Shown: one piece after another, positions 1 to 64,000 of the stretch
Layout of the letters: the number at the start of each line of letters is the position of its first letter
Position numbering within the stretch: the stretch's first letter is position 1
Assembly: GCA_963727625.1 (NCBI GenBank)
Contig: CAVSHR010000005.1
Coordinates: 192,001-256,000 of the forward strand
DNA from: an uncultured delta proteobacterium
GTDB lineage: Bacteria > Desulfobacterota > Binatia > UBA9968
Direction: 5' to 3'
Length of the DNA stretch: 64,000 nucleotides
The notes under the pieces: generated by a model
What the model was told of the DNA's origin: nothing
The model's input: the letters and a program-made list of their open reading frames with translations, nothing else
Databases searched by the model: none
Translations under genes and position numbers: made by a program

Positions 1-1886
1 TCGCGGGCACGGGTGGCGGGCGTACGGCCATGCCACCAACTGGCATCCATGGGGTAGACCTCCGGGTCAAAAATGACCCAATAAAAATGCCAGACTAAAA
101 TAGCCAGAGTGGCGAGCACCGCTTCGTAAAAGTGAATGGCGGTCGCGACATCGCTGATCCATTTTGGCAAAAAACTCAGGGCAAAATTCTCAAACCAAAG
201 GAGAAGGCCGGTCGCGGTCATTAAGAGCATGCCCCACATCAGAGCCCAGTATTCGAGCTTTTCGATATAGCTAAATTTTCCGAACCGCGGCCTAACGCGA
301 TCTAAACCCAGATTGTAACGTTGCAGGCGAAAAAAATCACCAAAGTCTTTTCGCCGGAACTTTAACCCGCGCAGCTTCGCCCGCACAGACGGACTGATCA
401 CCAATTGACCAAGATGCCAGAGCAGTGAGCCAATAAGCACCACCGCGGCAATTCGGTGAAGCATGCCGCGCAGCCCGAGCTGCGCTTCCCACGCGAGCAG
501 CGGAGCCGCCCACCATCCCTCGGGGTATTTCAGTGCAAACCCCGTATAAACCAGCATGAAGAAGCTCACCATGACCAAGCCATGCTGCCAGCGCAGGTCC
601 TTGCTCATCCTTTCCGGGACATTCACTGGGCCTTCAATAGGTAAGCGTTCGGTTCGTGCTTTACGCAAAAAATCGATTGAATTATGGAGAACCATAAAGC
701 CGATAGTGACGAAAATAACCCAGAGGTAGATCAGTCGGATCCAATACACGGCCGGCGAACTGACGGCTGAGGCCACAACATGAACCGGCCCTAATGAAAA
801 TCGTGTTCCAGCTCCTGGATGACACTGCCCGCAAGTCTTGGGAAGATTGGCTTTGTTCACATGAGAGCGTGGATCGGTGGAAGGAAGAATATCGTGCACA
901 CCGTGGCAGCTCGAGCAGTTAGCAGCCGTCACCTGGCCTGTGCGCAGCGCCAGGCCGTGAAAGCTCTCCTCAAAAGCCGGCACCTTATCCAGCGGCAGTC
1001 CGTATTTCTCACTCAAGCGGGCGCTGCCATGGCACCGCCCGCAGGTCTCACCGGAAACGTTCGCCGCAGAGACCGGTGAGTCCGGTTCATTTCGCTTGAG
1101 GATGCGATGTTCACCATGGCAATCGGTGCACACCGGCGCGTCGCGCACGCCGCGCGCCACTGCTTCACCGTGGATGCTTTTGCTATAAGTGGCGAAAATC
1201 TCGGAATGGCATTTCCCGCAGGTTTCGGGAACTCTGCTGCGCCAAATCTGCGACGCTGGATCGCCGGCGGGAAGTATGGCGTGCGCCCCGTGACAATCCG
1301 TGCAGACTGCGCCGGACTTGTCGGCCGCGACAGCGCGCGCGTGCACGCTCTGCAAATACGCCTCGACGGGCCGGACCAGCGGAATGTGGAATTTCTTTGT
1401 CAACTCCACGTTGGCGTGACAAACTGCGCAAGTCTTGGCGATGTTTTTGGGATGCACGGGGGAGCTCGGCTCGGAGCGGGAGACGAGCTTGTGGATATCG
1501 CCGTGACAGCTCGTGCATGTTGGCGGCTCTTTAAAACCCTGGTTGCGCGCCTTCGCGTGAATGCTTTCCCTATACGCCTTCACGCTCGCAGCATGGCAGC
1601 TATCGCATTGTACCGGCTTCAGTTCGGACTTGTGCGGCACCTGCGAAATATCGCGGTGGCAAGTCGTACACTCAAAGGCCCCATGAATGGATCGGTCGAA
1701 GGTCTCCTGATTGACTTGAAGCGAAATATTTTTGCCGTCGCGGCTCTTTTGCAAACCCGGCACGCTGTGGCAGCCGAGACAAACCTCCTTTGTCACCGGC
1801 TGCGCCCATAACAACGGGACGTATAGGAGGGAGATCAGGAAAACCAAAAAACAAAGACAGAGGCGATCTTTGGTTTCACCGACCAT
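1..1886 (-). CDS. CbcL-like fusion: N-terminal multiheme cytochrome c (11 CxxCH) + C-terminal FdnI/HydC-type b-type cytochrome membrane domain; 3' end runs off the window
   Basis: Not in the ORF track. Manual translation from ATG 1886 (MVGETKDRLCLCFLVFLISLLYVPLLWAQ) gives CLGCH, CTTCH, CDSCH, CTSCH, CAVCH, CTDCH, CGKCH, CTDCH, CGRCH, CSSCH, CGQCH, then TM helices with b-heme His motifs (WQHGLVM, LHRIAA, FSYIEKLEYWAL, IHFYEAVLATLAILVWHFY). Frame is open to position 1. Confidence 0.9.
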   Translation of the reverse strand, partial: MVGETKDRLCLCFLVFLISLLYVPLLWAQPVTKEVCLGCHSVPGLQKSRDGKNISLQVNQETFDRSIHGAFECTTCHRDISQVPHKSELKPVQCDSCHAASVKAYRESIHAKARNQGFKEPPTCTSCHGDIHKLVSRSEPSSPVHPKNIAKTCAVCHANVELTKKFHIPLVRPVEAYLQSVHARAVAADKSGAVCTDCHGAHAILPAGDPASQIWRSRVPETCGKCHSEIFATYSKSIHGEAVARGVRDAPVCTDCHGEHRILKRNEPDSPVSAANVSGETCGRCHGSARLSEKYGLPLDKVPAFEESFHGLALRTGQVTAANCSSCHGVHDILPSTDPRSHVNKANLPKTCGQCHPGAGTRFSLGPVHVVASAVSSPAVYWIRLIYLWVIFVTIGFMVLHNSIDFLRKARTERLPIEGPVNVPERMSKDLRWQHGLVMVSFFMLVYTGFALKYPEGWWAAPLLAWEAQLGLRGMLHRIAAVVLIGSLLWHLGQLVISPSVRAKLRGLKFRRKDFGDFFRLQRYNLGLDRVRPRFGKFSYIEKLEYWALMWGMLLMTATGLLLWFENFALSFLPKWISDVATAIHFYEAVLATLAILVWHFYWVIFDPEVYPMDASWWHGRTPATRAR

Positions 1887-1986
1887 TAGAAAAAGTACTC
1901 AATTAAACGTTGCCGCGGTCTTCCCGGTCGTACCGCCGGCTTGAGGCCTATGCCGCGGATCCACGACCCGGTTTACGTCGTTGGGA

Positions 1987-3087
1987 TCATTTCGTAGCGC
2001 TCATAGTGTAACCAAGATAGGTCAAAACGATCGAGTAAACAATCAGCAACAAGCCGAACGCCGTGGCTAAACGGCCTGCTGACTTGCCGATTAGCGCGCC
2101 GCGCTCAAGAAAAGGCATGCCGACGAGTATGAGACCGATCACTCCAAAGCCGACGACGCCGAGCAGGTCGCCCTCGATTCCGAGAATATGACCCGGCAGC
2201 AGCTTTAGAGTCTGAAACATCGCCATGAAATACCACTCGGGTTTGATGCCGATGGGCGCGGGCTGAAAGGGATCCGCCTTCTTGCCCAACTCGGCCGGAT
2301 AATAGGCGGCCAGAGCCGCGAGCAATCCAAGGACGCAGAGCCAACCGACTAGATCGCGTAAGAAAAAATTCGGGAAAAACGGCATAGTTTTTTTCTCGCC
2401 GCCATTTCGATCAACGCTCGCCGGCCGGCTCATGCCGTGCTTTTGCACCATAAAAAGATGTAGTCCGAGGACGACCGTAACGATCGCCGGCAAGATCGCC
2501 ACGTGGATGCCATAGAAGCGCGTCAGCGTCGCGCCGGTGACATCATTGCCGCCGCGCAGCAACCGGCGCAGAAATGGGCCTACCAGAGGCAAAACCCCGG
2601 GGATTTCGGTGCCGACGCGGGTGGCGAAATAGGCCAGCTCATTCCAGGGCAATAGATATCCGGTAAATCCAAACCCGAGACTGAGACCGAGGAGTCCACC
2701 GCCCGAAAGCCAGGTTAATTCGCGCGGACGCCTGTAGGCATGGAGCAGCAAAGCGCTGAACAGATGAATAAACATGGCCAAGATCATCAGGTTGGCCGAC
2801 CACGAGTGAATCGATCTGACCAGCCAACCGAATTGGACTTCGGTCATGATAAACTGAATGGATTCGAAAGCCTCGCCCGCGCTGGGTCGATAGTAGAGCA
2901 AAAGAAGAATACCCGTGGTGACCTGGATCATAAACAGAAACAACGTCATGCCGCCGAAGTAATACCAAAAAGTGTGACGATGCAGCGGCACCTGTTTTTT
3001 TTTGGCGAGTTTGGCAAAATCGCTAATCCCGATCCGTTCATCGAGCCAGAGCCAGAATTTTCCGTGCTTTACACCGGGAGCGTCCAT
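1987..3087 (-). CDS. qcrB: Cytochrome b subunit of a Rieske/cytochrome b (bc) complex, b6 + subunit IV fused
   Basis: [35 protein letters not shown] and the PEWY Qo motif. Confidence 0.95.
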
Positions 3088-3094
3088 TGCGCGC

Positions 3095-3556
3095 TTATAC
3101 CCTCCTGCTCACGATGATCTGATCGCCGCGCACGTTCACCGTGTACTCGTCCAGAGGTTTTGGCGGAGGTCCCTCGACATTCTTTCCGCTCAAGTCGAAA
3201 TGGCCATTATGGCAGGCGCACCAAATCTGGCTGAGGTCCGGACGATATTGCACGATACAGGCGAGGTGAGTACAGACCGCGGTAAACGCCTTGAGCTCAT
3301 CGTTGGGGGTCCTGATCAAGATTGCCGGTTGGCTGCCAAAGCGGAAGATCTGCCCGCTGTTGGCCTTTATTTCTTGTGGCTTGAGCGAGAGCGTCACCGA
3401 ATGCGCGGTCGATTCTGCAACTTGGGGCGGAATCAAATAACGGCTCAGAGGATAAGTCACCGCAACAAAAAATGCTCCGGCTGTGGTACCCAGGAACCAG
3501 TTGAGAAACCTTCTCCGCCCGTTATCAACCGTCGCCGATATTTCCGAGTGCTCCAT
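3095..3556 (-). CDS. qcrA: Rieske 2Fe-2S protein of the bc complex
   Basis: Tat motif RRRFL, boxes CTHLAC and CACHNG, GPPPKPL. Confidence 0.95.
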
Positions 3557-4842
3557 TATTGGTGATTCCCATTTGACCTGTTTGGTTTACTTTCCATTTG
3601 ACGGATCTTGAAGATCAAGCCGACAACTAGCCCCAAGATGATGATCGCCGAGACCGCCAAACCTTTGCGCCGGTAGCCCAATTCATCGAGCGCCTTCAGA
3701 CCTTTCCGGTAGACGGAATCGCTGATTTTGAGCCCGGGCTGGACTTCTTTATTGAAAATCGCCAGGTCGAACCCGTGAATCGCGGCGCGCGATTTGATCA
3801 GCGCGGTCTTGGCATCGTTGAGTTCGAATAGCGGCTGGCTCACTTCCATGCCTGCATGTTCTGCCTGGTTAAGTACCGCGAGCGACCTTTGGTAACTGAG
3901 ATTCAATCGCTCAATGGACGCGAACATGCGCGCCGCCAGCAACCCGCCCGTGGAAGTCGGCGAATGACAAGCCCCACAGATCGACTTGTCGCCGGTGCCC
4001 AACATTGCATCGCTGGTCTTAAGAATGGCGTGGTTGCTGTGACAGGTCGCGCAGCCGGGAGTACCCATTTGCACGAAAATTTTACTGTGCGGGCTTTTAT
4101 TGAACAATTCAAAATTAATTACGTGACACTGGCCGCAAACGTTCACCACCGAAGATATGCCCGGGGGTGCCGCACCGTGATTGCCATGACAGTCATTGCA
4201 GGTTGGCGCCGAAAGGTCCCCTTTGCTCGTCATGATGTTCCAGTGAACGCTTTTTTTATACTGCTCGACCTGGTCGGTGGGGATCTTGTAGGGCGCCATG
4301 TACTCTTTGTTGGCATGACATGATCCGCAAGTGTCAGCAACCCGCAGCGGATAGACGGATGAACGAGAATCATTGGGCGGCCTGATCGAATGCGGGATGT
4401 GGCAACTGGCACAGGTCGCCACTTTCTGATCTTTATGTTCTCTGAGCCTCCTGCCGTGAACCGACGTGTAGTATTCGGCGACCTGATCCACACGAAGGGA
4501 CGGATTGTATTTTTTCATGAAATTTGGGTCGGAATGGCATCGTCCACACACTTCGATGACCTGTGTCCGCGTCGGTTTTCCGATATAGCCCTTTTTCCGG
4601 TCCATCGCTTCCATACCGCCAACCGTGCCATCGCCGCCGTGACAGGCGACACAGCCGAAGCCTTTCGCCGCATGGATGTCTGTTTTATAAAGCTCGGCGG
4701 GCTTGGTCAGACGGTCCACGCCCATCGCCAAGTGGCAAACCGCGCAGCTCTCGGACTGCGGCTGGGCATCGACCCATTCCGGCCATGCCCAAACTAAGAG
4801 AAGCACAAAAGCGGGGACACCCAGACGAGAGAAAATTTTCAT
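3556..4842 (-). CDS. Nonaheme cytochrome c with signal peptide and C-terminal membrane anchor
   Basis: 9 CxxCH (CAVCH, CVACH, CGRCH, CASCH, CGSCH, CNDCH, CGQCH, CATCH, CGACH); C-terminal TM GLAVSAIIILGLVVGLIF; stop abuts the Rieske start. Confidence 0.92.
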   Translation of the reverse strand: MKIFSRLGVPAFVLLLVWAWPEWVDAQPQSESCAVCHLAMGVDRLTKPAELYKTDIHAAKGFGCVACHGGDGTVGGMEAMDRKKGYIGKPTRTQVIEVCGRCHSDPNFMKKYNPSLRVDQVAEYYTSVHGRRLREHKDQKVATCASCHIPHSIRPPNDSRSSVYPLRVADTCGSCHANKEYMAPYKIPTDQVEQYKKSVHWNIMTSKGDLSAPTCNDCHGNHGAAPPGISSVVNVCGQCHVINFELFNKSPHSKIFVQMGTPGCATCHSNHAILKTSDAMLGTGDKSICGACHSPTSTGGLLAARMFASIERLNLSYQRSLAVLNQAEHAGMEVSQPLFELNDAKTALIKSRAAIHGFDLAIFNKEVQPGLKISDSVYRKGLKALDELGYRRKGLAVSAIIILGLVVGLIFKIRQMESKPNRSNGNHQ

Positions 4843-6038
4843 CGATGGCGCCGGCTAAGCGTTTGGAGAAAACTTACGACCTGCGCCATTTCATCGCCTT
4901 TAAGGATGGGCCAGGACAGAGTTTCGTCACGCATTTTTTGCTCCATGGCGGCGCCATGGTTCCACATCGCCGCAACCACGTTCGCCGGCTCGTTTAAACC
5001 TCGGCTCTTTGCAAAATCCGGTGCTACTCGTCCGCCTTTTCCGCTGATGGAATGACACTCGAGACAACCTTTGGCTTTGACGAGTTGTTCACCGCGGTGC
5101 GGGTCTCCCGGTGCGGCGAAGTAGTCCACCGAGTACAAATAACCAACGATAGCCGCCAATTCGTCCGCTTGCAGCGGCGGAACGGTCACGGCGCGCCGCC
5201 GCATCTCACGCATCATAACCGGGCCCTTGTTCCACATCGCCGCGGCAAATTCGAAGAGACTGGGATAAATCTTCTTCCCGGCAAGCGCGGGTGCCACCGG
5301 CCCACCGCCTCCGTTGACCCCGTGGCAATTGACACAACCCCGAGACGCGAACAGTCGCTCTCCGTCCTCGACGCGCCCTGGCAGCACCTGTGTCGGCTCA
5401 TCGCCCCTCCGCCGAGACACCGATTTGACGTAAGCGATCAAATTTCTGAGTTCACTGCCGCTAAAATGCGGTCGCTTGACGCCGCGTGCTTGCATGGCCT
5501 CGGCCATCGCCGGACCATGATTCCACATGGTGGCAGCGAAAAAAATCGGCCCAAACTGGACGACCGAATCAAGGCTAGGTCCGAACACGCCGCCCACCCT
5601 CTCGATTTGATGACAAACTACGCATTGCTTGTCGAAGAATATTTTCTTTCCGGCCTTTGCATCGCCAACCGGTTCAAAATAATTAACCGTGTCGAGAAAT
5701 GCAATCAAATCGCCGGTCTCGCGCGGACTCAATTGCGGCGGCGGTTTTTTTAGTTTGCGCATTTGCGCCGCCATTTGTGGGATATGGTTCCACATCGCGC
5801 TCGCCAGATCATAAAAAGTGCGCCCTTTGGCGACGCGCCCGAGGTCGGCGGCGACCTTGCCCCCGACGCCGTTCACCGCATGACACCCGGAACAGCCCTT
5901 GGCGCCGAAGACCCGAGAGCCGGCAAGCGGATCCTGGGTAGAGCCTGCGAAGGGTTGCCCCTGAGCCGGTGCCGAAAAAAAACATACACTGATGAGTCCC
6001 AGGGCCAGGATCGCCATTCTTTTTTCAATTGGCTTCAT
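4839..6038 (-). CDS. Tetraheme cytochrome c made of four tandem class-I-like repeats
   Basis: CSGCH, CVVCH, CVNCH, CLECH, each followed by MWN(H/K)xxxM; likely start MKPIEKR at 6038 (ORF track 6122). Confidence 0.88.
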   Translation of the reverse strand: MKPIEKRMAILALGLISVCFFSAPAQGQPFAGSTQDPLAGSRVFGAKGCSGCHAVNGVGGKVAADLGRVAKGRTFYDLASAMWNHIPQMAAQMRKLKKPPPQLSPRETGDLIAFLDTVNYFEPVGDAKAGKKIFFDKQCVVCHQIERVGGVFGPSLDSVVQFGPIFFAATMWNHGPAMAEAMQARGVKRPHFSGSELRNLIAYVKSVSRRRGDEPTQVLPGRVEDGERLFASRGCVNCHGVNGGGGPVAPALAGKKIYPSLFEFAAAMWNKGPVMMREMRRRAVTVPPLQADELAAIVGYLYSVDYFAAPGDPHRGEQLVKAKGCLECHSISGKGGRVAPDFAKSRGLNEPANVVAAMWNHGAAMEQKMRDETLSWPILKGDEMAQVVSFLQTLSRRHR

Positions 6039-6178
6039 GGCTCTTTCCCCTTTCCTCGGCGAGCGCCGCGCCGCCCGGCGCGGCAAATTTCGGCGCCGCG
6101 ATCTCTCGCTCGATTCCAGCAAGATACTTTTTCACGCCAAAGGACTTCCTTTGTTCGCGTGGTAGGGGTCCAGCGCGC

Positions 6179-7375
6179 TTATTTCCCCGCGCGCAACGAA
6201 ATAATATACGCCATCAGGTCGGCCATCTCTCCGCCTCTGAAGACCGGCCATTCGACGAACTGCTTGAGCATTTCTTCTTCCATCGTGCTCGCGTGATTCC
6301 ACATCTCGGTGACCACTTCCAGTTGGGTCTTTTGTTTATCACTCTTTGTGAAATCCGGGCCCCGTGGCGTGCCCTTGTCCGGCGATCCATGGCAATTACC
6401 GCAACGCTTCTCTTGAAACACGATGCGCCCGCGGGCGGCAACGCCGGGCGGATCGATAAACTGCAGGAAGTAAAGATAACCGATGATGTCCGACATTTCC
6501 TCGGTCGTGAGCGACGGCGCCGCGATGCCGCGCCGCTCCATGTCGGCCCACATCTTCGGCCCATGGTTCCACATGGCGCCGGCGATCGTCATGAGGCTAC
6601 CTTTAATGAGCCTGGTGCGAAGATTCGCGCGTTTTTGCTCCCCTTGTGAACTGACCGAATGACACTCAACGCACCGTTTTTCCGCAAACAACTTTTCCCC
6701 GCGCCGCGGGCTTCCCGGTGGTGTGTAGATGCGCTCCAGACCGCCGCTAGTGCTGCGAATGTAGGCCAGCAAATCGGCGATGTCGTTCTTCTCAAAAACC
6801 GGCCGGGAAACCCGCAGCGCTTCCATGGTCCGGGCCATGGCCTTGCCGTGATTCCAAAGGCCCGCCGTCAAAAAAATCGGCGACGCAAAACGGCCGTACT
6901 TATCGAGGCTCGGGCCGTACTGACCTCCCCTGCCTCCCAAGGAATGACATTGCTGGCAACCCTTATCACGAAAAATTCGAGCGCCGTTGGCTACGTCGCC
7001 CGGAGGGTCCAATGACCCGATGTAATATAAAAACGAGAGCAGACTCGCCATTTCCGGCGCTTTGAACACGGGGCGTGCAGCGTGCCGCGCTTCAATCACA
7101 CGGGCCATTCCTGGCGAGTGATTCCACATCACACCGGCAATATCGAGCAACGAACGTTTCAAGATGCCTTGACCAAGTTCGGGACCGCCGACACCGCCGA
7201 CACCGTTGATCGCGTGGCAACGTAAACAACCCTTATCGGTAAACAGTTGACTCCCCTCAAGCGGATTCCCCGGCAAAATCGCTGATCCCGTGTCGGCCGC
7301 CTCGACCAGCGCACGCGGTTCGCGCACCGATACGAACAACACTGTCAAGGCGATGAAGAAAAGACTAATCTTCAC
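6179..7375 (-). CDS. Tetraheme cytochrome c, paralog of the downstream gene
   Basis: Signal peptide; CLRCH, CQQCH, CVECH, CGNCH, each followed by (M/L)WNHxxxM. Confidence 0.9.
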   Translation of the reverse strand: MKISLFFIALTVLFVSVREPRALVEAADTGSAILPGNPLEGSQLFTDKGCLRCHAINGVGGVGGPELGQGILKRSLLDIAGVMWNHSPGMARVIEARHAARPVFKAPEMASLLSFLYYIGSLDPPGDVANGARIFRDKGCQQCHSLGGRGGQYGPSLDKYGRFASPIFLTAGLWNHGKAMARTMEALRVSRPVFEKNDIADLLAYIRSTSGGLERIYTPPGSPRRGEKLFAEKRCVECHSVSSQGEQKRANLRTRLIKGSLMTIAGAMWNHGPKMWADMERRGIAAPSLTTEEMSDIIGYLYFLQFIDPPGVAARGRIVFQEKRCGNCHGSPDKGTPRGPDFTKSDKQKTQLEVVTEMWNHASTMEEEMLKQFVEWPVFRGGEMADLMAYIISLRAGK

Positions 7376-7622
7376 GCTTCCTCCCGTGCAATGCCACTCC
7401 CCAAAAAACGTAAAATACCACGCCGATAAACACGAGAAAAATCGGTATCGCTACGATCGATATTCCCACAGACGCTTGAATGAAATCGTCCAGGCGCCAA
7501 GAAGCGACGATCAGATGAATGATCCAGACAATGATTCCGCCGACGAGCAGGAAAGCGCCCCCCAACCAGATCCATTGCAACGTTCTAATCAGCCGTTCTG
7601 ACACTGCAGGCGGACGTTCCAT
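7365..7622 (-). CDS. Small two-TM membrane protein, probable accessory subunit
   Basis: AAGGAG RBS before ATG 7622 (MERPPAVSE); two hydrophobic helices; fills the gap between nrfD and the tetraheme gene. Confidence 0.7.
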   Translation of the reverse strand: MERPPAVSERLIRTLQWIWLGGAFLLVGGIIVWIIHLIVASWRLDDFIQASVGISIVAIPIFLVFIGVVFYVFWGVALHGRKRED

Positions 7623-7642
7623 GGTGCTCCTTGGCAAGCCTT

Positions 7643-8986
7643 TCAGGTTCTTTCCTCGACCTCGCCGGGAAGGTAGCTTAGAATTCTTTCCTCGACCTCG
7701 CTCACGCTCTTTTCGCGCCCTTCGCGAATTTCCCAGATCGATATGATCGGAAAAAACTTGGTGAATAAAAGATAAAAAAGCGCGAATAGACCGAAACTGC
7801 CGGCAGTTTCGCCCCACTCCACCCATGTGGGCCAATAGACTCCCTCCGGAAAAGGCAGCCTAGGAAAAGATAGTGTGGGAATCACGATGATAAAGCGCTC
7901 AAGCCACATCCCAACGATGATCGCCAGCGAAGCGATCAGAACTTTGCCCACGGTGTGCTGCTTCAAGCTTACCAGGCAGATAAGCGGAACCACCAAATTG
8001 CACAACACCATCGTCCAGAAAAACGGCCAGAAAGGTCCGCTGAACTTGGCCCAAAAAACTTTCAGCTCCTCCGGTTCCGCGCCGTAATAGCCGGTGAGAT
8101 ATTCAGCGAAGGTGAAATAAAACCACAGCAGCGCCATGATCAGCAAAAGCTGTCCCAGGTAGCGGAAGTGGATAGGTTTGAGATAATATTGCAATCCGTA
8201 AGCCTTGCGAAATATAATCATCGTCACGATCAGGCCGGCAATGCCGGAGAAAATCGCGCCGACAACGAAGTAGGGCCCGAAAATGGTCGAGTGCCACGCC
8301 GGCTGCAGCGTCATCGAGAAAACGAACGACACCACCGAGTGAACCGAGATGGCGATGGGAATGACTAAGACCGCCATAACGGCGATGGCGCGGTTGAGAA
8401 CTCGATGCTGCTGCTCAGTCCCAGTCCAGCCCAGTGCCAAGACGCTGTAGAGCAACTTCCGCTTGCCGAGGCGATCGCGCAGAATGGCGATGTCGGGAAT
8501 CATCGGCAGGTAAAGATACGTCAGACTCGCGGTGAGATACGCGCTGATGCTGGTGGCGTCCCACAAGAGCGGCGACTGATAACGGCCGTGGCGCAAGACA
8601 TTCATGATGCGATCGGGCCGGCCCAAGTCGACCAGGATTTGGGCGGCGCCGATGAAGATCACCATGCAAGTGATCACTTCCGCCATGCGCGTGATCGGGC
8701 GACGCCATTCCGCTTTCGACAAGCGCAGAATCGCGGATATAAGCGTGCCGGCGTGACTGATGCCGATGAAAAAGACGAAATTGGTTACATAAAAACCCCA
8801 GCTGACCGGCTGGGCCATGCCGGTGACACCCAACCCCTGCGTAAATTGTACCGCGTAGGCGATCGCGCCCCACAAAATCAAAGCGCTCAAGCAAGCCACG
8901 GCCCAGTAGAACCCGCGCCCGGTGTACTCGATCGGCGCGAACAAGATATCTTCGTGCGCATCGCGGATCTCAGCCACCGCCTTCAC
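7643..8986 (-). CDS. nrfD: NrfD/PsrC-family membrane quinol-interacting subunit (ActC/QrcD-like)
   Basis: WGFYVTNFVFFIGISHAGTLISAIL, WRRPITRMAE, DLGRPDR, SPLLWD, WLERF motifs; about 10 TM helices. Confidence 0.93.
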   Translation of the reverse strand: MKAVAEIRDAHEDILFAPIEYTGRGFYWAVACLSALILWGAIAYAVQFTQGLGVTGMAQPVSWGFYVTNFVFFIGISHAGTLISAILRLSKAEWRRPITRMAEVITCMVIFIGAAQILVDLGRPDRIMNVLRHGRYQSPLLWDATSISAYLTASLTYLYLPMIPDIAILRDRLGKRKLLYSVLALGWTGTEQQHRVLNRAIAVMAVLVIPIAISVHSVVSFVFSMTLQPAWHSTIFGPYFVVGAIFSGIAGLIVTMIIFRKAYGLQYYLKPIHFRYLGQLLLIMALLWFYFTFAEYLTGYYGAEPEELKVFWAKFSGPFWPFFWTMVLCNLVVPLICLVSLKQHTVGKVLIASLAIIVGMWLERFIIVIPTLSFPRLPFPEGVYWPTWVEWGETAGSFGLFALFYLLFTKFFPIISIWEIREGREKSVSEVEERILSYLPGEVEERT

Positions 8987-9653
8987 CCTCCGTCAGATAA
9001 ATCACCTTGGGCTTGGTGCCCAACTCTTCTTGAAGTTTAAACGCCCGCGGGCTGCGCGCCAGTTGCGCGACCTCGCTCGCGGGATCGGCCAGGTCGCCGA
9101 AGACAATTGCCTTGGCAGGACACGCTTCCGCGCAGGCAGGGACGTACTCGGTTGGATCGAATTCCCGTTTTTCGGCCAGCGCCCGCTCGCGCGCCTTTTG
9201 CAAGCGGTGGTGGCAGAACGTGCACTTCTCGACGACGCCTTTCGGGCGCACGGAAACATCCGGATTTTGTCCGGGCGCTTCCTTTTGGTAGCTATACCAA
9301 TTGAAATACTTGGCGTTGTATGGACAGGCGGCCATGCAAAATCGGCAGCCGATACAACGGGCGTAAATCTGCGCGACGATGCCCTCGGGATTTCGGTAGG
9401 TGGCATAAACCGGACAGACCTTCGTGCAAGGAGGATCGTCGCACTGGAGACAGGGCCGTGGAATGAATCGCATCTTTTCGCCCTGGTGCTCATCATCGGT
9501 TTCCGTCAGCACTTGCATCCAGCTGATCACCCGGCCGCGCTTTGACTCGTCGGCACCGACCGCGGGAACGTTGTTCTCGGCCTTGCAGGCGATCACGCAG
9601 GCCTGGCATCCGGTGCAACGATCAAGATCAATCACCATACCCCACAGTGCCAC
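8970..9653 (-). CDS. 4Fe-4S multicluster electron-transfer subunit (QrcC/NrfC/ActB2-like)
   Basis: CTGCQACVIAC, CLQCDDPPCTKVCP, CIGCRFCMAACP, KCTFC..PACAEACP. Confidence 0.95.
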   Translation of the reverse strand: MALWGMVIDLDRCTGCQACVIACKAENNVPAVGADESKRGRVISWMQVLTETDDEHQGEKMRFIPRPCLQCDDPPCTKVCPVYATYRNPEGIVAQIYARCIGCRFCMAACPYNAKYFNWYSYQKEAPGQNPDVSVRPKGVVEKCTFCHHRLQKARERALAEKREFDPTEYVPACAEACPAKAIVFGDLADPASEVAQLARSPRAFKLQEELGTKPKVIYLTEGEGGG

Positions 9654-12080
9654 TTACGCCCTCCTCAATTTTACTTGCGTGTTGTTGAGCACGCCGAAGC
9701 CCCTTAAAATATCGGTCTCGTTCTCGATTAAATCGTTAGGGTTTGGCCCTTCGCCGCCGAACAATGGAATATGGACAATATCTGGAACAGTGCCGGAGTA
9801 TAATTTGGCGCGCAGTTTTATTCGGCCCTTTGCCGATTCGACCCACACCCAATCGTTCTGTTTGACACCTAGTGCCGCGGCCGTTTGGGGATGGATCTCC
9901 ACCCAACCTTCCCAGGAAGCCCGGAGGTGCACGGCTGGCTGTTCCAGCAGCCAAGGTTGGTTCTTGCCGCCGCCCATGGGCCGGCTCATCAGCCGGTAAG
10001 TATTGAGTCGAAGCGGAAACGACTCCGTTTTCTTGGCGCTCCGAATCGCCACCGCCGGCAGGTAAACTAAGTCCTCCGATTTGTCGGCGCCAAATTTCGC
10101 GAGCAGAGATTTGCGCGCATCTTGCGTCGGTGCGCGCTTGTCGAGCCATTGCTTGAGTCGCATGGAGTAAAATTCGAATTTCCCTGACGGTGTTTGCAGC
10201 AAAGCACCGCGACTCACCGGCAGGTTGCTCGGATCCCACCACGCTCCCCGCTGCAGCAAGGCATTCCAGAAAGCATTGTAGTCCTGGAATTCGGGCAGCC
10301 AGTAGCCCTGCCGCTCCAGGATCTTGCGGAGCGCTTCCTGGGAATTGACGGAAACGACGTAGCCTCGGCCGGCCTTGAAGAGCCCTTCCGCGCCTGCGTG
10401 GAGCAGTTCTTCAAAATTTTTCCACGGGAAATTTTTCGCCACCGTACCGCCGAGGGACTGCGCCAGCTGCAGGATCACGTCGGCGGTATTGCGCGACTGG
10501 TGCAGCGGCTTAGACGCAGGACGCGCGACGCTGAAACAAGTAAAGCCCGCCAGATGGTTGACCTGATCGTCTTGCCACCGCTCAAGGTAAGTCTGGTCGG
10601 GCAAAATAAGGTCCGCCATGGCGCTCGATTCGTCAAGGAAAGGTGTGAAGCTGACGATGAAAGGGATCTTCTTAAACGCCGCGGCGAATGCTTCCTTTGC
10701 CGGATGATTGGCGAGCGGGTTGGTGGCGAACAAGAATAAAGCGTTGACCGGGTAGGGCTTTCCACTCAAGATCCGTTGCGGCAAAAGCTGCGGCGCATCG
10801 TCAACCATAAAATAGTTTTTCTCGCCGGCGCCGTCGACCCGCGTCTGCGCCGCGCCTTGCCGCGCCGCCGCGTCGAGATCGAGCGCCGGTAACGGCATCA
10901 ACGGAAGTTCGCCTTGAGACCGTAATCCGCCTGTGACGCCGATGTTTCCGGCCAGGGCATTCAAGCTATGAATCGCCATGCGGGTGTAGATGTCATCGGA
11001 GCCGTAAGCCGGGCCGCGCTCGCCGATAACGATGGCGGGTTTGTTGGTCGCGAGACCGCGCGCAATTTCCAAGATGCTTTTCACCGGCACGCCGGTGGCA
11101 GCGGAGACCGTGAACAGGCCGTAATCCCTCAAGACGAGATTTTTAAAACCGAGATGCTGCTGTCCCTTGGGGTCGACCCAGTCTTCGAAGCCGAAAGTGG
11201 ATCGCTCGACGAATTTTTCGTCATAAAGCCCTTCGCGGATCAAGGCATTGGCGATGCCGAGGGCCAAGATTCCATCGGTTCCGGGGATGATGGGAATCCA
11301 CCGATCGGCCTTGATTGCCGTCGGCGAACGGCGCGGGTCGACCTGAACGAGCAAACCTCGTGGCCGATCGCCACTGCGGCGCAAGCGCGCGAACGCCTGT
11401 GATGCATGAACCGGCCCGACCCATGATTCCAGCAAGCTCGCGCCAAAGGAGAGGATGAACTGGGACTCCGCTAAATCGTAGGCGAGCGGCGTCGTCACTC
11501 CTTGCATGAGTTGATGCGCCAGCGCCGGCTTTTCCGGCGCAAAACAACGCAAGCGAATATAATTGGGCGTGCCGTAGGCTCGCGCGAATCGGTTCCACAA
11601 CTGATCGCGGTAACCGCGGTACTGCCCACCGAGGATCGCCACCGTGTGTGACAGTGCTTTCGCTCTGAGATCGGTCATACGCGCCGTGACCATGGACAAG
11701 GCCTCGTCCCAGCCAATGGAGCGGAATCGGCCCCGCTCACCGGCACGAACCAGCGGACCCTTGATACGATTGGGGTCGTAAAGAAGTTCCAGCCCGCCGA
11801 ACGCTTTAGGACAGACCGAACCGCGATTGATCGGATGAAACGGGTTTCCCGAGATTCCGCCAACTTCCCCGTCGAGCGTGCGCGCCAGCAAGCCGCAGCC
11901 ACCCGGGCACTGCTGGCAGATCGTCGGAACCACAACCTCCTCCGGCCTCGCCCACCGCTGCACGTCACCGGCGACCTGATCGACGGCAGAGAGCCGGTTT
12001 TGCATCAGAGCCGCCGCGCCCGCAGCACCGGTCAGGGTTTGAATGAATCGTCGTCGAGTAAAACGCATCGCACGCCTCAC
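9654..12080 (-). CDS. Tat-exported molybdopterin-oxidoreductase-fold subunit (QrcB/ActB1/PsrA-like)
   Basis: RRRFI Tat signal; FS0 motif CQQCPGGC...CPK; DPRRSPTA, PGTD, ADLILP..YLERW; C-terminal dinucleotide-binding domain. Confidence 0.9.
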   Translation of the reverse strand: MRRAMRFTRRRFIQTLTGAAGAAALMQNRLSAVDQVAGDVQRWARPEEVVVPTICQQCPGGCGLLARTLDGEVGGISGNPFHPINRGSVCPKAFGGLELLYDPNRIKGPLVRAGERGRFRSIGWDEALSMVTARMTDLRAKALSHTVAILGGQYRGYRDQLWNRFARAYGTPNYIRLRCFAPEKPALAHQLMQGVTTPLAYDLAESQFILSFGASLLESWVGPVHASQAFARLRRSGDRPRGLLVQVDPRRSPTAIKADRWIPIIPGTDGILALGIANALIREGLYDEKFVERSTFGFEDWVDPKGQQHLGFKNLVLRDYGLFTVSAATGVPVKSILEIARGLATNKPAIVIGERGPAYGSDDIYTRMAIHSLNALAGNIGVTGGLRSQGELPLMPLPALDLDAAARQGAAQTRVDGAGEKNYFMVDDAPQLLPQRILSGKPYPVNALFLFATNPLANHPAKEAFAAAFKKIPFIVSFTPFLDESSAMADLILPDQTYLERWQDDQVNHLAGFTCFSVARPASKPLHQSRNTADVILQLAQSLGGTVAKNFPWKNFEELLHAGAEGLFKAGRGYVVSVNSQEALRKILERQGYWLPEFQDYNAFWNALLQRGAWWDPSNLPVSRGALLQTPSGKFEFYSMRLKQWLDKRAPTQDARKSLLAKFGADKSEDLVYLPAVAIRSAKKTESFPLRLNTYRLMSRPMGGGKNQPWLLEQPAVHLRASWEGWVEIHPQTAAALGVKQNDWVWVESAKGRIKLRAKLYSGTVPDIVHIPLFGGEGPNPNDLIENETDILRGFGVLNNTQVKLRRA

Positions 12081-12742
12081 CTATGGCAAGTGACACAATC
12101 GTTAACTAAGCGCTGTCGCGAAACGGCGCTCGGATGCAAAGCACCGACCTTGGCACTGGCAAATGATTTAGTCTGCGTATGACAATCTATGCAATCCGCC
12201 ATTTTGAGACTTTTAAGCGGACGGGGCGGAGGACGATCGAGGGTTTCCATGGGGCCGTGGCATGATTGGCAAGCGAGCTTGGCGACCGATACATGGACTC
12301 GATGCGAGAAAAATACATGCGAGGGTAAGCGCCATACCCGTCGCCAAGGGATTTCTTGTCCCTTTTCACCAAAGGCCTTGAGCTTACGAATCTCCGGGCT
12401 TTTGGAATCCCCGCCGGCGTGGCAGGCAAGACATAACGCCGTGGGCGGCCGCCCGGCGACAAGATCCTTTTCGGCGCGCTGATGGCAACCCGTGCATGGA
12501 ATTTTTTGCGCGATATGTGTTTTATGGGGAAACTCGATGGGCTGCTTAACGGCTGGCGCGCCCCAATCGGCTCCGTAACCGAAGGCCAACGCGACCAAGA
12601 CAATTCCAAGGATTATGATTACTCGTTTCACCCGCAATCGTGCAGCCATTAACCCGCTACTACGCTCCTTGATCACACCGGCGATTTTAGAATCGATTAC
12701 CGCAAGCTGTGTGCCAGGAGTCTTAGCTGGGAGATTCGTCAC
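12077..12742 (-). CDS. Membrane-anchored pentaheme cytochrome c (ActA/QrcA-like)
   Basis: N-terminal TM; QPIEFPHKTH, CTGCH, CLACH, IPWRRVWRLP.HVFFSHRVH, CQSCH, CIDCH, CVTCH. Confidence 0.92.
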   Translation of the reverse strand: MTNLPAKTPGTQLAVIDSKIAGVIKERSSGLMAARLRVKRVIIILGIVLVALAFGYGADWGAPAVKQPIEFPHKTHIAQKIPCTGCHQRAEKDLVAGRPPTALCLACHAGGDSKSPEIRKLKAFGEKGQEIPWRRVWRLPSHVFFSHRVHVSVAKLACQSCHGPMETLDRPPPRPLKSLKMADCIDCHTQTKSFASAKVGALHPSAVSRQRLVNDCVTCHR

Positions 12743-12871
12743 GAAACGGCGATTATTTCCTGGAGATAAGAAATAATCTTAAAAACAGTCGCAGGTTTTG
12801 GAACCGCAAAAGAAAAAAACCGGTGCTAGTGAGGGCTTAAGAGAGAATCGCCGATATTGCGTCTGAGAGAA

Positions 12872-12910
12872 ACCCGCATCTCTCCGGCGAACCGCTGGAC
12901 AGATGCGGGT
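12872..12910 (-). terminator. Stem-loop between the monoheme cytochrome and the pentaheme gene; possible terminator or RNA-stabilising hairpin
   Basis: 10-bp perfect stem ACCCGCATCT...AGATGCGGGT, followed on the minus strand by only a short T-rich tract. Confidence 0.45.
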
Positions 12911-12925
12911 AAAGAAACTCGCAGG

Positions 12926-13303
12926 TTATTTAGCCGGCTTGTAAGGAGGATTGGCGATGCTACGAATATAGGCGACGACGTCCCAGATCTCTTGGTCGGT
13001 CAGCTTCTTTTTCGACGCCGGCATGAACGGCGCTTTTTTCATCGCCGCGCCGCCGTTTTTGATGATGTCAAACAAATACTTGTCGCTCAGCGCGTTCATC
13101 ACTTTGCCGTTAGTGTGATCCTGCGGTTTGGGATTCAAAGCGGCGGCGGCCGGTCCGTCGCCCTTGCCGGTAGCACCGTGACAGCCGACACAATTGGCAT
13201 CGTATTTGACTTTCCCGGCTTTAGCGTCGCCCTTCGTCTGAGCGAACGCCATACCTGAAAAAAGTGATACCACAAGCAAAGCCCAGGAAATTTTCCGGCT
13301 CAT
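12926..13303 (-). CDS. Periplasmic monoheme cytochrome c (MtoD-like position)
   Basis: Signal peptide, CVGCHG..GKGDGP, MPA..KKLTDQEIWDVVAYIR. Confidence 0.92.
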   Translation of the reverse strand: MSRKISWALLVVSLFSGMAFAQTKGDAKAGKVKYDANCVGCHGATGKGDGPAAAALNPKPQDHTNGKVMNALSDKYLFDIIKNGGAAMKKAPFMPASKKKLTDQEIWDVVAYIRSIANPPYKPAK

Positions 13304-13418
13304 TACCTAAGTCTCCCTTTTTGACCGTTTAGACGAATGCACTGCAGTTTTATTCGAACTCCCCCCATACTGGATTTAACCATCAAGATTCAACTACTCG
13401 CCAGTACCTAGACAGTAA

Positions 13419-15569
13419 CTAGAACTTGAACTTCAGCCCGATCATACCGACATGAGCCGTGTACGACCCTTTGAACTGATCACCGAGATAGATCGAGCGC
13501 AGTTGGCCTGAGTTCGTATCGAGATCTCCCATCCAGAGCTTCATGATGTCGACTCCGTAGTCTTTACTGTCAAAGCGATTGAAGTAATAGCCGACTTGCA
13601 GGGCAACATTTTTGTGTATCTGATATTCGAGCCGGGCAAGCAACTCATGCCAGGAGTTGCTGTTATTGGGCCAGTTCGGGTCCTCGTTCGTGTTGTGGTT
13701 GGTGATTTGGCTCACGCCCCGTGAGAATCCATACTGGATCCGAAATCCCAGAACGTTTTTGATGAGATCCACATCGCTGCCCAGGCTAAATGTATTGACG
13801 ACATCTTTGCCACGGCTGTGACTGGGGTCGTCATCATACTTCTGGTTCCAGCTAGACCAGTCGAAATTGTAATCGGCGAAGAACTTAAGCCATTCTAGCG
13901 GAGCATAAACAGCACCTATAGAGGGGGAGTAGTTCTGATCGTTGTGTAGGCGGCGGTCGACTTCAGGATAGTTATTGCTGAGGTAATCAAATCCAGCGTG
14001 GAAGCCGAGAGTCTCCCAGGGGCTGACGTCGGCGAACAGGCTGACTTTGTCCTGATTGCGTTTCGTCAGAAAGAACATCTGGCTACGGTTCTCGCCGTGG
14101 TAGCCCGGAGCGAAGCGCCAGGAATGTTGGTAGGATGCCCTGAGCAACAACCAGGAGAGCGGCCTGATGTCAACCGTCGGCTTGATCTTGAATTCGTCCT
14201 GGTTCAGGGGCTCGGTAAAGCCTCCATCCGCAATGTCGTTTATGGACCTGTGGGTTTTCTCCCAACTAAAATCAAACTTTCCCGTAAGCCACCGAGTGAA
14301 ACTATAGCCCGCTCCGACACCGGCACTATTCTTCGAGTACCGATAAGGATAGGCCATCATCCAATCGTTAGCGCCGGAAGCGCCCTGATCATTGCGCACC
14401 GTTCCATTGGTCGAGACCGGTTTGGTGCGGTTATCCAAGTCATAGAAGCGATAGTAGGCCTTCAGGTTCAAACGGTCGACGAATTTGTTGACAAAGGTAA
14501 GGTTGACCATCGTTGGCCGGACATCCCCCTCCAGGCTATTCCGGCTCAACATCGGCTGCGGTATGGCGCTGTTAATCGTGAAAGGTAAAAAGGAATCATC
14601 CTGAAGCCTCCAGCCGTATGAAACCGTGCCCAAAAAGTGGGTCTTCAGGGGAAGCTTGGCCGTTCCGGTCAGGGTAAAAGTATGGGCCTGGTTGCTGGGA
14701 TAAAGATCGACGCGCCCACGGCAAGGCCCTGCGCCGGTGGTGTAGTCAATGACCGCGGCGTCGGTGCATCCGGGCCCCGTGGCCGCCGGATTGTCAAAAA
14801 TAAGCGTGCTAATGTTGTTGTGGAAAACCGAACCGTTGTACTTAAGCCCCAGCGACCAGCCTTTGCCGGCATACTCTCCGCCAAGCTCGATATTGTGGGT
14901 CCGGTAGTCGATCGGTTCGGCAAGCTCGGTAATGCCGCTGGAGCTGCCTGTCCCAATTGGAAATGCGATCGCTCTTTTACCGTCCGTGTTTTGCTGCCAG
15001 TATTTGCCGGTGAAGCTCCATCCTGAGTTGGGTGTGTAGCGGACCGAGATCTTGCCGATCTTATTAAGCATCTTCAGGTCAATGTCTCTTGTGGTACTGG
15101 GGTCGTTGATCCAGTTTGAGAATGTCGTTGCGTCATCCGCAGTGGGTCTGCTACGCAACGTGTAGGTACCGCCCCTCATCCGAAAGGGAGTACGGGCGTT
15201 GTCGATATTAAAGACATGCGGGATCTGGTCCCACTCGAGCTCGACATTGAAGAGCCCATACCGACCGAAGCGCAAACTATAGTTCTGATCGTCGCGGCCC
15301 ACTGAGCCGGCGTCAAATTTGAAAAAGAAGTCCTGCTTCTTACTGCCGATCATCAACTCGAGTTGGGGCACGACAACGCTTTCTGGGATATCCCGGTATC
15401 CCTGGAACCTCGACTGATCGCCTTGAAACGCCCTTGGCAGCCCATCCACCTCCGCCGAACCACTGAGCGTGTAATTGCCGATGTCGATTTCCGCCCGGGC
15501 AGCAGAGGCCGAGACCAAAACGAGCGCAAGGCTTAAACTTACAATCAAGAAACTAGCTCTCCGTTCCAT
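13419..15569 (-). CDS. mtrB: MtrB/PioB-family outer-membrane beta-barrel porin
   Basis: Signal peptide, beta-strand pattern with C-terminal F, EPIDYRTH and PSNQAH motifs; directly downstream of a decaheme gene. Confidence 0.9.
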   Translation of the reverse strand: MERRASFLIVSLSLALVLVSASAARAEIDIGNYTLSGSAEVDGLPRAFQGDQSRFQGYRDIPESVVVPQLELMIGSKKQDFFFKFDAGSVGRDDQNYSLRFGRYGLFNVELEWDQIPHVFNIDNARTPFRMRGGTYTLRSRPTADDATTFSNWINDPSTTRDIDLKMLNKIGKISVRYTPNSGWSFTGKYWQQNTDGKRAIAFPIGTGSSSGITELAEPIDYRTHNIELGGEYAGKGWSLGLKYNGSVFHNNISTLIFDNPAATGPGCTDAAVIDYTTGAGPCRGRVDLYPSNQAHTFTLTGTAKLPLKTHFLGTVSYGWRLQDDSFLPFTINSAIPQPMLSRNSLEGDVRPTMVNLTFVNKFVDRLNLKAYYRFYDLDNRTKPVSTNGTVRNDQGASGANDWMMAYPYRYSKNSAGVGAGYSFTRWLTGKFDFSWEKTHRSINDIADGGFTEPLNQDEFKIKPTVDIRPLSWLLLRASYQHSWRFAPGYHGENRSQMFFLTKRNQDKVSLFADVSPWETLGFHAGFDYLSNNYPEVDRRLHNDQNYSPSIGAVYAPLEWLKFFADYNFDWSSWNQKYDDDPSHSRGKDVVNTFSLGSDVDLIKNVLGFRIQYGFSRGVSQITNHNTNEDPNWPNNSNSWHELLARLEYQIHKNVALQVGYYFNRFDSKDYGVDIMKLWMGDLDTNSGQLRSIYLGDQFKGSYTAHVGMIGLKFKF

Positions 15570-15580
15570 CTCAGACCTCC

Positions 15581-16519
15581 TTATCTCTGAAAGAACATTC
15601 CAGCCGGATGATTCGAGCCATGGATTTGGCTGTGACAGTTGGCGCAGCTCCGGTTGAAAAAGCCACGCTGGGTTTTCAGATCATTGGTTCTATGACCCGA
15701 GTGGCACTGGGTACAAAGCCTCGGCATGCGCACCTTGAGCAAACGGTCATTGACGCTGCCGTGCGGTTCGTGGCAATTGGTGCAATTATCAGAAACCGGC
15801 GGATGCTCAAAAAGAAATGGCCCGCGCCGCTCGGCGTGGCAGGTGTAACAGTTCTCGTTGACACTCGCCTGTATGAGCTGAGAAGGGTTCGGCGTTCCGT
15901 GCGGGTTATGGCAATCCGTACAGGTAATCTTTCCTTCCCTCATGGGCATGTGGGAAGAACGCATCAGCTGCGCTTTTCTCTGGAGATGACATTGGCCGCA
16001 AACCTCGGCTTCGGCCCGCTTGTTGTAGAATGGAGTCTTTTCTCCGACCTTGGCAAGCTGGTAGCGATCGGTGGTTTTTTCCATAATGGTGTGGCAATTG
16101 ACGCAGGCTATTCCCCGGCTCGCGTGCGGGCTTGCCTCCCAGTAGGTTTGGATACCGCGCTGGTGACAACCAAGACATGCTTCATTTTGGACTTTCGCCG
16201 ACTCCCCCGAGTCCTTGCGGAATGTGATCAGTCCGCCGACTCCTTTGCCGCCACCGGCCGCGACGTGGTTGCTTCCAGGACCGTGGCAGCTCTCGCACGC
16301 TTGTTTTTCCATCGCGTTACGCGGATTGTGCAGAAAAATCTTGCCCATGACGGTCTGCGAGAATTTTTCCACCTGCGCCCCGTGGCACGCTTGGCAAACT
16401 TCGCTGCCCATATAAGTAGCCGGGGCAGGCTTGGCCGCATCGGCCGAGGCCGACCACGCGAGTCGTGCGGACCCAACTAAAGATAATATAAAAATCGTGG
16501 CAATCACGGACCGCTTCAT
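15581..16519 (-). CDS. mtrA: DmsE/MtrA/PioA/MtoA-family decaheme cytochrome c
   Basis: 10 CxxCH; CESCHGPGS, SHMPMREGK.TCTDCHNPHG, RGPFLFEHPPV, IHGSNHP; start MKRSV after GGAGG (ORF track 16570). Confidence 0.95.
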   Translation of the reverse strand: MKRSVIATIFILSLVGSARLAWSASADAAKPAPATYMGSEVCQACHGAQVEKFSQTVMGKIFLHNPRNAMEKQACESCHGPGSNHVAAGGGKGVGGLITFRKDSGESAKVQNEACLGCHQRGIQTYWEASPHASRGIACVNCHTIMEKTTDRYQLAKVGEKTPFYNKRAEAEVCGQCHLQRKAQLMRSSHMPMREGKITCTDCHNPHGTPNPSQLIQASVNENCYTCHAERRGPFLFEHPPVSDNCTNCHEPHGSVNDRLLKVRMPRLCTQCHSGHRTNDLKTQRGFFNRSCANCHSQIHGSNHPAGMFFQR

Positions 16520-16607
16520 GAATCCTCCGTGGCGAATTTGGCAACAAGCGTTAAACAGATGATATGCCATAGGCTTATAGCACTGAGGAAATATCCAAGT
16601 CTATGGG

Positions 16608-16901
16608 TCAACTGGCCCAATTTTCGTCACTGTCTTGCAAATTCTGACGCCACAGCTCCAACGGACAGCTCACCTGTTTTCGCACCGGACAGCCATCGAG
16701 AGTTAGAGCGTAGATCGCCGCCTCGATGCGATTGCGCAAGCGCAGTTTCCGCAGAATATTTTCCACGTGGCGCTTCACGGTGGCCGGACTGATACGCAGG
16801 TCCGAGGCGATTTCGCGATTGGTTTTGGACCGCGAGATCAACCGCAGCACGCGTCCTTCGGCCGCGGTCAGGCCCTCTACCGTGCATTTAGAAACATTCA
16901 C
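16608..16901 (-). CDS. Stand-alone LuxR/NarL-type HTH regulator with C-terminal CP-x6-CP tail
   Basis: LTAAEGRVL..KTNREIA..L.ISPATVKRHVENILRKL..RNRIEAA; no receiver domain. Confidence 0.85.
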   Translation of the reverse strand: MNVSKCTVEGLTAAEGRVLRLISRSKTNREIASDLRISPATVKRHVENILRKLRLRNRIEAAIYALTLDGCPVRKQVSCPLELWRQNLQDSDENWAS

Positions 16902-17008
16902 AATTGGATTCCCTTACCTTTCCCGGACGATGATCCAGAGCCGCCAAACACGCCGCTCGCGGAGGGCCGAACACGAGCGGTGATCAGAAATATCGATGGA
17001 GCGAATGA

Positions 17009-17023
17009 GCAATGGTTATGCCA
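17009..17023 (-). promoter_or_regulatory. Sigma-54 -24/-12 promoter upstream of the LuxR gene
   Basis: Minus strand TGGCAT-AACCA-TTGC (GG-N10-GC), intergenic. Confidence 0.75.
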
Positions 17024-17166
17024 TAAACTTCATTTTGTTTTACGGTAACTTCCGCGACTCCCGGGAAAATTCTTTTGCATCTCTGCGAGTCCGTTGCAAA
17101 ACCAGTCGCAAAGTTAAGAAATTTTTCTTGAAAATCGCCGCCGACCGGCGGCAATTTTCTGGAGGT

Positions 17167-18294
17167 TTACCCGGCGACAGATACGCCGAACAACCAACCG
17201 ACGCAATAGGTGATCGCGGAAACGATCAGGCCGATGCCGAGCATGCGCGCGCCGCTGCGGATCGGACCGCGCGCGGTAAAGATCGACAGCACGGCGCCGA
17301 CACTGAACAAAGCGCAAAAACTCATCAAAGCACTAGCGATCCAAGCTTTGGTCCCGACGGTAATTAAATAGGGCGCCAGCGGCACGAAGGCGCCGACCAC
17401 GAAAGCGAAAAAGGAACTCGTGGCCGCGGTCCAGGGCGAACCGAGTCCCGCGGGATCGAGCCCAAGCTCCTCGCGCGCCAGCGTGTCGATCGCGGTCTTG
17501 GGATTTTGAATGATCCGGTGCGCCAACCACGACGCTTCCTGTTCGGGAATGCCCTTTGCTTGGTAAATTAAAGAGAGTTCCTCCTCCTCCTCCTTGGGCG
17601 ACATCTCCAACTCTTCTTTCTCGATCGCGATCTGTTGTTCGAACACCTCGCGCTGGGCGCGCACCGAAACATACTCGCCCGCGGCCATCGAAAACGAGCC
17701 GGCGAGCAATCCGGCAACGCCCGCGAGAATGATATATTCCGGTCTCGCCTCGGCGCCGGCAAAACCCATGACGAGGCTGAAATTAGATAAAAGCCCGTCG
17801 TTGACGCCGAACACTGCGGCGCGCAGCCCACCGCCGCCCGTCGAGACATGCCAGCGCTCGGTTTCCGCGATGTTATCCGCGCCCGATCCTTTTCCTTCCA
17901 TCGCCAGCAGCGTGCGGCTATGAGCCCGCTCCTCCGCCGGCAAGCCTTCGGCCTCGGGCTGGCGCATGTAACCCGCTTCGTCGCGGGCCTCCAGGCTGCT
18001 AATGATGGGAACTACCCGGTGGGTGCCGAAGCGCCGCGCCATCCAACCGAGCATGCGCACCCGAGCGGAGGGTTTGTGCGCCGGCACCGCGCCGCCGCCC
18101 GATTGAATCAGCTTGGCCCAGCGCTGCGCATGCCGCTCCTCGTTCTGCGCCAGCTTCTCGAAGATCTCCGCGCGCTTGTGATCTTTTTCCGCCGCGGCCA
18201 TGGCGCGATAAAGCGCAATACCGTCCTGTTCGACGACATAATTCGCCCGATAGCGCTCAATGTCCGCTGCCGTGATCGATGGTGGTTTTGCCAT
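17167..18294 (-). CDS. Ferritin/rubrerythrin-like domain fused to a VIT1/CCC1 transporter (MbfA-like iron exporter)
   Basis: N-terminal EQDG..LY, EERH, EERAH diiron-type motifs; C-terminal LRAAVFGVNDGL, SMAAGEYVSV, REELG, SPW; start MAKPP (ORF track 18378). Confidence 0.9.
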   Translation of the reverse strand: MAKPPSITAADIERYRANYVVEQDGIALYRAMAAAEKDHKRAEIFEKLAQNEERHAQRWAKLIQSGGGAVPAHKPSARVRMLGWMARRFGTHRVVPIISSLEARDEAGYMRQPEAEGLPAEERAHSRTLLAMEGKGSGADNIAETERWHVSTGGGGLRAAVFGVNDGLLSNFSLVMGFAGAEARPEYIILAGVAGLLAGSFSMAAGEYVSVRAQREVFEQQIAIEKEELEMSPKEEEEELSLIYQAKGIPEQEASWLAHRIIQNPKTAIDTLAREELGLDPAGLGSPWTAATSSFFAFVVGAFVPLAPYLITVGTKAWIASALMSFCALFSVGAVLSIFTARGPIRSGARMLGIGLIVSAITYCVGWLFGVSVAG

Positions 18295-18672
18295 TTTGAG
18301 AATCGCTGCAAAGGTACCGCGAATTCCGCCATGTACTGCTTGCCACAGCCCTCGCCCGCAAGTCAAATTGCGATCCACTGCACTGGACCCTGTTGTTACA
18401 ACGGAAATTTCGCGGACGCTCGCGCCTGGAGATGACCGCGCACGGCTTCTGCAATGCGCCGACGGACAGCATCTCGAATCGTGAACAACTTACTGCGAAC
18501 AGACGCAGGGGATCGCACGGCGGTGATAAGTAACATCCATTGACCCGAGGCTTTTCCTGTGCGCAGAATAGCATGCTACGGAGGAAAGCCGAGCAGCGAA
18601 TCTCGATTTAGCGGCAGATCTCCACCGAGGAGATCATTGATCCGCTGACGGCCGGAAGAGCGAGGACAAGCC

Positions 18673-20274
18673 ATGTACAATGCCCATTTTGGATTCCGCG
18701 AAGCGCCATTCGGCGTGACACCCGACCCGCAGTTTTACTATTCCAACGCGGTTTATCAGGAGGCCTGGGCGACTCTCCGTTACGGTATCGAGGCCCGCAA
18801 GGGATTCATTTTAATTACCGGTGAAGCGGGTACGGGAAAAACGACTCTGCTCAGAAAAGCCATGCACGCTTTCGGCTCCAACATCAAGGCAGCTTACTTA
18901 CCGAACACGCTGGTCGATTACACCGACTTGCTTCGTTTGATGTTGACCGATCTCGGCTTGCCGGTTTCCACAGATAATCGGTCGATGATGATCGAGCGCT
19001 TGACTGAGTATTTGATCGAACAGTTTGAGGCGGGAAATATCGTCGCTCTGCTGATCGACGAGGCACAAAATCTGCGCCCTGAGACCCTGGAAGAACTGAG
19101 GCTTCTCGGCAATCTGGAAACCGACAAAGACAAACTCCTGCAAATTGTTTTGGTCGGGCAACCCGAGCTTGAGCAAAAGTTGGATCGACCGGAACTCCTT
19201 CAGCTGAAACAGCGTCTGGTGCTGCGCTGCCGGCTCAAACCGGTTGCGCGCGACGAGGTAGGCGCCTACATGGATTCGCGGCTGCAGACCATCGGCCATA
19301 GGAGCGAGGAGCTGTTTGACCCTGGTGCCGTCGAAAAGATCGCCTCATACTCGGCTGGAATCCCCCGCCTCATCAACATCATCTGCGACAATGCTCTTTT
19401 GGCCGCTTTTGCACTTTCCAAACTCAAAATCACTGCCGCAATCATTGACGAAGTTGCCGAGGATCTACGCCTTGGCCAATCACGAATTCAACAAGACGTT
19501 CGAGCGCAGCCGCCCACAAGTCCGTTTGAAGGGAAAAATACGTTGGAATTCCCAGCGGCCCCGGAGGGAAAACGCATCACAAAAGAGCAGCCGCTCTTCA
19601 GCGATTCCGGCGATCGTCCCATGGCTATGCAAAAAGATTCCATGCCGTCCCCTCGGGATACCCACAACCGGTTCAGGCCGATGATTAGCATGGCGGCGGC
19701 TATCGCCCTGGTGACCGGCTTCGGCATTCTCCTCTATTCTCACGAATGGGGATATCCCATTTCCGGCTCCTCAAGCGATATTGCAGCGGCCGTCGACGGG
19801 GGACGCAAAGAAATGACTCAGGTCGAGTCGGCCGCGTCTGCGCTCGAAGCGAAAACTTCAGCCACAACTCCCCAAGCAACCTTACCCGCCCCTCGGATTG
19901 AGGCAGTAAATGTTTCCACTGGGCAAGCTGTTTCTGATCAAATGGAAAAGCCAATCACTGCCTCGGCTGCTGAAGAGCCTGGACAACAGGTCTCAACCGC
20001 GGTCATCGTCGCCGAAGTCCAAAAAGCAGCGGAGCCGGCGCGCGGCGACAACGAGAAAAAATCCACAAACAGCGCAAACTTTCTTGTCGTAGCACGATCT
20101 TTCGTTCGGGCCAAACCAACCGCTGGCGCGGCAATCGTCGCCACTCTGGAGCCGGGCACACGCATCACCGTCGCGGGCCGGACGGGACAATACTATCGGA
20201 TCCGCTCGCTGGGAACCGAGACGATCCGTGGCTACGTCCACAAGGAAGATGCCTTTTTTGAGCGAAAGAGTTAG
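18673..20274 (+). CDS. ExeA/GspA-family AAA ATPase with TM segment and C-terminal SH3b-like domain
   Basis: MY..HFGF.EAPF..TPDP, GEAGTGKT, IDEAQ, LVGQPEL, GIPRLIN..CD; C-terminal VRAKP..IVATL..G..GYVH. Confidence 0.9.
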   Translation: MYNAHFGFREAPFGVTPDPQFYYSNAVYQEAWATLRYGIEARKGFILITGEAGTGKTTLLRKAMHAFGSNIKAAYLPNTLVDYTDLLRLMLTDLGLPVSTDNRSMMIERLTEYLIEQFEAGNIVALLIDEAQNLRPETLEELRLLGNLETDKDKLLQIVLVGQPELEQKLDRPELLQLKQRLVLRCRLKPVARDEVGAYMDSRLQTIGHRSEELFDPGAVEKIASYSAGIPRLINIICDNALLAAFALSKLKITAAIIDEVAEDLRLGQSRIQQDVRAQPPTSPFEGKNTLEFPAAPEGKRITKEQPLFSDSGDRPMAMQKDSMPSPRDTHNRFRPMISMAAAIALVTGFGILLYSHEWGYPISGSSSDIAAAVDGGRKEMTQVESAASALEAKTSATTPQATLPAPRIEAVNVSTGQAVSDQMEKPITASAAEEPGQQVSTAVIVAEVQKAAEPARGDNEKKSTNSANFLVVARSFVRAKPTAGAAIVATLEPGTRITVAGRTGQYYRIRSLGTETIRGYVHKEDAFFERKS

Positions 20275-20276
20275 CG

Positions 20277-20575
20277 ATGGCGAAGGGACTGCTCCAATAC
20301 GACATCGCGAGTGGCATCGATTTTAGCTGCTCGCGGGCAATGCTCGCGGCAGCTTTTCCGGCGATATCGGCGGCCCAAAGATGGGCTCCGTGGACACAGC
20401 TTTGGATTTAGAGTTTCTCGACCTGGTGAATGAGGGCAAAGGCAAAGAGATCTTGATTTGGATCACGCTGCAAGGAGTCCTCGGCAATCTTCGCCCTTCG
20501 TTCACCGACCACATCTGCGGCGAAGATGGGTCCATCGCAGCAACTCTCGGCGCTTGGCAACCGGATGCTCGCTAG
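20277..20575 (+). pseudogene. Decayed fragment of a LigB-type extradiol dioxygenase
   Basis: GSFSGDIGGPKMGSVD..LDLEFLDL..EILIWITLQG resembles the LigB C-terminus (SGGLSH..G....FD..FL..E...WI...G), with deletions. Confidence 0.45.
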
Positions 20576-20774
20576 ATAATTTGCCAACGATCGCCGCGCT
20601 GATCCGATACCCTTACCCTCAGACGTGCGCGCTATTGCTCGCCCCGTGCCCTGGTTGGCTCTCGGCCCAAATTTTCCCGTCGAATAGAGAATCGAGAAAC
20701 GTGTCAGATGACATGAAAGAGGGACCAACTCTGAGTAGCATGGGGAACGAATAGAAACCATATACGAAGGAGGT

Positions 20775-21109
20775 GGGGACCGGAAACGATTTGAACCTTC
20801 CCTGGTGAACTGGACCAGCGCCGGAAGAGTGGCGGTGAGCGTGCCAACGCTGGGTGTGTGTCACAGAGATCCATCGCATCACTGCCGATAGATCTCCATC
20901 GTGCGCGGCCACAACAAGAGATGCCGTTGATTTGGCATCAAACAATATGCCGCGATCCGTATGCCGGTGCGGTGATGGGCTTCGGCAAGAATGTTTCCAA
21001 ACGCAGAATAATCGGAGGGCTCCTCGAATAACTCCAACCGACCGACACGTCGGTTCAGTACGCGATAGGCGACTCCACCGGTCGAAAGACGAGGTCGACG
21101 CAGCATCAA
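20775..21109 (-). mobile_element. Truncated, frameshifted REP-associated tyrosine transposase (RAYT/Y1_Tnp) relic
   Basis: RRPRL..GGVAYRVLNRRVGR..LF..AYCLMPNQRHLLL (HUH degraded), then after a frameshift MRWISVTHTQRWHAH..G.VHQGRFKSFPV; 3' half absent. Confidence 0.85.
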
Positions 21110-21333
21110 TTTTAATTGTCGCGTCTATCGCATGGTCGTTCGGTCGCCAAGAAAAAATTCCCGACCCCTTTTCACCTCCCCTTTTCACCTCCGCGTGCTC
21201 GCTGAATCGACAATTTCCCGAGAACGATCGGATAATAGAATAATCCACAGTGCGATCTTAATCCATGAAACTCAATATCGCCGTCTTTCAGCCAGCTACG
21301 TGTCCGAGCGCATTCGGATTTAGATTTTCGAGT

Positions 21334-21457
21334 CCATAGAGGCGATCTCCGTAGGGGAATATCCGAACCATAAACCCAGCGCTTATCGCCGAACTCTTCA
21401 CTAGCGAACGGCGGCAGTTTCTCATCGACCTCGTAGCCGAAGTAAATCTGTCCACGC
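21334..21457 (-). pseudogene. Diverged ~125-bp copy of the 3' part of the amidohydrolase gene (23113-23235)
   Basis: ccatagaggcgatctccgt..atatccgaaccataaacccagc..cgccgaactcttc..cagtttctcatcgacctcg..aaatctgtcc is present in both places. Confidence 0.8.
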
Positions 21458-21641
21458 GCCGCATGCGAAATGCCCTATGGCATTTGCTAAGATCGGAAAA
21501 CTATTTTCTGAAAGGAAATTTCCGGTGCTTAGGCAAAGCGCGGTCCGACCCGAGCCGCGCGATAAGCCTATCGCCTGTGTTCAACGGAGCTGAGATGACA
21601 CCATGAATATGCCCCGCCATACCAGCACAGGGAGCCCGGAA

Positions 21642-22835
21642 TGATCCATACCAATTGAGAAATCAGGGAGGCGTCGGAAATTTTTCGGTTGATACATGGC
21701 AGCCGCGAGTGTAGCGACCAACACGATCTTTTCCGCCGCCTATTTCCAGGGCTTCGGCGTCCTCATCATCCCGATAGAACGCACCTTCGGCTGGGACCGC
21801 TGGGTTATTTCAGGCGTCGGCTTCATCGGCCTCACCTTCACCAACGGCATTGTCACTTTTTTCTCTGCTTCGTGGTCATTTTCCTGGGAGGATCCGGCGT
21901 CAGCCATGTGGTTACCCGGCCGGTGATCATCTCGCGGTGGTTTCGTCGCAACCGCGGCCTGACCACGGGGCTTGCAGTAACGGGCCCCATCTTTGGCTCG
22001 CCCATCGTCAAACTGAACATGCAGATCGAGGAGGCGTACGGCTGGCGCGTTGTTCTCCTCGGCTACGGCACCCGGGTCTTAGTCGGCGTCACGCTGCTTA
22101 GCAAGCTGGTGCGCGACCGGCCGGAGCCCTACGGTTTGCGGCCAGATGGCGACCTGCCGGAGGAGAGCGCCACAGAACGCGCGACCGGCCCATCGCGCCG
22201 CCGAACCGATACCGGACTGACGCTCCACGCGGTGGTCCGCACCAAGGAGTTCTGGCTATTCACGAGCTACCTGTCGGGTACCTTCGCCATAAACTCCGCG
22301 GTCCAAGTCCCCCATGATTCCCTACTTCCAGCAGGACATCGGACTCAGCGCGGCATGGGCGGCCGTGGTCATGTCCAGGGTCTTCATCCTCAGCGGGATC
22401 GGCCGCATAGGCGGCGGCTATCTGCTCGACAGGATGGACTATCGAATCGTCCTGGCCATCGTCGCCGGGATGATGGGCACCGACCTGTTGTACCTTCAGA
22501 TCATGGCCGTCAAAACGGTCTGGGCCACATTGCCCTTCGCGTTAACGTTCGGCGTCAGCTTCGGCTGCCTGGTTCCCATGCGCGGCGCCGTCGGCAGCAT
22601 CATGTTCGGCACCCGAGCCAGCGGTAGAGTGATAGGGATTCTGCAGGGGGGCCGATTGCAGCGGAGTCATCGCCCCCTTGGTCATGGGCTTGATCTCCGA
22701 CCCCACGGGAACTACTCCGCCGCCATTTGGGGGCCTCATCGTCCTCAGCGCTTTCATGATGCCGCTGTCTCTGGCCATGGCCTCGCCCGCCGAGTTGGCC
22801 AATCGCATTGGGCGGCAGCAGGGAAAAGGATAAGG
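21642..22835 (+). pseudogene. MFS transporter pseudogene
   Basis: FFG*YMAAA (TGG>TGA), FGVLIIPIERTFGW, RWFRRNRGL, VRDRPEPYGLRPDG, GRIGGGYLLDR are split over several frames. Confidence 0.85.
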
Positions 22836-22905
22836 GTTAATTGTGTTCGTGCTCGTGAATTCACGGTCACGTTGGCCGACAGGATCACGATTTAGCGTTG
22901 AGCCA

Positions 22906-23001
22906 TTGGAACGAATGGAACTTCTGGAACCTTTGGAACCTATTTTCGTGGGAACGTTTTGAACTGAGCAAAGCGATTGAACGGCTTGAACGATTTGAAC
23001 G
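22906..23001. repeat. Degenerate ~9-bp tandem repeats T(G/T)GAACnnn
   Basis: ttggaacgaatggaacttctggaacctttggaac and ttgaacggcttgaacgatttgaacg between convergent genes. Confidence 0.75.
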
Positions 23002-23012
23002 GAGCGCTTTGT

Positions 23013-24164
23013 TTATGTACCGATCCCGTAAAAGCGCGCTGTATTATCGACGAGCAGCTTTCGCTTGCTCTCTTCGCTGATATCGTCTCGCTTGAGGAAG
23101 AGTTCAACCGCGCCATAGAGGCGATCTCCGTGCGGGATATCCGAACCATAAACCCAGCACTGGTCGCCGAACTCTTCGATGGCGAACGGCAGCAGTTTCT
23201 CATCGACCTCGAAGCCGAAATAAATCTGTCCGCGCTCGATGTATTCTTTGGGCAAAAGCTTACCCTTGTAACCCCGGTGAAAATCGACTCCCGCCCGCGC
23301 CCCGGGAAAGCCGCTATATTCTTCAATTCGCTCCACCAAAGCGGGTACCCAGGAGCAACCGGCTTCGAGAAACGCAATTCGCAAGTTCGGGTAGCGGTCG
23401 GCGATCCCTTTCGAGATCACGCGGTGGAAAGCGAACTGCACGGTCAGCCAAAACGATATTGCCGTCTTGTCATGGTGCGTGTCGTTAACCTGGCCGAGGG
23501 CGCGAAAGCTGTGTCCGGTATGCACCGCTACGGGAAGCCCGGTGTCGTTGGCCGCGGCCCAAATCGGCTCCATGGGCGGGTCGTCGATTCTCACGTCTCC
23601 GGTGACGCCGAGAAGCATCACGGCCACGGCTCCCAACTCCTTGCCTCGCCCGATTTCCCGAACCGATGCCTGCGGATCGACGGGGTCGATCACCGTGACC
23701 CACTTTAGGCGCTCGGGACATTGGCGGGCGAGGTCGGCGACCCAGCTATTGTAGGCGCGCATCATCGCCACGGCCAACTCCCGATCATAGGTGATCGGAT
23801 AGGAGAGAAACATCGTGGGATAGATCACTTGAAGCGCGGTATTCTCCCGGTCCAATTGTTCAAGACGAGTATTGACCGAGCGCATTTCCGCGCTTTCGAC
23901 GGGGTCATGAGGACTGATGCCCGGCGTGACTTTTGCCGCCACACCGTTCTTGCTGAGGGGAAAGCCGGCTTGCTGATAGGGCCCGCTTCTCACCGGAAAA
24001 GAGCGGGTATCGATCATCCAGTAGAGCGGGCCGTCCGGGCCGGTCTCGACAATGCTCGGTCTGCGATTTTTCAATTTAGGATCCCAATATTTGTCTGAGA
24101 ACGTCACTTCGGATTCCGATACATGCCCGTCCGCGTCCCACGCCTTAATCATCTGCGCCTCCAA
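23013..24164 (-). CDS. Amidohydrolase_2 family metal-dependent hydrolase/decarboxylase
   Basis: DADGHVSE, QVIYPT, AYNSW, LPVAVH, FLEAGCSW, YGSDIPHGD. Confidence 0.92.
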   Translation of the reverse strand: MEAQMIKAWDADGHVSESEVTFSDKYWDPKLKNRRPSIVETGPDGPLYWMIDTRSFPVRSGPYQQAGFPLSKNGVAAKVTPGISPHDPVESAEMRSVNTRLEQLDRENTALQVIYPTMFLSYPITYDRELAVAMMRAYNSWVADLARQCPERLKWVTVIDPVDPQASVREIGRGKELGAVAVMLLGVTGDVRIDDPPMEPIWAAANDTGLPVAVHTGHSFRALGQVNDTHHDKTAISFWLTVQFAFHRVISKGIADRYPNLRIAFLEAGCSWVPALVERIEEYSGFPGARAGVDFHRGYKGKLLPKEYIERGQIYFGFEVDEKLLPFAIEEFGDQCWVYGSDIPHGDRLYGAVELFLKRDDISEESKRKLLVDNTARFYGIGT

Positions 24165-24394
24165 ACCGATCTTGTGAATAATTCACAGCAGAAACCTGTC
24201 TATGGCAACCTATACGACGCGCGAGCCTTGCGGCTCAAGATCTTCCCGCCTCATTTCCGGTAACATCCCAGCAAATTTCAACCTTGGATCATCGCCCAAC
24301 ATTTCCGTTCTTTCGCTACTCCTAGCTATTTGACAAGTCAAAGCTCTGGCGGAGAACCTTGCGTGTTGCCGTGCTTTCATTCTACTTTCAAGGC

Positions 24395-25603
24395 ATGATC
24401 ACCTTCGTCGATCTCGAAGGGGCGCGGGAGCGCATCAAGGACCAGATTTATCTATCGCCGTTCGCGCACTCGGATACCATCAGCCGGATGACCGGCAACA
24501 AAGTCTTTTTTAAGCTGGAGAACTTGCAGATCACCGGCTCGTTCAAAGAGCGCGGCGCGCTCAATCGCCTCTTGACGCTCACGCCCGAAGAAGCTCAGTG
24601 CGGCGTGATCGCCGCCAGCGCCGGCAATCACGGCATGGCGGTGGCGTTTCACAGCCGGCGTTTGAGCATCGCCGCGACCATCGTCATGCCGCTGTTTGCG
24701 CCGCTGGTCAAAGTCACCCGCGTGCGCCAGTACGGCGCCCAGAGCGTGCTGCACGGCGGCGATTACGATGCGGCCTATGCCGAGGCCGTAAGATTGAGCC
24801 GGAAAAACGCGCTCACGTTTATCTCGGCGTTCGACGATCCTTGGATCGTCGCCGGCCAAGGAACCGTCGGCCTGGAGATCTATGAGCAAAATTCCGATCT
24901 CGACGCGGTAATCATCCCGGTGGGCGGCGGCGGCCTGATTGCCGGGGTAGCGCTCGCTCTCAAAACGCTCAAACCCAGGATTCGAGTCATCGGCGTGCAA
25001 GCCGAAGCCGTTCCGTCGATGAAAGTGGCACTGGAAAATGGCGCGCCGGCCGAATTGCCGCCTGCCACGACCATCGCCGACGGCATCGCCGTGCGCCGGG
25101 TCGGCGCAACGCCGTTTGAGTTGGTGAAAAACTATGTTGATGAAATCGTCACGGTAGGCGAAGGCGAGATAGCCAATGCCGTGTTGTTACTTTTAGAAAT
25201 CGAAAAAACCGTGGCTGAAGGCGCCGCCGCGGTGCCACTCGCCGCTTTAGTCAACCAGAAAGTGTCTCTGGCCAACAAAAACGTCGGCCTCATCGTCAGT
25301 GGCGGCAATATCGACGTCAATCTGGTGGCGCGCATCATCGAGACCGGCTTGATCCAGGACGGCCGCTTGGGGCGGTTTTCCATCGTCATCTCCGACCGCC
25401 CCGGCAGCCTGGCGCGCTTGACACAGCGCGTCGCCGACCTGGGCGCGAATATTTTACGGATCAGTCAAACCCGCGGCTTTGGCGAGATGGCCATCGGCGA
25501 GACCGAAGTCGAGCTGACTCTCGAAACCACAGGGATGGAACACGTCCAGCGGATCTACGAGACCTTGCTCAAAGACAAGTTCAAAATAAAAAACGAACCC
25601 TAG
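24395..25603 (+). CDS. ilvA: Threonine ammonia-lyase with C-terminal ACT domain
   Basis: [16 protein letters not shown] (PLP Lys), SAGNHG, PVGGGGL, SGGNID, DRPGSL; start MITF (ORF track 24359). Confidence 0.93.
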
Positions 25604-25611
25604 GCGGCTCT

Positions 25612-26037
25612 ATGGCTCTCTTCCCCGTTTCGGCGCAAAAAGAAAAGCAATTGCAGGAGCGCATGCAGGCGTTGGGCATTCGCGAGCAGGACATCGAAGA
25701 GCAATTCGTGCGCTCCTCCGGAGCCGGCGGCCAGAACGTCAACAAAGTTTCGAGCTGCGTCGTCCTTCATCATCGGCCCACGGGAATCCGCGTTAAATGT
25801 CAGAAAGAGCGCTCCCAGGGGCTCAATCGTTTCATCGCGCGCCGGCTTTTGCTGGAGAAAATCGACGCCAAGCTTAGAGGCAGCGCGGCCGAAGCAGAGC
25901 AGCGTGTCGCCAAGATACGCCGCCAAAAGCGTAAACGCTCGCGCCGTGCCAAGCTGCGCCTGCTGGTCGACAAACACCGCCAGAGCGAAAAAAAGTCTTT
26001 GCGGGCCGCCGTGCGGCGCGAGCGTTACGAAGATTGA
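25612..26037 (+). CDS. arfB: ArfB/YaeJ-like peptidyl-tRNA hydrolase (RF-1 domain)
   Basis: [19 protein letters not shown], basic C-terminal tail. Confidence 0.88.
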
Positions 26038-26109
26038 GCCCGGCGACGGCTAAAAATGACTTGCACGATCGTAACCTTCGCGGGCGTCGGCGAAGAGCGA
26101 CGGTTTTTA

Positions 26110-26432
26110 TCTAATTTGCCTCCCCGCGCTGCTTCGTTGCGCAGCAGCCGGAGCGCCTCCGCGCTTTCCGCCGGCGCCAAGCCGAACAAACGGACTTCGC
26201 CGGATGGATATCGGTCCTTAATCTTTCTGCAGGCCGGGCAGCAGACCGGGCGTGTATGAACGGGGCTGCTCAATCCGCCCGGCACCGTCAGCGTCCAACG
26301 ACGCCGATGATAAAAAGCGCCGCAACCCATGCATTAAAGGAGCTCTTTGGGCAAGCGGCGCGGCAGATACATATCCCGCTCCCCATCGACCTTTTTGTAC
26401 GATGTGGCATATTTCTTGGCCGCGGGTCTCAT
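26110..26432 (-). pseudogene. BCAM0308-family protein pseudogene
   Basis: ATG 26432 overlaps the upstream stop; in-frame TAA at 26334-26336, then CMGCGAFYHRRRW..CPACRKIKDRYPSGEV..LLRNE; C-terminal third missing. Confidence 0.7.
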
Positions 26433-26782
26433 GTTTTTTTTCGCGCTTTCTTGGTCTCAGGCACTTTGGAAGTTAGTTTATCGACCCAGGCGCCGAGCGG
26501 CCCCCGGCTGATCTTGCGAATGACCGCTTCCAGCTCGCCCTTGTCCATCCAAATACCGCCGCATTCGCGGCAGCGATCCAAAAGATGCCCCTCGAAGGTA
26601 TAGGTCTCGAGCGAGCCGGGACATTTGGGACAGCGTAAGTCGCTGCTGGTTTTATCGACTTTTTTTAACCGCTCACGAAGCTTTTCGAGCACTTCGCGAT
26701 CGCGCTCCGCGAAATAGATATCTTCCTTGGCCCGTTCGACCAGCCTCATGGTATTGCCAAATCGATCTTTTTCCTCAGCCAT
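26429..26782 (-). CDS. zf-TFIIB-like zinc-ribbon protein
   Basis: AKEDIYFAERDRE, CPKC..DRCRECGGIWMDKGEL. Confidence 0.85.
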   Translation of the reverse strand: MAEEKDRFGNTMRLVERAKEDIYFAERDREVLEKLRERLKKVDKTSSDLRCPKCPGSLETYTFEGHLLDRCRECGGIWMDKGELEAVIRKISRGPLGAWVDKLTSKVPETKKARKKT

Positions 26783-26818
26783 GGCTCATCCCTCCAAAGT
26801 TTTCAGTCAAAGGAAGAC

Positions 26819-26833
26819 GCAGCTTTAATGCCA
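26819..26833 (-). promoter_or_regulatory. Sigma-54 promoter upstream of the zinc-ribbon gene
   Basis: TGGCAT-TAAAG-CTGC. Confidence 0.65.
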
Positions 26834-27080
26834 AGTCGGCGAACAAACGCCGCGAAATTCTTCCGTGCCGGCGGGCAGGTTAATTTGTAACCAAGGGCTA
26901 TCATCGGAAGCGCTTCGCAAAATCGCGAAGAGGTGGATCTTGTTTTCGCGGTGATTGGAACTTTTTTGTCTCGCTTTCGCCATAGAGGTGATAACCGCGG
27001 TTATTGCGAAGCAGCCATTTTGCATTTACGTTATGGGCTGCCAATCACCGCTTTCAAATGGCGAAAGGAAAAAGCCGGCG

Positions 27081-27488
27081 ATGCGAAATTTGCTATTTTT
27101 TTTAGGCCTTGCAGTGCTGTTAGCGCTGAGCAATCAGGCGAAGGCATGGGCGGGTGAAACCAACAGCGGCAAGCAAATGTATTTACAGTACTGTAGCTCT
27201 TGTCATGGGCGCACGGCGATCGGCGATGGGCCCGTGAGCCGAGACTTGAAGCTTAAGGTTCCGAATCTCACGCTTTTGGCGAAAAAGAATCACGGCATTT
27301 ATCCGCTCGATGACGTAATGGCGACGATCGACGGGCGCCGTTTGGTCAGAGCCCACGGCGATCGAGAAATGCCCGTGTGGGGTGACAGGTTTCTTAGCGC
27401 GCTCGCCGAAAAGAAATACCCCGAGCTCACCACACTCTTGAAGGCAAAAATCATCGCCGAATACGTCGCTACACTGCAAAAAAAATAG
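27081..27488 (+). CDS. Monoheme cytochrome c
   Basis: Signal peptide, YCSSCHG..GDGP, PNLT.LA, IDGR..AHG.REMPVWG. Confidence 0.9.
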   Translation: MRNLLFFLGLAVLLALSNQAKAWAGETNSGKQMYLQYCSSCHGRTAIGDGPVSRDLKLKVPNLTLLAKKNHGIYPLDDVMATIDGRRLVRAHGDREMPVWGDRFLSALAEKKYPELTTLLKAKIIAEYVATLQKK

Positions 27489-27740
27489 CCGAAAGTCCCG
27501 CGGAATTAGCGGCAATTTCTTCCAAGACAGATTTCCGCCCCATGAACCGCGTGACCTGCGCCATCCTGCCGCGAGATTGAGATCGGTTAGCGTCAGAAAT
27601 TGCAGCGCCGGTTCGGCAGGATAAGCGGCTCTTTATCAGTCATCGCACCACAATGTAACGGCGCCCGCCGTTGAATACCCAGCTTTGGCACCGTTACGCC
27701 GCTAGTGAATGGTCGCGAGGAGCCTCTCTCCTGAGCTATT

Positions 27741-28211
27741 TTAGGCGGCCTTTGCTTTGTTTATATGCCGGCCAGAACGCGGCACCACAAGGACCGGACA
27801 GGGCGCGCGCGCAACCACCTTTTCAGTCACGCTGCCCAAAATTATATGATCGAGACCGGTGCGACCGTGCGTCGACATGACGATCATGTCAACACCTTCT
27901 TCTTTTGCCTTTTCGATGACACTTTGAACCGCCGTTCCGATCTCGACTATTGGCCGCACTTCGACAAGATTGATGCATTCGGCAAAGTTATCGGCAAGAA
28001 AACCATCTAACTTGTTGCGGCAGTGCTGCAACAAGTCGGGGTGGGCCAGCACCTCGCCGCGCTTATCCGCCCATTCACCGCTAAAATCGATCACGTGATA
28101 AACGATCACCTCTGCACTGGTATCGCGCGCGACATCTAAGGCATAGCTAATCCCAAGCTTGGATAGCTCCGAGAAATCGGTCGGCGCCAAAATCTTCTTC
28201 ACCCTCGACAT
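27741..28211 (-). CDS. Universal stress protein (single USP domain)
   Basis: KKILAPTDFS, DMIVMSTHGRTG..LGSVTEKVV..APCPVLVV. Confidence 0.93.
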   Translation of the reverse strand: MSRVKKILAPTDFSELSKLGISYALDVARDTSAEVIVYHVIDFSGEWADKRGEVLAHPDLLQHCRNKLDGFLADNFAECINLVEVRPIVEIGTAVQSVIEKAKEEGVDMIVMSTHGRTGLDHIILGSVTEKVVARAPCPVLVVPRSGRHINKAKAA

Positions 28212-28252
28212 AAGAACCTCCTTATGGAATGGCTCAACTGACATTGAGCAGC

Positions 28253-28267
28253 GCAAGATCCGTGCCT
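28253..28267 (-). promoter_or_regulatory. Sigma-54 promoter upstream of the USP gene
   Basis: AGGCAC-GGATC-TTGC. Confidence 0.7.
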
Positions 28268-28423
28268 CGCTTCGCGCGCCGATCAAACGGGGGATTTAAC
28301 GTTTTCGCGCCTTTTCTTTCTTATCTTTGAGGAAATCTTCGGCGAAATTCGCGCCTACGCGAATCGAGCATGAGATGATGGGTTTAAGCTTCTGAAATCA
28401 CAGAGGACCCAGAGCCAAAGCCT

Positions 28424-28438
28424 TGGCATAAGCTGTGC
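28424..28438 (+). promoter_or_regulatory. Sigma-54 promoter upstream of the CBS operon (divergent from the USP promoter)
   Basis: TGGCAT-AAGCT-GTGC. Confidence 0.6.
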
Positions 28439-28526
28439 TCATTTGAATCAGTAAGAAATAAATCGGCGCGGAATGACCGGCGAGCTGTCAAAAGAAAGGA
28501 AACAAACCATGGGAGGATATGACTGG

Positions 28527-28943
28527 ATGAAAATCGTCGATGTGATGACGCGGAATCCCGTGATTGTGACACCTAGCGAATCCGTCGGACAGGCCGATGA
28601 GCTGATGACCCAGAATAAAATCCGCCAACTACCAGTGGTGGAAGGCACCGCATTGCTTGGAATCGTCACGGATCGCGATATTCGTTCTTTTCTGAGCGGC
28701 TCGCTGCTTTTGGATCCGGAAGCACGCGAAAAAGCGCTCGGCACGCCAGTGCGGGAATTGATGACCACCGAACCTCTCACTCTCTCCCCCGATGACGAGC
28801 TGCAGGAGGCGGTCGAACTACTCATCGACGAAAAGATCGGCGGGATTCCCGTAATGGATGAAGCGGAAGGACTGGTGGGCATCGTCACTTACGTCGATTT
28901 GCTCAGGTGTTTTCTAAACCGGTTGCGGGAGGAACAACCATGA
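28527..28943 (+). CDS. CBS-pair protein
   Basis: VMTRNP, IRQLPVV, GIVTDRD, KIGGIPV, GIVTYVD. Confidence 0.9.
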   Translation: MKIVDVMTRNPVIVTPSESVGQADELMTQNKIRQLPVVEGTALLGIVTDRDIRSFLSGSLLLDPEAREKALGTPVRELMTTEPLTLSPDDELQEAVELLIDEKIGGIPVMDEAEGLVGIVTYVDLLRCFLNRLREEQP

Positions 28944-29362
28944 AGAACGGCAAACAGGGCATCGTGCGTGAAATCATGATGGGCTCACCGGTATCTCTAG
29001 GACCCGAAGACACCTTGGACTTGGCCAGCAACGTGATTTCACTAGGCCGCATTCGCCATATTCCGGTCATCGAAGCGGGCAGGCTGGTCGGCCTGATCAG
29101 CGAACGCGACTTGATGGGCACGGCCGCCAACCGGATATTCGGCCTTAAACAAAGGAGCAAATCGGCGCTTTTAAAGAGCGTACGGGTTAAGGATATTATG
29201 CGAAAACGCGTGGTCACGGTCGATCCCGATACGCCGATTAAAAACGCCGCACAGCTCATGGCCGACAAGAAGATCGGTTGCGTGCCAGTGGTGGACGATG
29301 GCGCGCTCGTCGGGCTGGTTACGACCACCGATATTTTGCGCTATGTGGAGGGCTTGGGATAA
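28940..29362 (+). CDS. CBS-pair protein
   Basis: IRHIPV, GLISERD, KIGCVPVV, GLVTTTD; ATGA overlap with the upstream gene. Confidence 0.9.
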   Translation: MKNGKQGIVREIMMGSPVSLGPEDTLDLASNVISLGRIRHIPVIEAGRLVGLISERDLMGTAANRIFGLKQRSKSALLKSVRVKDIMRKRVVTVDPDTPIKNAAQLMADKKIGCVPVVDDGALVGLVTTTDILRYVEGLG

Positions 29363-29446
29363 GGCAATGCGGCGCATGCTGAGGCGAGCGGCGCCGGCTT
29401 GAGCTAAAACCAATCATCCCGGTTAAGGAACCAATGAGGAGGACAC

Positions 29447-29713
29447 ATGGGCGGCTTTCTTGGCGCTAAAGAAGTTCTCACCAGGGAACGGGTCAAACAA
29501 ATTTTTCGAGACAAGGAATATGCCTACCTCGAAGAAAAAGTTAACCTCCTCGAGGTCAGGGATGATTCACTCCTGTTAAAGATCTCCTTTCTGCTGGAAT
29601 ACAAGGGTCGGATGATTTCCATCGAGGAAAAGGAACCGATCGTGGTCCCATTCAAGGATTTCAAAGTGGAGGACTGGGGCGACGGGGTCCGAAAGGTCGG
29701 CGATATTACCTAG
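29447..29713 (+). CDS. Hypothetical protein (88 aa)
   Basis: Strong GAGGAGG RBS; co-oriented with the CBS genes; no motif recognised. Confidence 0.65.
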   Translation: MGGFLGAKEVLTRERVKQIFRDKEYAYLEEKVNLLEVRDDSLLLKISFLLEYKGRMISIEEKEPIVVPFKDFKVEDWGDGVRKVGDIT

Positions 29714-29789
29714 GCCCGAAACGCCCCGATGTTCGCTCGATTGAGCACCGTAGCCAGTCTCATTTAGCCGCCGAGGGCAACCGCCCACG

Positions 29790-30689
29790 CTAGCGGGCCG
29801 AGACCACCAGCACCGGATCGCCGGAATGTCGAACGACTTTTTCTGTGACGCTGCCCAGCACCCAACGCTTGACCCCGGAGCGCCCGTGCGTGCACATGGC
29901 GATGAGCGAGCGCGGCCGCTCGCGCGCGCAGCGGATAATCTCTTCAGCGCCAACTCCCTCGCGCAAGAGCGAGCTGACCTGTGGCAACCCTTGGGCTTTG
30001 AGCGCCGCAACTTGACCGTCGAGATAACACTGCGCATCGGTGCGGACGTGGTTCGTCAGTTCTTCATAATTCGGCAGATAATTTTCCCGCCCATAATAGG
30101 CTGACGCCGGCAATTCGAAGGCCCGGAGTAACAATACAGCCGCGTTGAACACCTTGGCCATTTCCATGACCGTCGGTAGCACCGACTCTGCCAGTGGCGA
30201 GCCGTCCAGGGGCACGATGATCGAATGCAGGACCGCCTCGGCTCCCTCCTGAGCATCGTCGGCCCGCACCAAGAACAGCGGATTGTCGGCGCCGCGCAAG
30301 ACTTTCTCCGCAACGCTGCCTAACAACCAGCGATTGATTCCCGAACGGCCATGAGTGGCCATGGCGACCAGCGTCGCCGGCTGCGCCGCCGCTTTTTCAA
30401 GAATCACTTCGGCCGGTTTGCCCCGCTGCACCGAAGCGCTGACACTAAACCCGACCAAACCTCGCGCAATCTCATCTAAATATTGTCGGCTGGCGCGCTC
30501 CGCCTCCACGATGAAGCGATCGAGGAAACGGGCCTTGTCGCCGACCAGATGGGCGCTCATCGCCGAAATGTCGATCACTTCAAGAAGCTCGATCGGTAAC
30601 TTCAGCACCCCCGCCAGACTGCGCGTGTAGCACAGCACCTTCTCTGCCGCATCGGATCCGTCCAGGGACACGAGAATTTTGCTAAACAT
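29790..30689 (-). CDS. Universal stress protein (tandem USP domains)
   Basis: Two copies of I.V.LDGS and M.THGRSG..RW.LGSV.EKV. Confidence 0.93.
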   Translation of the reverse strand: MFSKILVSLDGSDAAEKVLCYTRSLAGVLKLPIELLEVIDISAMSAHLVGDKARFLDRFIVEAERASRQYLDEIARGLVGFSVSASVQRGKPAEVILEKAAAQPATLVAMATHGRSGINRWLLGSVAEKVLRGADNPLFLVRADDAQEGAEAVLHSIIVPLDGSPLAESVLPTVMEMAKVFNAAVLLLRAFELPASAYYGRENYLPNYEELTNHVRTDAQCYLDGQVAALKAQGLPQVSSLLREGVGAEEIIRCARERPRSLIAMCTHGRSGVKRWVLGSVTEKVVRHSGDPVLVVSAR

Positions 30690-30850
30690 CGGTTTCCCCT
30701 TTCCCGAGAGTCACCGCCCAATAGGATGATCACAGCGTCCGGCTATCTGTTACTCTAATTCGCGACCAGCGCGCAACCGGCACCTAGCCGGGCGGCTGCT
30801 ACAGCTTCTTTGTTTTGTGCAACCGATGAAAGTGCGCTGTTTGCTCGGCG

Positions 30851-32422
30851 TTAGGCGGACGCTAGGCGCGCGCGCAGAAATGTTTCGCTATCGTCAATCA
30901 ACTGCTCCAAAGGCGCTTCGGTCCGAAGCTCGATCAGCGAGGACGGCGGCAGTTCATGGATGGGTTCGTACGAGGCTTTCTGCGCGACGTAGACTTCCCA
31001 ACCCGCGTCCGAAATATCGTTTCCTTGCGCTGCTCGTAAAGAGACGCGGTTTTCGGTCGTTACCTCCGACGCCGAACAGTGCACGACGATGAGGGGAATC
31101 TTGTATTTCTTGGCGAGCGCGGCGAATTTACCGCGATGGCCGCGCCGGGCAAAGGTCGCATCGACGATGACGCCCTCGCCCTTGAGGAGTTTATCCTCGG
31201 CCAGGCACGCCATAGCCGCATAGGTTTTTTCCGTCATCGCCGGGCTATAAATGCCTTGACGATATCCGACCGCGTGGCGACCCGGCTGGTGCGCGATTTC
31301 TTTGCGCACGATATCCGAATTGATCACGGTCATGCCCAGGCGTTCGCCCATCGGCCGGGCAAAGGTCGACTTGCCGCTGCCGGTCAAACCGCACACCAGC
31401 AAGAGAAACGGTTTGAACGGCTCCCAGGTCATGCGCTGGGCGTAGCGGAAGTAGCGGGCAGATTCATCGTTCCAGCGGCCTAAGCGGAGCGCGTTCACCT
31501 TGGCCCGCACCATCGCCCGATAACACTGGAAATAAGGCAGCAACGGCATCATCTCGGCGTCCTTGATACGCTTGCGATAGCGCGCGATGAATGGGCCAAG
31601 GAGCGACTCGCCGCCCCGGCTGGCCACATCCATCATTAGAAAGGCAATTTCCGAGGCGAGATCACAACAGCGCAACTTGGCGCTGAACTCGATGCAATCG
31701 AAGATCTGAATCCCTTCCGGCGCAAAGCAGATATGCTCGGCGTGGAGATCGCCGTGAACATCGCGAATCCACCCCTCGGTGACGCGGCGTGCCAACAGGT
31801 CATGATTGTTTTTGAGAAAATCTGCGCCGAATGCATCGATCGTTTCGAGCGCCCGACGGTCCGCATGAGCTGTCAATAACGATGTCATCTCTGCCAGGTT
31901 ATCGCTCCACCGCGCGTGCAGCGCCGCCAGATAGTCGTCCGCGGCGATGCCCCGGTTAGCTTCCGCCGCCGCATGGAAGTCGGCGAGATGGTCCGCCAGT
32001 TGTTCCATCATTGACGGGGTCACTTGCTGGGTTTGCAGCAGGAACTTGAGCACTCGCTTCTCGGGCAGACGGCGCATCACGAGAGTGTATTCGGCGGGCT
32101 CGCTCCATCCGCCCAGCCGCCAGCCGCTTTCGTCGAAGCAGATCGGCATCACGGCCAAATAGACCGACGGCGCCAGACGGCGGTTTAGCCGCAGTTCCTC
32201 TTGCAGAAAATGCCGCCGCCGCGCCAGGGTCGAAAAATCGAGAAACGAATAGCGCACCGGCTTTTTTATTTTGTAAACCAAATCACCGACCAGAAAGACA
32301 TGGGAGATATGGGTTTCCTGATGAACCACTTCATCCGCCGGCCTGGGATAGAAGACAGGCCTCAGCATCGCTGCTACGAGCTCATCCTGCGACTGTAAAC
32401 CCGTGAGATTGCCGTTTGTCAC
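30851..32422 (-). CDS. Aminoglycoside-phosphotransferase-like + P-loop kinase fusion (Rv2004c-like)
   Basis: ETHIS.VFL, YKIKKPV, ELRLNRRLAP, HGDLH, FDCIEF, GLTGSGKST; start uncertain (32422 or 32446; ORF track 32557 overlaps a promoter). Confidence 0.88.
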   Translation of the reverse strand: MTNGNLTGLQSQDELVAAMLRPVFYPRPADEVVHQETHISHVFLVGDLVYKIKKPVRYSFLDFSTLARRRHFLQEELRLNRRLAPSVYLAVMPICFDESGWRLGGWSEPAEYTLVMRRLPEKRVLKFLLQTQQVTPSMMEQLADHLADFHAAAEANRGIAADDYLAALHARWSDNLAEMTSLLTAHADRRALETIDAFGADFLKNNHDLLARRVTEGWIRDVHGDLHAEHICFAPEGIQIFDCIEFSAKLRCCDLASEIAFLMMDVASRGGESLLGPFIARYRKRIKDAEMMPLLPYFQCYRAMVRAKVNALRLGRWNDESARYFRYAQRMTWEPFKPFLLLVCGLTGSGKSTFARPMGERLGMTVINSDIVRKEIAHQPGRHAVGYRQGIYSPAMTEKTYAAMACLAEDKLLKGEGVIVDATFARRGHRGKFAALAKKYKIPLIVVHCSASEVTTENRVSLRAAQGNDISDAGWEVYVAQKASYEPIHELPPSSLIELRTEAPLEQLIDDSETFLRARLASA

Positions 32423-32461
32423 GTGAACGCTCTGCAATAGGGGCATCCTCTTGTCCACCCC

Positions 32462-32476
32462 GCAATAACAATGCCA
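32462..32476 (-). promoter_or_regulatory. Sigma-54 promoter upstream of the kinase gene
   Basis: TGGCAT-TGTTA-TTGC. Confidence 0.7.
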
Positions 32477-32727
32477 TGCTGAAAAATCACCACAAAATTG
32501 CAGCGGCATTCCCACACCCTGGAAAAAACCCTTCTCCGAGTTGCACAAAATAGACACCCAGGTGAAACCGGCGCGGGGGGACCAGTTAAAGCTACGGCGC
32601 GGCAGGCGCGAAAATTAGCTCAACGAGCCGGGATCAATCCCGGACGAAACGTTGGGTAAACCCGCAGGGGGGATCGTAATGGGCTTGGAGGCGGTGAACT
32701 CCCACCGCGGAATTCGGTACGGCAGGC

Positions 32728-33672
32728 CTAGGTAATTTCCAGTTCTTCGATCTTTCGGTAGAGCGACGACAAGCTGATGTCTAAAAGTTTCGCCGCTTCT
32801 TTGCGGTCCTGCCCTGTCTGTTCGAGGGCGCGCAGAATATGCTGCTTTTCAAAGCACCGTAGCGCTTCCTTGAGGTTGAATGTGAACGCGGGGACTCCCT
32901 GGCTTCCGGCAATCACCGACTGGGGCAAATCTTTGAGCGTGATTCGTTCGTCCTCGGCGAGAATCATCGTGTGCTCGATGACATTGTCGAGCTCGCGCAC
33001 ATTGCCCTTCCACGGCAGCGTCATCAACACACGCACCGCGTCCTCGTCGATGCCGGTACAGTTCTTGTTTAGCTCGGGATTATGGCGCTTGATGAAATGC
33101 TCGACCATCAGCGGGATATCCTCCGGCCGATCTTTTAGCGGCGGGATGTAGATCTCCATGATGTTGAGACGGTAAAAGAGGTCCTCGCGAAAGCGCCCGG
33201 CTTCGACTTCTTTTTTTAGATTGCGATTGGTCGCCGCGAGCACCCGAACGTCGACATGGCGCGGCGCCGTGCTGCCGATGGGCATGATATCCTTGGCTTC
33301 CAAAGCGCGCAGCAGTTTGACTTGCAGGTGCTGCGGAATTTCGCCGATCTCATCGAGGAAAATCGTTCCGCCGTGGGCTTTCTCGAACAGACCTTCCTGG
33401 TTCGCGAACGCCCCGGTGAAAGAACCCTTCATGTGGCCGAACAGGAGGCTTTCCAGCAGAGTCTCGGGCAACGCGCCACAGTTGACCGGCAGGAACAGCT
33501 TGTCCTTGCGGTCGCTGTGCGCGTGCAGCGCCAAGGCGATCAGCTCCTTGCCCGTGCCGCTGTCTCCGGTGATCAGCACCGTAGCTTGAGTGTTGGCAAC
33601 CTTTTTAACCAATTCCAAGACGTCTTTGATTGCCTTGCTCTTGCCGATGATGTTGTCGAAGTGAAATTCCAT
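32728..33672 (-). CDS. Sigma-54 enhancer-binding protein (AAA+ and Fis HTH) lacking an N-terminal sensory domain
   Basis: GDSGTGKE, ESLLFGHMKGSFTGA, LDEIGE, FREDLFYRL, WKGNVREL, C-terminal HTH; AAA domain starts within ~10-30 aa of the N-terminus (ORF track start 33732). Confidence 0.92.
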   Translation of the reverse strand: MEFHFDNIIGKSKAIKDVLELVKKVANTQATVLITGDSGTGKELIALALHAHSDRKDKLFLPVNCGALPETLLESLLFGHMKGSFTGAFANQEGLFEKAHGGTIFLDEIGEIPQHLQVKLLRALEAKDIMPIGSTAPRHVDVRVLAATNRNLKKEVEAGRFREDLFYRLNIMEIYIPPLKDRPEDIPLMVEHFIKRHNPELNKNCTGIDEDAVRVLMTLPWKGNVRELDNVIEHTMILAEDERITLKDLPQSVIAGSQGVPAFTFNLKEALRCFEKQHILRALEQTGQDRKEAAKLLDISLSSLYRKIEELEIT

Positions 33673-33799
33673 GCTGTCAAAATTCCAAGAACCCACGATG
33701 GCGACGCGTCCGGAGCCTAACATCGCTGTCATATTGGGATTTCGGCAAGATAAAAAGGAATTGCCAGAGTGTCAATAATTGAAATGTTGGGTGTTAGCT

Positions 33800-34303
33800 T
33801 CAGAGTCGTTCCGCGGCTTGACGCAGCTCGGGATTGGAACAAAACTGGCGCAGCGCGGCTTTGAGCTTTTGCCGCTGCACGCTCGCCGGCACACCCAGAT
33901 TCTCCATGGTCTTGCCGACCTGGGGCCCGCCCAACTGCAGCAACTTGCCGTAGATCACGTCGATTTCCGAGCTTTCGATTTCCAGCGCAATCTTAAAAGC
34001 GTCTTCGACATCGAGCGCGGGAGTTCCCTGAGCGAGATAGCGTTGTAATCGACCGCTGAGATCCTCGGCCGTTTCGCGACTGATCATAGGATCCACCACC
34101 TCGTCCTCGTAATTGGCAATCATTGCCCGACAAGCCGCCAGGATACTGGCGTGCTGCTCTTCCTCCCGCCCCATCTCCCACCAGAAATCACGCAGCTCGG
34201 GCCGGGTTAGAAACAGATGCGAGAAACGAAAATAGATTTTAGCAACCAGCCGTTCGATCTCTGCAAAACCGATCAGGGGATCGAACGGCTCCGGCGCTAT
34301 CAT
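33800..34303 (-). CDS. Ferritin-like/rubrerythrin-fold protein
   Basis: EIE..VAKIY, EEEQHA, ALEIESSE. Confidence 0.75.
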   Translation of the reverse strand: MIAPEPFDPLIGFAEIERLVAKIYFRFSHLFLTRPELRDFWWEMGREEEQHASILAACRAMIANYEDEVVDPMISRETAEDLSGRLQRYLAQGTPALDVEDAFKIALEIESSEIDVIYGKLLQLGGPQVGKTMENLGVPASVQRQKLKAALRQFCSNPELRQAAERL

Positions 34304-34806
34304 GTGTTTTTTAAATTCTCCTTGAGAAATTTCAGCAGCTCGACATGCTTTTTAGAATCCCGGATCATCGCGTCGATGAGAATCTTGAAAGCTCCATGAT
34401 AGTAGCCGCTGCTCTCTTTCATGAGGGCTTTGTATTCTCTTATCCCTTCCTTTTCAAGCCGGATAAATTCCTCGGTGGCCTCGCGCAGTTTGTCGTTGAC
34501 GCTGGCGAGATCGGCAGCGCCTTCGAGGGTGCCGGCCGGTTTCGTCCAGGTGAGACTGCCCTTCAACGTCGACACCATCGCATGCACCACCGCGCGATGC
34601 TTCTCCTCGTCGGAAATGATCATCTGCATCACAAAGCGGGTCATCGGATTGGGCAGATGGGGCAACGCGTTTTTGTAAAATTCAACCGAGCGATCTTCCT
34701 TGGACTCATGGGCTTCGAATGCGTTGAGCAGCTTCTCTACCGGCGAGATCCCTTCCGCAATGCTTGCGAGCCCGAGCAAATTGCTTACATCTGCGAATTC
34801 TTCCAT
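34300..34806 (-). CDS. Ferritin-like/rubrerythrin-fold protein
   Basis: HESKE..Y, DEEKH, LEKEG..Y, DSKKH four-helix diiron pattern. Confidence 0.78.
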   Translation of the reverse strand: MEEFADVSNLLGLASIAEGISPVEKLLNAFEAHESKEDRSVEFYKNALPHLPNPMTRFVMQMIISDEEKHRAVVHAMVSTLKGSLTWTKPAGTLEGAADLASVNDKLREATEEFIRLEKEGIREYKALMKESSGYYHGAFKILIDAMIRDSKKHVELLKFLKENLKNT

Positions 34807-35018
34807 GGCTTTTCTCCTTTTCTAGTCGTTAGATTACAGTCGGAATTTCTCCTCTCGAGCGAATTCGACAATCGTTGCCACCTAATCTCTTCGGGTCCGA
34901 TTTACCGGTAAAATGGGGAAACTCCTTTTCATCGTATTCCTGGACAAGGATTCGGTTATCGGTAGAACTTTCTTTGACCGGCTCCTTCTCCTATTTATAT
35001 TATTGCAACATAACGGCC

Positions 35019-35033
35019 GCAAAGTATATGCCA
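35019..35033 (-). promoter_or_regulatory. Sigma-54 promoter upstream of the ferritin-like pair/bEBP operon
   Basis: TGGCAT-ATACT-TTGC. Confidence 0.72.
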
Positions 35034-35181
35034 GAGGTAAGTAGGCCAAAAATAGACCAACATCCCCTGATGTCAAGATTGCTTTCTTAATCGTAGGAAC
35101 TCTTCCAGTCAATTTTCGCAGGGTTGCAAAGAAATCCACCACGATTTGGTATTTTACCTAGAACATCGTGGATCTTTGCTC

Positions 35182-35196
35182 CGGCATGGAAATCGC
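35182..35196 (+). promoter_or_regulatory. Possible sigma-54 promoter upstream of pfp-gap-CBS
   Basis: CGGCAT-GGAAA-TCGC; GG-N10-GC spacing but a weaker match. Confidence 0.5.
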
Positions 35197-35246
35197 TCTA
35201 AAGTACCTTGGACCCAAGCAATCAAGAATTGTTAAGGATTGAAAAC

Positions 35247-36578
35247 ATGGCGGAGCAAAACGAAAAATTGACGAGCCGACGCGGAAGCAACGTCGGCATC
35301 TTGGTCGGCGGCGGCCCGGCCCCAGGAATCAACGGCGTGATAGGCGCGGTCACTCTGGAATCGAGGACTCGCGCTTATAAGGTGATCGGCATTGCCGATG
35401 GCTTCCAGTGGCTCATGGCCGGCGATACAAGCCATGCCAGGGAGCTCAATCACGACGATGTCTCGCGCATTCATTTTCTCGGCGGCTCGGTGATAAATAC
35501 GTCGCGCGCCAACCCCACTAAGCGAATCGAAGATCTCGAACGCGTGGTCGCAACCTTGGACCGCTTGGATATCGGTTATCTCGCGACCATCGGCGGCGAC
35601 GACACTATGTTCGCCGCCGCCCAAGTGGCCAAGCAGGCGAACGGCCGAATCCGCGTGTGCCATGTGCCCAAGACCATCGATAATGACCTGCCGCTGCCCG
35701 GCGAGATCCCGACATTCGGCTTCGAAACCGCGCGCCAGATCGGCAGCGCGCTGGTGCAAAACCTGATGGAAGATTCGCGCACCACCGGGCGCTGGTACTT
35801 CGTCGTCGTGATGGGACGCTCGGCTGGCCATTTGGCCCTCGGCATCGGCAAGGCCACGGGCGCAACGCTGACGCTGATCCCCGAAGAATTTCCCGGTCCG
35901 ATTCGCATGGCCACCGTGTGCGATATCCTCGAAGGGGCGATCCTCAAACGCCAGGCGCTGTGGAACCGCTGCGACGGTGTTGCCGTAATCGCTGAAGGCT
36001 TGCTAGAGCACATGGCTGCGGAAGAACTGAGCGGCATCGAGGGTGTGCGCATCGCCCATGACAGCTACGGCCATTTGCGCCTGGCCGAAGTAGATCTCGC
36101 CTATATTTTAAAGACCCTCGTCGAACACCGCTTCGCCGGCCGGGGGGCGCCGATTGCTATCGTCCACAAAAACATCGGCTACGAGCTGCGCTGCGCCGCG
36201 CCCATCGCCTTCGACTGCGAGTATGTCCGCACCCTTGGTTACGGCGCGGTCGAGTTTTTGCTCAACCCACCCGCCGCGGCGCAAGCGCTGAACGGCGCGC
36301 TGGTTGCCCTGGTAAACGGCAAGCTCGACTATCTCGATTTTGCCAGCCTTCGAGACACCGAGACCGGCAAGACACGAGTGCGCAAGGTCGATATCGACAC
36401 GCCGTCCTACAAAGTCGCCCGCGAATACATGATTCGATTGGAACGAGAGGACTTTGCCGATCCGGAAAAGCTCCGGTTGCTCGCCCAAGCCGCATCTTCG
36501 GATAAAGCGCTCTGTTCGCCTGAACAATTTCGCGACCGCTATCAATATTTGGCCGCAGAAATTCGCGGCGGTCCATAA
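35247..36578 (+). CDS. pfp: Pyrophosphate-dependent phosphofructokinase
   Basis: [14 protein letters not shown] (Asp = PPi type), PKTIDND, MGR, GYELR. Confidence 0.92.
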
Positions 36579-36594
36579 TTTAAAAGGAGAACGC

Positions 36595-37608
36595 ATGCCA
36601 ACCAGAATCGCCATCAATGGATTCGGCCGCATCGGCCGCCTGGTCCTGCGCACGATGATCGAGCGCCACAAGAAAGACTTCAGCGTCGTTGCCGTCAACG
36701 ACATGGCTGACTTAAAAACCAACGTGCACCTGTTTCGCTACGATTCCACTTACGGGATTTTCCCCGGTCAAGTCAGTGCCGGCGAAGGCGTTATGCGGAT
36801 CGATGGCAAAAACGTTACGGTTTTGAATCAAAAAGATCCAACCCGCTTGCCGTGGAGGGACCTCGCCGTCGACATCGTCATCGAATCCACCGGCGTGTTC
36901 ACCGACGGCGCCCAGGTGCGCGCCCATCTGGAAGCGGGCGCCAAGAGAGCGATCATCACTGCGCCGGCGACCAACGAAGACATCACGCTGGTCCTCGGCG
37001 TCAACGATTCCGCCTACGACCCGCGCAAGCATCACGTCGTCTCCAACGCCTCCTGCACCACCAACTGCTTGGCCCCGGTGGCCAAAGTGCTGCAAGATCA
37101 ATTCGGCGTCGAACGCGGCTTGATGACGACGATCCACTCTTACACCAACGATCAAAGGATTCTCGACCTGATGCATAAAGACCTGCGGCGAGCACGCGCC
37201 GCGGCGATGAACATCGTGCCAACCAGCACCGGCGCAGCCAAGGCCATCGGCCTGGTCATGCCGGAATTGAAGGGCAAACTGCACGGTATCTCGCTCCGAG
37301 TTCCGACTTCGACGGTCTCAGTCGTCGATCTGGTGGTCGATCTTAAAAAGAGCGCCAGCGTCGAGGCGATCAACGCGGCGCTGAAAAAATACGCTGACGG
37401 AAAAATGAACGGCATTCTTAGCTATTGCGACGAGCCCTTGGTTTCCAGCGATTTTCGTGGTAATCCCGCTTCCTCGACCGTTGACGGCCTATCGACCGTG
37501 GTGCTCGAAGGCAAAATGGCCAAAGTGCTTTCTTGGTACGATAACGAATGGGGCTACAGTTGCCGCGTCGGCGACCTCGCTAAACTGATGGTGGAAAAAG
37601 GACTGTAG
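36595..37608 (+). CDS. gap: Type I glyceraldehyde-3-phosphate dehydrogenase
   Basis: [26 protein letters not shown]; RBS AAGGAG before MPTR. Confidence 0.97.
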
Positions 37609-37621
37609 GAGGAAACAATCC

Positions 37622-38011
37622 ATGATTGCCAAGCATATCATGACCAAGGACATCATCACGGTCAGTCCGACCATGACGATAAAAACTCTCGCCATGACGC
37701 TGATCAAAAATCAGATCAGCGGGGCCCCGGTCGCCGGAAAGAACGGCAAGATCATCGGCGTGGTCTCGGAAGCGGATATCGTTGCCAAAAAAGGCAAAGC
37801 CGTCAAATCCATCATGAGCAAAAAGATCATTAGCGTCGCCGAAGAGACCTCTGTCGAAGAGATCGCCGAGCTCATGACCACGCATAACATCAAACGCGTT
37901 CCGGTGATGCGCGGCGAGGAAGTGGTCGGCATCGTCAGTCGCGCCGATATCGTCAGCGCCATCGCCCGCGGCGAACATGTCGCGATCCATACGCCGGTTT
38001 ACGATCTATAA
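37622..38011 (+). CDS. CBS-pair protein
   Basis: ISGAPV, GVVSEAD, IKRVPV, GIVSRAD. Confidence 0.9.
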   Translation: MIAKHIMTKDIITVSPTMTIKTLAMTLIKNQISGAPVAGKNGKIIGVVSEADIVAKKGKAVKSIMSKKIISVAEETSVEEIAELMTTHNIKRVPVMRGEEVVGIVSRADIVSAIARGEHVAIHTPVYDL

Positions 38012-38248
38012 ATACCCCGCGCGCCTTGTTTTTGAGATCTCGCCTTTTCGCGCCCGGCCTGGTCGAAGACCCGGCTCGCATGTTTGTGAGTCCTAATTTC
38101 ATGTTAAACCTTCCCCATTCCATCGTTGAGCTTCGCCGTCCTCGTTCCTAAGCCTAAGAAGCACGAGGCCGATGTTTCCAAGCATTAGGAATTCCCCCAT
38201 CGCGCTTCCGATTAGCCTGTAAATTCCTTGGCGTTTTTAGCCTTTTGC

Positions 38249-38263
38249 TGGCATTTACTTTGC
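38249..38263 (+). promoter_or_regulatory. Sigma-54 promoter upstream of the BoxB-like gene
   Basis: TGGCAT-TTACT-TTGC. Confidence 0.72.
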
Positions 38264-38333
38264 GAAGCTATGGGCGCAAATGCGCTGCAATTTCGGCCGG
38301 CGCGAAATCATTCAGACTTAAACAGGAGGGTTC

Positions 38334-39443
38334 ATGGCAGAACGCATCGCGAACTTCGATGATTGGAAAGATTTGTTTTACAAATGGCAAAAGGACATCG
38401 GCTTCGACGCCTCGCTGGTGAAAGATTACAAGTTCGATTCGATTTATGATGAGGGGACCAGTCCAATCATCGAGTTCGGCGACTTCAAAGGACGCAAGAA
38501 ATTCGAAAAAGTTTTGGACGTGCCAACCCAGGACATGCGCGACGCGCTCCTGCATTTGATTTTCTATCAGGGCGACACCGAGTTCGGCTCATCCGAGCAA
38601 CAGCGCATGCTGATCGACAACGCGCCCACCGATTATGACCGCCAGTGCCTGTTGCGGGTGATGCGCGAAGAACAGCGCCATGGCTGGCAAATGTGCCATG
38701 TGCTGATTAACAACTTCGGCGATTCGGGAAAGTTGGAGGCGCAAAAGCTGCTCGAACGGCGCGCCTATAAAAACACCCGTCTGCTTGGCGCGTTCAATCG
38801 CAACGTCGATGACTTTATCGACTTCGTCACCTACACCTGTTTCATCGACCGTGACGGCAAATACCAACTCACCATGCTCCATCATTCGAGCTTCGCGCCG
38901 CTCTCGCGCAGCATGGGACCCATGCTTAAAGAAGAAGCGTTTCATCTGTTCACCGGCCAGACCGGCCTGTCGCGCATCATCAAGGCCGGAAAAGTTCCCA
39001 TCGAAATTGTCCAGAGATATCTAAACAAGTGGCTCTCCACCGGTTACGACTTGCTGGGCAAAGACCGCTCCGGCTCCGCGGCGCGTTTCTACCGCTGGGG
39101 CTTCAAAGGCAGATTCGACGAAGCCACCGCCAAGGAACCACCCAAGGATCTCGAACGGCTGAACGAGGAAGCCAGACTGCTTTACTACAAAGAAGACTGC
39201 GAGATCATCGATTCGTTCAATCGCTTGATCCCCGAAGGCAAACCGAAGCTGCGCGCGCCCGATCTGAAGTTCAACCGGCAGATCGGCGAGTACGCCGGCA
39301 AGCACTACAGCGTCGAGGGCAATCCCCTAACCGAGGGCGAATACCAAGCCCATCTCGACAAAGTGCTGCCCGGACCCAAAGACCGCAAGAGCCTCGAGCC
39401 GATTTTCAAGACCGGCGACTGGATGAGCCCAGGCGCAGCCTGA
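38334..39443 (+). CDS. BoxB/PaaA-like diiron oxygenase-fold protein
   Basis: QGDTEF.S.EQQR, EEQRH, DRDGKYQL, EEAFH diiron motifs as in benzoyl-CoA epoxidase BoxB; shorter than canonical BoxB. Confidence 0.82.
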   Translation: MAERIANFDDWKDLFYKWQKDIGFDASLVKDYKFDSIYDEGTSPIIEFGDFKGRKKFEKVLDVPTQDMRDALLHLIFYQGDTEFGSSEQQRMLIDNAPTDYDRQCLLRVMREEQRHGWQMCHVLINNFGDSGKLEAQKLLERRAYKNTRLLGAFNRNVDDFIDFVTYTCFIDRDGKYQLTMLHHSSFAPLSRSMGPMLKEEAFHLFTGQTGLSRIIKAGKVPIEIVQRYLNKWLSTGYDLLGKDRSGSAARFYRWGFKGRFDEATAKEPPKDLERLNEEARLLYYKEDCEIIDSFNRLIPEGKPKLRAPDLKFNRQIGEYAGKHYSVEGNPLTEGEYQAHLDKVLPGPKDRKSLEPIFKTGDWMSPGAA

Positions 39444-39472
39444 ACGGTGCTGCCAGGAAGCCTTCCATAAAA

Positions 39473-39630
39473 TGGCAAGCACTACCGGCTGCCGACCGCG
39501 GCCCAATGGGAATATGCCGCGCGCGCGGAAACTGAAACTGCCTACTGGTGGGGTAACGAGATGAAGCGAGGCTTAGCTAACTGTGTTGGCTACGGCACCC
39601 AGTGGGACAGAAAATAGACTGCGCCGGTAT
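39473..39630 (+). pseudogene. FGE-sulfatase (SUMF1) domain relic
   Basis: [18 protein letters not shown]....YWWGNE....ANC....QWDRK*TAPV; no start codon and an internal stop. Confidence 0.8.
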
Positions 39631-39764
39631 TTCAACCGAGCACTTTCAGTCCAACACGATTTATTCCCCTTGGCGATAATCCGGCGCTATCAAGCGACTT
39701 GTTTGCCTGCAAGCTTTGCGGGATAAAACACTAAACCTTGAGCATCTCTATCGTTAAAATGACC

Positions 39765-40167
39765 ATGAGCACGACGGTTTTCACCGAGATAGAGTTCTGG
39801 ATGTTGATCGTCTTTGCGGTTATATTCCCCTTCGCTATCGACAGATTACTTCTCGCGAAGAAAGCCATCTCTCGCAAGACAGTTCTAGCTTTCGGGCTCG
39901 CGCCTGTCGTGATTGCTGGAGTGGATTGATGTCTACCTCTTGCAAAGCTTGGCCGCCGCGGCAAAGGTCTCTCCATCTCTCGTGGATGATGCAGTCTTTT
40001 CATCCGAGTTATCCCTTGCGCTCTATCTGCTGCCCGCCATGTTCGGAGGCATTGGCATCAACGTTATTTCCCATATTCTTGTGCGGCATCTTGTTGAGGC
40101 CGAAAGCAGTATGAGCAGAAGCGTCGATATGCCTAACTTGTCGTTTGTGCGGAGTCTTGGGATCTGA
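39765..40167 (+). pseudogene. Frameshifted small membrane protein
   Basis: Hydrophobic ORF 39738-39929 ends VIAGVD and continues in another frame as VYLLQSLA..LYLLPAMFGGIGINVISH. Confidence 0.6.
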
Positions 40168-40452
40168 ACCCACAATCGCGACCTAATAGCGACGGCTGAG
40201 CTTTGCGTTAACCGTTACCGTTTTCCACAACCCACGACCCCCGAGATTCCGAAACTGAGCACCCAGCCCTACTTCGACGCGAAGCTTTGCCGGTTTCGCC
40301 CTTCGGTTTCACTGCTTCCCGCTTCGAAGATTGCGCGCCGCGTCACCGCCGCCAGGCTTGATGAAAATCTAAAAGTTGCGAATCCGGCGGCTGAGAATTC
40401 GCAATATTGAATGGCGCCGGGCGAATTCCCACGTGAACTTGGCAGGCGCCGC

Positions 40453-40467
40453 TGGCACATAGATTGC
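40453..40467 (+). promoter_or_regulatory. Sigma-54 promoter
   Basis: TGGCAC-ATAGA-TTGC, a perfect consensus match. Confidence 0.8.
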
Positions 40468-40511
40468 GGTTCTCTTGAGTAGTCCGAATGCAACGGAAGG
40501 GAGGGTAGGAT

Positions 40512-40790
40512 ATGTACACTCCACTCATCACCATTTCAGCGATCCTTGCGGCCGGAATTCTGTTTGTCCTTGCGCCGGTCGCGGTCGACACCTACCGGCG
40601 CTATCGCAACCGCAAAGTCGTCATCTGCCCGGAAAACAAGAACTTCGCCGAAGTAGAGCTAAAAGCGGGCCGCGCCGGTCTCATGTCGGCGTTGGGCAAA
40701 TCGAAACTCGCGGTGAAATGGTGCAGCCGCTGGCCGTACAAAAAAGGATGCGCTGAAGAGTGCGTGAAAGAGAACTGGACCGCGCCATAA
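40512..40790 (+). CDS. Small membrane-anchored Cys-motif protein
   Basis: N-terminal TM, then CPE...CSRWP....C...C; RBS and sigma-54 box upstream. Confidence 0.72.
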   Translation: MYTPLITISAILAAGILFVLAPVAVDTYRRYRNRKVVICPENKNFAEVELKAGRAGLMSALGKSKLAVKWCSRWPYKKGCAEECVKENWTAP

Positions 40791-41007
40791 GGAGCACGCG
40801 GGCAGACCTCCAGGTAGTCGGCCTAGCTCCGGCCAACAGCGCCACTCGATGAAATGACCGCCGGATTACCGCGGTGGTCGACTTTTCCCCGAGCGTGCTA
40901 CCGCGTGGGTTAGATAGGCGCGTCAGCGGTAAAATTGAAAGTGCCGGGCGCGCTGCGGCTTGGGGTCGGCTTTGACGAGAATCCGTCTTTCCTGGCGGTT
41001 TTGATTC

Positions 41008-42078
41008 TCATCGAGCCGGCAGCGGTCCGCCGCCGGCCATTTGCTTATACAACTGAATAACTTCTTTATCTCGCGGCAATTCTTTGATCGCCTGTTCCAG
41101 TTCCTCGCCGCTAAGTGGGTTTGGAGGATCACCCATCAACTTTTTATACTCGGCGGGAAACTCCGGGTCGGCAAACGCCTTGCGCATCGCCGCGCGTATG
41201 ATCTTTACCGGCTCTTTCCGTGTTCCAGGAGGGAAGAGATACGGCCAGCGCGGGTATTGAAAGGCACGAAACATGGCCAGCAGCTTTCGTTCTTTATCTG
41301 ACTTGGCAAAGCTCTCCAATTGGGGCAGATCTTTAAAGGCGGGATGAGAACGTCCTTTCGGAACCGTCAGAGTCGCGTGAGGGTGGATCAGCTTCTTTTC
41401 GATCCATTCCGGTTTTTCGACGACAAAGCGCGCCGCACCGGTGACATGAGCATCCAATTCGCCGCGTTCGAGCCCGATGTAAATCTCCGGACCGGTAAAA
41501 CCGGTGACGAACTTAGGATCCTTCAAGCCGAGCACGTAGGCTACCATGCGCGCGGTGACATAGACCGGGTGGCCAACCGCGTGCGCGCCAAACCTGACGC
41601 CGCTTTTGGCTTGCAGTTTCGCCATACTGTCCAGTCCGGCTTCCGCCTTGGTGTAAAACACGTAAGGATCGCCTGTATCCGTAGAGCCAAGGTAGATGAA
41701 TTTATCGAGATCGTATTGACTGCCGGGTAGACCGAGAATCGGTCCGACGACAAGCCCCGCGCCGATCGATCCAATCGTTAACCCGTCGGGCTTCGTCGAG
41801 CTGAAAAGCATGTTCGCGGCTTTTCTACCGGCGGCGCCCGGCACGAAATCGATCATCAAAGTCGGATGACCTGGGATATGCTTCGCCAACGTATGCATCA
41901 GCGCCCGGGTCTGAAATTCGCCTGAGCCGCCGGGGCCGCCGCCGCGGATGATCTTGATCGTCTTGCCTTTGTAGAAGTCGCCCTGAGCAAGGGCATCGCC
42001 CGACGGTAGGAATAACAACAGCGCGAGCACCATCCCGAGCACAGACGCTGGCAACGTCGACCCACTATTCTTCTTCAT
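41008..42078 (-). CDS. Bug/TctC-family tripartite tricarboxylate transporter substrate-binding protein
   Basis: FYKGKTI, KHIPG.P, PGAAG, KPDGLTIG, ERGELD. Confidence 0.88.
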   Translation of the reverse strand: MKKNSGSTLPASVLGMVLALLLFLPSGDALAQGDFYKGKTIKIIRGGGPGGSGEFQTRALMHTLAKHIPGHPTLMIDFVPGAAGRKAANMLFSSTKPDGLTIGSIGAGLVVGPILGLPGSQYDLDKFIYLGSTDTGDPYVFYTKAEAGLDSMAKLQAKSGVRFGAHAVGHPVYVTARMVAYVLGLKDPKFVTGFTGPEIYIGLERGELDAHVTGAARFVVEKPEWIEKKLIHPHATLTVPKGRSHPAFKDLPQLESFAKSDKERKLLAMFRAFQYPRWPYLFPPGTRKEPVKIIRAAMRKAFADPEFPAEYKKLMGDPPNPLSGEELEQAIKELPRDKEVIQLYKQMAGGGPLPAR

Positions 42079-42292
42079 AAACACCCCCCACATGCCGTGA
42101 GATAATGAATTCTGGGTTCTATCGGCGGTTCGGTATCGTCTCGATGGCTGCGATTATATTGTTCGCAGATCCTAAAGAAAGAGGGCGGCCAACTTTCCCG
42201 TAACATGGCATCCAGGGTCGCGACTCTGACGCACGTTTGGCAATAGTGAAGCCGCTTTTCGGATCGCACGGTGCCGAAACTTTTGCCGGCGG

Positions 42293-43717
42293 TCAGAGCC
42301 CCTTCTTCATCTTCAGCGAAGTCAAGAGGGGGATCACGCTGATGCCGAGCGCAAACAGGTAGGTCACGTTCACCGAAGCGACGAAAACCTGCGTGTCGCC
42401 GGGGTTGGGCGTGGTACCGGGAATCCCCGAGTAGTAGCGGAAGGCCAAGGTCAGGAAAATCCCGCTGAGCGATATTCCGAGCATTTGACCCAGGCCGAAG
42501 ATCCCGTTGATGATGCCGATCGCCGTGCCCCAATTTTCTTTGGGGAGCGAGCCGATCATCACCGCCTGCGACGGAGTATTGAACATTGCCGATCCGACGC
42601 CGGTCAGGGCGAGCAGGAGCGCGGGCAAGATCCAATGCGAGTCGGGACGCAGGTTGGTGCCGATCAAGAAACTCGTCATCAGGGTGAGCACGCCCAGAAT
42701 CAATAGAAAGCGCGCTCCGATCCGATCGGTCAGCGCGCCGCTTACCGGCGAGATCACCATGCTAAGCAACGACGGGGCGAGAAACATCAGCCCCATGAAC
42801 GATGGAGAGAGCTTGAGCACGTCCTGAAGATAGAAAGGCGTAATGAACGTCGTGAGGCCTTGAGTGATACAGCACATCAACAGACCCACCGAGCCGAATT
42901 TAAACACCGGCACCGAGAAAAACGACAGATTGATCATCGGGCTTCGGGTCTTCTTTTCGTGTGCAATAAATCCCCAGAGCGCGCCGATAAAGACCATGAC
43001 CAAAAGCGTCTGGTTGCCGGTGCCAATGACCCGCGCAACTTTTTGATCCAGCAGCAGGGTGACCAGAATCGTCAGAGCGAGAAAGAGCAACGCGCCCTGG
43101 TAATCGACAGCTTGCGGTCGAGAAGTCGTTGACGGCACGGCGCGTCCGGTCAGGTAGCAAAGCACCGATCCAACCACACTCGGCACAAACAAGAAGAAAA
43201 AAATCCCCCGCCAGTGCACCCAATCGATGATCAAGCCGCCGATCGGCGGACCGATAAAAAAACCGAACTGGTGCGACATGGCCATGAGACCCTGGGCCTT
43301 TCCTTCCGACCCCGCCGGCATGGCCCGGAACGCCAAGGTGCGTCCGGATGACTGAATCATCGCGCCGCCGACGCCTTGCAGGAAGCGAAACAGAATCAAT
43401 TGCAATACGTTCTGCGACAGGCCGCAGAGCAGCGAGCCGACGGCCATGACAGCCATGCCAATACCGAAAGTTTTGTGATGGCCGTAGATATCGCCCAGCC
43501 GCCCGCAAATCACGCCCAGGCCGATCCCCGCCATCTGATAGACGATGAGCGCCCACGAGATTCCAAGGATGTCCGTCCCCAGCGCCGAGGCCAGTGTCGG
43601 CATCGAGATGATGAACACGCGCGTTGAGATGCCCGCGACGGTGACCCCGATGACCGAGTTGATCAGAGTAAGCCTGCGCAGCTTGTCATGCGCATGGGGT
43701 TGATCTTGCAAAATCAA
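42293..43717 (-). CDS. DHA2/EmrB-type MFS transporter (14 TM)
   Basis: GRLGDIYG, LILFRFLQGVGG, GPPIGG, WRGIFF. Confidence 0.9.
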   Translation of the reverse strand: MILQDQPHAHDKLRRLTLINSVIGVTVAGISTRVFIISMPTLASALGTDILGISWALIVYQMAGIGLGVICGRLGDIYGHHKTFGIGMAVMAVGSLLCGLSQNVLQLILFRFLQGVGGAMIQSSGRTLAFRAMPAGSEGKAQGLMAMSHQFGFFIGPPIGGLIIDWVHWRGIFFFLFVPSVVGSVLCYLTGRAVPSTTSRPQAVDYQGALLFLALTILVTLLLDQKVARVIGTGNQTLLVMVFIGALWGFIAHEKKTRSPMINLSFFSVPVFKFGSVGLLMCCITQGLTTFITPFYLQDVLKLSPSFMGLMFLAPSLLSMVISPVSGALTDRIGARFLLILGVLTLMTSFLIGTNLRPDSHWILPALLLALTGVGSAMFNTPSQAVMIGSLPKENWGTAIGIINGIFGLGQMLGISLSGIFLTLAFRYYSGIPGTTPNPGDTQVFVASVNVTYLFALGISVIPLLTSLKMKKGL

Positions 43718-44226
43718 ATTTCAAACCTTTCGTGCCGGTCAAAATACCCTCGCCGGTTCTCAGACCCTCGGCGTCTCCGCCGCCGCTTCGACAACGGTCG
43801 ATCGGCATAGCACGGAGACGAAATATGAGAAGGACCGGGACAGGACTGGAGGCTTCGATCCTATAGATTTGCGGCAGGTTTTTGTAGCCTTTCACAAATC
43901 ATTTCAAAGTCGCTCAACGCCGCATTCGACGTGGCGACTACCAGGTCCGGCCAAAAATATTTTTGCAAAGTTAAGAACGCCCGGAGCGCTATTTCCTAAA
44001 CGAGGGACTGGGAGTTCGGCGAACAATTGTTTAAACAGTTAAATTTATTACATGAATCGAGTTCCAGGACCCTTCGATGGGCTTGGCGCAGTCCTTGCTC
44101 AATTGAATTAGCGGGTTGCATTACAGTCCATTGTTCTTGTTGACGAGCTGGACACAGGTCGATAGCCCACGGATTTTTAAGACGACAATAACCAGGCCCA
44201 ACCGAACGAGAAAGGAGACCGCCAAC

Positions 44227-44508
44227 TTGAACGCCGCCGTTACCGCTGTCACGAATCTAGCATCAGTATTGACCAACAAAGAGGGTGCGCCTCCTAAGAA
44301 GATCTATAAGTCAGTGCCGGAAAGCTACAAGGTTCTGACGGAAACCAAGTACCACAAAGTCGTCTCGGATCTTGAATCGATTCTGCTCGACATCAGCACG
44401 GACGGGGTCGGCATCAACACCCCGGACGGAAAAATCAGCGCGTCAACGCTCAAGAGCTGGGCCGAGTCTTTGCGAGACGCTCTGGAGACCCTGTCGAAAG
44501 CTCAATGA
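44227..44508 (+). CDS. Hypothetical protein
   Basis: AAGGAG before an in-frame TTG; AT-rich upstream region; no motif recognised. Confidence 0.45.
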   Translation: MNAAVTAVTNLASVLTNKEGAPPKKIYKSVPESYKVLTETKYHKVVSDLESILLDISTDGVGINTPDGKISASTLKSWAESLRDALETLSKAQ

Positions 44509-44551
44509 GCGGGAGGGCGTCGCCCCCCATCTTCAAGCCAAGTGCCCGCGC

Positions 44552-44974
44552 TCAACTGCCGCGGGTCCGGTTTTGCGGCCCGACTTTTTCGATCGTGACG
44601 CGGATGGCGATGCGCCCTTCGGCGAGGGTTTTTTTTCGGATATCGTCCCAGTTTTCCGGCTCGCCGCGGATCTGGCGATGCCAGTCGAGCACGATGTCCA
44701 TGGCTTGCGGATGGGACACCACTTCGGCCCTGCCGTCGATCTGAATATAGTTGGAGCCGTTGAACTTCTCTCCATAAACCAGCAGAGAAACTTCCGGATT
44801 GCGCCGAATATTTTTCACCTTGTAAGTGTTATCCCGCGCCGTGATCGTCACCCTGCCATCGGCGCCGATGACCGGCGACACCAGCGTCATCTGCAGCGAC
44901 CCGTCGCGCTTGCGCGCCACCAATACACCGTGATGATTATGCTTCAAAAACTCCTGTGCCTCGGAAATATCCAT
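44552..44974 (-). CDS. PPOX-class (F420-dependent-like) oxidoreductase
   Basis: GVL...RDGS.Q..V, KVKNIRRNPEVSL, IDGRAE. Confidence 0.88.
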   Translation of the reverse strand: MDISEAQEFLKHNHHGVLVARKRDGSLQMTLVSPVIGADGRVTITARDNTYKVKNIRRNPEVSLLVYGEKFNGSNYIQIDGRAEVVSHPQAMDIVLDWHRQIRGEPENWDDIRKKTLAEGRIAIRVTIEKVGPQNRTRGS

Positions 44975-45207
44975 GGATCCTCCGCAAAATTATGTTCCGC
45001 CGATCTTAGCTAATTTGCCCCGCCGCTGCCAGACAGAGCTCCCAGCTGAACCGCCACCCCGCCAGCTCCGATCGTTCGAGCGGCACGCTCCAGTCGTCAT
45101 TTAAAAACCGGCGGCATATTCACCGCAACCAAAACAATGTTGCAACTTAGCAATTTTTATTTTCTACTCCCGGCTGGTGCATTGAACTCATGAGGAGGAC
45201 GAGAGCA

Positions 45208-46032
45208 ATGGCAAGGGCAAATAATGAACATCCGGGAATAGGCGAAGGACGGGACCGGCTCGTAGGCAAAGTCGCCATCGTCACCGGTGCCAACAGTGGC
45301 ATCGGCCGCGCCACGGCGCGCCTTTTCGCTCGCGAAGGCGCGCAGGTGGTCTGCTGCGATATTCAGGAGCAGTTGAGCCCGCGCATCGACGACCTGATCG
45401 CGCAGGACGGCGGTTCCGCCCTGTTTCTAAAGACCGATGCCACCAGTGAAGCGGACTGGACCAGGACCGTAAGTTCGACACTGGAGCGTTTCGGCGATCT
45501 GGATATTCTCTATAACAACGCCGGCGGCGGCGTGCGCGGCAAGATCGGCAAGCTCAAGAACGACGAGTGGCACTTCATCATGAACTTGAATCTCAACTCG
45601 ATCTACTACGGCTCGCGCGCCGTGTTGCCCCACTTCTTAGCCAAACGCCGGGGCAACATCATCAACACCGCCTCGACGTTCGGCATTCTCGCCTCGGAAG
45701 AGAATCCTGCCTATTGCGCGACCAAGGCGGCGGTGATCAACCTTACGCGCCAGATCGCCCTCGATTATGGAACCCAGGGAATCCGCGTCAACTGCATCTG
45801 TCCCGGCGCCACCGACACACCACGATTCAGGGGCGTGCCGCCACGGGCGATGTTCGAAAGCGGCTTGCCGCCGGAGCAGATTGACCGGCTATCGAAACTC
45901 AACCGCGCCCTCAACCGCCTTGCCCGGCCGGAAGAGATCGCCTACGGCGTGCTCTTTCTCGCCTCGGACGAGGCCTCCTTCGTCACCGGCAGCGCACTGG
46001 TGGTCGACGGCGGCCAGACCATCGATGCGTAG
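45208..46032 (+). CDS. SDR-family oxidoreductase
   Basis: TGANSGIG, NNAG, YCATK, NCICPG, VDGG. Confidence 0.93.
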   Translation: MARANNEHPGIGEGRDRLVGKVAIVTGANSGIGRATARLFAREGAQVVCCDIQEQLSPRIDDLIAQDGGSALFLKTDATSEADWTRTVSSTLERFGDLDILYNNAGGGVRGKIGKLKNDEWHFIMNLNLNSIYYGSRAVLPHFLAKRRGNIINTASTFGILASEENPAYCATKAAVINLTRQIALDYGTQGIRVNCICPGATDTPRFRGVPPRAMFESGLPPEQIDRLSKLNRALNRLARPEEIAYGVLFLASDEASFVTGSALVVDGGQTIDA

Positions 46033-46181
46033 AAAAAAAATTGGCGTGATGGGGTGTTGGAGTAATGGGTCATGGTCCGGCAACAATACTTCGGAGCGCC
46101 ATCGCTCCGGCTCAGCGGCGCTGCTACCTTCCTACACTAAAGAAGCAGCAAGCGGGATATTGTCGCTTCGCTAAATCCAAT

Positions 46182-46634
46182 TCACGCTGCGGTATTGCCG
46201 CCGCGGCTGCCGCTGGGAAACATCGAGCCCAAGTACTCGCCGAGGATGCGACAAACGTCGATGGCCGACAGGATGCCGGCCAGTTTGCCCTGGCGCTGCA
46301 CGATCACCGATCCGATGCGCCGCTTGGCCATTTCCATAACCACGGCGTCGAGCGGCGCCCGGAAGGGCACGATATAGGGTTGGGTCACCATGATATGGCG
46401 CGCCTGAATCGTGTCTTTCTCCGCTTGCGGCGTGTCGCGTTTGACATGGTGGTGCAGGTCGCGCTCGGACACGATGCCGATGACCTTGCCGTTCTCCTGC
46501 ACAGGCAAATGGCGGATGCCGTGCTCATCCATCATCCGCTCCAGGGTCGTTGCCGTGTCGTCGACCTCGACGAAGTAAGGAAAGGAAGTCATCACGGCAC
46601 CGACGATGGGCATCTTTTTTTGTCGTTTTTTCAT
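46182..46634 (-). CDS. CBS-pair protein
   Basis: IRHLPV, GIVSERD, IGSVIV, GILSAID. Confidence 0.88.
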   Translation of the reverse strand: MKKRQKKMPIVGAVMTSFPYFVEVDDTATTLERMMDEHGIRHLPVQENGKVIGIVSERDLHHHVKRDTPQAEKDTIQARHIMVTQPYIVPFRAPLDAVVMEMAKRRIGSVIVQRQGKLAGILSAIDVCRILGEYLGSMFPSGSRGGNTAA

Positions 46635-46687
46635 TCCGCCTCCCCCTCACGGCCCTGCAGCGCTTAGTCGCCGGTTATATTGTCGGC

Positions 46688-47130
46688 TCAAACATCGGCC
46701 CAGCGCCAGCCACGAATATCCGGCAGGTCGCCGCCCTGGGTCGTGATGTCTTCCTTATGCCCGATCAGTTTATCGCGAACGGCCTGCTTGCCGTAGGCCG
46801 CGTGGTAGCCCGGCTTGGGCACCGGGCCGATCAACCCCGCGACCGGAGGGTAGCGATCCATATCATTGCGCGCGACCATGTCCAACGGAGTCGTCGTCGT
46901 GCCCTCTTCCTGGTAACCGCACACGTGGAGATTTTTATGATTAGTCCGCCGATAGGTCAAGCGATGGATCAGCTCAAATGCAGGGTCGGCAGCCCGCCGT
47001 TGGTGTCGGGATTGAGAAATTCAATGGGTGTAAATGAAGTTGAGCCCCGGCGTGGCGGCCCAGCAGCCACAGTTTTATAGGCTCGCCTTCAACGGTTCCT
47101 TGACCAGCGGATTGTCGAGCAGGTGAATTC
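46688..47130 (-). pseudogene. xfp: Phosphoketolase relic: N- and C-terminal stubs joined by a large internal deletion
   Basis: N-stub IHLLDNPLVKEPLK..TPGLNFIYTH (~47020-47130); C-stub [29 protein letters not shown]...W.W; lies downstream of ackA. Confidence 0.85.
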
Positions 47131-47228
47131 AACCTGCGGATAAGGGATTGGCCGCTCGCCAATAGGCAAGGATGGCCTCGATTTCGGAGTTCGACAAAGC
47201 CTTAAATTAACGTTCTCCTTGTCGATAT

Positions 47229-48437
47229 TTATTTCACTTCGCGCCGCACCAGCCGCGCCGTCTCTCGGGCAATGATCACGCCTTCGTCGCTGGGTATCAC
47301 GTAAGCGCCGATGCGCGACCCGGGCGCTGAGATACAGGCTTCGCTGCCGACAGCCGCGGCGTTGTTTTTTTCGTCGAGGATCAAGCCGCACCAATCCATG
47401 CCGGCATAAATTTTTTCGCGCACCGAGGGCGCGTTTTCGCCGATGCCGCCGCTGAAGATCACCGCCTGCGCGCCGTCGAGAGCGGCCAAGTAGGCGCCCA
47501 AATATTTGCGCGCCCGGTAGCAAAAAAGATCCACCGCAACGCGCGCGCGCGGATCGCGATCATAGACGGCGAGCAGCTCTCGCATATCGCTGGAGATGCC
47601 CGATAAGCCGAGCAGACCCGAGCGCTTGTTGAGCCAATTTTCCACTTCAACGGCGTCGACATTTTCCACCCGCGCCAGAAAGCCCACCAGCGCCGGATCG
47701 AGATCGCCCGAGCGCGTGCCCATCACCAGACCCTCGAGCGGCGTGAAACCCATCGACGTATCGACCGATCTACCGCCGCGGATCGCGCATGCCGAGCAGC
47801 CGTTGCCGAGATGCATGGTGACGAGATTGATCTGTTCGACGGGGATGCCGCTTATCTCGCTATAGCGCAGCAAGGAAAAATGATGCGCCAGGCCATGGAA
47901 GCCGTAACGGCGGAGCGAATGTTTTTCCGAGAGCTCGCTCGGAATCGCGTAAAGCGCGGCGATCTGCGGCATGGTCTGATGAAACGACGTGTCGAACGCC
48001 GCCGCCATCGGCACGCGGGCGCCGAGAATTTTCCGCATCGCATGGATGCCGCTCACGGCCGCCGGGTTGTGCAGCGGCGCCAACTCGTTCAATGATTCGA
48101 TTTGCCCCAGCACCGCGTCGCTGATCAGCACCGTCGAGGCGAACAAATTCCCGCCATGGACCACGCGGTGGCCCACCGCATCGATTTCGAACTTGCGGGG
48201 CGCGGCCGAGTCCGCCAGGCCGAGCCGAGTGACGATTAGACGTACCGCCGCGTCGTGGTCCGCCGCAGCGCATCTTTCTTCGGTGAGCGGAGTAGCATCG
48301 GCATACCCGATGCGCAGCGCTGCACGAGCACCGATCTCATCGACGATTCCCGAGACCAGCTTGCGCTCGGCACCGGCAGTCTCGATGATCTGAAACTTTA
48401 CCGAAGAGCTGCCGCAATTGAGCACCAGTACGTTCAT
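47229..48437 (-). CDS. ackA: Acetate kinase
   Basis: VLNCGSSSVK, GHRVVHGG, APLHNP, FDTSFH, RYGFHG, HLGNG, GGIGEN. Confidence 0.96.
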   Translation of the reverse strand: MNVLVLNCGSSSVKFQIIETAGAERKLVSGIVDEIGARAALRIGYADATPLTEERCAAADHDAAVRLIVTRLGLADSAAPRKFEIDAVGHRVVHGGNLFASTVLISDAVLGQIESLNELAPLHNPAAVSGIHAMRKILGARVPMAAAFDTSFHQTMPQIAALYAIPSELSEKHSLRRYGFHGLAHHFSLLRYSEISGIPVEQINLVTMHLGNGCSACAIRGGRSVDTSMGFTPLEGLVMGTRSGDLDPALVGFLARVENVDAVEVENWLNKRSGLLGLSGISSDMRELLAVYDRDPRARVAVDLFCYRARKYLGAYLAALDGAQAVIFSGGIGENAPSVREKIYAGMDWCGLILDEKNNAAAVGSEACISAPGSRIGAYVIPSDEGVIIARETARLVRREVK

Positions 48438-48557
48438 GCTGATATTAATTGTACGGGAAATCTTGCGGAATGGAACTACTGCGCAGCAAGCTGTGGGGTC
48501 TCAAACGGAACGGATAAGCCGCGGAGCGAGACGAAACCAAACTTTGTTACGAGAGGG

Positions 48558-49289
48558 TCAGCTCGACACCGGTTCTGACATCGACGATTCCAAGAACTCG
48601 GCCGCCAACGGCACCTCCTGCACCGAGCCATACACCGCGCGCATGCTGTAGGCCCGCGCGCCGCGCTTGGAGGCGATGACTTTGAAAATCTCTGTGCCTT
48701 TGAAGTGCACGCCGGTCCAATCCTCGATGGCCATGCCGGCGGAAATTTTACTCGAACTTAACAGGCGGTGATAGGACGGCCGGCGCTGCGGCTCGCCGTC
48801 GTAGTGCGGGCAGCAACTGCCGGGGAGAAAGCCCAAACCGTCGAGGGGCCGCAGACCGTCGGAAAAGGAATCGGTCAGTCCCTGCTCGAACCAGCAGATC
48901 GCCCCGGCGCTCACACCGGTCAGGACAATTCCGCACTCCCAGGCTTCCCGGAGAACTTCCACCACCCCCCAGTCGCGCCATAGGGCGAGCAGGCTCTTGG
49001 TGTTGCCACCGCCGACATAGATCACATCCTGATTGAGCAGAAACGAGCGAAGATCGGGCGTGCGTTTGAAAAAGGTCAGCACCGACGGGCAGCAACCCAA
49101 TTTCAGAAACGCCGAGTAAAAACTCGCAATATAATGATCCGGCTCGCCGCTCGCCGTCGGCACGAATGCGACCCGCGCATGCTCCACGCCAGTTTGGCGA
49201 ATCACATATTTTTCCAGCTCGAGATTCTCCGCATCACGATAGAATCCGCCGCCGCCGATGGGAATGATCTGTCGCTCTTTTTCCGCCAT
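48558..49289 (-). CDS. Peptidase E (S51) family
   Basis: FVPTASG, IYVGGGNT, GVSAGA, CPHYD. Confidence 0.9.
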   Translation of the reverse strand: MAEKERQIIPIGGGGFYRDAENLELEKYVIRQTGVEHARVAFVPTASGEPDHYIASFYSAFLKLGCCPSVLTFFKRTPDLRSFLLNQDVIYVGGGNTKSLLALWRDWGVVEVLREAWECGIVLTGVSAGAICWFEQGLTDSFSDGLRPLDGLGFLPGSCCPHYDGEPQRRPSYHRLLSSSKISAGMAIEDWTGVHFKGTEIFKVIASKRGARAYSMRAVYGSVQEVPLAAEFLESSMSEPVSS

Positions 49290-49338
49290 GAATCCGGTTC
49301 TCGCTTGTGATTTTCTTATTTGCGACTGCGCACGGTTG

Positions 49339-50646
49339 TTAATACGCCGTGCAAATCCCCGCCTCGCCGCCCCAGATATCGACTCCGCCGATAATCATAT
49401 CGCGCGCGTCCAGAGTGAACGCGCCGCGCGCCGAAGTCTCCGGTGCGCCGGGGTAACTGAGAACGCAAATATCCTCATAGGGACCGATAAGCCGCTCCGC
49501 CGCGGGCAATTCGATCCACCGGTCGCGGCTGCCGGTGCTCACCACCGCGGTCGCTTCCGGAGTGTAATACAGCAGCGGCGAGTCCACACCGTCCTTGCCG
49601 CCATATTCGTAAGTCACCAACGTGGTCTTGATGCCGATGCGCTCGCAAGCACGAATGGTCAACATGACGTCGACGAAGGCATTGCCGGAGCCGAGCCAGG
49701 TGACCAGCGCCGCGTCCGCGCCGATGCGCGCGGCGAGCTGCGCCGTGTTGCGCGCCACCACTTCTTTGCCATGAATCGTGTCGTAGGCGATCCGCTCGAC
49801 GATCACACCGGCAAAACTCAGGTGTCCCGCGGCCTGTTCGCGATACAATTCCAGCGCCAGCGGATGATTCTGCCAATCCCAAGTCGTCGGGTAATAGCCG
49901 ATCCCGCGGGTGGTGTTGGTGGTTACCGCGCCGTCGAACAATTCGTTGGGATGGATCAGCGTCGACAGCGACTCGCGGATCGGCAGGCCGTAGTAGCTGA
50001 CGCCGGAATGGGGCTGGCCGCCGTTGGTGATGCAGCCCTGGATCAGCGCCACGCGCGGCGCGGCGTGTACAGCTGAAGCCAATTCGAAATTCGCGACATG
50101 CTCGGGGCTCTGTCCCTCGGTGAGCTCCGCCAATTTTTTTGCCACGAGGAACTCGGCTCGCTGGATCGCGCTGTGGGCGTCATATTCGCCGAGCCCTGGC
50201 TTGAGCCGCAGAATCAAAACCAGATGCTTGAATTTGCCGAAGCGCGACGCCGCCGCGCCCGGCCCCCACATGTCGAGAATAGCGCTGCGCTGCACGCCGG
50301 TGCCGGCGCGGATTGTGCCCTCGTAAGCTGCCGTTGCGACGATGGTCATGCCGGAGAGGCGATGCGTCACTCCGCTGCCCACGCATTCCACCGGACAGAT
50401 CGCGCCGGGAAACACTTGAGCGCCTGCGCCGAATTTCGCTCTGGGCTCGACGATGTCGCGAATGCCGGTAATGCGCGCGTGTTCCTCCGGGCGAACGGTT
50501 TCGAATCTCGCTGAGTCGATGCGAGCATCTTCGAGAACCGTTTGCGCCAGCTCGTCTGAATTCAACTCCAGCCGGCCGCTCTGATAACGGCACGAATTAC
50601 CGAAGCGAATTTCATGTACCGGAAACGATGCCAACTCGAGTTGCAT
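49339..50646 (-). CDS. Glycine/sarcosine/betaine reductase component B proprotein-like (GrdE family)
   Basis: M.LEL..F.V, RI..I.DIVEPR.K, G.THRL.G, ILDM.GPGA, IHPNELFDGA, GNAFVD. Confidence 0.82.
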   Translation of the reverse strand: MQLELASFPVHEIRFGNSCRYQSGRLELNSDELAQTVLEDARIDSARFETVRPEEHARITGIRDIVEPRAKFGAGAQVFPGAICPVECVGSGVTHRLSGMTIVATAAYEGTIRAGTGVQRSAILDMWGPGAAASRFGKFKHLVLILRLKPGLGEYDAHSAIQRAEFLVAKKLAELTEGQSPEHVANFELASAVHAAPRVALIQGCITNGGQPHSGVSYYGLPIRESLSTLIHPNELFDGAVTTNTTRGIGYYPTTWDWQNHPLALELYREQAAGHLSFAGVIVERIAYDTIHGKEVVARNTAQLAARIGADAALVTWLGSGNAFVDVMLTIRACERIGIKTTLVTYEYGGKDGVDSPLLYYTPEATAVVSTGSRDRWIELPAAERLIGPYEDICVLSYPGAPETSARGAFTLDARDMIIGGVDIWGGEAGICTAY

Positions 50647-50653
50647 ATAATCG

Positions 50654-51541
50654 CTATAAGGCGCCGATCGAAGCCAGCGTGCGCTTCACCTCTTCGACGC
50701 CCTCGGGTGAAAGCGGCGCCTGCGGCGGCAGCGGTGCACCGACGGGATAACCCTGCAGCTCCAGCGCGCCCTTGATGCAGGCGGCGAGATTGTACTTGGC
50801 AAAAGCCTGATTCAAACCCCAAAGAGGTCGCTGCAAATCCATCGCCGTCTGCCAACCGCCGCGCCGGCACGTTTCGTAAAGCTCCACGCTCTGCCGCGGC
50901 GCCACACATGCCGGTCCGGCCATCCAACCGACACCGCCGATCAACATCACGCAGGTCGGGATATGCGCCGACGCCGCGAAGACTTTCATCCGCCCGTCCA
51001 CCTGATTGAGGATCGACAACAACCGGCCGGTGTTCGTCGATGCGTCTTTGATGTAACGAATGTTCGGCACATGGCTCAGGCGCTGGATAACCGGCAGACT
51101 CAAGTCCGAGCGTTGGAAGCTTGGATTGGTGTACAACACCACCGGCAAGGAAACGGCATCGGCAATCGCCTTGAAGTACTGAAAAACGCCATCGTCTGAA
51201 ATCGGAAAGTAAGCTTCGAGGATCGCGAGGATCCCTTGGCAACCGAGGCGCTCATAGTCGCGCGCTTGGATGACCGCGTCGGCAATCGTCGTCGAAGCCA
51301 CTCCCGCCACCACCGGCACGCGCCCGCGCGCCGCTTGTACAACGATCTCGACAATGCCGCGCCGCTGTTGCAAAGATAGATACGGAAATTCTCCCGTAGA
51401 ACCAAGCGGCGTGAGCCCATGCACGCCTGCTTTGATCAGATCATCGCACAACCGCGCCAGCACATCGGATTTTACTTTACCGGTAGCGTCGATGGGAGAA
51501 ACCAGATACGGAAATACTCCGTGAAATTCTGCGGCACTCAT
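50654..51541 (-). CDS. Dihydrodipicolinate-synthase-family aldolase/dehydratase
   Basis: [25 protein letters not shown] (Schiff-base Lys). Confidence 0.9.
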
Positions 51542-51778
51542 AGCCACATAATCTATCATGGTATTTCGATGCGACAAAAGAGTACTTTAAGGCAGGTCTC
51601 CTATTGGCTTGAAAACGACACTTTTCACGCAGTCGCAGATGATTTGGAGTCCGTGACCACGCGTCGGCCCCGGGTGGTGACATCGAGGGCTTTTTTGAGT
51701 AGAGTCCGGAGAGGCACAGGGCACCCGCACAAAACTCCGTCGCAGACCGGTGCCGCTCGATTACTGGAGGTCATTGTA

Positions 51779-53056
51779 TTGGAAACTGCCGCGCGTGAAT
51801 TTCAGATCATGGTCAAGACCATCGGGGCGATCTGCAACCTCGACTGCCACTACTGCTATTATCTCGACAAAGAGAATCTCTACCCCAAGGGCACGAATTT
51901 TCGTCTAGACGACAAGACCCTAGAACGCTATATCGAGCAGCATATTAAGGCCACGCCCGGCGAGATCGTCAGCTTTTCCTGGCACGGCGGCGAGCCGACG
52001 CTGCTCGGCGTCGAGTTTTTCCGCAAGGCCGTGGCACTGCAAAAAAAACATCTGCCCGACAACAAAAAAATCATCAACGGCATTCAGACCAACGGCACGA
52101 CCATCGACGACGAATGGTGCGAGTTCCTCGCCAAGGAGAGTTTTTACATCGGCTTGAGCCTCGATGGGCCGCGGGAGCTGCACGATCATTATCGCGTGAC
52201 CAAAGGTCAGAAGCCGACGCACAAGCAGGTAGTGCAGGCTTTCCACATGTTGCGCAAAGCCAAGGTCCACGTCGACCTGCTGACCGTCGTGCATGACGTT
52301 AATGTTCAACACCCCACGCAAGTGTACCGATACTTGAAAGAGATCGGCGGGCAGTATTTGCAATTTTTACCGCTGGTCGAAAAGACCGGCGATCCGAACA
52401 ACCCCGTGCACAAACGTTCGGTGCCGGCGGCGGCGTATGGAAAATTTTTGAATACCATCTTCGACGAATGGGTGCGGCGCGATATCGGCAAGATCTTCAT
52501 CCAGCTCTTCGACGAATCGGTTCGGCCGTTTCTCGGCATGGAACACGCGCTGTGCATCTACCGCGAAACCTGCGGCGACGTGCCGGTGGTCGAGCACAAC
52601 GGCGACTTTTATTCCTGCGACCACTACGTCCAGCCGGAATTTAAGATCGGCAATATCCACGAACGGCCGTTAGCGGAAATGGTCGACGACCCCAAACAGC
52701 GCGAGTTCGGCCAGGCCAAATGGACCAGCCTGCCGAAGTATTGCCGCGAGTGCGAAGTCTTGAGCATGTGCAACGGCGGCTGCCCCAAAGACCGCATCAT
52801 CAAGACGCCGGACGGCGAGGACGGCTTGAATTACCTCTGCGCCGGACTCAAGGGTTTTTTCACCCACAGCAAACCTTACTTTCAAAAATTTTCCGAATTG
52901 GTCGAGGCCGGCGAGCCGGCGGAGAAATTGATGGAAATCGTCCGCGCCGCCGAGGCCAAAGCTTCGGTCCGCCAGGCCGGCCGCAACGACCCTTGCCCCT
53001 GCGGTAGCGGCAAGAAATTCAAGCGCTGCTGCGGTAGCACCCGGCCGGCTCTGTAA
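51779..53056 (+). CDS. Anaerobic sulfatase-maturase radical SAM/SPASM protein with C-terminal SEC-C motif
   Basis: CNLDCHYC, WHGGEP, IQTNG, YSCDHY, CREC....C.GGCPK, GRNDPCPCGSGKKFKRCCG; likely TTG start after GGAGG (ORF track 51419). Confidence 0.92.
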   Translation: METAAREFQIMVKTIGAICNLDCHYCYYLDKENLYPKGTNFRLDDKTLERYIEQHIKATPGEIVSFSWHGGEPTLLGVEFFRKAVALQKKHLPDNKKIINGIQTNGTTIDDEWCEFLAKESFYIGLSLDGPRELHDHYRVTKGQKPTHKQVVQAFHMLRKAKVHVDLLTVVHDVNVQHPTQVYRYLKEIGGQYLQFLPLVEKTGDPNNPVHKRSVPAAAYGKFLNTIFDEWVRRDIGKIFIQLFDESVRPFLGMEHALCIYRETCGDVPVVEHNGDFYSCDHYVQPEFKIGNIHERPLAEMVDDPKQREFGQAKWTSLPKYCRECEVLSMCNGGCPKDRIIKTPDGEDGLNYLCAGLKGFFTHSKPYFQKFSELVEAGEPAEKLMEIVRAAEAKASVRQAGRNDPCPCGSGKKFKRCCGSTRPAL

Positions 53057-53157
53057 CATAGACCTGTTCGTTTCGTGTTACTCGCATGGCGCGTGTGCAA
53101 AGCCTTAAGGTCTGGCGGCCCTTTCCTGCAACCTTAAGCAGTCAACGATAGGATTGA

Positions 53158-53267
53158 CTCGCGCCAAGGCGCAAAGCACGCTAAGTTCGGAAAGGGATCA
53201 TGGCTACCTTACAGACGATCCTCGCTATTCCTCTCCGACCTTTGCGGCCGTGGCGTCTTTGCGCGAG
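53158..53267. repeat. Imperfect 28-bp inverted repeat element
   Basis: CTCGCGCCAAGGCGCAAAGCACGCTAAG versus reverse complement CTCGCGCAAAGACGCCACGGCCGCAAAG (21/28 identical). Confidence 0.65.
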
Positions 53268-53336
53268 GTATTCCGATATGTCATCGCGCCGATGGTGCAG
53301 CGGATCTTTCGTGGTAATTAATTCCGAGGTGACAGC

Positions 53337-54227
53337 ATGACCCTCTACGACGACATGATGGAAGGCGTGATCGATATTCACTGCCACATCGACTTTGAAT
53401 TCTCCGCCAAGGAGCGCAAACGCGAGCCGGAATTTCTCTGGCTGCCGAAAGCCGAGGCCATGGGCATGCGCGGCGTCGTGCTCAAGTCTCACTGGTGGCC
53501 GACCATCAACGTCGTGCCCTACATTCTTTCAACCGTGGAAACCAAAGTCGCGCTCTGGTCGAGCGTCGCGCTCAACAGCACCGCCGGCGGGCCGAATGCC
53601 TGCATCGTCGAGGCCTGCGCCGAGCTCGGCGGCAGGATGGTCTTTCTGCCGACCTGGAGCGCGCGCAACGACGTCGAGCGCAAGGGCTTCAGCAACCGCC
53701 TGAAATCCTACTATCGGAGTCATGCGAAACTCGAGAATCCCAATTATTATTTTCTCGACGACAAGGGCAAGCTCATTCGGCGCGGCTATGAGATCATCGA
53801 AGCCTGCAAGGCCCGCGATCTCACCCTCGGCATGGGCCATGTATCGTGGCAGGAATCGATGGCGTTCATTGAGGCGGCGCGCGATATGGGCTACAGCCAT
53901 AGAATCGTCGTCAACCACGTGCAGAGCCACATCATCGCCATGCCGGTCGACGCCATGAAACGCGCCGCGGAGATGGGCGCATTTCTCGAAGCCTGCTGGA
54001 ACGCGCTGGCGCCGGGCCGGATGGATTCCCCTGAACTGGTCAAGCAATTTCGCGAAACGGGTCTAAGACAGGTGATCGCCAGCACCGACTACTTCCGCCC
54101 CTACAGCCCCAACCCTGCCGAACTTTTCCGTATGTATCTCGGCATGCTGCACGAAGGCGGACTGAGCGAGGGCGAAGTCAATCAAGTCGCATCGATCAAT
54201 CCGGCGCGGCTGATGGGGCTGGCGTAG
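53337..54227 (+). CDS. DUF6282-like/PHP-amidohydrolase TIM-barrel metalloprotein
   Basis: IDIHCH, GMRGVVLKSH, GGPN, LPT, MGH, NH, STD. Confidence 0.8.
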   Translation: MTLYDDMMEGVIDIHCHIDFEFSAKERKREPEFLWLPKAEAMGMRGVVLKSHWWPTINVVPYILSTVETKVALWSSVALNSTAGGPNACIVEACAELGGRMVFLPTWSARNDVERKGFSNRLKSYYRSHAKLENPNYYFLDDKGKLIRRGYEIIEACKARDLTLGMGHVSWQESMAFIEAARDMGYSHRIVVNHVQSHIIAMPVDAMKRAAEMGAFLEACWNALAPGRMDSPELVKQFRETGLRQVIASTDYFRPYSPNPAELFRMYLGMLHEGGLSEGEVNQVASINPARLMGLA

Positions 54228-54233
54228 ACTGAA

Positions 54234-54432
54234 CCGGGATTCCGCAGTTGGTTGTGAATCATTTCGGTCGGAGAAAAAAGTGATTATAGGTTTGGTCTTT
54301 GAGAGCCCTGGCAAGTTTCAGAAATCACCCGCTTCAACTGCGCCGCAGTTAGAATCGCTACGGATAAGTATTTAAAACGTAAGCACAATTCTTATTCGTA
54401 TATCTCTTGGGATTCTGACTGCGGAATCCGGG
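54234..54432. mobile_element. 199-bp MITE with terminal inverted repeats and a 5-bp target duplication
   Basis: Left CCGGGATTCCGCAGT and right (reverse complement) CCCGGATTCCGCAGT; CTGAA directly flanks both ends (54229-54233 and 54433-54437); AT-rich interior. Confidence 0.8.
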
Positions 54433-54880
54433 CTGAATGACATCCGTCCACCAGCGTGAGTAGGATCAATCTGACGCGCAGACTTGCGAAAATTTTGCGA
54501 AGCATGGCGGTCACTGGGTTGTGTCGATGCGGCGTAGCCGGTTAACGCCGCAGCTCGTCACGATTATCTGCGCCCTTATCCACAGCGCCGTGCGCCAAAC
54601 ATTCCCGCGCCAGCAGCATCTTGCCCAGCCGGCGCCCTGCACAGCAGGGACACTTTTCACCATAAGGGTAGGTCGCTGTGCAGACGGTTTCTGTCTAATA
54701 GCTGAAATAGTTTTCAGCGAACTGCTCAAGACCTCCCGCCCTCGGCCAGCCGTGTACGGAGGCCTTCTAGTTCTGCCGCGCGGTTCTGCTCCTGAAGGCT
54801 TGTCCCTCATCACGCAGCCCATCGGAACCCTCTCTCTACCGGCCCCGGCGCCGACGCTGCGCCGCACGGGCTTTGTTTTG

Positions 54881-56412
54881 CGTTGGTCTTTTTCATATTG
54901 ACTGTTCCTTCTGATCTAAGGTTTCCGATGGTTGTAAAAGCGCCGCGGCACTGGTCATCTCGACCCGGTTGCGTCCCGCCTTCTTGGCTTCGTACAGCGC
55001 TGCGTCGGCCGCGTGCACCAGGGATTCCATATCGCTACCGTCCTCGGGAAATAACGCCACGCCGAGCGACAGCGTCACCGGCCCGAGCACCTTGCCGTCT
55101 GACTTCACTTCGAGTGCCGCGGCTCCTGCGCGAATGGCCTCGGCGCGCTGCCGCGCGTTGTGGTGATCCATCTGCGGCAGCACCAGGCAGAACTCCTCGC
55201 CGCCGTAGCGACAGGCGATATCGTCGGCGCGAACCGAGCGGACAAAAACGACCCCAGCGCCTGCAACACGGCATCGCCCGCATCGTGCCCAAAACTATCG
55301 TTGAAGCGCTTGAAATGGTCCACGTCGATCATGACGATCGCCATCGGCGCACCGGAGCGCTGCGCCCGGGCGAACTCGCGCACCAGCGTCTCGGTCAGGT
55401 AGCGCCGGTTAAACAGACCGGTGAGGGGGTCGCGGATCGCCTGCTCCTTTAGGGTCTGGCGGAGCCGGATGTTTGCGAGCGTGATCGCGAGCCCGTCGCC
55501 GGCCAGGGTGACGAGTTGAAGTCTCGATTGGAGCGTCGAGGCGTCGGGACCGCGCAGATGCAGTACGCCGAGCACTTCGCCGTAGGCCATCAGGGGCACA
55601 CATAACGTGGCGCCCACTTTAAACGATCCGGCGTGCTCGCAGGGCGGGGTGGAGGTCCCGTTGCCGAGGTAATAATTGCCGCGCCTGAGTCCCCAGCAGT
55701 GCTCGGGACTGAACGGCATCACTGCATCGGGCCACTCGCCCCACGTGGCAGCCGGCGTGAGTTGGTTGCGCGAGGCGGCATAAATATGCAATGCGCCGGT
55801 CGATGATTCGAACAGCTCGGGCGCGGCACGGCCGAATATGTCGAAGGCCTCATCGGAACTCGCGCAGGCAAGAAGCAGGTCATTCATCTTGGCAAGCGCC
55901 GCGCGTTCCACAGTTAACCGCTGCGATTCCTCCGTCTGACGTTGCAACGCGTCGTTGGCGGCTGCGGCGGCGAAGATCCGCTGGTCCAGCTCGGTGGCGA
56001 ACTGCAACAGCTCCGCGTCGGCGCGCTTGCGCTCGGTGATGTCGCGCATGATCGTGGACAAGGTCTCGATCTTCCCGTCGGGGGCTTTGTGACACAGGAT
56101 GACTTGGGAGACGGGTATTTCTGGGCCGCGACGGCTTAACAAGACTGTCTCGCCGCTCCAGCTGCCCTGGCGGACAGCAGCGGGAATTCCTTCGCTCAAT
56201 ATTGGATGACTGGCGGGGTCGGGAAGGAAATCGGCGATGACAGTTTTGGTGATATCTTCATCAATACCCACGCCGAGCAGAGATCGGCCGGCGCCGTTCA
56301 TATAGAGGATGCGTCCGTCCGGATCGCTGGTGGCGACTAAGTCGGTGGTGGATTCGAGAATGGCAACCATTTGGTCGCGGGCCACTTCCGCGCGCTTGCG
56401 CTCGGTGATGTC
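54881..56412. repeat. Copy 1 of a ~1.53-kb near-identical direct repeat (copy 2 at 58264-59796)
   Basis: Continuous match by eye; about five substitutions and one 1-bp indel seen. Confidence 0.93.
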
Positions 56413-57366
56413 GGTAGCCACACCGACCAGATACGTACCCTTTGCCGTGTCTGCTCTCGTCGCATTCAAACTAAAGTCGCGTATCCCGGACTTGGTGACG
56501 AGGCGCGCCTCGGTGATCGCCGCGCCTTGTTCGAAAACTTGCTCGATTGTTTGGCCAACCGCCAGTCGGTCCGCCTCGTAAATTGTGTTTAGCGCGTTGG
56601 TTGCCGCCATTTGTGTATCGGAGAGGCCGAGTACATCCCTCATCTTGTCGTTCCAGCGGATAAACCCCCCGGTGGACTCGAACACGCAGAACGGGTCCGG
56701 CAGGCTTGCGATCAAAGTGTTGGTGAAAATCCTTTCGTCGATCAATGCCTGTTCGGCTTGTTTGCGTTCAGTGATTTTCACCTGCAAGGTCTCGTTAGAT
56801 ATTTCGAGGTCGTGCGCGTGGCTCTCAGCTTTGTTGCGCGCGCCATGCAACTCGGCGAGCGTATGCCGCAGGGCACGCAGCGGGAGGACCCGCAGCGCAA
56901 CAAGGATCGCCGCCGCGAGGAATAGGCCGAGCACCGCGGCGAGGGCCGTTTCCTCCAGTACTGGACGTAGCGAGTGCTCAACGCGGATCACCGCGACCTG
57001 CACTCCAGCGTCAAACAGCGGCGCCTCAACGCTGAGCGTAGGTGACGCCGGCGACGGACCGGTCCGCGCGATAACGCCGCCATCCTGCTCGATGAGAATG
57101 GCCGCGACCCGGCCGCTACTAAAATCGGCCAATTCGCGGCGCAGAAGCTCGCCCAGGTGGGATAGAAACTTCCATCCTCTCGGCTGCTCGAAAACCAACC
57201 GTGACATCCTCAGTGACAGGAGGTTGGCCTGGCCGTCGCTCGCGGTTTGGAGATTACGATACACGGCCAGAAAGTAGCCGAGCGGCAGAGTGAGCGCCAC
57301 GAGAATGGCGATCGTTACAGCGACGCTGGTGATGATCCGTGCTGGGTCTTTGGACGTTGACAGCAT
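54893..57366 (-). pseudogene. Membrane-sensor PAS-PAS-GAF-GGDEF diguanylate cyclase, frameshifted near 55243
   Basis: Start MLSTSKD; 2 TM; a 1-bp deletion relative to the paralog (gacaaaaacg versus gacgaaaaacg) shifts the frame before RYGGEEF. Confidence 0.85.
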
Positions 57367-57376
57367 TTTGCCTCGT

Positions 57377-58183
57377 TTAGCGCGCCGGGATTGGCACCTG
57401 ACCGGTGCGCTCGAGGATCGCTCGACCCGCTGGAGACTGGATGAACGCCGCGAACCCACGTGTGCTCGCGCCTGCGCGCGGACCAATAACAACGTAGAAA
57501 CGTTTGTTCAATTGGTAGCGACCATCAGCCAGCGTCTTGGCGCTGGGCGACACACCGTCGAGCTTGAGGATCTTGGCATTACGCCTCTCAGACAGCAGCA
57601 ACGCGAGGCTCGTGGCGCCGAGCGAACCCTCGGTGCGTTCGATTAGGTTCGCGGCCTCCGTGTCGGTATCTGCGATCAACATGCCCTGGCGCTTGCCGGC
57701 AGCCGCCACCGCGTCGCGCAAGCCTGGTGAGATATCGGATAAGATTTGTGTGTCAGTGTCGCCTGATGGGCGTAGTACGAGCCGGACCCTCGTGCGATCG
57801 GGCCAGTGTGGGCGCCTCGCGGCGTAGAATTCGGCGAGTTCCGCCACGGTCACGCCGTCGATCGGGTTCCCCGGCCAGCTGGCGAATATGAACGGCGTGC
57901 GGGCATATTCGATCGCCGTAAGAGCATGATCCTTTTCCTCCGCGCTGAGCGGCCGCGAGATCACCGCGACCTCGATGGCTCCGGCGAGCAGGGCCTTGAT
58001 GGCACCGCTGCTTCCCAGCGCGTGCAGCACGCTCATCCGCGTCTGCGTGTTGGTGGCATGGAATGCGTCGGCCTGCAAGCGCATGGTGCCGAGCGCAGAC
58101 CCAGTGCCGCCGATGCGGACATCCTCGGCGCTAGCGAGGGCCGCGCAAAATACGAATGCCGCGGTAAGAATAATTTTCAACAT
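57377..58183 (-). CDS. PstS-like periplasmic substrate-binding protein
   Basis: Signal peptide, RIGGTGS, LGSSGAIKAL..G, SRPL, WPD.T..RLVLRP; start MLKII (ORF track 58279). Confidence 0.85.
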   Translation of the reverse strand: MLKIILTAAFVFCAALASAEDVRIGGTGSALGTMRLQADAFHATNTQTRMSVLHALGSSGAIKALLAGAIEVAVISRPLSAEEKDHALTAIEYARTPFIFASWPGNPIDGVTVAELAEFYAARRPHWPDRTRVRLVLRPSGDTDTQILSDISPGLRDAVAAAGKRQGMLIADTDTEAANLIERTEGSLGATSLALLLSERRNAKILKLDGVSPSAKTLADGRYQLNKRFYVVIGPRAGASTRGFAAFIQSPAGRAILERTGQVPIPAR

Positions 58184-58263
58184 GGCTGGCTCCCGCCGCT
58201 GGTGAGTTGATCCAGGACTTGAAAACTGATCGGCGCTTTCGCTAGCGCAATGGTTTTGCTGTT

Positions 58264-59796
58264 CGTTGGTCTTTTTCATATTGACTGTTCCTTCTGATCT
58301 AAGGTTTCCGATGGTTGTAAAAGCGCCGCGGCACTGGTCATCTCGACCCGGTTGCGTCCCGCCTTCTTGGCTTCGTACAGCGCTGCGTCGGCCGCGTGCA
58401 CCAGGGATTCCATATCGCTACCGTCCTCGGGAAATAACGCCACGCCGAGCGACAGCGTCACCGGCCCGAGCACCTTGCCGTCTGACTTCACTTCGAGTGC
58501 CGCGGCTCCTGCGCGAATGGCCTCGGCGCGCTGCCGCGCATTGTGGTGATCCATCTGCGGCAGCACCAAGCAGAACTCCTCGCCGCCGTAGCGACAGGCG
58601 ATATCGTCGGCGCGAACCGAGCGGACGAAAAACGACCCCAGCGCCTGCAACACGGCATCGCCCGCATCGTGCCCAAAACTATCGTTGAAGCGCTTGAAAT
58701 GGTCCACGTCGATCATGACGATCGCCATCGGCGCACCGGAGCGCTGCGCCCGGGCGAACTCGCGCACCAGCGTCTCGGTCAGGTAGCGCCGGTTGAACAG
58801 ACCGGTGAGGGGGTCGCGGATCGCCTGCTCCTTTAGGGTCTGGCGGAGCCGGATGTTTGCGAGCGTGATCGCGAGCCCGTCGCCGGCCAGGGTGACGAGT
58901 TGAAGTCTCGATTGGAGCGTCGAGGCGTCGGGACCGCGCAGATGCAGTACGCCGAGCACTTCGCCGTAGGCCATCAGGGGCACACATAACGTGGCGCCCA
59001 CTTTAAACGATCCGGCGTGCTCGCAGGGCGGGGTGGAGGTCCCGTTGCCGAGGTAATAATTGCCGCGCCTGAGTCCCCAGCAGTGCTCGGGACTGAACGG
59101 CATCACTGCATCGGGCCACTCGCCCCACGTGGCAGCCGGCGTGAGTTGGTTGCGCGAGGCGGCATAAATATGCAATGCGCCGGTCGATGATTCGAACAGC
59201 TCGGGCGCGGCACGGCCGAATATGTCGAAGGCCTCATCGGAACTCGCGCAGGCAAGAAGCAGGTCATTCATCTTGGCAAGCGCCGCGCGTTCCACAGTTA
59301 ACCGCTGCGATTCCTCCGTCTGACGTTGCAACGCGTCGTTGGCGGCTGCGGCGGCGAAGATCCGCTGGTCCAGCTCGGTGGCGAACTGCAACAGCTCCGC
59401 GTCGGCGTGCTTGCGCTCGGTGATGTCGCGCATGATCGTGGACAAGGTCTCGATCTTCCCGTCGGGGGCTTTGTGACACAGGATGACTTGGGAGACGGGT
59501 ATTTCTGGGCCGCGACGGCTTAACAAGACTGTCTCGCCGCTCCAGCTGCCCTGGCGGACAGCAGCGGGAATTCCTTCGCTCAATATTGGATGACTGGCGG
59601 GGTCGGGAAGGAAATCGGCGATGACAGTTTTGGTGATATCTTCATCAATGCCCACGCCGAGCAGAGATCGGCCGGCGCCGTTCATATAGAGGATGCGTCC
59701 GTCCGGATCGCTGGTGGCGACTAAGTCGGTGGTGGATTCGAGAATGGCAACCATTTGGTCGCGGGCCACTTCCGCGCGCTTGCGCTCGGTGATGTC
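58264..59796. repeat. Copy 2 of the ~1.53-kb direct repeat
   Basis: Matches 54881-56412. Confidence 0.93.
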
Positions 59797-60972
59797 ACGA
59801 AAGAACCATATCCGCCCGCAGTATTTGCCGTCCTCCCCGTTCATCGGCGCGGTATAGCGGTCGATGATCCTGCCATCCTTGAGACTGATCTCTTCATGGC
59901 TTTTCTCCGAGCTGTGCTCATACAGATATTTGACGCGGGCAAGAAATGCATCCGCGTCCTTTACCTGTGCGACGACCGCTTGAAGCACCGGCTCATCAAC
60001 GCGTGCCTCTACCATCTCTTGCGGCAGTCCCCAGAGCTCGACAAAGTGCCTATTGTAGGAAATGATTTTTGCCTGCTCGTTCACCACGAGGATCGCGTCC
60101 GGCGAGACTTCCTGCTGCGTAGTCAGAAGGACGTTCTTGAATTGGAGCTCCTGGTGCGCAAGCGATTCGCTGAACAGATGCAGCATGCTGACCAGCAGGC
60201 CGGCCATCGCGCAGATGTACGAGCCGGCCTTCAGCAGGTGGGCCGCGTCGAACATCATGTCGTAAACCCGGCCGGAGAAGGACATGAACATGGTCTGCCC
60301 CATGAAGCTGACAATAAGGCTCAGCACCAGCCAGTGCTCGAACGCATCTAATTTCCATTTGCCCTTGCGCAGGTAACCGATCAGGGCGAGCAGAAAGAAC
60401 AACGCGGGGACAAACTCCTGCGGCCGCGGGAAAACGAGCTGCCGATAGTAAGCGGCCGGCAGCGGCACGAACGCGACGACGGCAAAGCACGCGAGCGCCA
60501 GCGCAACGACGGTACCGTAAACCAGACTCTCACTGACCCGGCCCGCCGCGCCGCGCCGGTCTTGGCGCCGCCACATCAGCCAGCTCAGCCACAACAGCAT
60601 GGACAAGAAGATGCGCGACGCGAACCAGCTCCAGGCGATGAGCGCAGGCGGAGTCGACGGAAATGTTTCGATAAAATGGGAAGAGCTGACCACCGCGTGA
60701 TAACCATCTAGAAAAGCGGTGGCGACAAAGCCCGTGCCGATGAAGAGGAACGTGTTGTCCTTGTTACTGTAGAACCGGAGCAGCGCGAGACAGCCGACGG
60801 CAAGCGACAATACCGTCGCGACCGTTTCCATCAGGGTATGCAGCTCGATATCACCGTGCCAAGTTGAATCTCTGAGGTAGAGGTAAGCGAAGAAAAGGAC
60901 TGCAAACATGGCGACGTAGGCAAACCGCCTGCGCCTTACCACCGTGCCATCGATATCGGGCAAGTCATCCAT
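58276..60972 (-). CDS. MASE3-PAS-PAS-GAF-GGDEF diguanylate cyclase (intact)
   Basis: LHTLME, FLDGYH, HLLK..SY membrane sensor motifs; two PAS ending DITERK; DPLTGLFNRR, DVDHFK, RADD I-site, RYGGEEF. Confidence 0.92.
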   Translation of the reverse strand: MDDLPDIDGTVVRRRRFAYVAMFAVLFFAYLYLRDSTWHGDIELHTLMETVATVLSLAVGCLALLRFYSNKDNTFLFIGTGFVATAFLDGYHAVVSSSHFIETFPSTPPALIAWSWFASRIFLSMLLWLSWLMWRRQDRRGAAGRVSESLVYGTVVALALACFAVVAFVPLPAAYYRQLVFPRPQEFVPALFFLLALIGYLRKGKWKLDAFEHWLVLSLIVSFMGQTMFMSFSGRVYDMMFDAAHLLKAGSYICAMAGLLVSMLHLFSESLAHQELQFKNVLLTTQQEVSPDAILVVNEQAKIISYNRHFVELWGLPQEMVEARVDEPVLQAVVAQVKDADAFLARVKYLYEHSSEKSHEEISLKDGRIIDRYTAPMNGEDGKYCGRIWFFRDITERKRAEVARDQMVAILESTTDLVATSDPDGRILYMNGAGRSLLGVGIDEDITKTVIADFLPDPASHPILSEGIPAAVRQGSWSGETVLLSRRGPEIPVSQVILCHKAPDGKIETLSTIMRDITERKHADAELLQFATELDQRIFAAAAANDALQRQTEESQRLTVERAALAKMNDLLLACASSDEAFDIFGRAAPELFESSTGALHIYAASRNQLTPAATWGEWPDAVMPFSPEHCWGLRRGNYYLGNGTSTPPCEHAGSFKVGATLCVPLMAYGEVLGVLHLRGPDASTLQSRLQLVTLAGDGLAITLANIRLRQTLKEQAIRDPLTGLFNRRYLTETLVREFARAQRSGAPMAIVMIDVDHFKRFNDSFGHDAGDAVLQALGSFFVRSVRADDIACRYGGEEFCLVLPQMDHHNARQRAEAIRAGAAALEVKSDGKVLGPVTLSLGVALFPEDGSDMESLVHAADAALYEAKKAGRNRVEMTSAAALLQPSETLDQKEQSI

Positions 60973-61095
60973 CCTATTTCACCGCGTCAAAGAGTGTCTC
61001 CCGTTGTTTCTTGACTTCAGCGCGTGCCGCTTCAAGCCAGAGTGCGGGGCGCTTGGTGGACGAGTCATCCGGATCATTATCTTCATCACGATTCC

Positions 61096-64000
61096 TCAAG
61101 CGGCGGCAGCCAGAGCCAGGAAACTTGTTTCAAAGATTTCCGCCGGCACCGCTTTGCTGAATAAAAAGCCCTGCATCTCGTCGCAGGTCAGCAGCCGCAG
61201 CAGGCGGGACTGCTCTTCGGTTTCGACTCCTTCCGCCACCACCTTGAGCTTCAACGAATGCCCCAGGTTGATGATCGTCGACACCAGCGCCATTCCCTGC
61301 GGCCCGGTCGTCATGTTGGTCACGAATGAGCGGTCGATCTTCAGCGTGTCCACCGGCAGTTTGGCGAGGTAACTGAGCGAGGAGAATCCGGTGCCGAAGT
61401 CGTCTATAGCTATGGTTATACCCATGGCGCGGATCGCCTGCAGGCTGGTGATGCTGCGCTTGATGTCCTCCATGATTAAGCTTTCGGTGACCTCCAGTTC
61501 CAGTCCGGCCGCTGCCTGAGGGTCAATACTGATGGCCTGCTCGATCTCGGCGATGAAGCCGCGACTGCGCAGTTGCAGCGGTGACACGTTCACCGAAATG
61601 CGCACGGCGGCCAGGCCCGCGGCGCGCCAGCGCAAATAGTCTTCGATCGCTTGACGCACTGCCCAGCGCCCGACTTCATGGATCAATCCGGTTTCTTCCA
61701 GGACCGGGATGAACCGGCCCGGCGGCACCAGGCCGGTGCGCGGATCGTTCCAGCGGATCAGCGCCTCGGCGCTGGTCATCTTGCCGTTCAAGAGGTTCAC
61801 CTTGGGCTGGTAGTGGAGCACGAACTCTCCCTTGTCGAGCGCCTGGCGCAGGTTGTTCTCCAGGGAGAGACTTTCGGCGACGCGCGCGTTCATGGTCTGG
61901 GTGTAAAACAGGTAACGCTCACCGCCCGCCTTGGCCTTCTTGAGCGCGGCCTCGGCATTTCTGAACAAAGTCTCCGCGTCGGCGCCGTCACCGGGGTACA
62001 TCGCAATACCGAACTTGCCGGAGACCCGTAGCTCGGATTCGCCGATCCGAAATGGCGGGCCGAAGACTTCGCTAACCCGTTGTTCGATCAGGCGCGCCAG
62101 CTCTTCCGCGCTCTGCACTTCCGGCACCATGACCGCAAAGTGATCGGCGTCGCCCCGTGCCAGCCGGCCGGCGTCCCCGGCAAAAGCCGTCATGCGCCCG
62201 GCCACTTCCTTGAGCAGCGCATCGCCTGTCGGCCGGCCCAGCGAGTCGTTGATGCTCTTGAATCGTTCGATGTCGATGAGCACGAGCGCAAGTTTGCCGC
62301 CCCGCTCTTCTGCATTCACCACGCTTTGGTTCAGACGCTCGTGGAACAAAGCTCGGTTGGCAAGCCCGGTGAGCGCGTCGTAGTAGGCGAGGTAGTCGAG
62401 CCGCTCCTGCTTGTCGAGGTGATCGATGGCGAATGCGATGTCGCCGGCCAGCTCGGTCAAAAGCTTGATCTCTTCTTCATCGAAATACCCGGCTTCCGCG
62501 GAGTAGAGCGCGAGCGCGCCTACTCCTTGATCCGCGACAATCAGCGGCAAAATCACCATGGAGCGGACTCCGGCCTCGGCGTATTTCTTGCCGAACAAAA
62601 CTCTGGGATCGTGTAGCGAATCGTTGGACACGACCGCCTTTTTCTCCCTGAGCGCCTGGGCGATCATGGTGCTGGGCGCGTCTTCACTCGACGATAAGCG
62701 AACCTTGATGGCGCTCAGGAGCTCTTCATCCACACCCGCCGAGACGACCGAGACAACCTTCGTCACTCCCGGATCGACGACGCTCAGCATGGCCATGCGA
62801 AACCCGCCGTCCTCGACCGCGATCCGGCAGGCCTCTCTGAATAGCTCGTCGCGCTCGTGCACGCGCACGATCAGCGTGTTGATGCCGCTCAGCGCACGAA
62901 GCATTCGGTTGGCCTTCTTTAGATCTCGGCTCGCCGCCGCTATTTCCACCTGGTGCGCCTGCACCGCTTCGGCAGTGCGATCGACGACAGCCATGAGCTC
63001 TCCGAGCTCGCCCCTGGGATAGGGCGGGCCGTTTCGAGCACTCAAATCCTCCGCCCCAATATGCCCGGCCACATTCGCGATGCTCCGCACATGACGGCGG
63101 ATGGCGGTCTCCGCGACGTACCAGGCGACTATGAATGCCAACAGCGAAATGCCCAACAGCAAAATCAGCGCGTCGCGCAGGCTCCGATTGGCTTCCGCCA
63201 CCAGCATGCCCTGCGAGATACCCAGAACCATGCGCGCGCCGCCGCCGCGGGGCTCGGGCAGGACACCTATCGCCCAGACCCGACTCACTCCATCCGCCCC
63301 CGGCAACGTGGCCCAAGCTCCGGAGTTCTGTGAAGCCGTGAAGCGAAACAATTCAGACGCGGCAAAATCCTTACCGACTAGGTCCGTGCGCCCGGCGTCC
63401 GGCTTACGCACCATCAGGATTCCGTTTCGATTCCAGATCAGCAAGCTGATGTCGGGGTAATGGCTCGCCGCGGCGACACCCTCGGCAAACTCGGAAAGGT
63501 TCAGCGAGGCGAGGAGCACGTACTTGAGCGATCCCTGACCGTCAAGCACCGGGTAGGCTACCTGCAGCACCGCAATTCCGGTCAGCCTGCCGATCACCAC
63601 GTCGAAAGCGGGCTGCAGTGACGAGCGCACCTGCTTGAAGTATCCGCGCCCGTTCACGTTTAGCTTGCGGCCCGTGCGCAACGAATCGCAATGCAGGTCG
63701 CCATTCGGCTTGATGGTAAGCAAACCGGTATACTGCGGATAACGCCCGAGCACGCCGGCGAGAAACGCCGAGCAGACGGCCGCGTCCGTTGTGTCGATGT
63801 CCGGCGCGCGCGACAGGCCGTACAGCAATTGCACCGTGCCCTTGACCTTGTGGTCCAGGTTCTCAGCCGCGAACTTCGCCAGAGCACCGAGGTGGTCCTT
63901 CGCTTCGTCGATGGCGCGGTCGCGCTCGTTGAAGAAATAAAACCCCAACACGACGGCCGGCATGAGGGTAGCAAGCAGGACGAGCAGCAGGATGCGGGCG
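61096..64000 (-). CDS. dCache-HAMP-GAF-GGDEF(degenerate)-EAL c-di-GMP phosphodiesterase; 5' end beyond the window
   Basis: Frame open past 64000 (ARILLLVLLATLMP); GGDEF site reads DADHF; intact EALIRW, ELEVTE, DDFGTGFSS, KID, EGVE. Confidence 0.9.
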   Translation of the reverse strand, partial: ARILLLVLLATLMPAVVLGFYFFNERDRAIDEAKDHLGALAKFAAENLDHKVKGTVQLLYGLSRAPDIDTTDAAVCSAFLAGVLGRYPQYTGLLTIKPNGDLHCDSLRTGRKLNVNGRGYFKQVRSSLQPAFDVVIGRLTGIAVLQVAYPVLDGQGSLKYVLLASLNLSEFAEGVAAASHYPDISLLIWNRNGILMVRKPDAGRTDLVGKDFAASELFRFTASQNSGAWATLPGADGVSRVWAIGVLPEPRGGGARMVLGISQGMLVAEANRSLRDALILLLGISLLAFIVAWYVAETAIRRHVRSIANVAGHIGAEDLSARNGPPYPRGELGELMAVVDRTAEAVQAHQVEIAAASRDLKKANRMLRALSGINTLIVRVHERDELFREACRIAVEDGGFRMAMLSVVDPGVTKVVSVVSAGVDEELLSAIKVRLSSSEDAPSTMIAQALREKKAVVSNDSLHDPRVLFGKKYAEAGVRSMVILPLIVADQGVGALALYSAEAGYFDEEEIKLLTELAGDIAFAIDHLDKQERLDYLAYYDALTGLANRALFHERLNQSVVNAEERGGKLALVLIDIERFKSINDSLGRPTGDALLKEVAGRMTAFAGDAGRLARGDADHFAVMVPEVQSAEELARLIEQRVSEVFGPPFRIGESELRVSGKFGIAMYPGDGADAETLFRNAEAALKKAKAGGERYLFYTQTMNARVAESLSLENNLRQALDKGEFVLHYQPKVNLLNGKMTSAEALIRWNDPRTGLVPPGRFIPVLEETGLIHEVGRWAVRQAIEDYLRWRAAGLAAVRISVNVSPLQLRSRGFIAEIEQAISIDPQAAAGLELEVTESLIMEDIKRSITSLQAIRAMGITIAIDDFGTGFSSLSYLAKLPVDTLKIDRSFVTNMTTGPQGMALVSTIINLGHSLKLKVVAEGVETEEQSRLLRLLTCDEMQGFLFSKAVPAEIFETSFLALAAAA

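What the first reader, a model, noticed from the sequence alone, without database searches (positions are those of the whole stretch)
1..16901. One co-oriented cluster links an outer-membrane porin-cytochrome conduit to three different quinone-interacting modules (Qrc/ACIII-like, Rieske-b, CbcL-like)
Seen: 15 same-strand genes, many with overlapping or abutting stops and starts, encoding 44 CxxCH motifs (10+1+5+4+4+9+11). Order: luxR, mtrA/pioA, mtrB/pioB, cyt c, pentaheme, Mo-fold, 4Fe-4S, nrfD, small TM, two tetrahemes, nonaheme, Rieske, cyt b, multiheme/b fusion. Known: MtrAB/PioAB/MtoAB carry electrons across the outer membrane, while Qrc/ACIII, bc complexes and Geobacter CbcL each couple quinones to periplasmic cytochromes and are usually alternatives at separate loci. 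Inference: this is a complete extracellular-electron-transfer chain, possibly bidirectional or potential-switching. No extracellular MtrC/OmcA is seen and a monoheme follows the porin as in mtoAB-D, which leans toward electron uptake (Fe(II) or humic oxidation) with reverse electron transport. This is my best candidate for an undescribed system.
Basis: partly seen in the sequence, partly recalled or inferred. Interest (0 to 1): 0.9.

Follow-up and report, generated by a model that had tools for sequence, protein, structure and literature searches.

The report
Mobile extracellular electron-transfer gene island
A 20-kb block of 19 genes in an uncultured soil bacterium (Candidatus Binatia) combines an outer-membrane electron conduit with four different membrane modules that connect to the quinone pool; smaller versions of this arrangement are already described, so it is a rich new variant rather than a new kind of system.

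Summary
The 15 co-oriented genes and 44 CxxCH motifs are there. The cluster runs on left of the window to 19 genes and 58 CxxCH, adding an ImcH-like 12-haem quinol-dehydrogenase-type cytochrome and two monohaem cytochromes. Eight of the genome's 13 multihaem ORFs lie here.

The whole block is a 20.1-kb island. In three same-genus genomes its two flanking genes are neighbours. The full gene order recurs in five other Binatia genomes, while other relatives carry sub-combinations.

The "Qrc/ACIII-like" module is a separate lineage, and the scan has noted it before on other DNA. It has an ActC-like NrfD with a Qrc-type quinone-site Asp, a split B subunit that keeps the FS0 cysteines and a Cys aligned with the Mo ligand of PsrA, no ActF, and tetrahaem cytochromes in place of ActE.

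An extracellular-electron-transfer chain is well supported; its direction is not. No MtrC or RuBisCO was found. I lean slightly to uptake (about 0.40) over export (0.35).

It is not undescribed. Zixibacteria RBG-1 (2013), the Geobacter ext cluster and mtoAB-mtoD-mtoC/cymA already link conduits with Rieske/b, CbcL-type or NapC-type modules. I found nothing in print that joins an ACIII-like module or all four modules to a conduit, or that reports the island in Binatia.

The parts
16608..16901 (-). LuxR/GerE-type HTH regulator (97 aa), first gene of the island
   Evidence: PF00196 E 2.3e-16. Relatives at 61-65% identity sit upstream of the decahaem in L008, L019, L025, L096, L102, L115 and L119.
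15581..16570 (-). Periplasmic decahaem cytochrome, MtrA/MtoA/PioA/DmsE family. The likely start is M18, giving 312 aa.
   Evidence: 10 CxxCH. TIGR03508 scores 256.9 bits against a cut-off of 192.2. Matches 6r2q_A at E 5e-62. The database form is 312 aa.
13419..15569 (-). MtrB/PioB-family outer-membrane beta-barrel (716 aa), 11 nt after the decahaem gene
   Evidence: PF11854 E 2.4e-93. TIGR03509 scores 271.6 against 240.05. Matches 6r2q_B at E 4.6e-14.
12926..13303 (-). Monohaem class-I cytochrome c (125 aa) in the position of mtoD
   Evidence: PF00034 E 1.9e-16. A monohaem c follows the porin within 400 nt in 13 of 19 decahaem-porin loci.
12077..12742 (-). Membrane-anchored pentahaem cytochrome (ActA/QrcA-like)
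   Evidence: 5 CxxCH. One hydrophobic segment at 31-62. The best NCBIfam hit is QrcA, 80.2 bits against a cut-off of 180.
9654..12080 (-). Tat-exported molybdopterin-fold subunit (808 aa) that keeps the FS0 cysteines and Cys179
   Evidence: PF00384, PF01568 and PF04879. The best solved relatives are ArrA 6cz7 (1.5e-60) and PsrA 2vpw (1.6e-56), with ActB only at 1e-12. Cys179 aligns with PsrA Cys173 and is conserved in the close clade.
8970..9653 (-). Four-cluster FeS subunit (QrcC/ActB2-like)
   Evidence: The best NCBIfam hit is QrcC, 288 bits against a cut-off of 400. It is 43-49% identical to the C-terminal part of the genome's own ActB proteins.
7643..8986 (-). NrfD-family quinone-interacting membrane subunit (447 aa), ActC-like
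   Evidence: PF03916 E 3.1e-38. Best PDB hits are ActC chains: 6f0k_C 1.3e-76, then 6btm_C, 6lod_C and 8k9e_C. Quinone-site and channel residues were read from the alignment.
7365..7622 (-). Small two-helix membrane protein of an unnamed family that travels with this module
   Evidence: No Pfam or NCBIfam hit. Two hydrophobic segments. Relatives at 29-87% identity follow NrfD in most loci. The nearest Atlas clusters are 'hypothetical protein' from Methylomirabilota, Binatota and Ignavibacteriota.
6179..7375 (-). Tetrahaem cytochrome 1: four class-I cytochrome c domains, each with a WNHxxxM motif
   Evidence: 4 CxxCH. PF00034 matches in 4 stretches. The start overlaps the small membrane gene by 11 nt.
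4839..6038 (-). Tetrahaem cytochrome 2, a paralogue of the former
   Evidence: 4 CxxCH. PF00034 matches in 4 stretches. It stays with nonahaem-Rieske-b in relatives that lack the ACIII-like module (L101, L102).
3556..4842 (-). Nonahaem cytochrome with a C-terminal membrane helix, in the position of cytochrome c1
   Evidence: 9 CxxCH. Hydrophobic segment at 392-417. All nine haem motifs are invariant in 15 sequences. Complex prediction with cytochrome b gave weak support: 0.56 against a best control of 0.01.
3095..3556 (-). Rieske 2Fe-2S protein with a Tat-type N-terminus
   Evidence: PF00355 and PF25471. The CTHLAC and CACHNGH boxes are visible. The best NCBIfam hit is the b6f PetC type, below its cut-off.
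1987..3087 (-). Cytochrome b (366 aa), b6-plus-subunit-IV-like in one chain
   Evidence: PF00033 E 1.3e-50 and PF00032. H94, H108, H195, H210 and PEWY are invariant in 14 sequences. The best NCBIfam hits are cytochrome b6 and Geobacter ExtP, both below their cut-offs.
1..1886 (-). 11-haem cytochrome fused to a HydC/FdnI-type b cytochrome (CbcL/MtoC architecture). It runs off the window; the full gene is L002:15922-17886, 654 aa. The island continues left of the window with the ImcH-like 599-aa cytochrome (L002:14060-15859) and two monohaem cytochromes (L002:13632-13976 and 13201-13530).
   Evidence: 11 CxxCH. PF01292 scores 47 bits against a cut-off of 30.1. Full length. For the 599-aa protein: PF03264 at residues 94-181, three N-terminal hydrophobic segments, CGELCH at residue 125 and 12 CxxCH.

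Best explanation
The region is one 20.1-kb, 19-gene accessory island in a Candidatus Binatia genome, and it encodes a complete electron path between the cell exterior and the inner-membrane quinone pool.

Shown: an MtrA-family decahaem and an MtrB-family barrel form the outer-membrane conduit, with no MtrC-type partner found. Three monohaem and two tetrahaem class-I-type cytochromes are the likely periplasmic carriers. Four inner-membrane modules can each meet quinones:
1. an ACIII/Qrc-related NrfD complex;
2. a Rieske/cytochrome b complex with a nonahaem protein in place of c1;
3. a CbcL/MtoC-type multihaem-b fusion;
4. an ImcH/CymA-type NapC/NirT-like 12-haem cytochrome.

Inferred: these act as one chain. 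My best single guess, at about 0.40, is net uptake. Soluble reductants such as Fe(II) or reduced humics would be oxidised at the surface-exposed end of the decahaem. Electrons would pass to the monohaem cytochrome encoded right after the porin, as in mtoAB-mtoD. From there they would go partly to the organism's cytochrome oxidases and partly into the quinone pool through the quinone modules working as quinone reductases. This would be lithoheterotrophic energy gain, not autotrophy. The alternative modules would serve donors of different potential.
For: Unit:
- The island is absent from three same-genus genomes, where the two flanking genes lie 33 to about 400 nt apart. In this genome they are 20,095 nt apart.
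- The decahaem-to-cytochrome-b order recurs in 5 other genomes. It continues through the fusion, the 599-aa cytochrome and a monohaem c in L098.
- 8 of the genome's 13 multihaem ORFs lie here.
- The genome has two ordinary ACIII clusters and 3 haem-copper oxidases elsewhere, so the island's modules are extra.

Direction:
- No OmcA/MtrC-family hit was found at 98.45% completeness.
- A monohaem class-I cytochrome follows the porin within 400 nt in 13 of 19 decahaem-porin loci. Relatives L112 and L113 read decahaem-porin-c-c-NapC-like-CbcL-like. That is the layout of the mtoAB-mtoD-cymA/mtoC clusters of iron oxidisers (PMC6295460 and PMC5566968, passages).
- The three monohaem cytochromes carry G-x-MP-type motifs. 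From recalled knowledge these are typical of His/Met, higher-potential cytochromes.
- The NrfD subunit has Asp at the quinone-site position where the quinone reductase QrcD has Asp120 and ActC has His139 (PMC8076601).
- Castelle 2013 reached the same reading for a similar cluster.
Against: - Direction is not shown by anything here.
- No RuBisCO large subunit was found in this genome, in 0 of 25 family genomes, and in only 3 of 301 class genomes. Reverse electron transport for CO2 fixation therefore has no visible purpose.
- The 599-aa protein has ImcH architecture. The ImcH family has been implicated only in quinol oxidation (PMC6295460).
- ACIII and Rieske/b complexes are normally quinol oxidases.
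- MtrAB cores work in both directions, and MtoA/PioA are not a separate clade (PMC8805035).
- The sixth haem ligand of the tetrahaem domains (His or Met in WNHxxxM) is undetermined.
- The modules are separable. L101 and L102 lack the ACIII-like module, L016 and L017 lack the conduit, and 67 of 80 NrfD-anchored loci show no decahaem within the fetched span.
- Transcription evidence is only a few short identical contigs in one RNA library.
Confidence: 0.4

Rival explanations
1. Same hardware, opposite net direction. The island would be an anaerobic or micro-oxic respiratory add-on. It would oxidise quinol through up to four alternative quinol dehydrogenases tuned to acceptors of different potential, as ImcH, CbcL and CbcBA are in Geobacter. 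Electrons would leave through MtrAB to soluble or colloidal acceptors such as chelated Fe(III), Mn(III/IV) or humic quinones.
For: A CbcL-type and an ImcH-type gene lie side by side. Having both is reported as typical of metal reducers, and ImcH has been implicated only in quinol oxidation (PMC6295460). ACIII-type and Rieske/b complexes are quinol oxidases by default. There is no RuBisCO. Binatia are described as aerobic heterotrophs or methylotrophs with menaquinone (preprint 10.1101/2020.09.14.296780, passages). The Geobacter ext cluster links a porin with Rieske/b in a reducer.
Against: No extracellular MtrC/OmcA-type cytochrome was found. The periplasmic carriers are class-I cytochromes, not the low-potential multihaem carriers of known reducers; this rests on recalled knowledge. 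The gene after the porin is a monohaem c, as in mto clusters. Homology of the 599-aa protein to Geobacter ImcH itself was not tested.
Confidence: 0.35
2. The island is not one functional chain. It would be an accretion of independent respiratory modules: an ACIII-like and a Rieske/b complex serving ordinary aerobic or denitrifying chains, next to a small mtoAB-mtoD-type unit. They would travel together only because they sit on the same island.
For: The modules occur apart. 67 of 80 NrfD-anchored loci from many phyla show no decahaem in the fetched span. L016 and L017 have the ACIII-like, Rieske/b and fusion genes without the conduit. L101 and L102 have the conduit and Rieske/b without the ACIII-like module, which in that genome (G611) lies about 70 kb away on the same contig (L014 and L101). 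No promoter or terminator signal above chance separates or joins the genes.
Against: The genome already has two canonical ACIII clusters, one beside a caa3-type oxidase. The island holds no terminal oxidase or reductase. The ACIII-like module lies between the conduit and the Rieske/b genes with short gaps in 6 genomes. It also sits beside a decahaem in Rokubacteria/Methylomirabilota loci L021, L024, L026, L034 and L051 and in L052, i.e. in another phylum.
Confidence: 0.15
3. The molybdopterin-fold subunit is a working Mo/W-bisPGD enzyme, so the 'ACIII-like' module would be a periplasmic oxidoreductase for an unknown small substrate, wired to cytochromes and quinone. It could even be a DmsAB-like terminal reductase served by the DmsEF-like conduit. 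This is not exclusive of the readings above.
For: The subunit has a Tat signal and four FS0 cysteines. Cys179 aligns with PsrA Cys173 and lies in an RxRC[FLM]xPE motif kept throughout the close clade of the 77 homologues aligned. The genome's own ActB proteins lack that Cys, and one lacks FS0 and all Pfam molybdopterin domains. The nearest solved relatives are true enzymes, ArrA and PsrA. Shewanella dmsEFAB couples a DmsE-family decahaem and porin to a molybdoenzyme (PMC11302344, title and abstract in the listing only).
Against: The RGRY motif of ArrA and the residue aligned with PsrA His145 are not kept (the roles of these residues are recalled). No NCBIfam enzyme model reaches its cut-off, and QrcB, which is cofactor-less (PMC6303296), is the best hit. 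The FeS gene overlaps the NrfD gene, and the module has the ACIII/Qrc subunit set, which argues for an inner-membrane location and against a secreted DmsAB-like enzyme. Pfam domain scores do not separate it from the Cys-less ActB at C4.
Confidence: 0.2

Closest known systems
Mto clusters of Gallionellaceae and Dechloromonas (mtoA-mtoB-mtoD with cymA or mtoC); PioAB of Rhodopseudomonas
   Same: A decahaem and an MtrB/PioB porin without MtrC. A monohaem cytochrome gene follows the porin. A NapC/NirT-type and/or a CbcL-type (MtoC) inner-membrane cytochrome lies in the same cluster (PMC6295460 and PMC5566968).
   Different: Here both inner-membrane types are present, and both are larger (12 and 11 haems). 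An ACIII-like complex and a Rieske/b complex are inserted between them and the conduit. The host is a Binatia heterotroph without RuBisCO. The monohaem cytochromes look His/Met-type, not like MtoD; the bis-His ligation of MtoD is recalled.
Mtr-type cluster of Zixibacteria RBG-1 (Castelle et al. 2013, PMC3903129)
   Same: MtrA and MtrB homologues, two monohaem cytochromes, several multihaem cytochromes and a Rieske/cytochrome b (PetAB) complex in one cluster, with no extracellular cytochrome. Fe(II) oxidation was proposed on that basis.
   Different: In RBG-1 the ACIII is described as a separate cluster with an aa3-type oxidase. Here an ACIII-like module lies inside the cluster. I could not see Supplementary Fig. 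S9, so the gene-by-gene comparison is open.
Geobacter sulfurreducens extHIJKLMNOPQS (conduit plus Cbc5-type bc complex)
   Same: A porin-like outer-membrane protein, 5-, 12-, 10- and 4-haem cytochromes, a Rieske protein and a cytochrome b in one conserved cluster (PMC5877670). This cytochrome b gives ExtP as its second-best NCBIfam hit (E 5.6e-63, below cut-off).
   Different: ExtI is not an MtrB/PioB barrel. The ext cluster has no NrfD complex and no CbcL- or ImcH-type gene. The host is a strict metal reducer.
Alternative complex III (ActABCDEF; 6F0K, 6BTM, 6LOD, 8K9E) and QrcABCD
   Same: Pentahaem anchor, molybdopterin-fold subunit, four-cluster FeS subunit and a ten-helix-type NrfD subunit. 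The proton-channel residues of ActC are kept.
   Different: The B subunit is split, as in Qrc. The FS0 cysteines and a Mo-ligand-position Cys are kept, unlike the cofactor-less ActB and QrcB. There is no ActF. Two tetrahaem cytochromes replace monohaem ActE. His139 of ActC is Asp and Asp253 is Val. All four Qrc NCBIfam models score below their cut-offs. Identity to the genome's own ActC proteins is only 36-39%.
Geobacter inner-membrane quinol dehydrogenases CbcL and ImcH
   Same: One protein has an N-terminal multihaem domain and a C-terminal HydC/FdnI-type b cytochrome. The other has three N-terminal helices, a CX3CH motif next to the third helix, a NapC/NirT-like stretch and further CX2CH motifs.
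   Different: Haem counts are 11 and 12 here, against 9 and 7 in Geobacter. The two genes are adjacent and sit in an mtrAB cluster, whereas Zhong and Shi 2018 found no mtrAB/mtoAB next to imcH. Sequence homology to GSU0274 and GSU3259 was not tested.

Membership tests
MtrAB/MtoAB/PioAB porin-cytochrome conduit | Periplasmic decahaem of the MtrA/DmsE family | tested here: met
   10 CxxCH. TIGR03508 scores 256.9 bits against 192.2. Matches 6r2q_A at 5e-62.
MtrAB/MtoAB/PioAB porin-cytochrome conduit | MtrB/PioB-family barrel encoded next to the decahaem | tested here: met
   PF11854 E 2.4e-93; TIGR03509 scores 271.6 against 240.05; 11-nt gap; matches 6r2q_B at 4.6e-14.
MtrCAB (metal-reducing form) | Extracellular MtrC/OmcA-family lipoprotein cytochrome | tested here: not met
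   No TIGR03507 match at E <= 0.01 in the genome, which is 98.45% complete. The lone hexahaem at C12:171544 has only a generic PF22113 hit and no porin neighbour.
MtrAB/MtoAB/PioAB porin-cytochrome conduit | [quoted passage not shown] | not testable with these tools
   Needs proteoliposome, electrode or genetic assays.
Alternative complex III | ActC-type NrfD subunit with conserved quinone-site His139, Ser164, Asp169 and Asp253 (>95% in 521 ActC sequences, PMC8076601) | tested here: not met
   The best PDB hits are ActC chains. In the 6f0k_C alignment Ser164 and Asp169 are kept, but His139 is Asp and Asp253 is Val (positions counted by hand).
Alternative complex III | Fused, cofactor-less ActB (B1+B2) | tested here: not met
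   There are separate 808-aa and 227-aa genes. The FS0 cysteines and Cys179 are present. The genome's own ActB proteins are fused (1032 and 1012 aa) and lack the Cys.
Alternative complex III | Second NrfD-like subunit ActF and monohaem ActE | tested here: not met
   The island has one NrfD gene. Two tetrahaem cytochromes follow the small membrane protein. The genome's canonical clusters do have an ActF-like second NrfD-size ORF and a monohaem ORF.
Alternative complex III | Membrane-anchored pentahaem ActA | tested here: met
   5 CxxCH and one N-terminal hydrophobic segment.
QrcABCD | Scores above the NCBIfam equivalog cut-offs for QrcA, B, C and D | tested here: not met
   80.2 against 180, 285.2 against 440, 288.2 against 400, and 47.9 against 570.
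QrcABCD | Split B and C subunits, and Asp at the TMH2 quinone-site position (QrcD Asp120) | tested here: met
   Separate genes. Asp aligns with ActC His139, the position listed as Asp120 in QrcD.
Mo/W-bisPGD enzymes (Psr/Phs/Arr group) | FS0 cluster cysteines and a Mo-ligand residue | tested here: inconclusive
   CxxCxxxC...C is present, and Cys179 aligns with PsrA Cys173. The RGRY motif of ArrA is not kept, and no enzyme model reaches its cut-off. Metal content is not testable here.
Rieske/cytochrome b complexes | Rieske cluster boxes, four haem-b histidines and a PEWY motif | tested here: met
   CTHLAC and CACHNGH. H94, H108, H195, H210 and P283-Y286 are invariant in 14 sequences. Pfam hits.
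Rieske/cytochrome b complexes | Cytochrome c1 or cytochrome f subunit | tested here: not met
   No such gene is present. A nonahaem protein with a C-terminal helix precedes Rieske by a 1-nt overlap. Its binding to cytochrome b has weak predicted support only.
CbcL/MtoC/MtrH | N-terminal multihaem domain (3-23 CX2CH) joined to a HydC/FdnI-type b cytochrome with about six helices | tested here: met
   11 CxxCH. PF01292 scores 47 bits against 30.1. The crude scan finds four distinct C-terminal hydrophobic regions (six overlapping windows), so the helix count is not settled. Definition from PMC6295460.
CbcL/MtoC/MtrH | Sequence homology to GSU0274 or MtoC | not tested
   No named reference sequence was available through the tools.
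ImcH | Three N-terminal helices, CX3CH next to the third helix, NapC/NirT-like stretch, 5-9 CX2CH, about 500 aa | tested here: inconclusive
   Hydrophobic segments at 7-36, 39-68 and 89-115; CGELCH at 125; PF03264 at 94-181. However, it has 12 CX2CH and 599 aa, and homology to GSU3259 was not tested. Definition from PMC6295460.

The most novel reading that the evidence does not exclude
The island is a horizontally mobile, self-contained 'gearbox' for two-way extracellular electron exchange. One MtrAB-type conduit would be served by four alternative quinone modules, each matched to a different redox window. These modules include the first ImcH-type gene seen beside mtrAB and an ACIII-like complex whose molybdopterin subunit is still catalytically competent. 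A single transfer event could then turn an aerobic soil heterotroph into an organism that both respires and oxidises extracellular redox species.
Probability: 0.15. Interest if true: 0.8.

Novelty: new variant of a known kind. Interest (0 to 1): 0.55.

Why it matters
Candidatus Binatia are abundant in soils and aquifers. They are described only as aerobic methylotrophs and alkane degraders with ACIII and an incomplete bc complex (preprint 10.1101/2020.09.14.296780). None of my four library searches for this link found a paper tying them to Mtr-type electron transfer.

A decahaem of this clade is common. It occurs in 55 of 301 sampled class genomes, a count that includes two genomes flagged unpublished (G474, G600). 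At E <= 1e-20 it matches 7375 of the 8000 scored candidates in the metagenome protein collection.

The island offers a compact natural experiment on a long-standing gap: which inner-membrane complex connects MtrAB/MtoAB-type conduits to the quinone pool, and what sets the direction of flow. Relatives carry the conduit with different subsets of the four modules, so comparative expression or heterologous transfer of defined subsets is directly feasible. The ACIII-like lineage that keeps FS0 and a Mo-position cysteine also bears on how ACIII and Qrc arose from true molybdoenzymes.

Tried and rejected
1. Promoter and terminator scan of 1-17400: 7 promoter-like sites against 8.3 expected. The minus-strand terminator-like sites all lie inside genes. 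It says nothing about operon structure.

2. Public reads: no run held more than 0.11 of the sampled words. One salt-marsh RNA library gave short contigs with 0-1 differences on the porin (14126-14276, 14309-14459), the 3' end of the Mo-subunit gene (9649-9809) and tetrahaem 1 (6930-7121). None bridges a gene junction, and DNA carry-over was not controlled, so this is no evidence of co-transcription.

3. Naming the decahaem as MtoA, PioA or MtrA by relatives: the best 120 hits were all close, unnamed or 'DmsE family' proteins. Phylogeny against named references could not be done. By PMC8805035 it would not give direction anyway.

4. The VIT1/rubrerythrin (MbfA-like) iron-transporter gene next to the island looked like an iron link. 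Its orthologues lie on other contigs than the cluster in 5 of 5 relatives, and it is simply the conserved flank of the insertion site.

5. Island borders: no flanking repeat beyond one 10-mer, which is expected by chance about 0.1 times. There is no integrase or tRNA gene inside. GC is 0.553 against 0.566 for the genome. The mobility mechanism is unknown.

6. Pfam molybdopterin domain scores do not separate the island's subunit from the Cys-less ActB at C4.

7. DmsEFAB-like reading (secreted molybdoenzyme served by the conduit): rejected as the main reading because the FeS gene overlaps the NrfD gene and the subunit set is ACIII/Qrc-like.

8. Complex prediction on cytochrome b plus the nonahaem protein: weak support only. 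The score was 0.56 and the best of 3 controls 0.01. That mark was reached by 58 of 80 solved complexes and 2 of 110 mismatched pairs, but scores of 0.60 or under came from only 7 of those 80 and from both mismatches that passed. The runs agree in at least 96% of contacts, and the partner pLDDT is at least 84. I used my own alignments.

9. Atlas look-ups gave only unnamed or NapC/NirT-named clusters.

Full report
**Observation.**
- One search counts 10, 1, 5, 4, 4, 9 and 11 CxxCH motifs, 44 in all. One further CxxCH sits in the FeS subunit within a ferredoxin-type cysteine motif.
- Eight of the 14 junctions are overlaps or gaps of at most 11 nt.
- Pfam and NCBIfam confirm each family.
- The window is G000:C5:192001-256000, and the cluster continues to its left.
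  - The multihaem-b fusion is 654 aa.
  - Next comes a 599-aa cytochrome with 12 CxxCH plus one CxxxCH.
  - Two monohaem cytochromes of 114 and 109 aa follow.
  - The total is 19 genes and 58 CxxCH.
- Only 13 ORFs in the 6.6-Mb genome hold three or more CxxCH, and eight of them are here.
- Record titles of the nearest relatives name Candidatus Binatia, as earlier notes of this scan also did.

**The conduit.**
- The decahaem passes the DmsE/MtrA-family cut-off and matches MtrA of the solved MtrCAB complex (6r2q_A, 5e-62).
- The 716-aa barrel passes both MtrB/PioB models and matches 6r2q_B.
- No OmcA/MtrC-family match was found in the genome, which is 98.45% complete.

**The ACIII/Qrc-like module.** It comprises a pentahaem protein, a Mo-fold subunit, an FeS subunit, NrfD, a small two-helix protein and two tetrahaem cytochromes.
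- The nearest solved relatives of the NrfD subunit are ActC chains (1.3e-76 to 6.2e-66).
- It is only 36-39% identical to the ActC proteins of the genome's two canonical ACIII clusters. Those clusters have fused ActB, an ActF-size second NrfD and a monohaem ORF, and one lies beside a caa3-type oxidase.
- I compared it with the R. marinus ActC residues listed in PMC8076601 (passages). The proton-path residues, Ser164 and Asp169 are kept. His139 is Asp, as in QrcD and DsrP, and Asp253 is Val (counted by hand).
- The Mo-fold subunit is closer to ArrA and PsrA than to ActB.
- It has a Tat motif and the four FS0 cysteines. Cys179 aligns with PsrA Cys173; the role of that residue as Mo ligand is recalled.
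- In 77 aligned homologues the FS0 motif is nearly universal. The RxRC[FLM]xPE cysteine is kept only in the close clade.
- The genome's own ActB at C4 keeps FS0 but not the Cys. The one at C5 keeps neither and has no Pfam molybdopterin domain.
- QrcB and ActB are cofactor-less according to PMC6303296 (passages).
- All Qrc models score below their cut-offs.
- The module is therefore a third lineage, neither ACIII nor Qrc. The scan's earlier notes describe the same family in other genomes. Those are leads, not evidence.

**The Rieske/b module.**
- The Rieske boxes, the four haem-b histidines and PEWY are present and invariant.
- The best models are b6-type and Geobacter ExtP, both below their cut-offs.
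- A nonahaem protein with a C-terminal helix takes the place of c1. Its nine haem motifs are invariant in 15 sequences.
- Complex prediction with cytochrome b gave weak support only. The score was 0.56 against a best control of 0.01. The mark was reached by 58 of 80 solved complexes and 2 of 110 mismatches. Scores of 0.60 or under came from 7 of those 80 and from both passing mismatches. The runs agree in at least 96% of contacts, the partner pLDDT is at least 84, and I used my own alignments.

**The other two quinone candidates.**
- The 654-aa protein has the CbcL/MtoC architecture.
- The 599-aa protein has three N-terminal hydrophobic segments, CGELCH next to the third, and a NapC/NirT-like stretch at residues 94-181.
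- That is the architecture given for ImcH in PMC6295460 (passages), apart from 12 rather than 5-9 CX2CH motifs.
- Homology to the Geobacter proteins themselves was not tested.

**Conservation.**
- Of 80 loci anchored on NrfD relatives (59-95% identity, many phyla), 13 also hold a decahaem relative. Eleven hold nonahaem, Rieske and cytochrome b together.
- The order from decahaem to cytochrome b recurs in five other genomes: L008, L019, G644, G492 and G693.
- L098 (G492, another genus) continues through the fusion, the 599-aa cytochrome and a monohaem c.
- L101 and L102 have the conduit, tetrahaem 2, nonahaem, Rieske and b without the ACIII-like module.
- L016 and L017 have the modules without the conduit.
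- L112 and L113 (another family) read decahaem-porin-c-c-599-like-fusion-like...Rieske-b.
- Rokubacteria/Methylomirabilota loci also place a decahaem beside the ACIII-like module.
- Distribution is patchy.
  - The decahaem was found in 55 of 301 sampled class genomes at E <= 1e-30. This count includes the unpublished G474 and G600.
  - It was found in 9 of 25 family genomes and 0 of 6 same-genus genomes of that sample.
  - The Mo-fold subunit was found in 5 of 30 other same-genus genomes.

**Island.**
- In G705, G706 and G709 (same genus, no cluster), the VIT1/rubrerythrin gene and an alkaline-phosphatase-like gene are neighbours.
- Their DNA aligns to the two sides of the cluster. The gap is 33 nt in G705, against 20,095 nt in G000.
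- Two further genomes were uninformative: in one the flanks are on different contigs, in the other one flank was not found.
- In five relatives that carry the cluster, the VIT1 orthologue lies on another contig.
- No flanking repeats, integrase or GC shift were seen.
- The 19 genes are thus gained or lost as one block. The mechanism is unknown.

**Direction.**
- For uptake:
  - No MtrC was found.
  - A monohaem class-I cytochrome follows the porin in 13 of 19 decahaem-porin loci, as mtoD does.
  - The L112 layout mirrors mtoAB-mtoD-cymA/mtoC.
  - The NrfD quinone site has the Qrc-type Asp.
- For export:
  - No RuBisCO was found.
  - ImcH-like and CbcL-like genes lie side by side.
  - ACIII-type and bc-type complexes are quinol oxidases by default.
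- MtoA and PioA are not a separate clade (PMC8805035, passages).
- My estimate is uptake 0.40, export 0.35, not one chain 0.15, other 0.10.

**Prior art.** I saw passages of these papers, not their supplements.
- Zixibacteria RBG-1 (PMC3903129).
- Geobacter ext cluster (PMC5877670).
- Mto, CbcL and ImcH survey (PMC6295460).
- Survey of iron-oxidiser genomes (PMC5566968).
- Rokubacteria as neighbours of PioAB (PMC10654088).
- The Binatota preprint, which reports ACIII in 76 genomes and Rieske plus b without c1, but no Mtr.
- Searches found no paper joining an ACIII-like module or all four modules to mtrAB, and none on Mtr in Binatia. Subscription journals are not covered.

**Limits.** No transcript structure, no biochemistry and no named reference phylogenies were available, and supplements were closed.

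Noticed in passing
window 17167-18378 (-): A VIT1 transporter fused to a rubrerythrin/ferritin-like domain (MbfA-like iron exporter) lies directly beside the island. It is the conserved flank of the insertion site, not part of the island.
   Followed up: yes
window 18673-20274 (+): A 533-aa protein with an AAA_22 ATPase domain and a C-terminal bacterial SH3 domain. Function unexplored.
   Followed up: no
G000:C5:770000-781400 and G000:C4:121983-129200: Two canonical ACIII clusters, one beside a caa3-type oxidase. Together with the island's subunit they form a graded series of decay of the molybdopterin domain: FS0 and Cys kept; FS0 only; neither, with no Pfam molybdopterin domain.
   Followed up: partly
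G000:C7:15834-18305 (+): A cytochrome b fused to three class-I cytochrome c domains joined by Ala/Pro/Ser-rich linkers, in an 823-aa ORF. It is a further bc-type complex outside the island.
   Followed up: no
G000:C12:171544-172719 (+): A lone secreted hexahaem cytochrome with a PF22113 (MtrC/MtrF domain) hit of 37 bits, just above the cut-off. It has no porin or cytochrome neighbours and no lipobox.
   Followed up: partly
G466:C1:674398-696305: In one of only 3 RuBisCO-positive genomes among 301 Binatia sampled, the RuBisCO large-subunit gene lies about 20 kb from that genome's decahaem-porin cluster. This could mark a lithoautotrophic lineage.
   Followed up: no
L014 and L101 (G611:C133): The same 132.6-kb contig carries the conduit/Rieske-b/CbcL-like cluster and, about 70 kb away, the ACIII-like module alone. 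A weak VIT1 paralogue lies about 7.5 kb upstream of the decahaem.
   Followed up: partly
L018, L021, L024 and L035 against window 7643-9653: The NrfD and FeS subunits are 78-82% and 85-89% identical between Binatia and Rokubacteria/Methylomirabilota MAGs. That is very high for different phyla and suggests transfer of the ACIII-like module between them.
   Followed up: no
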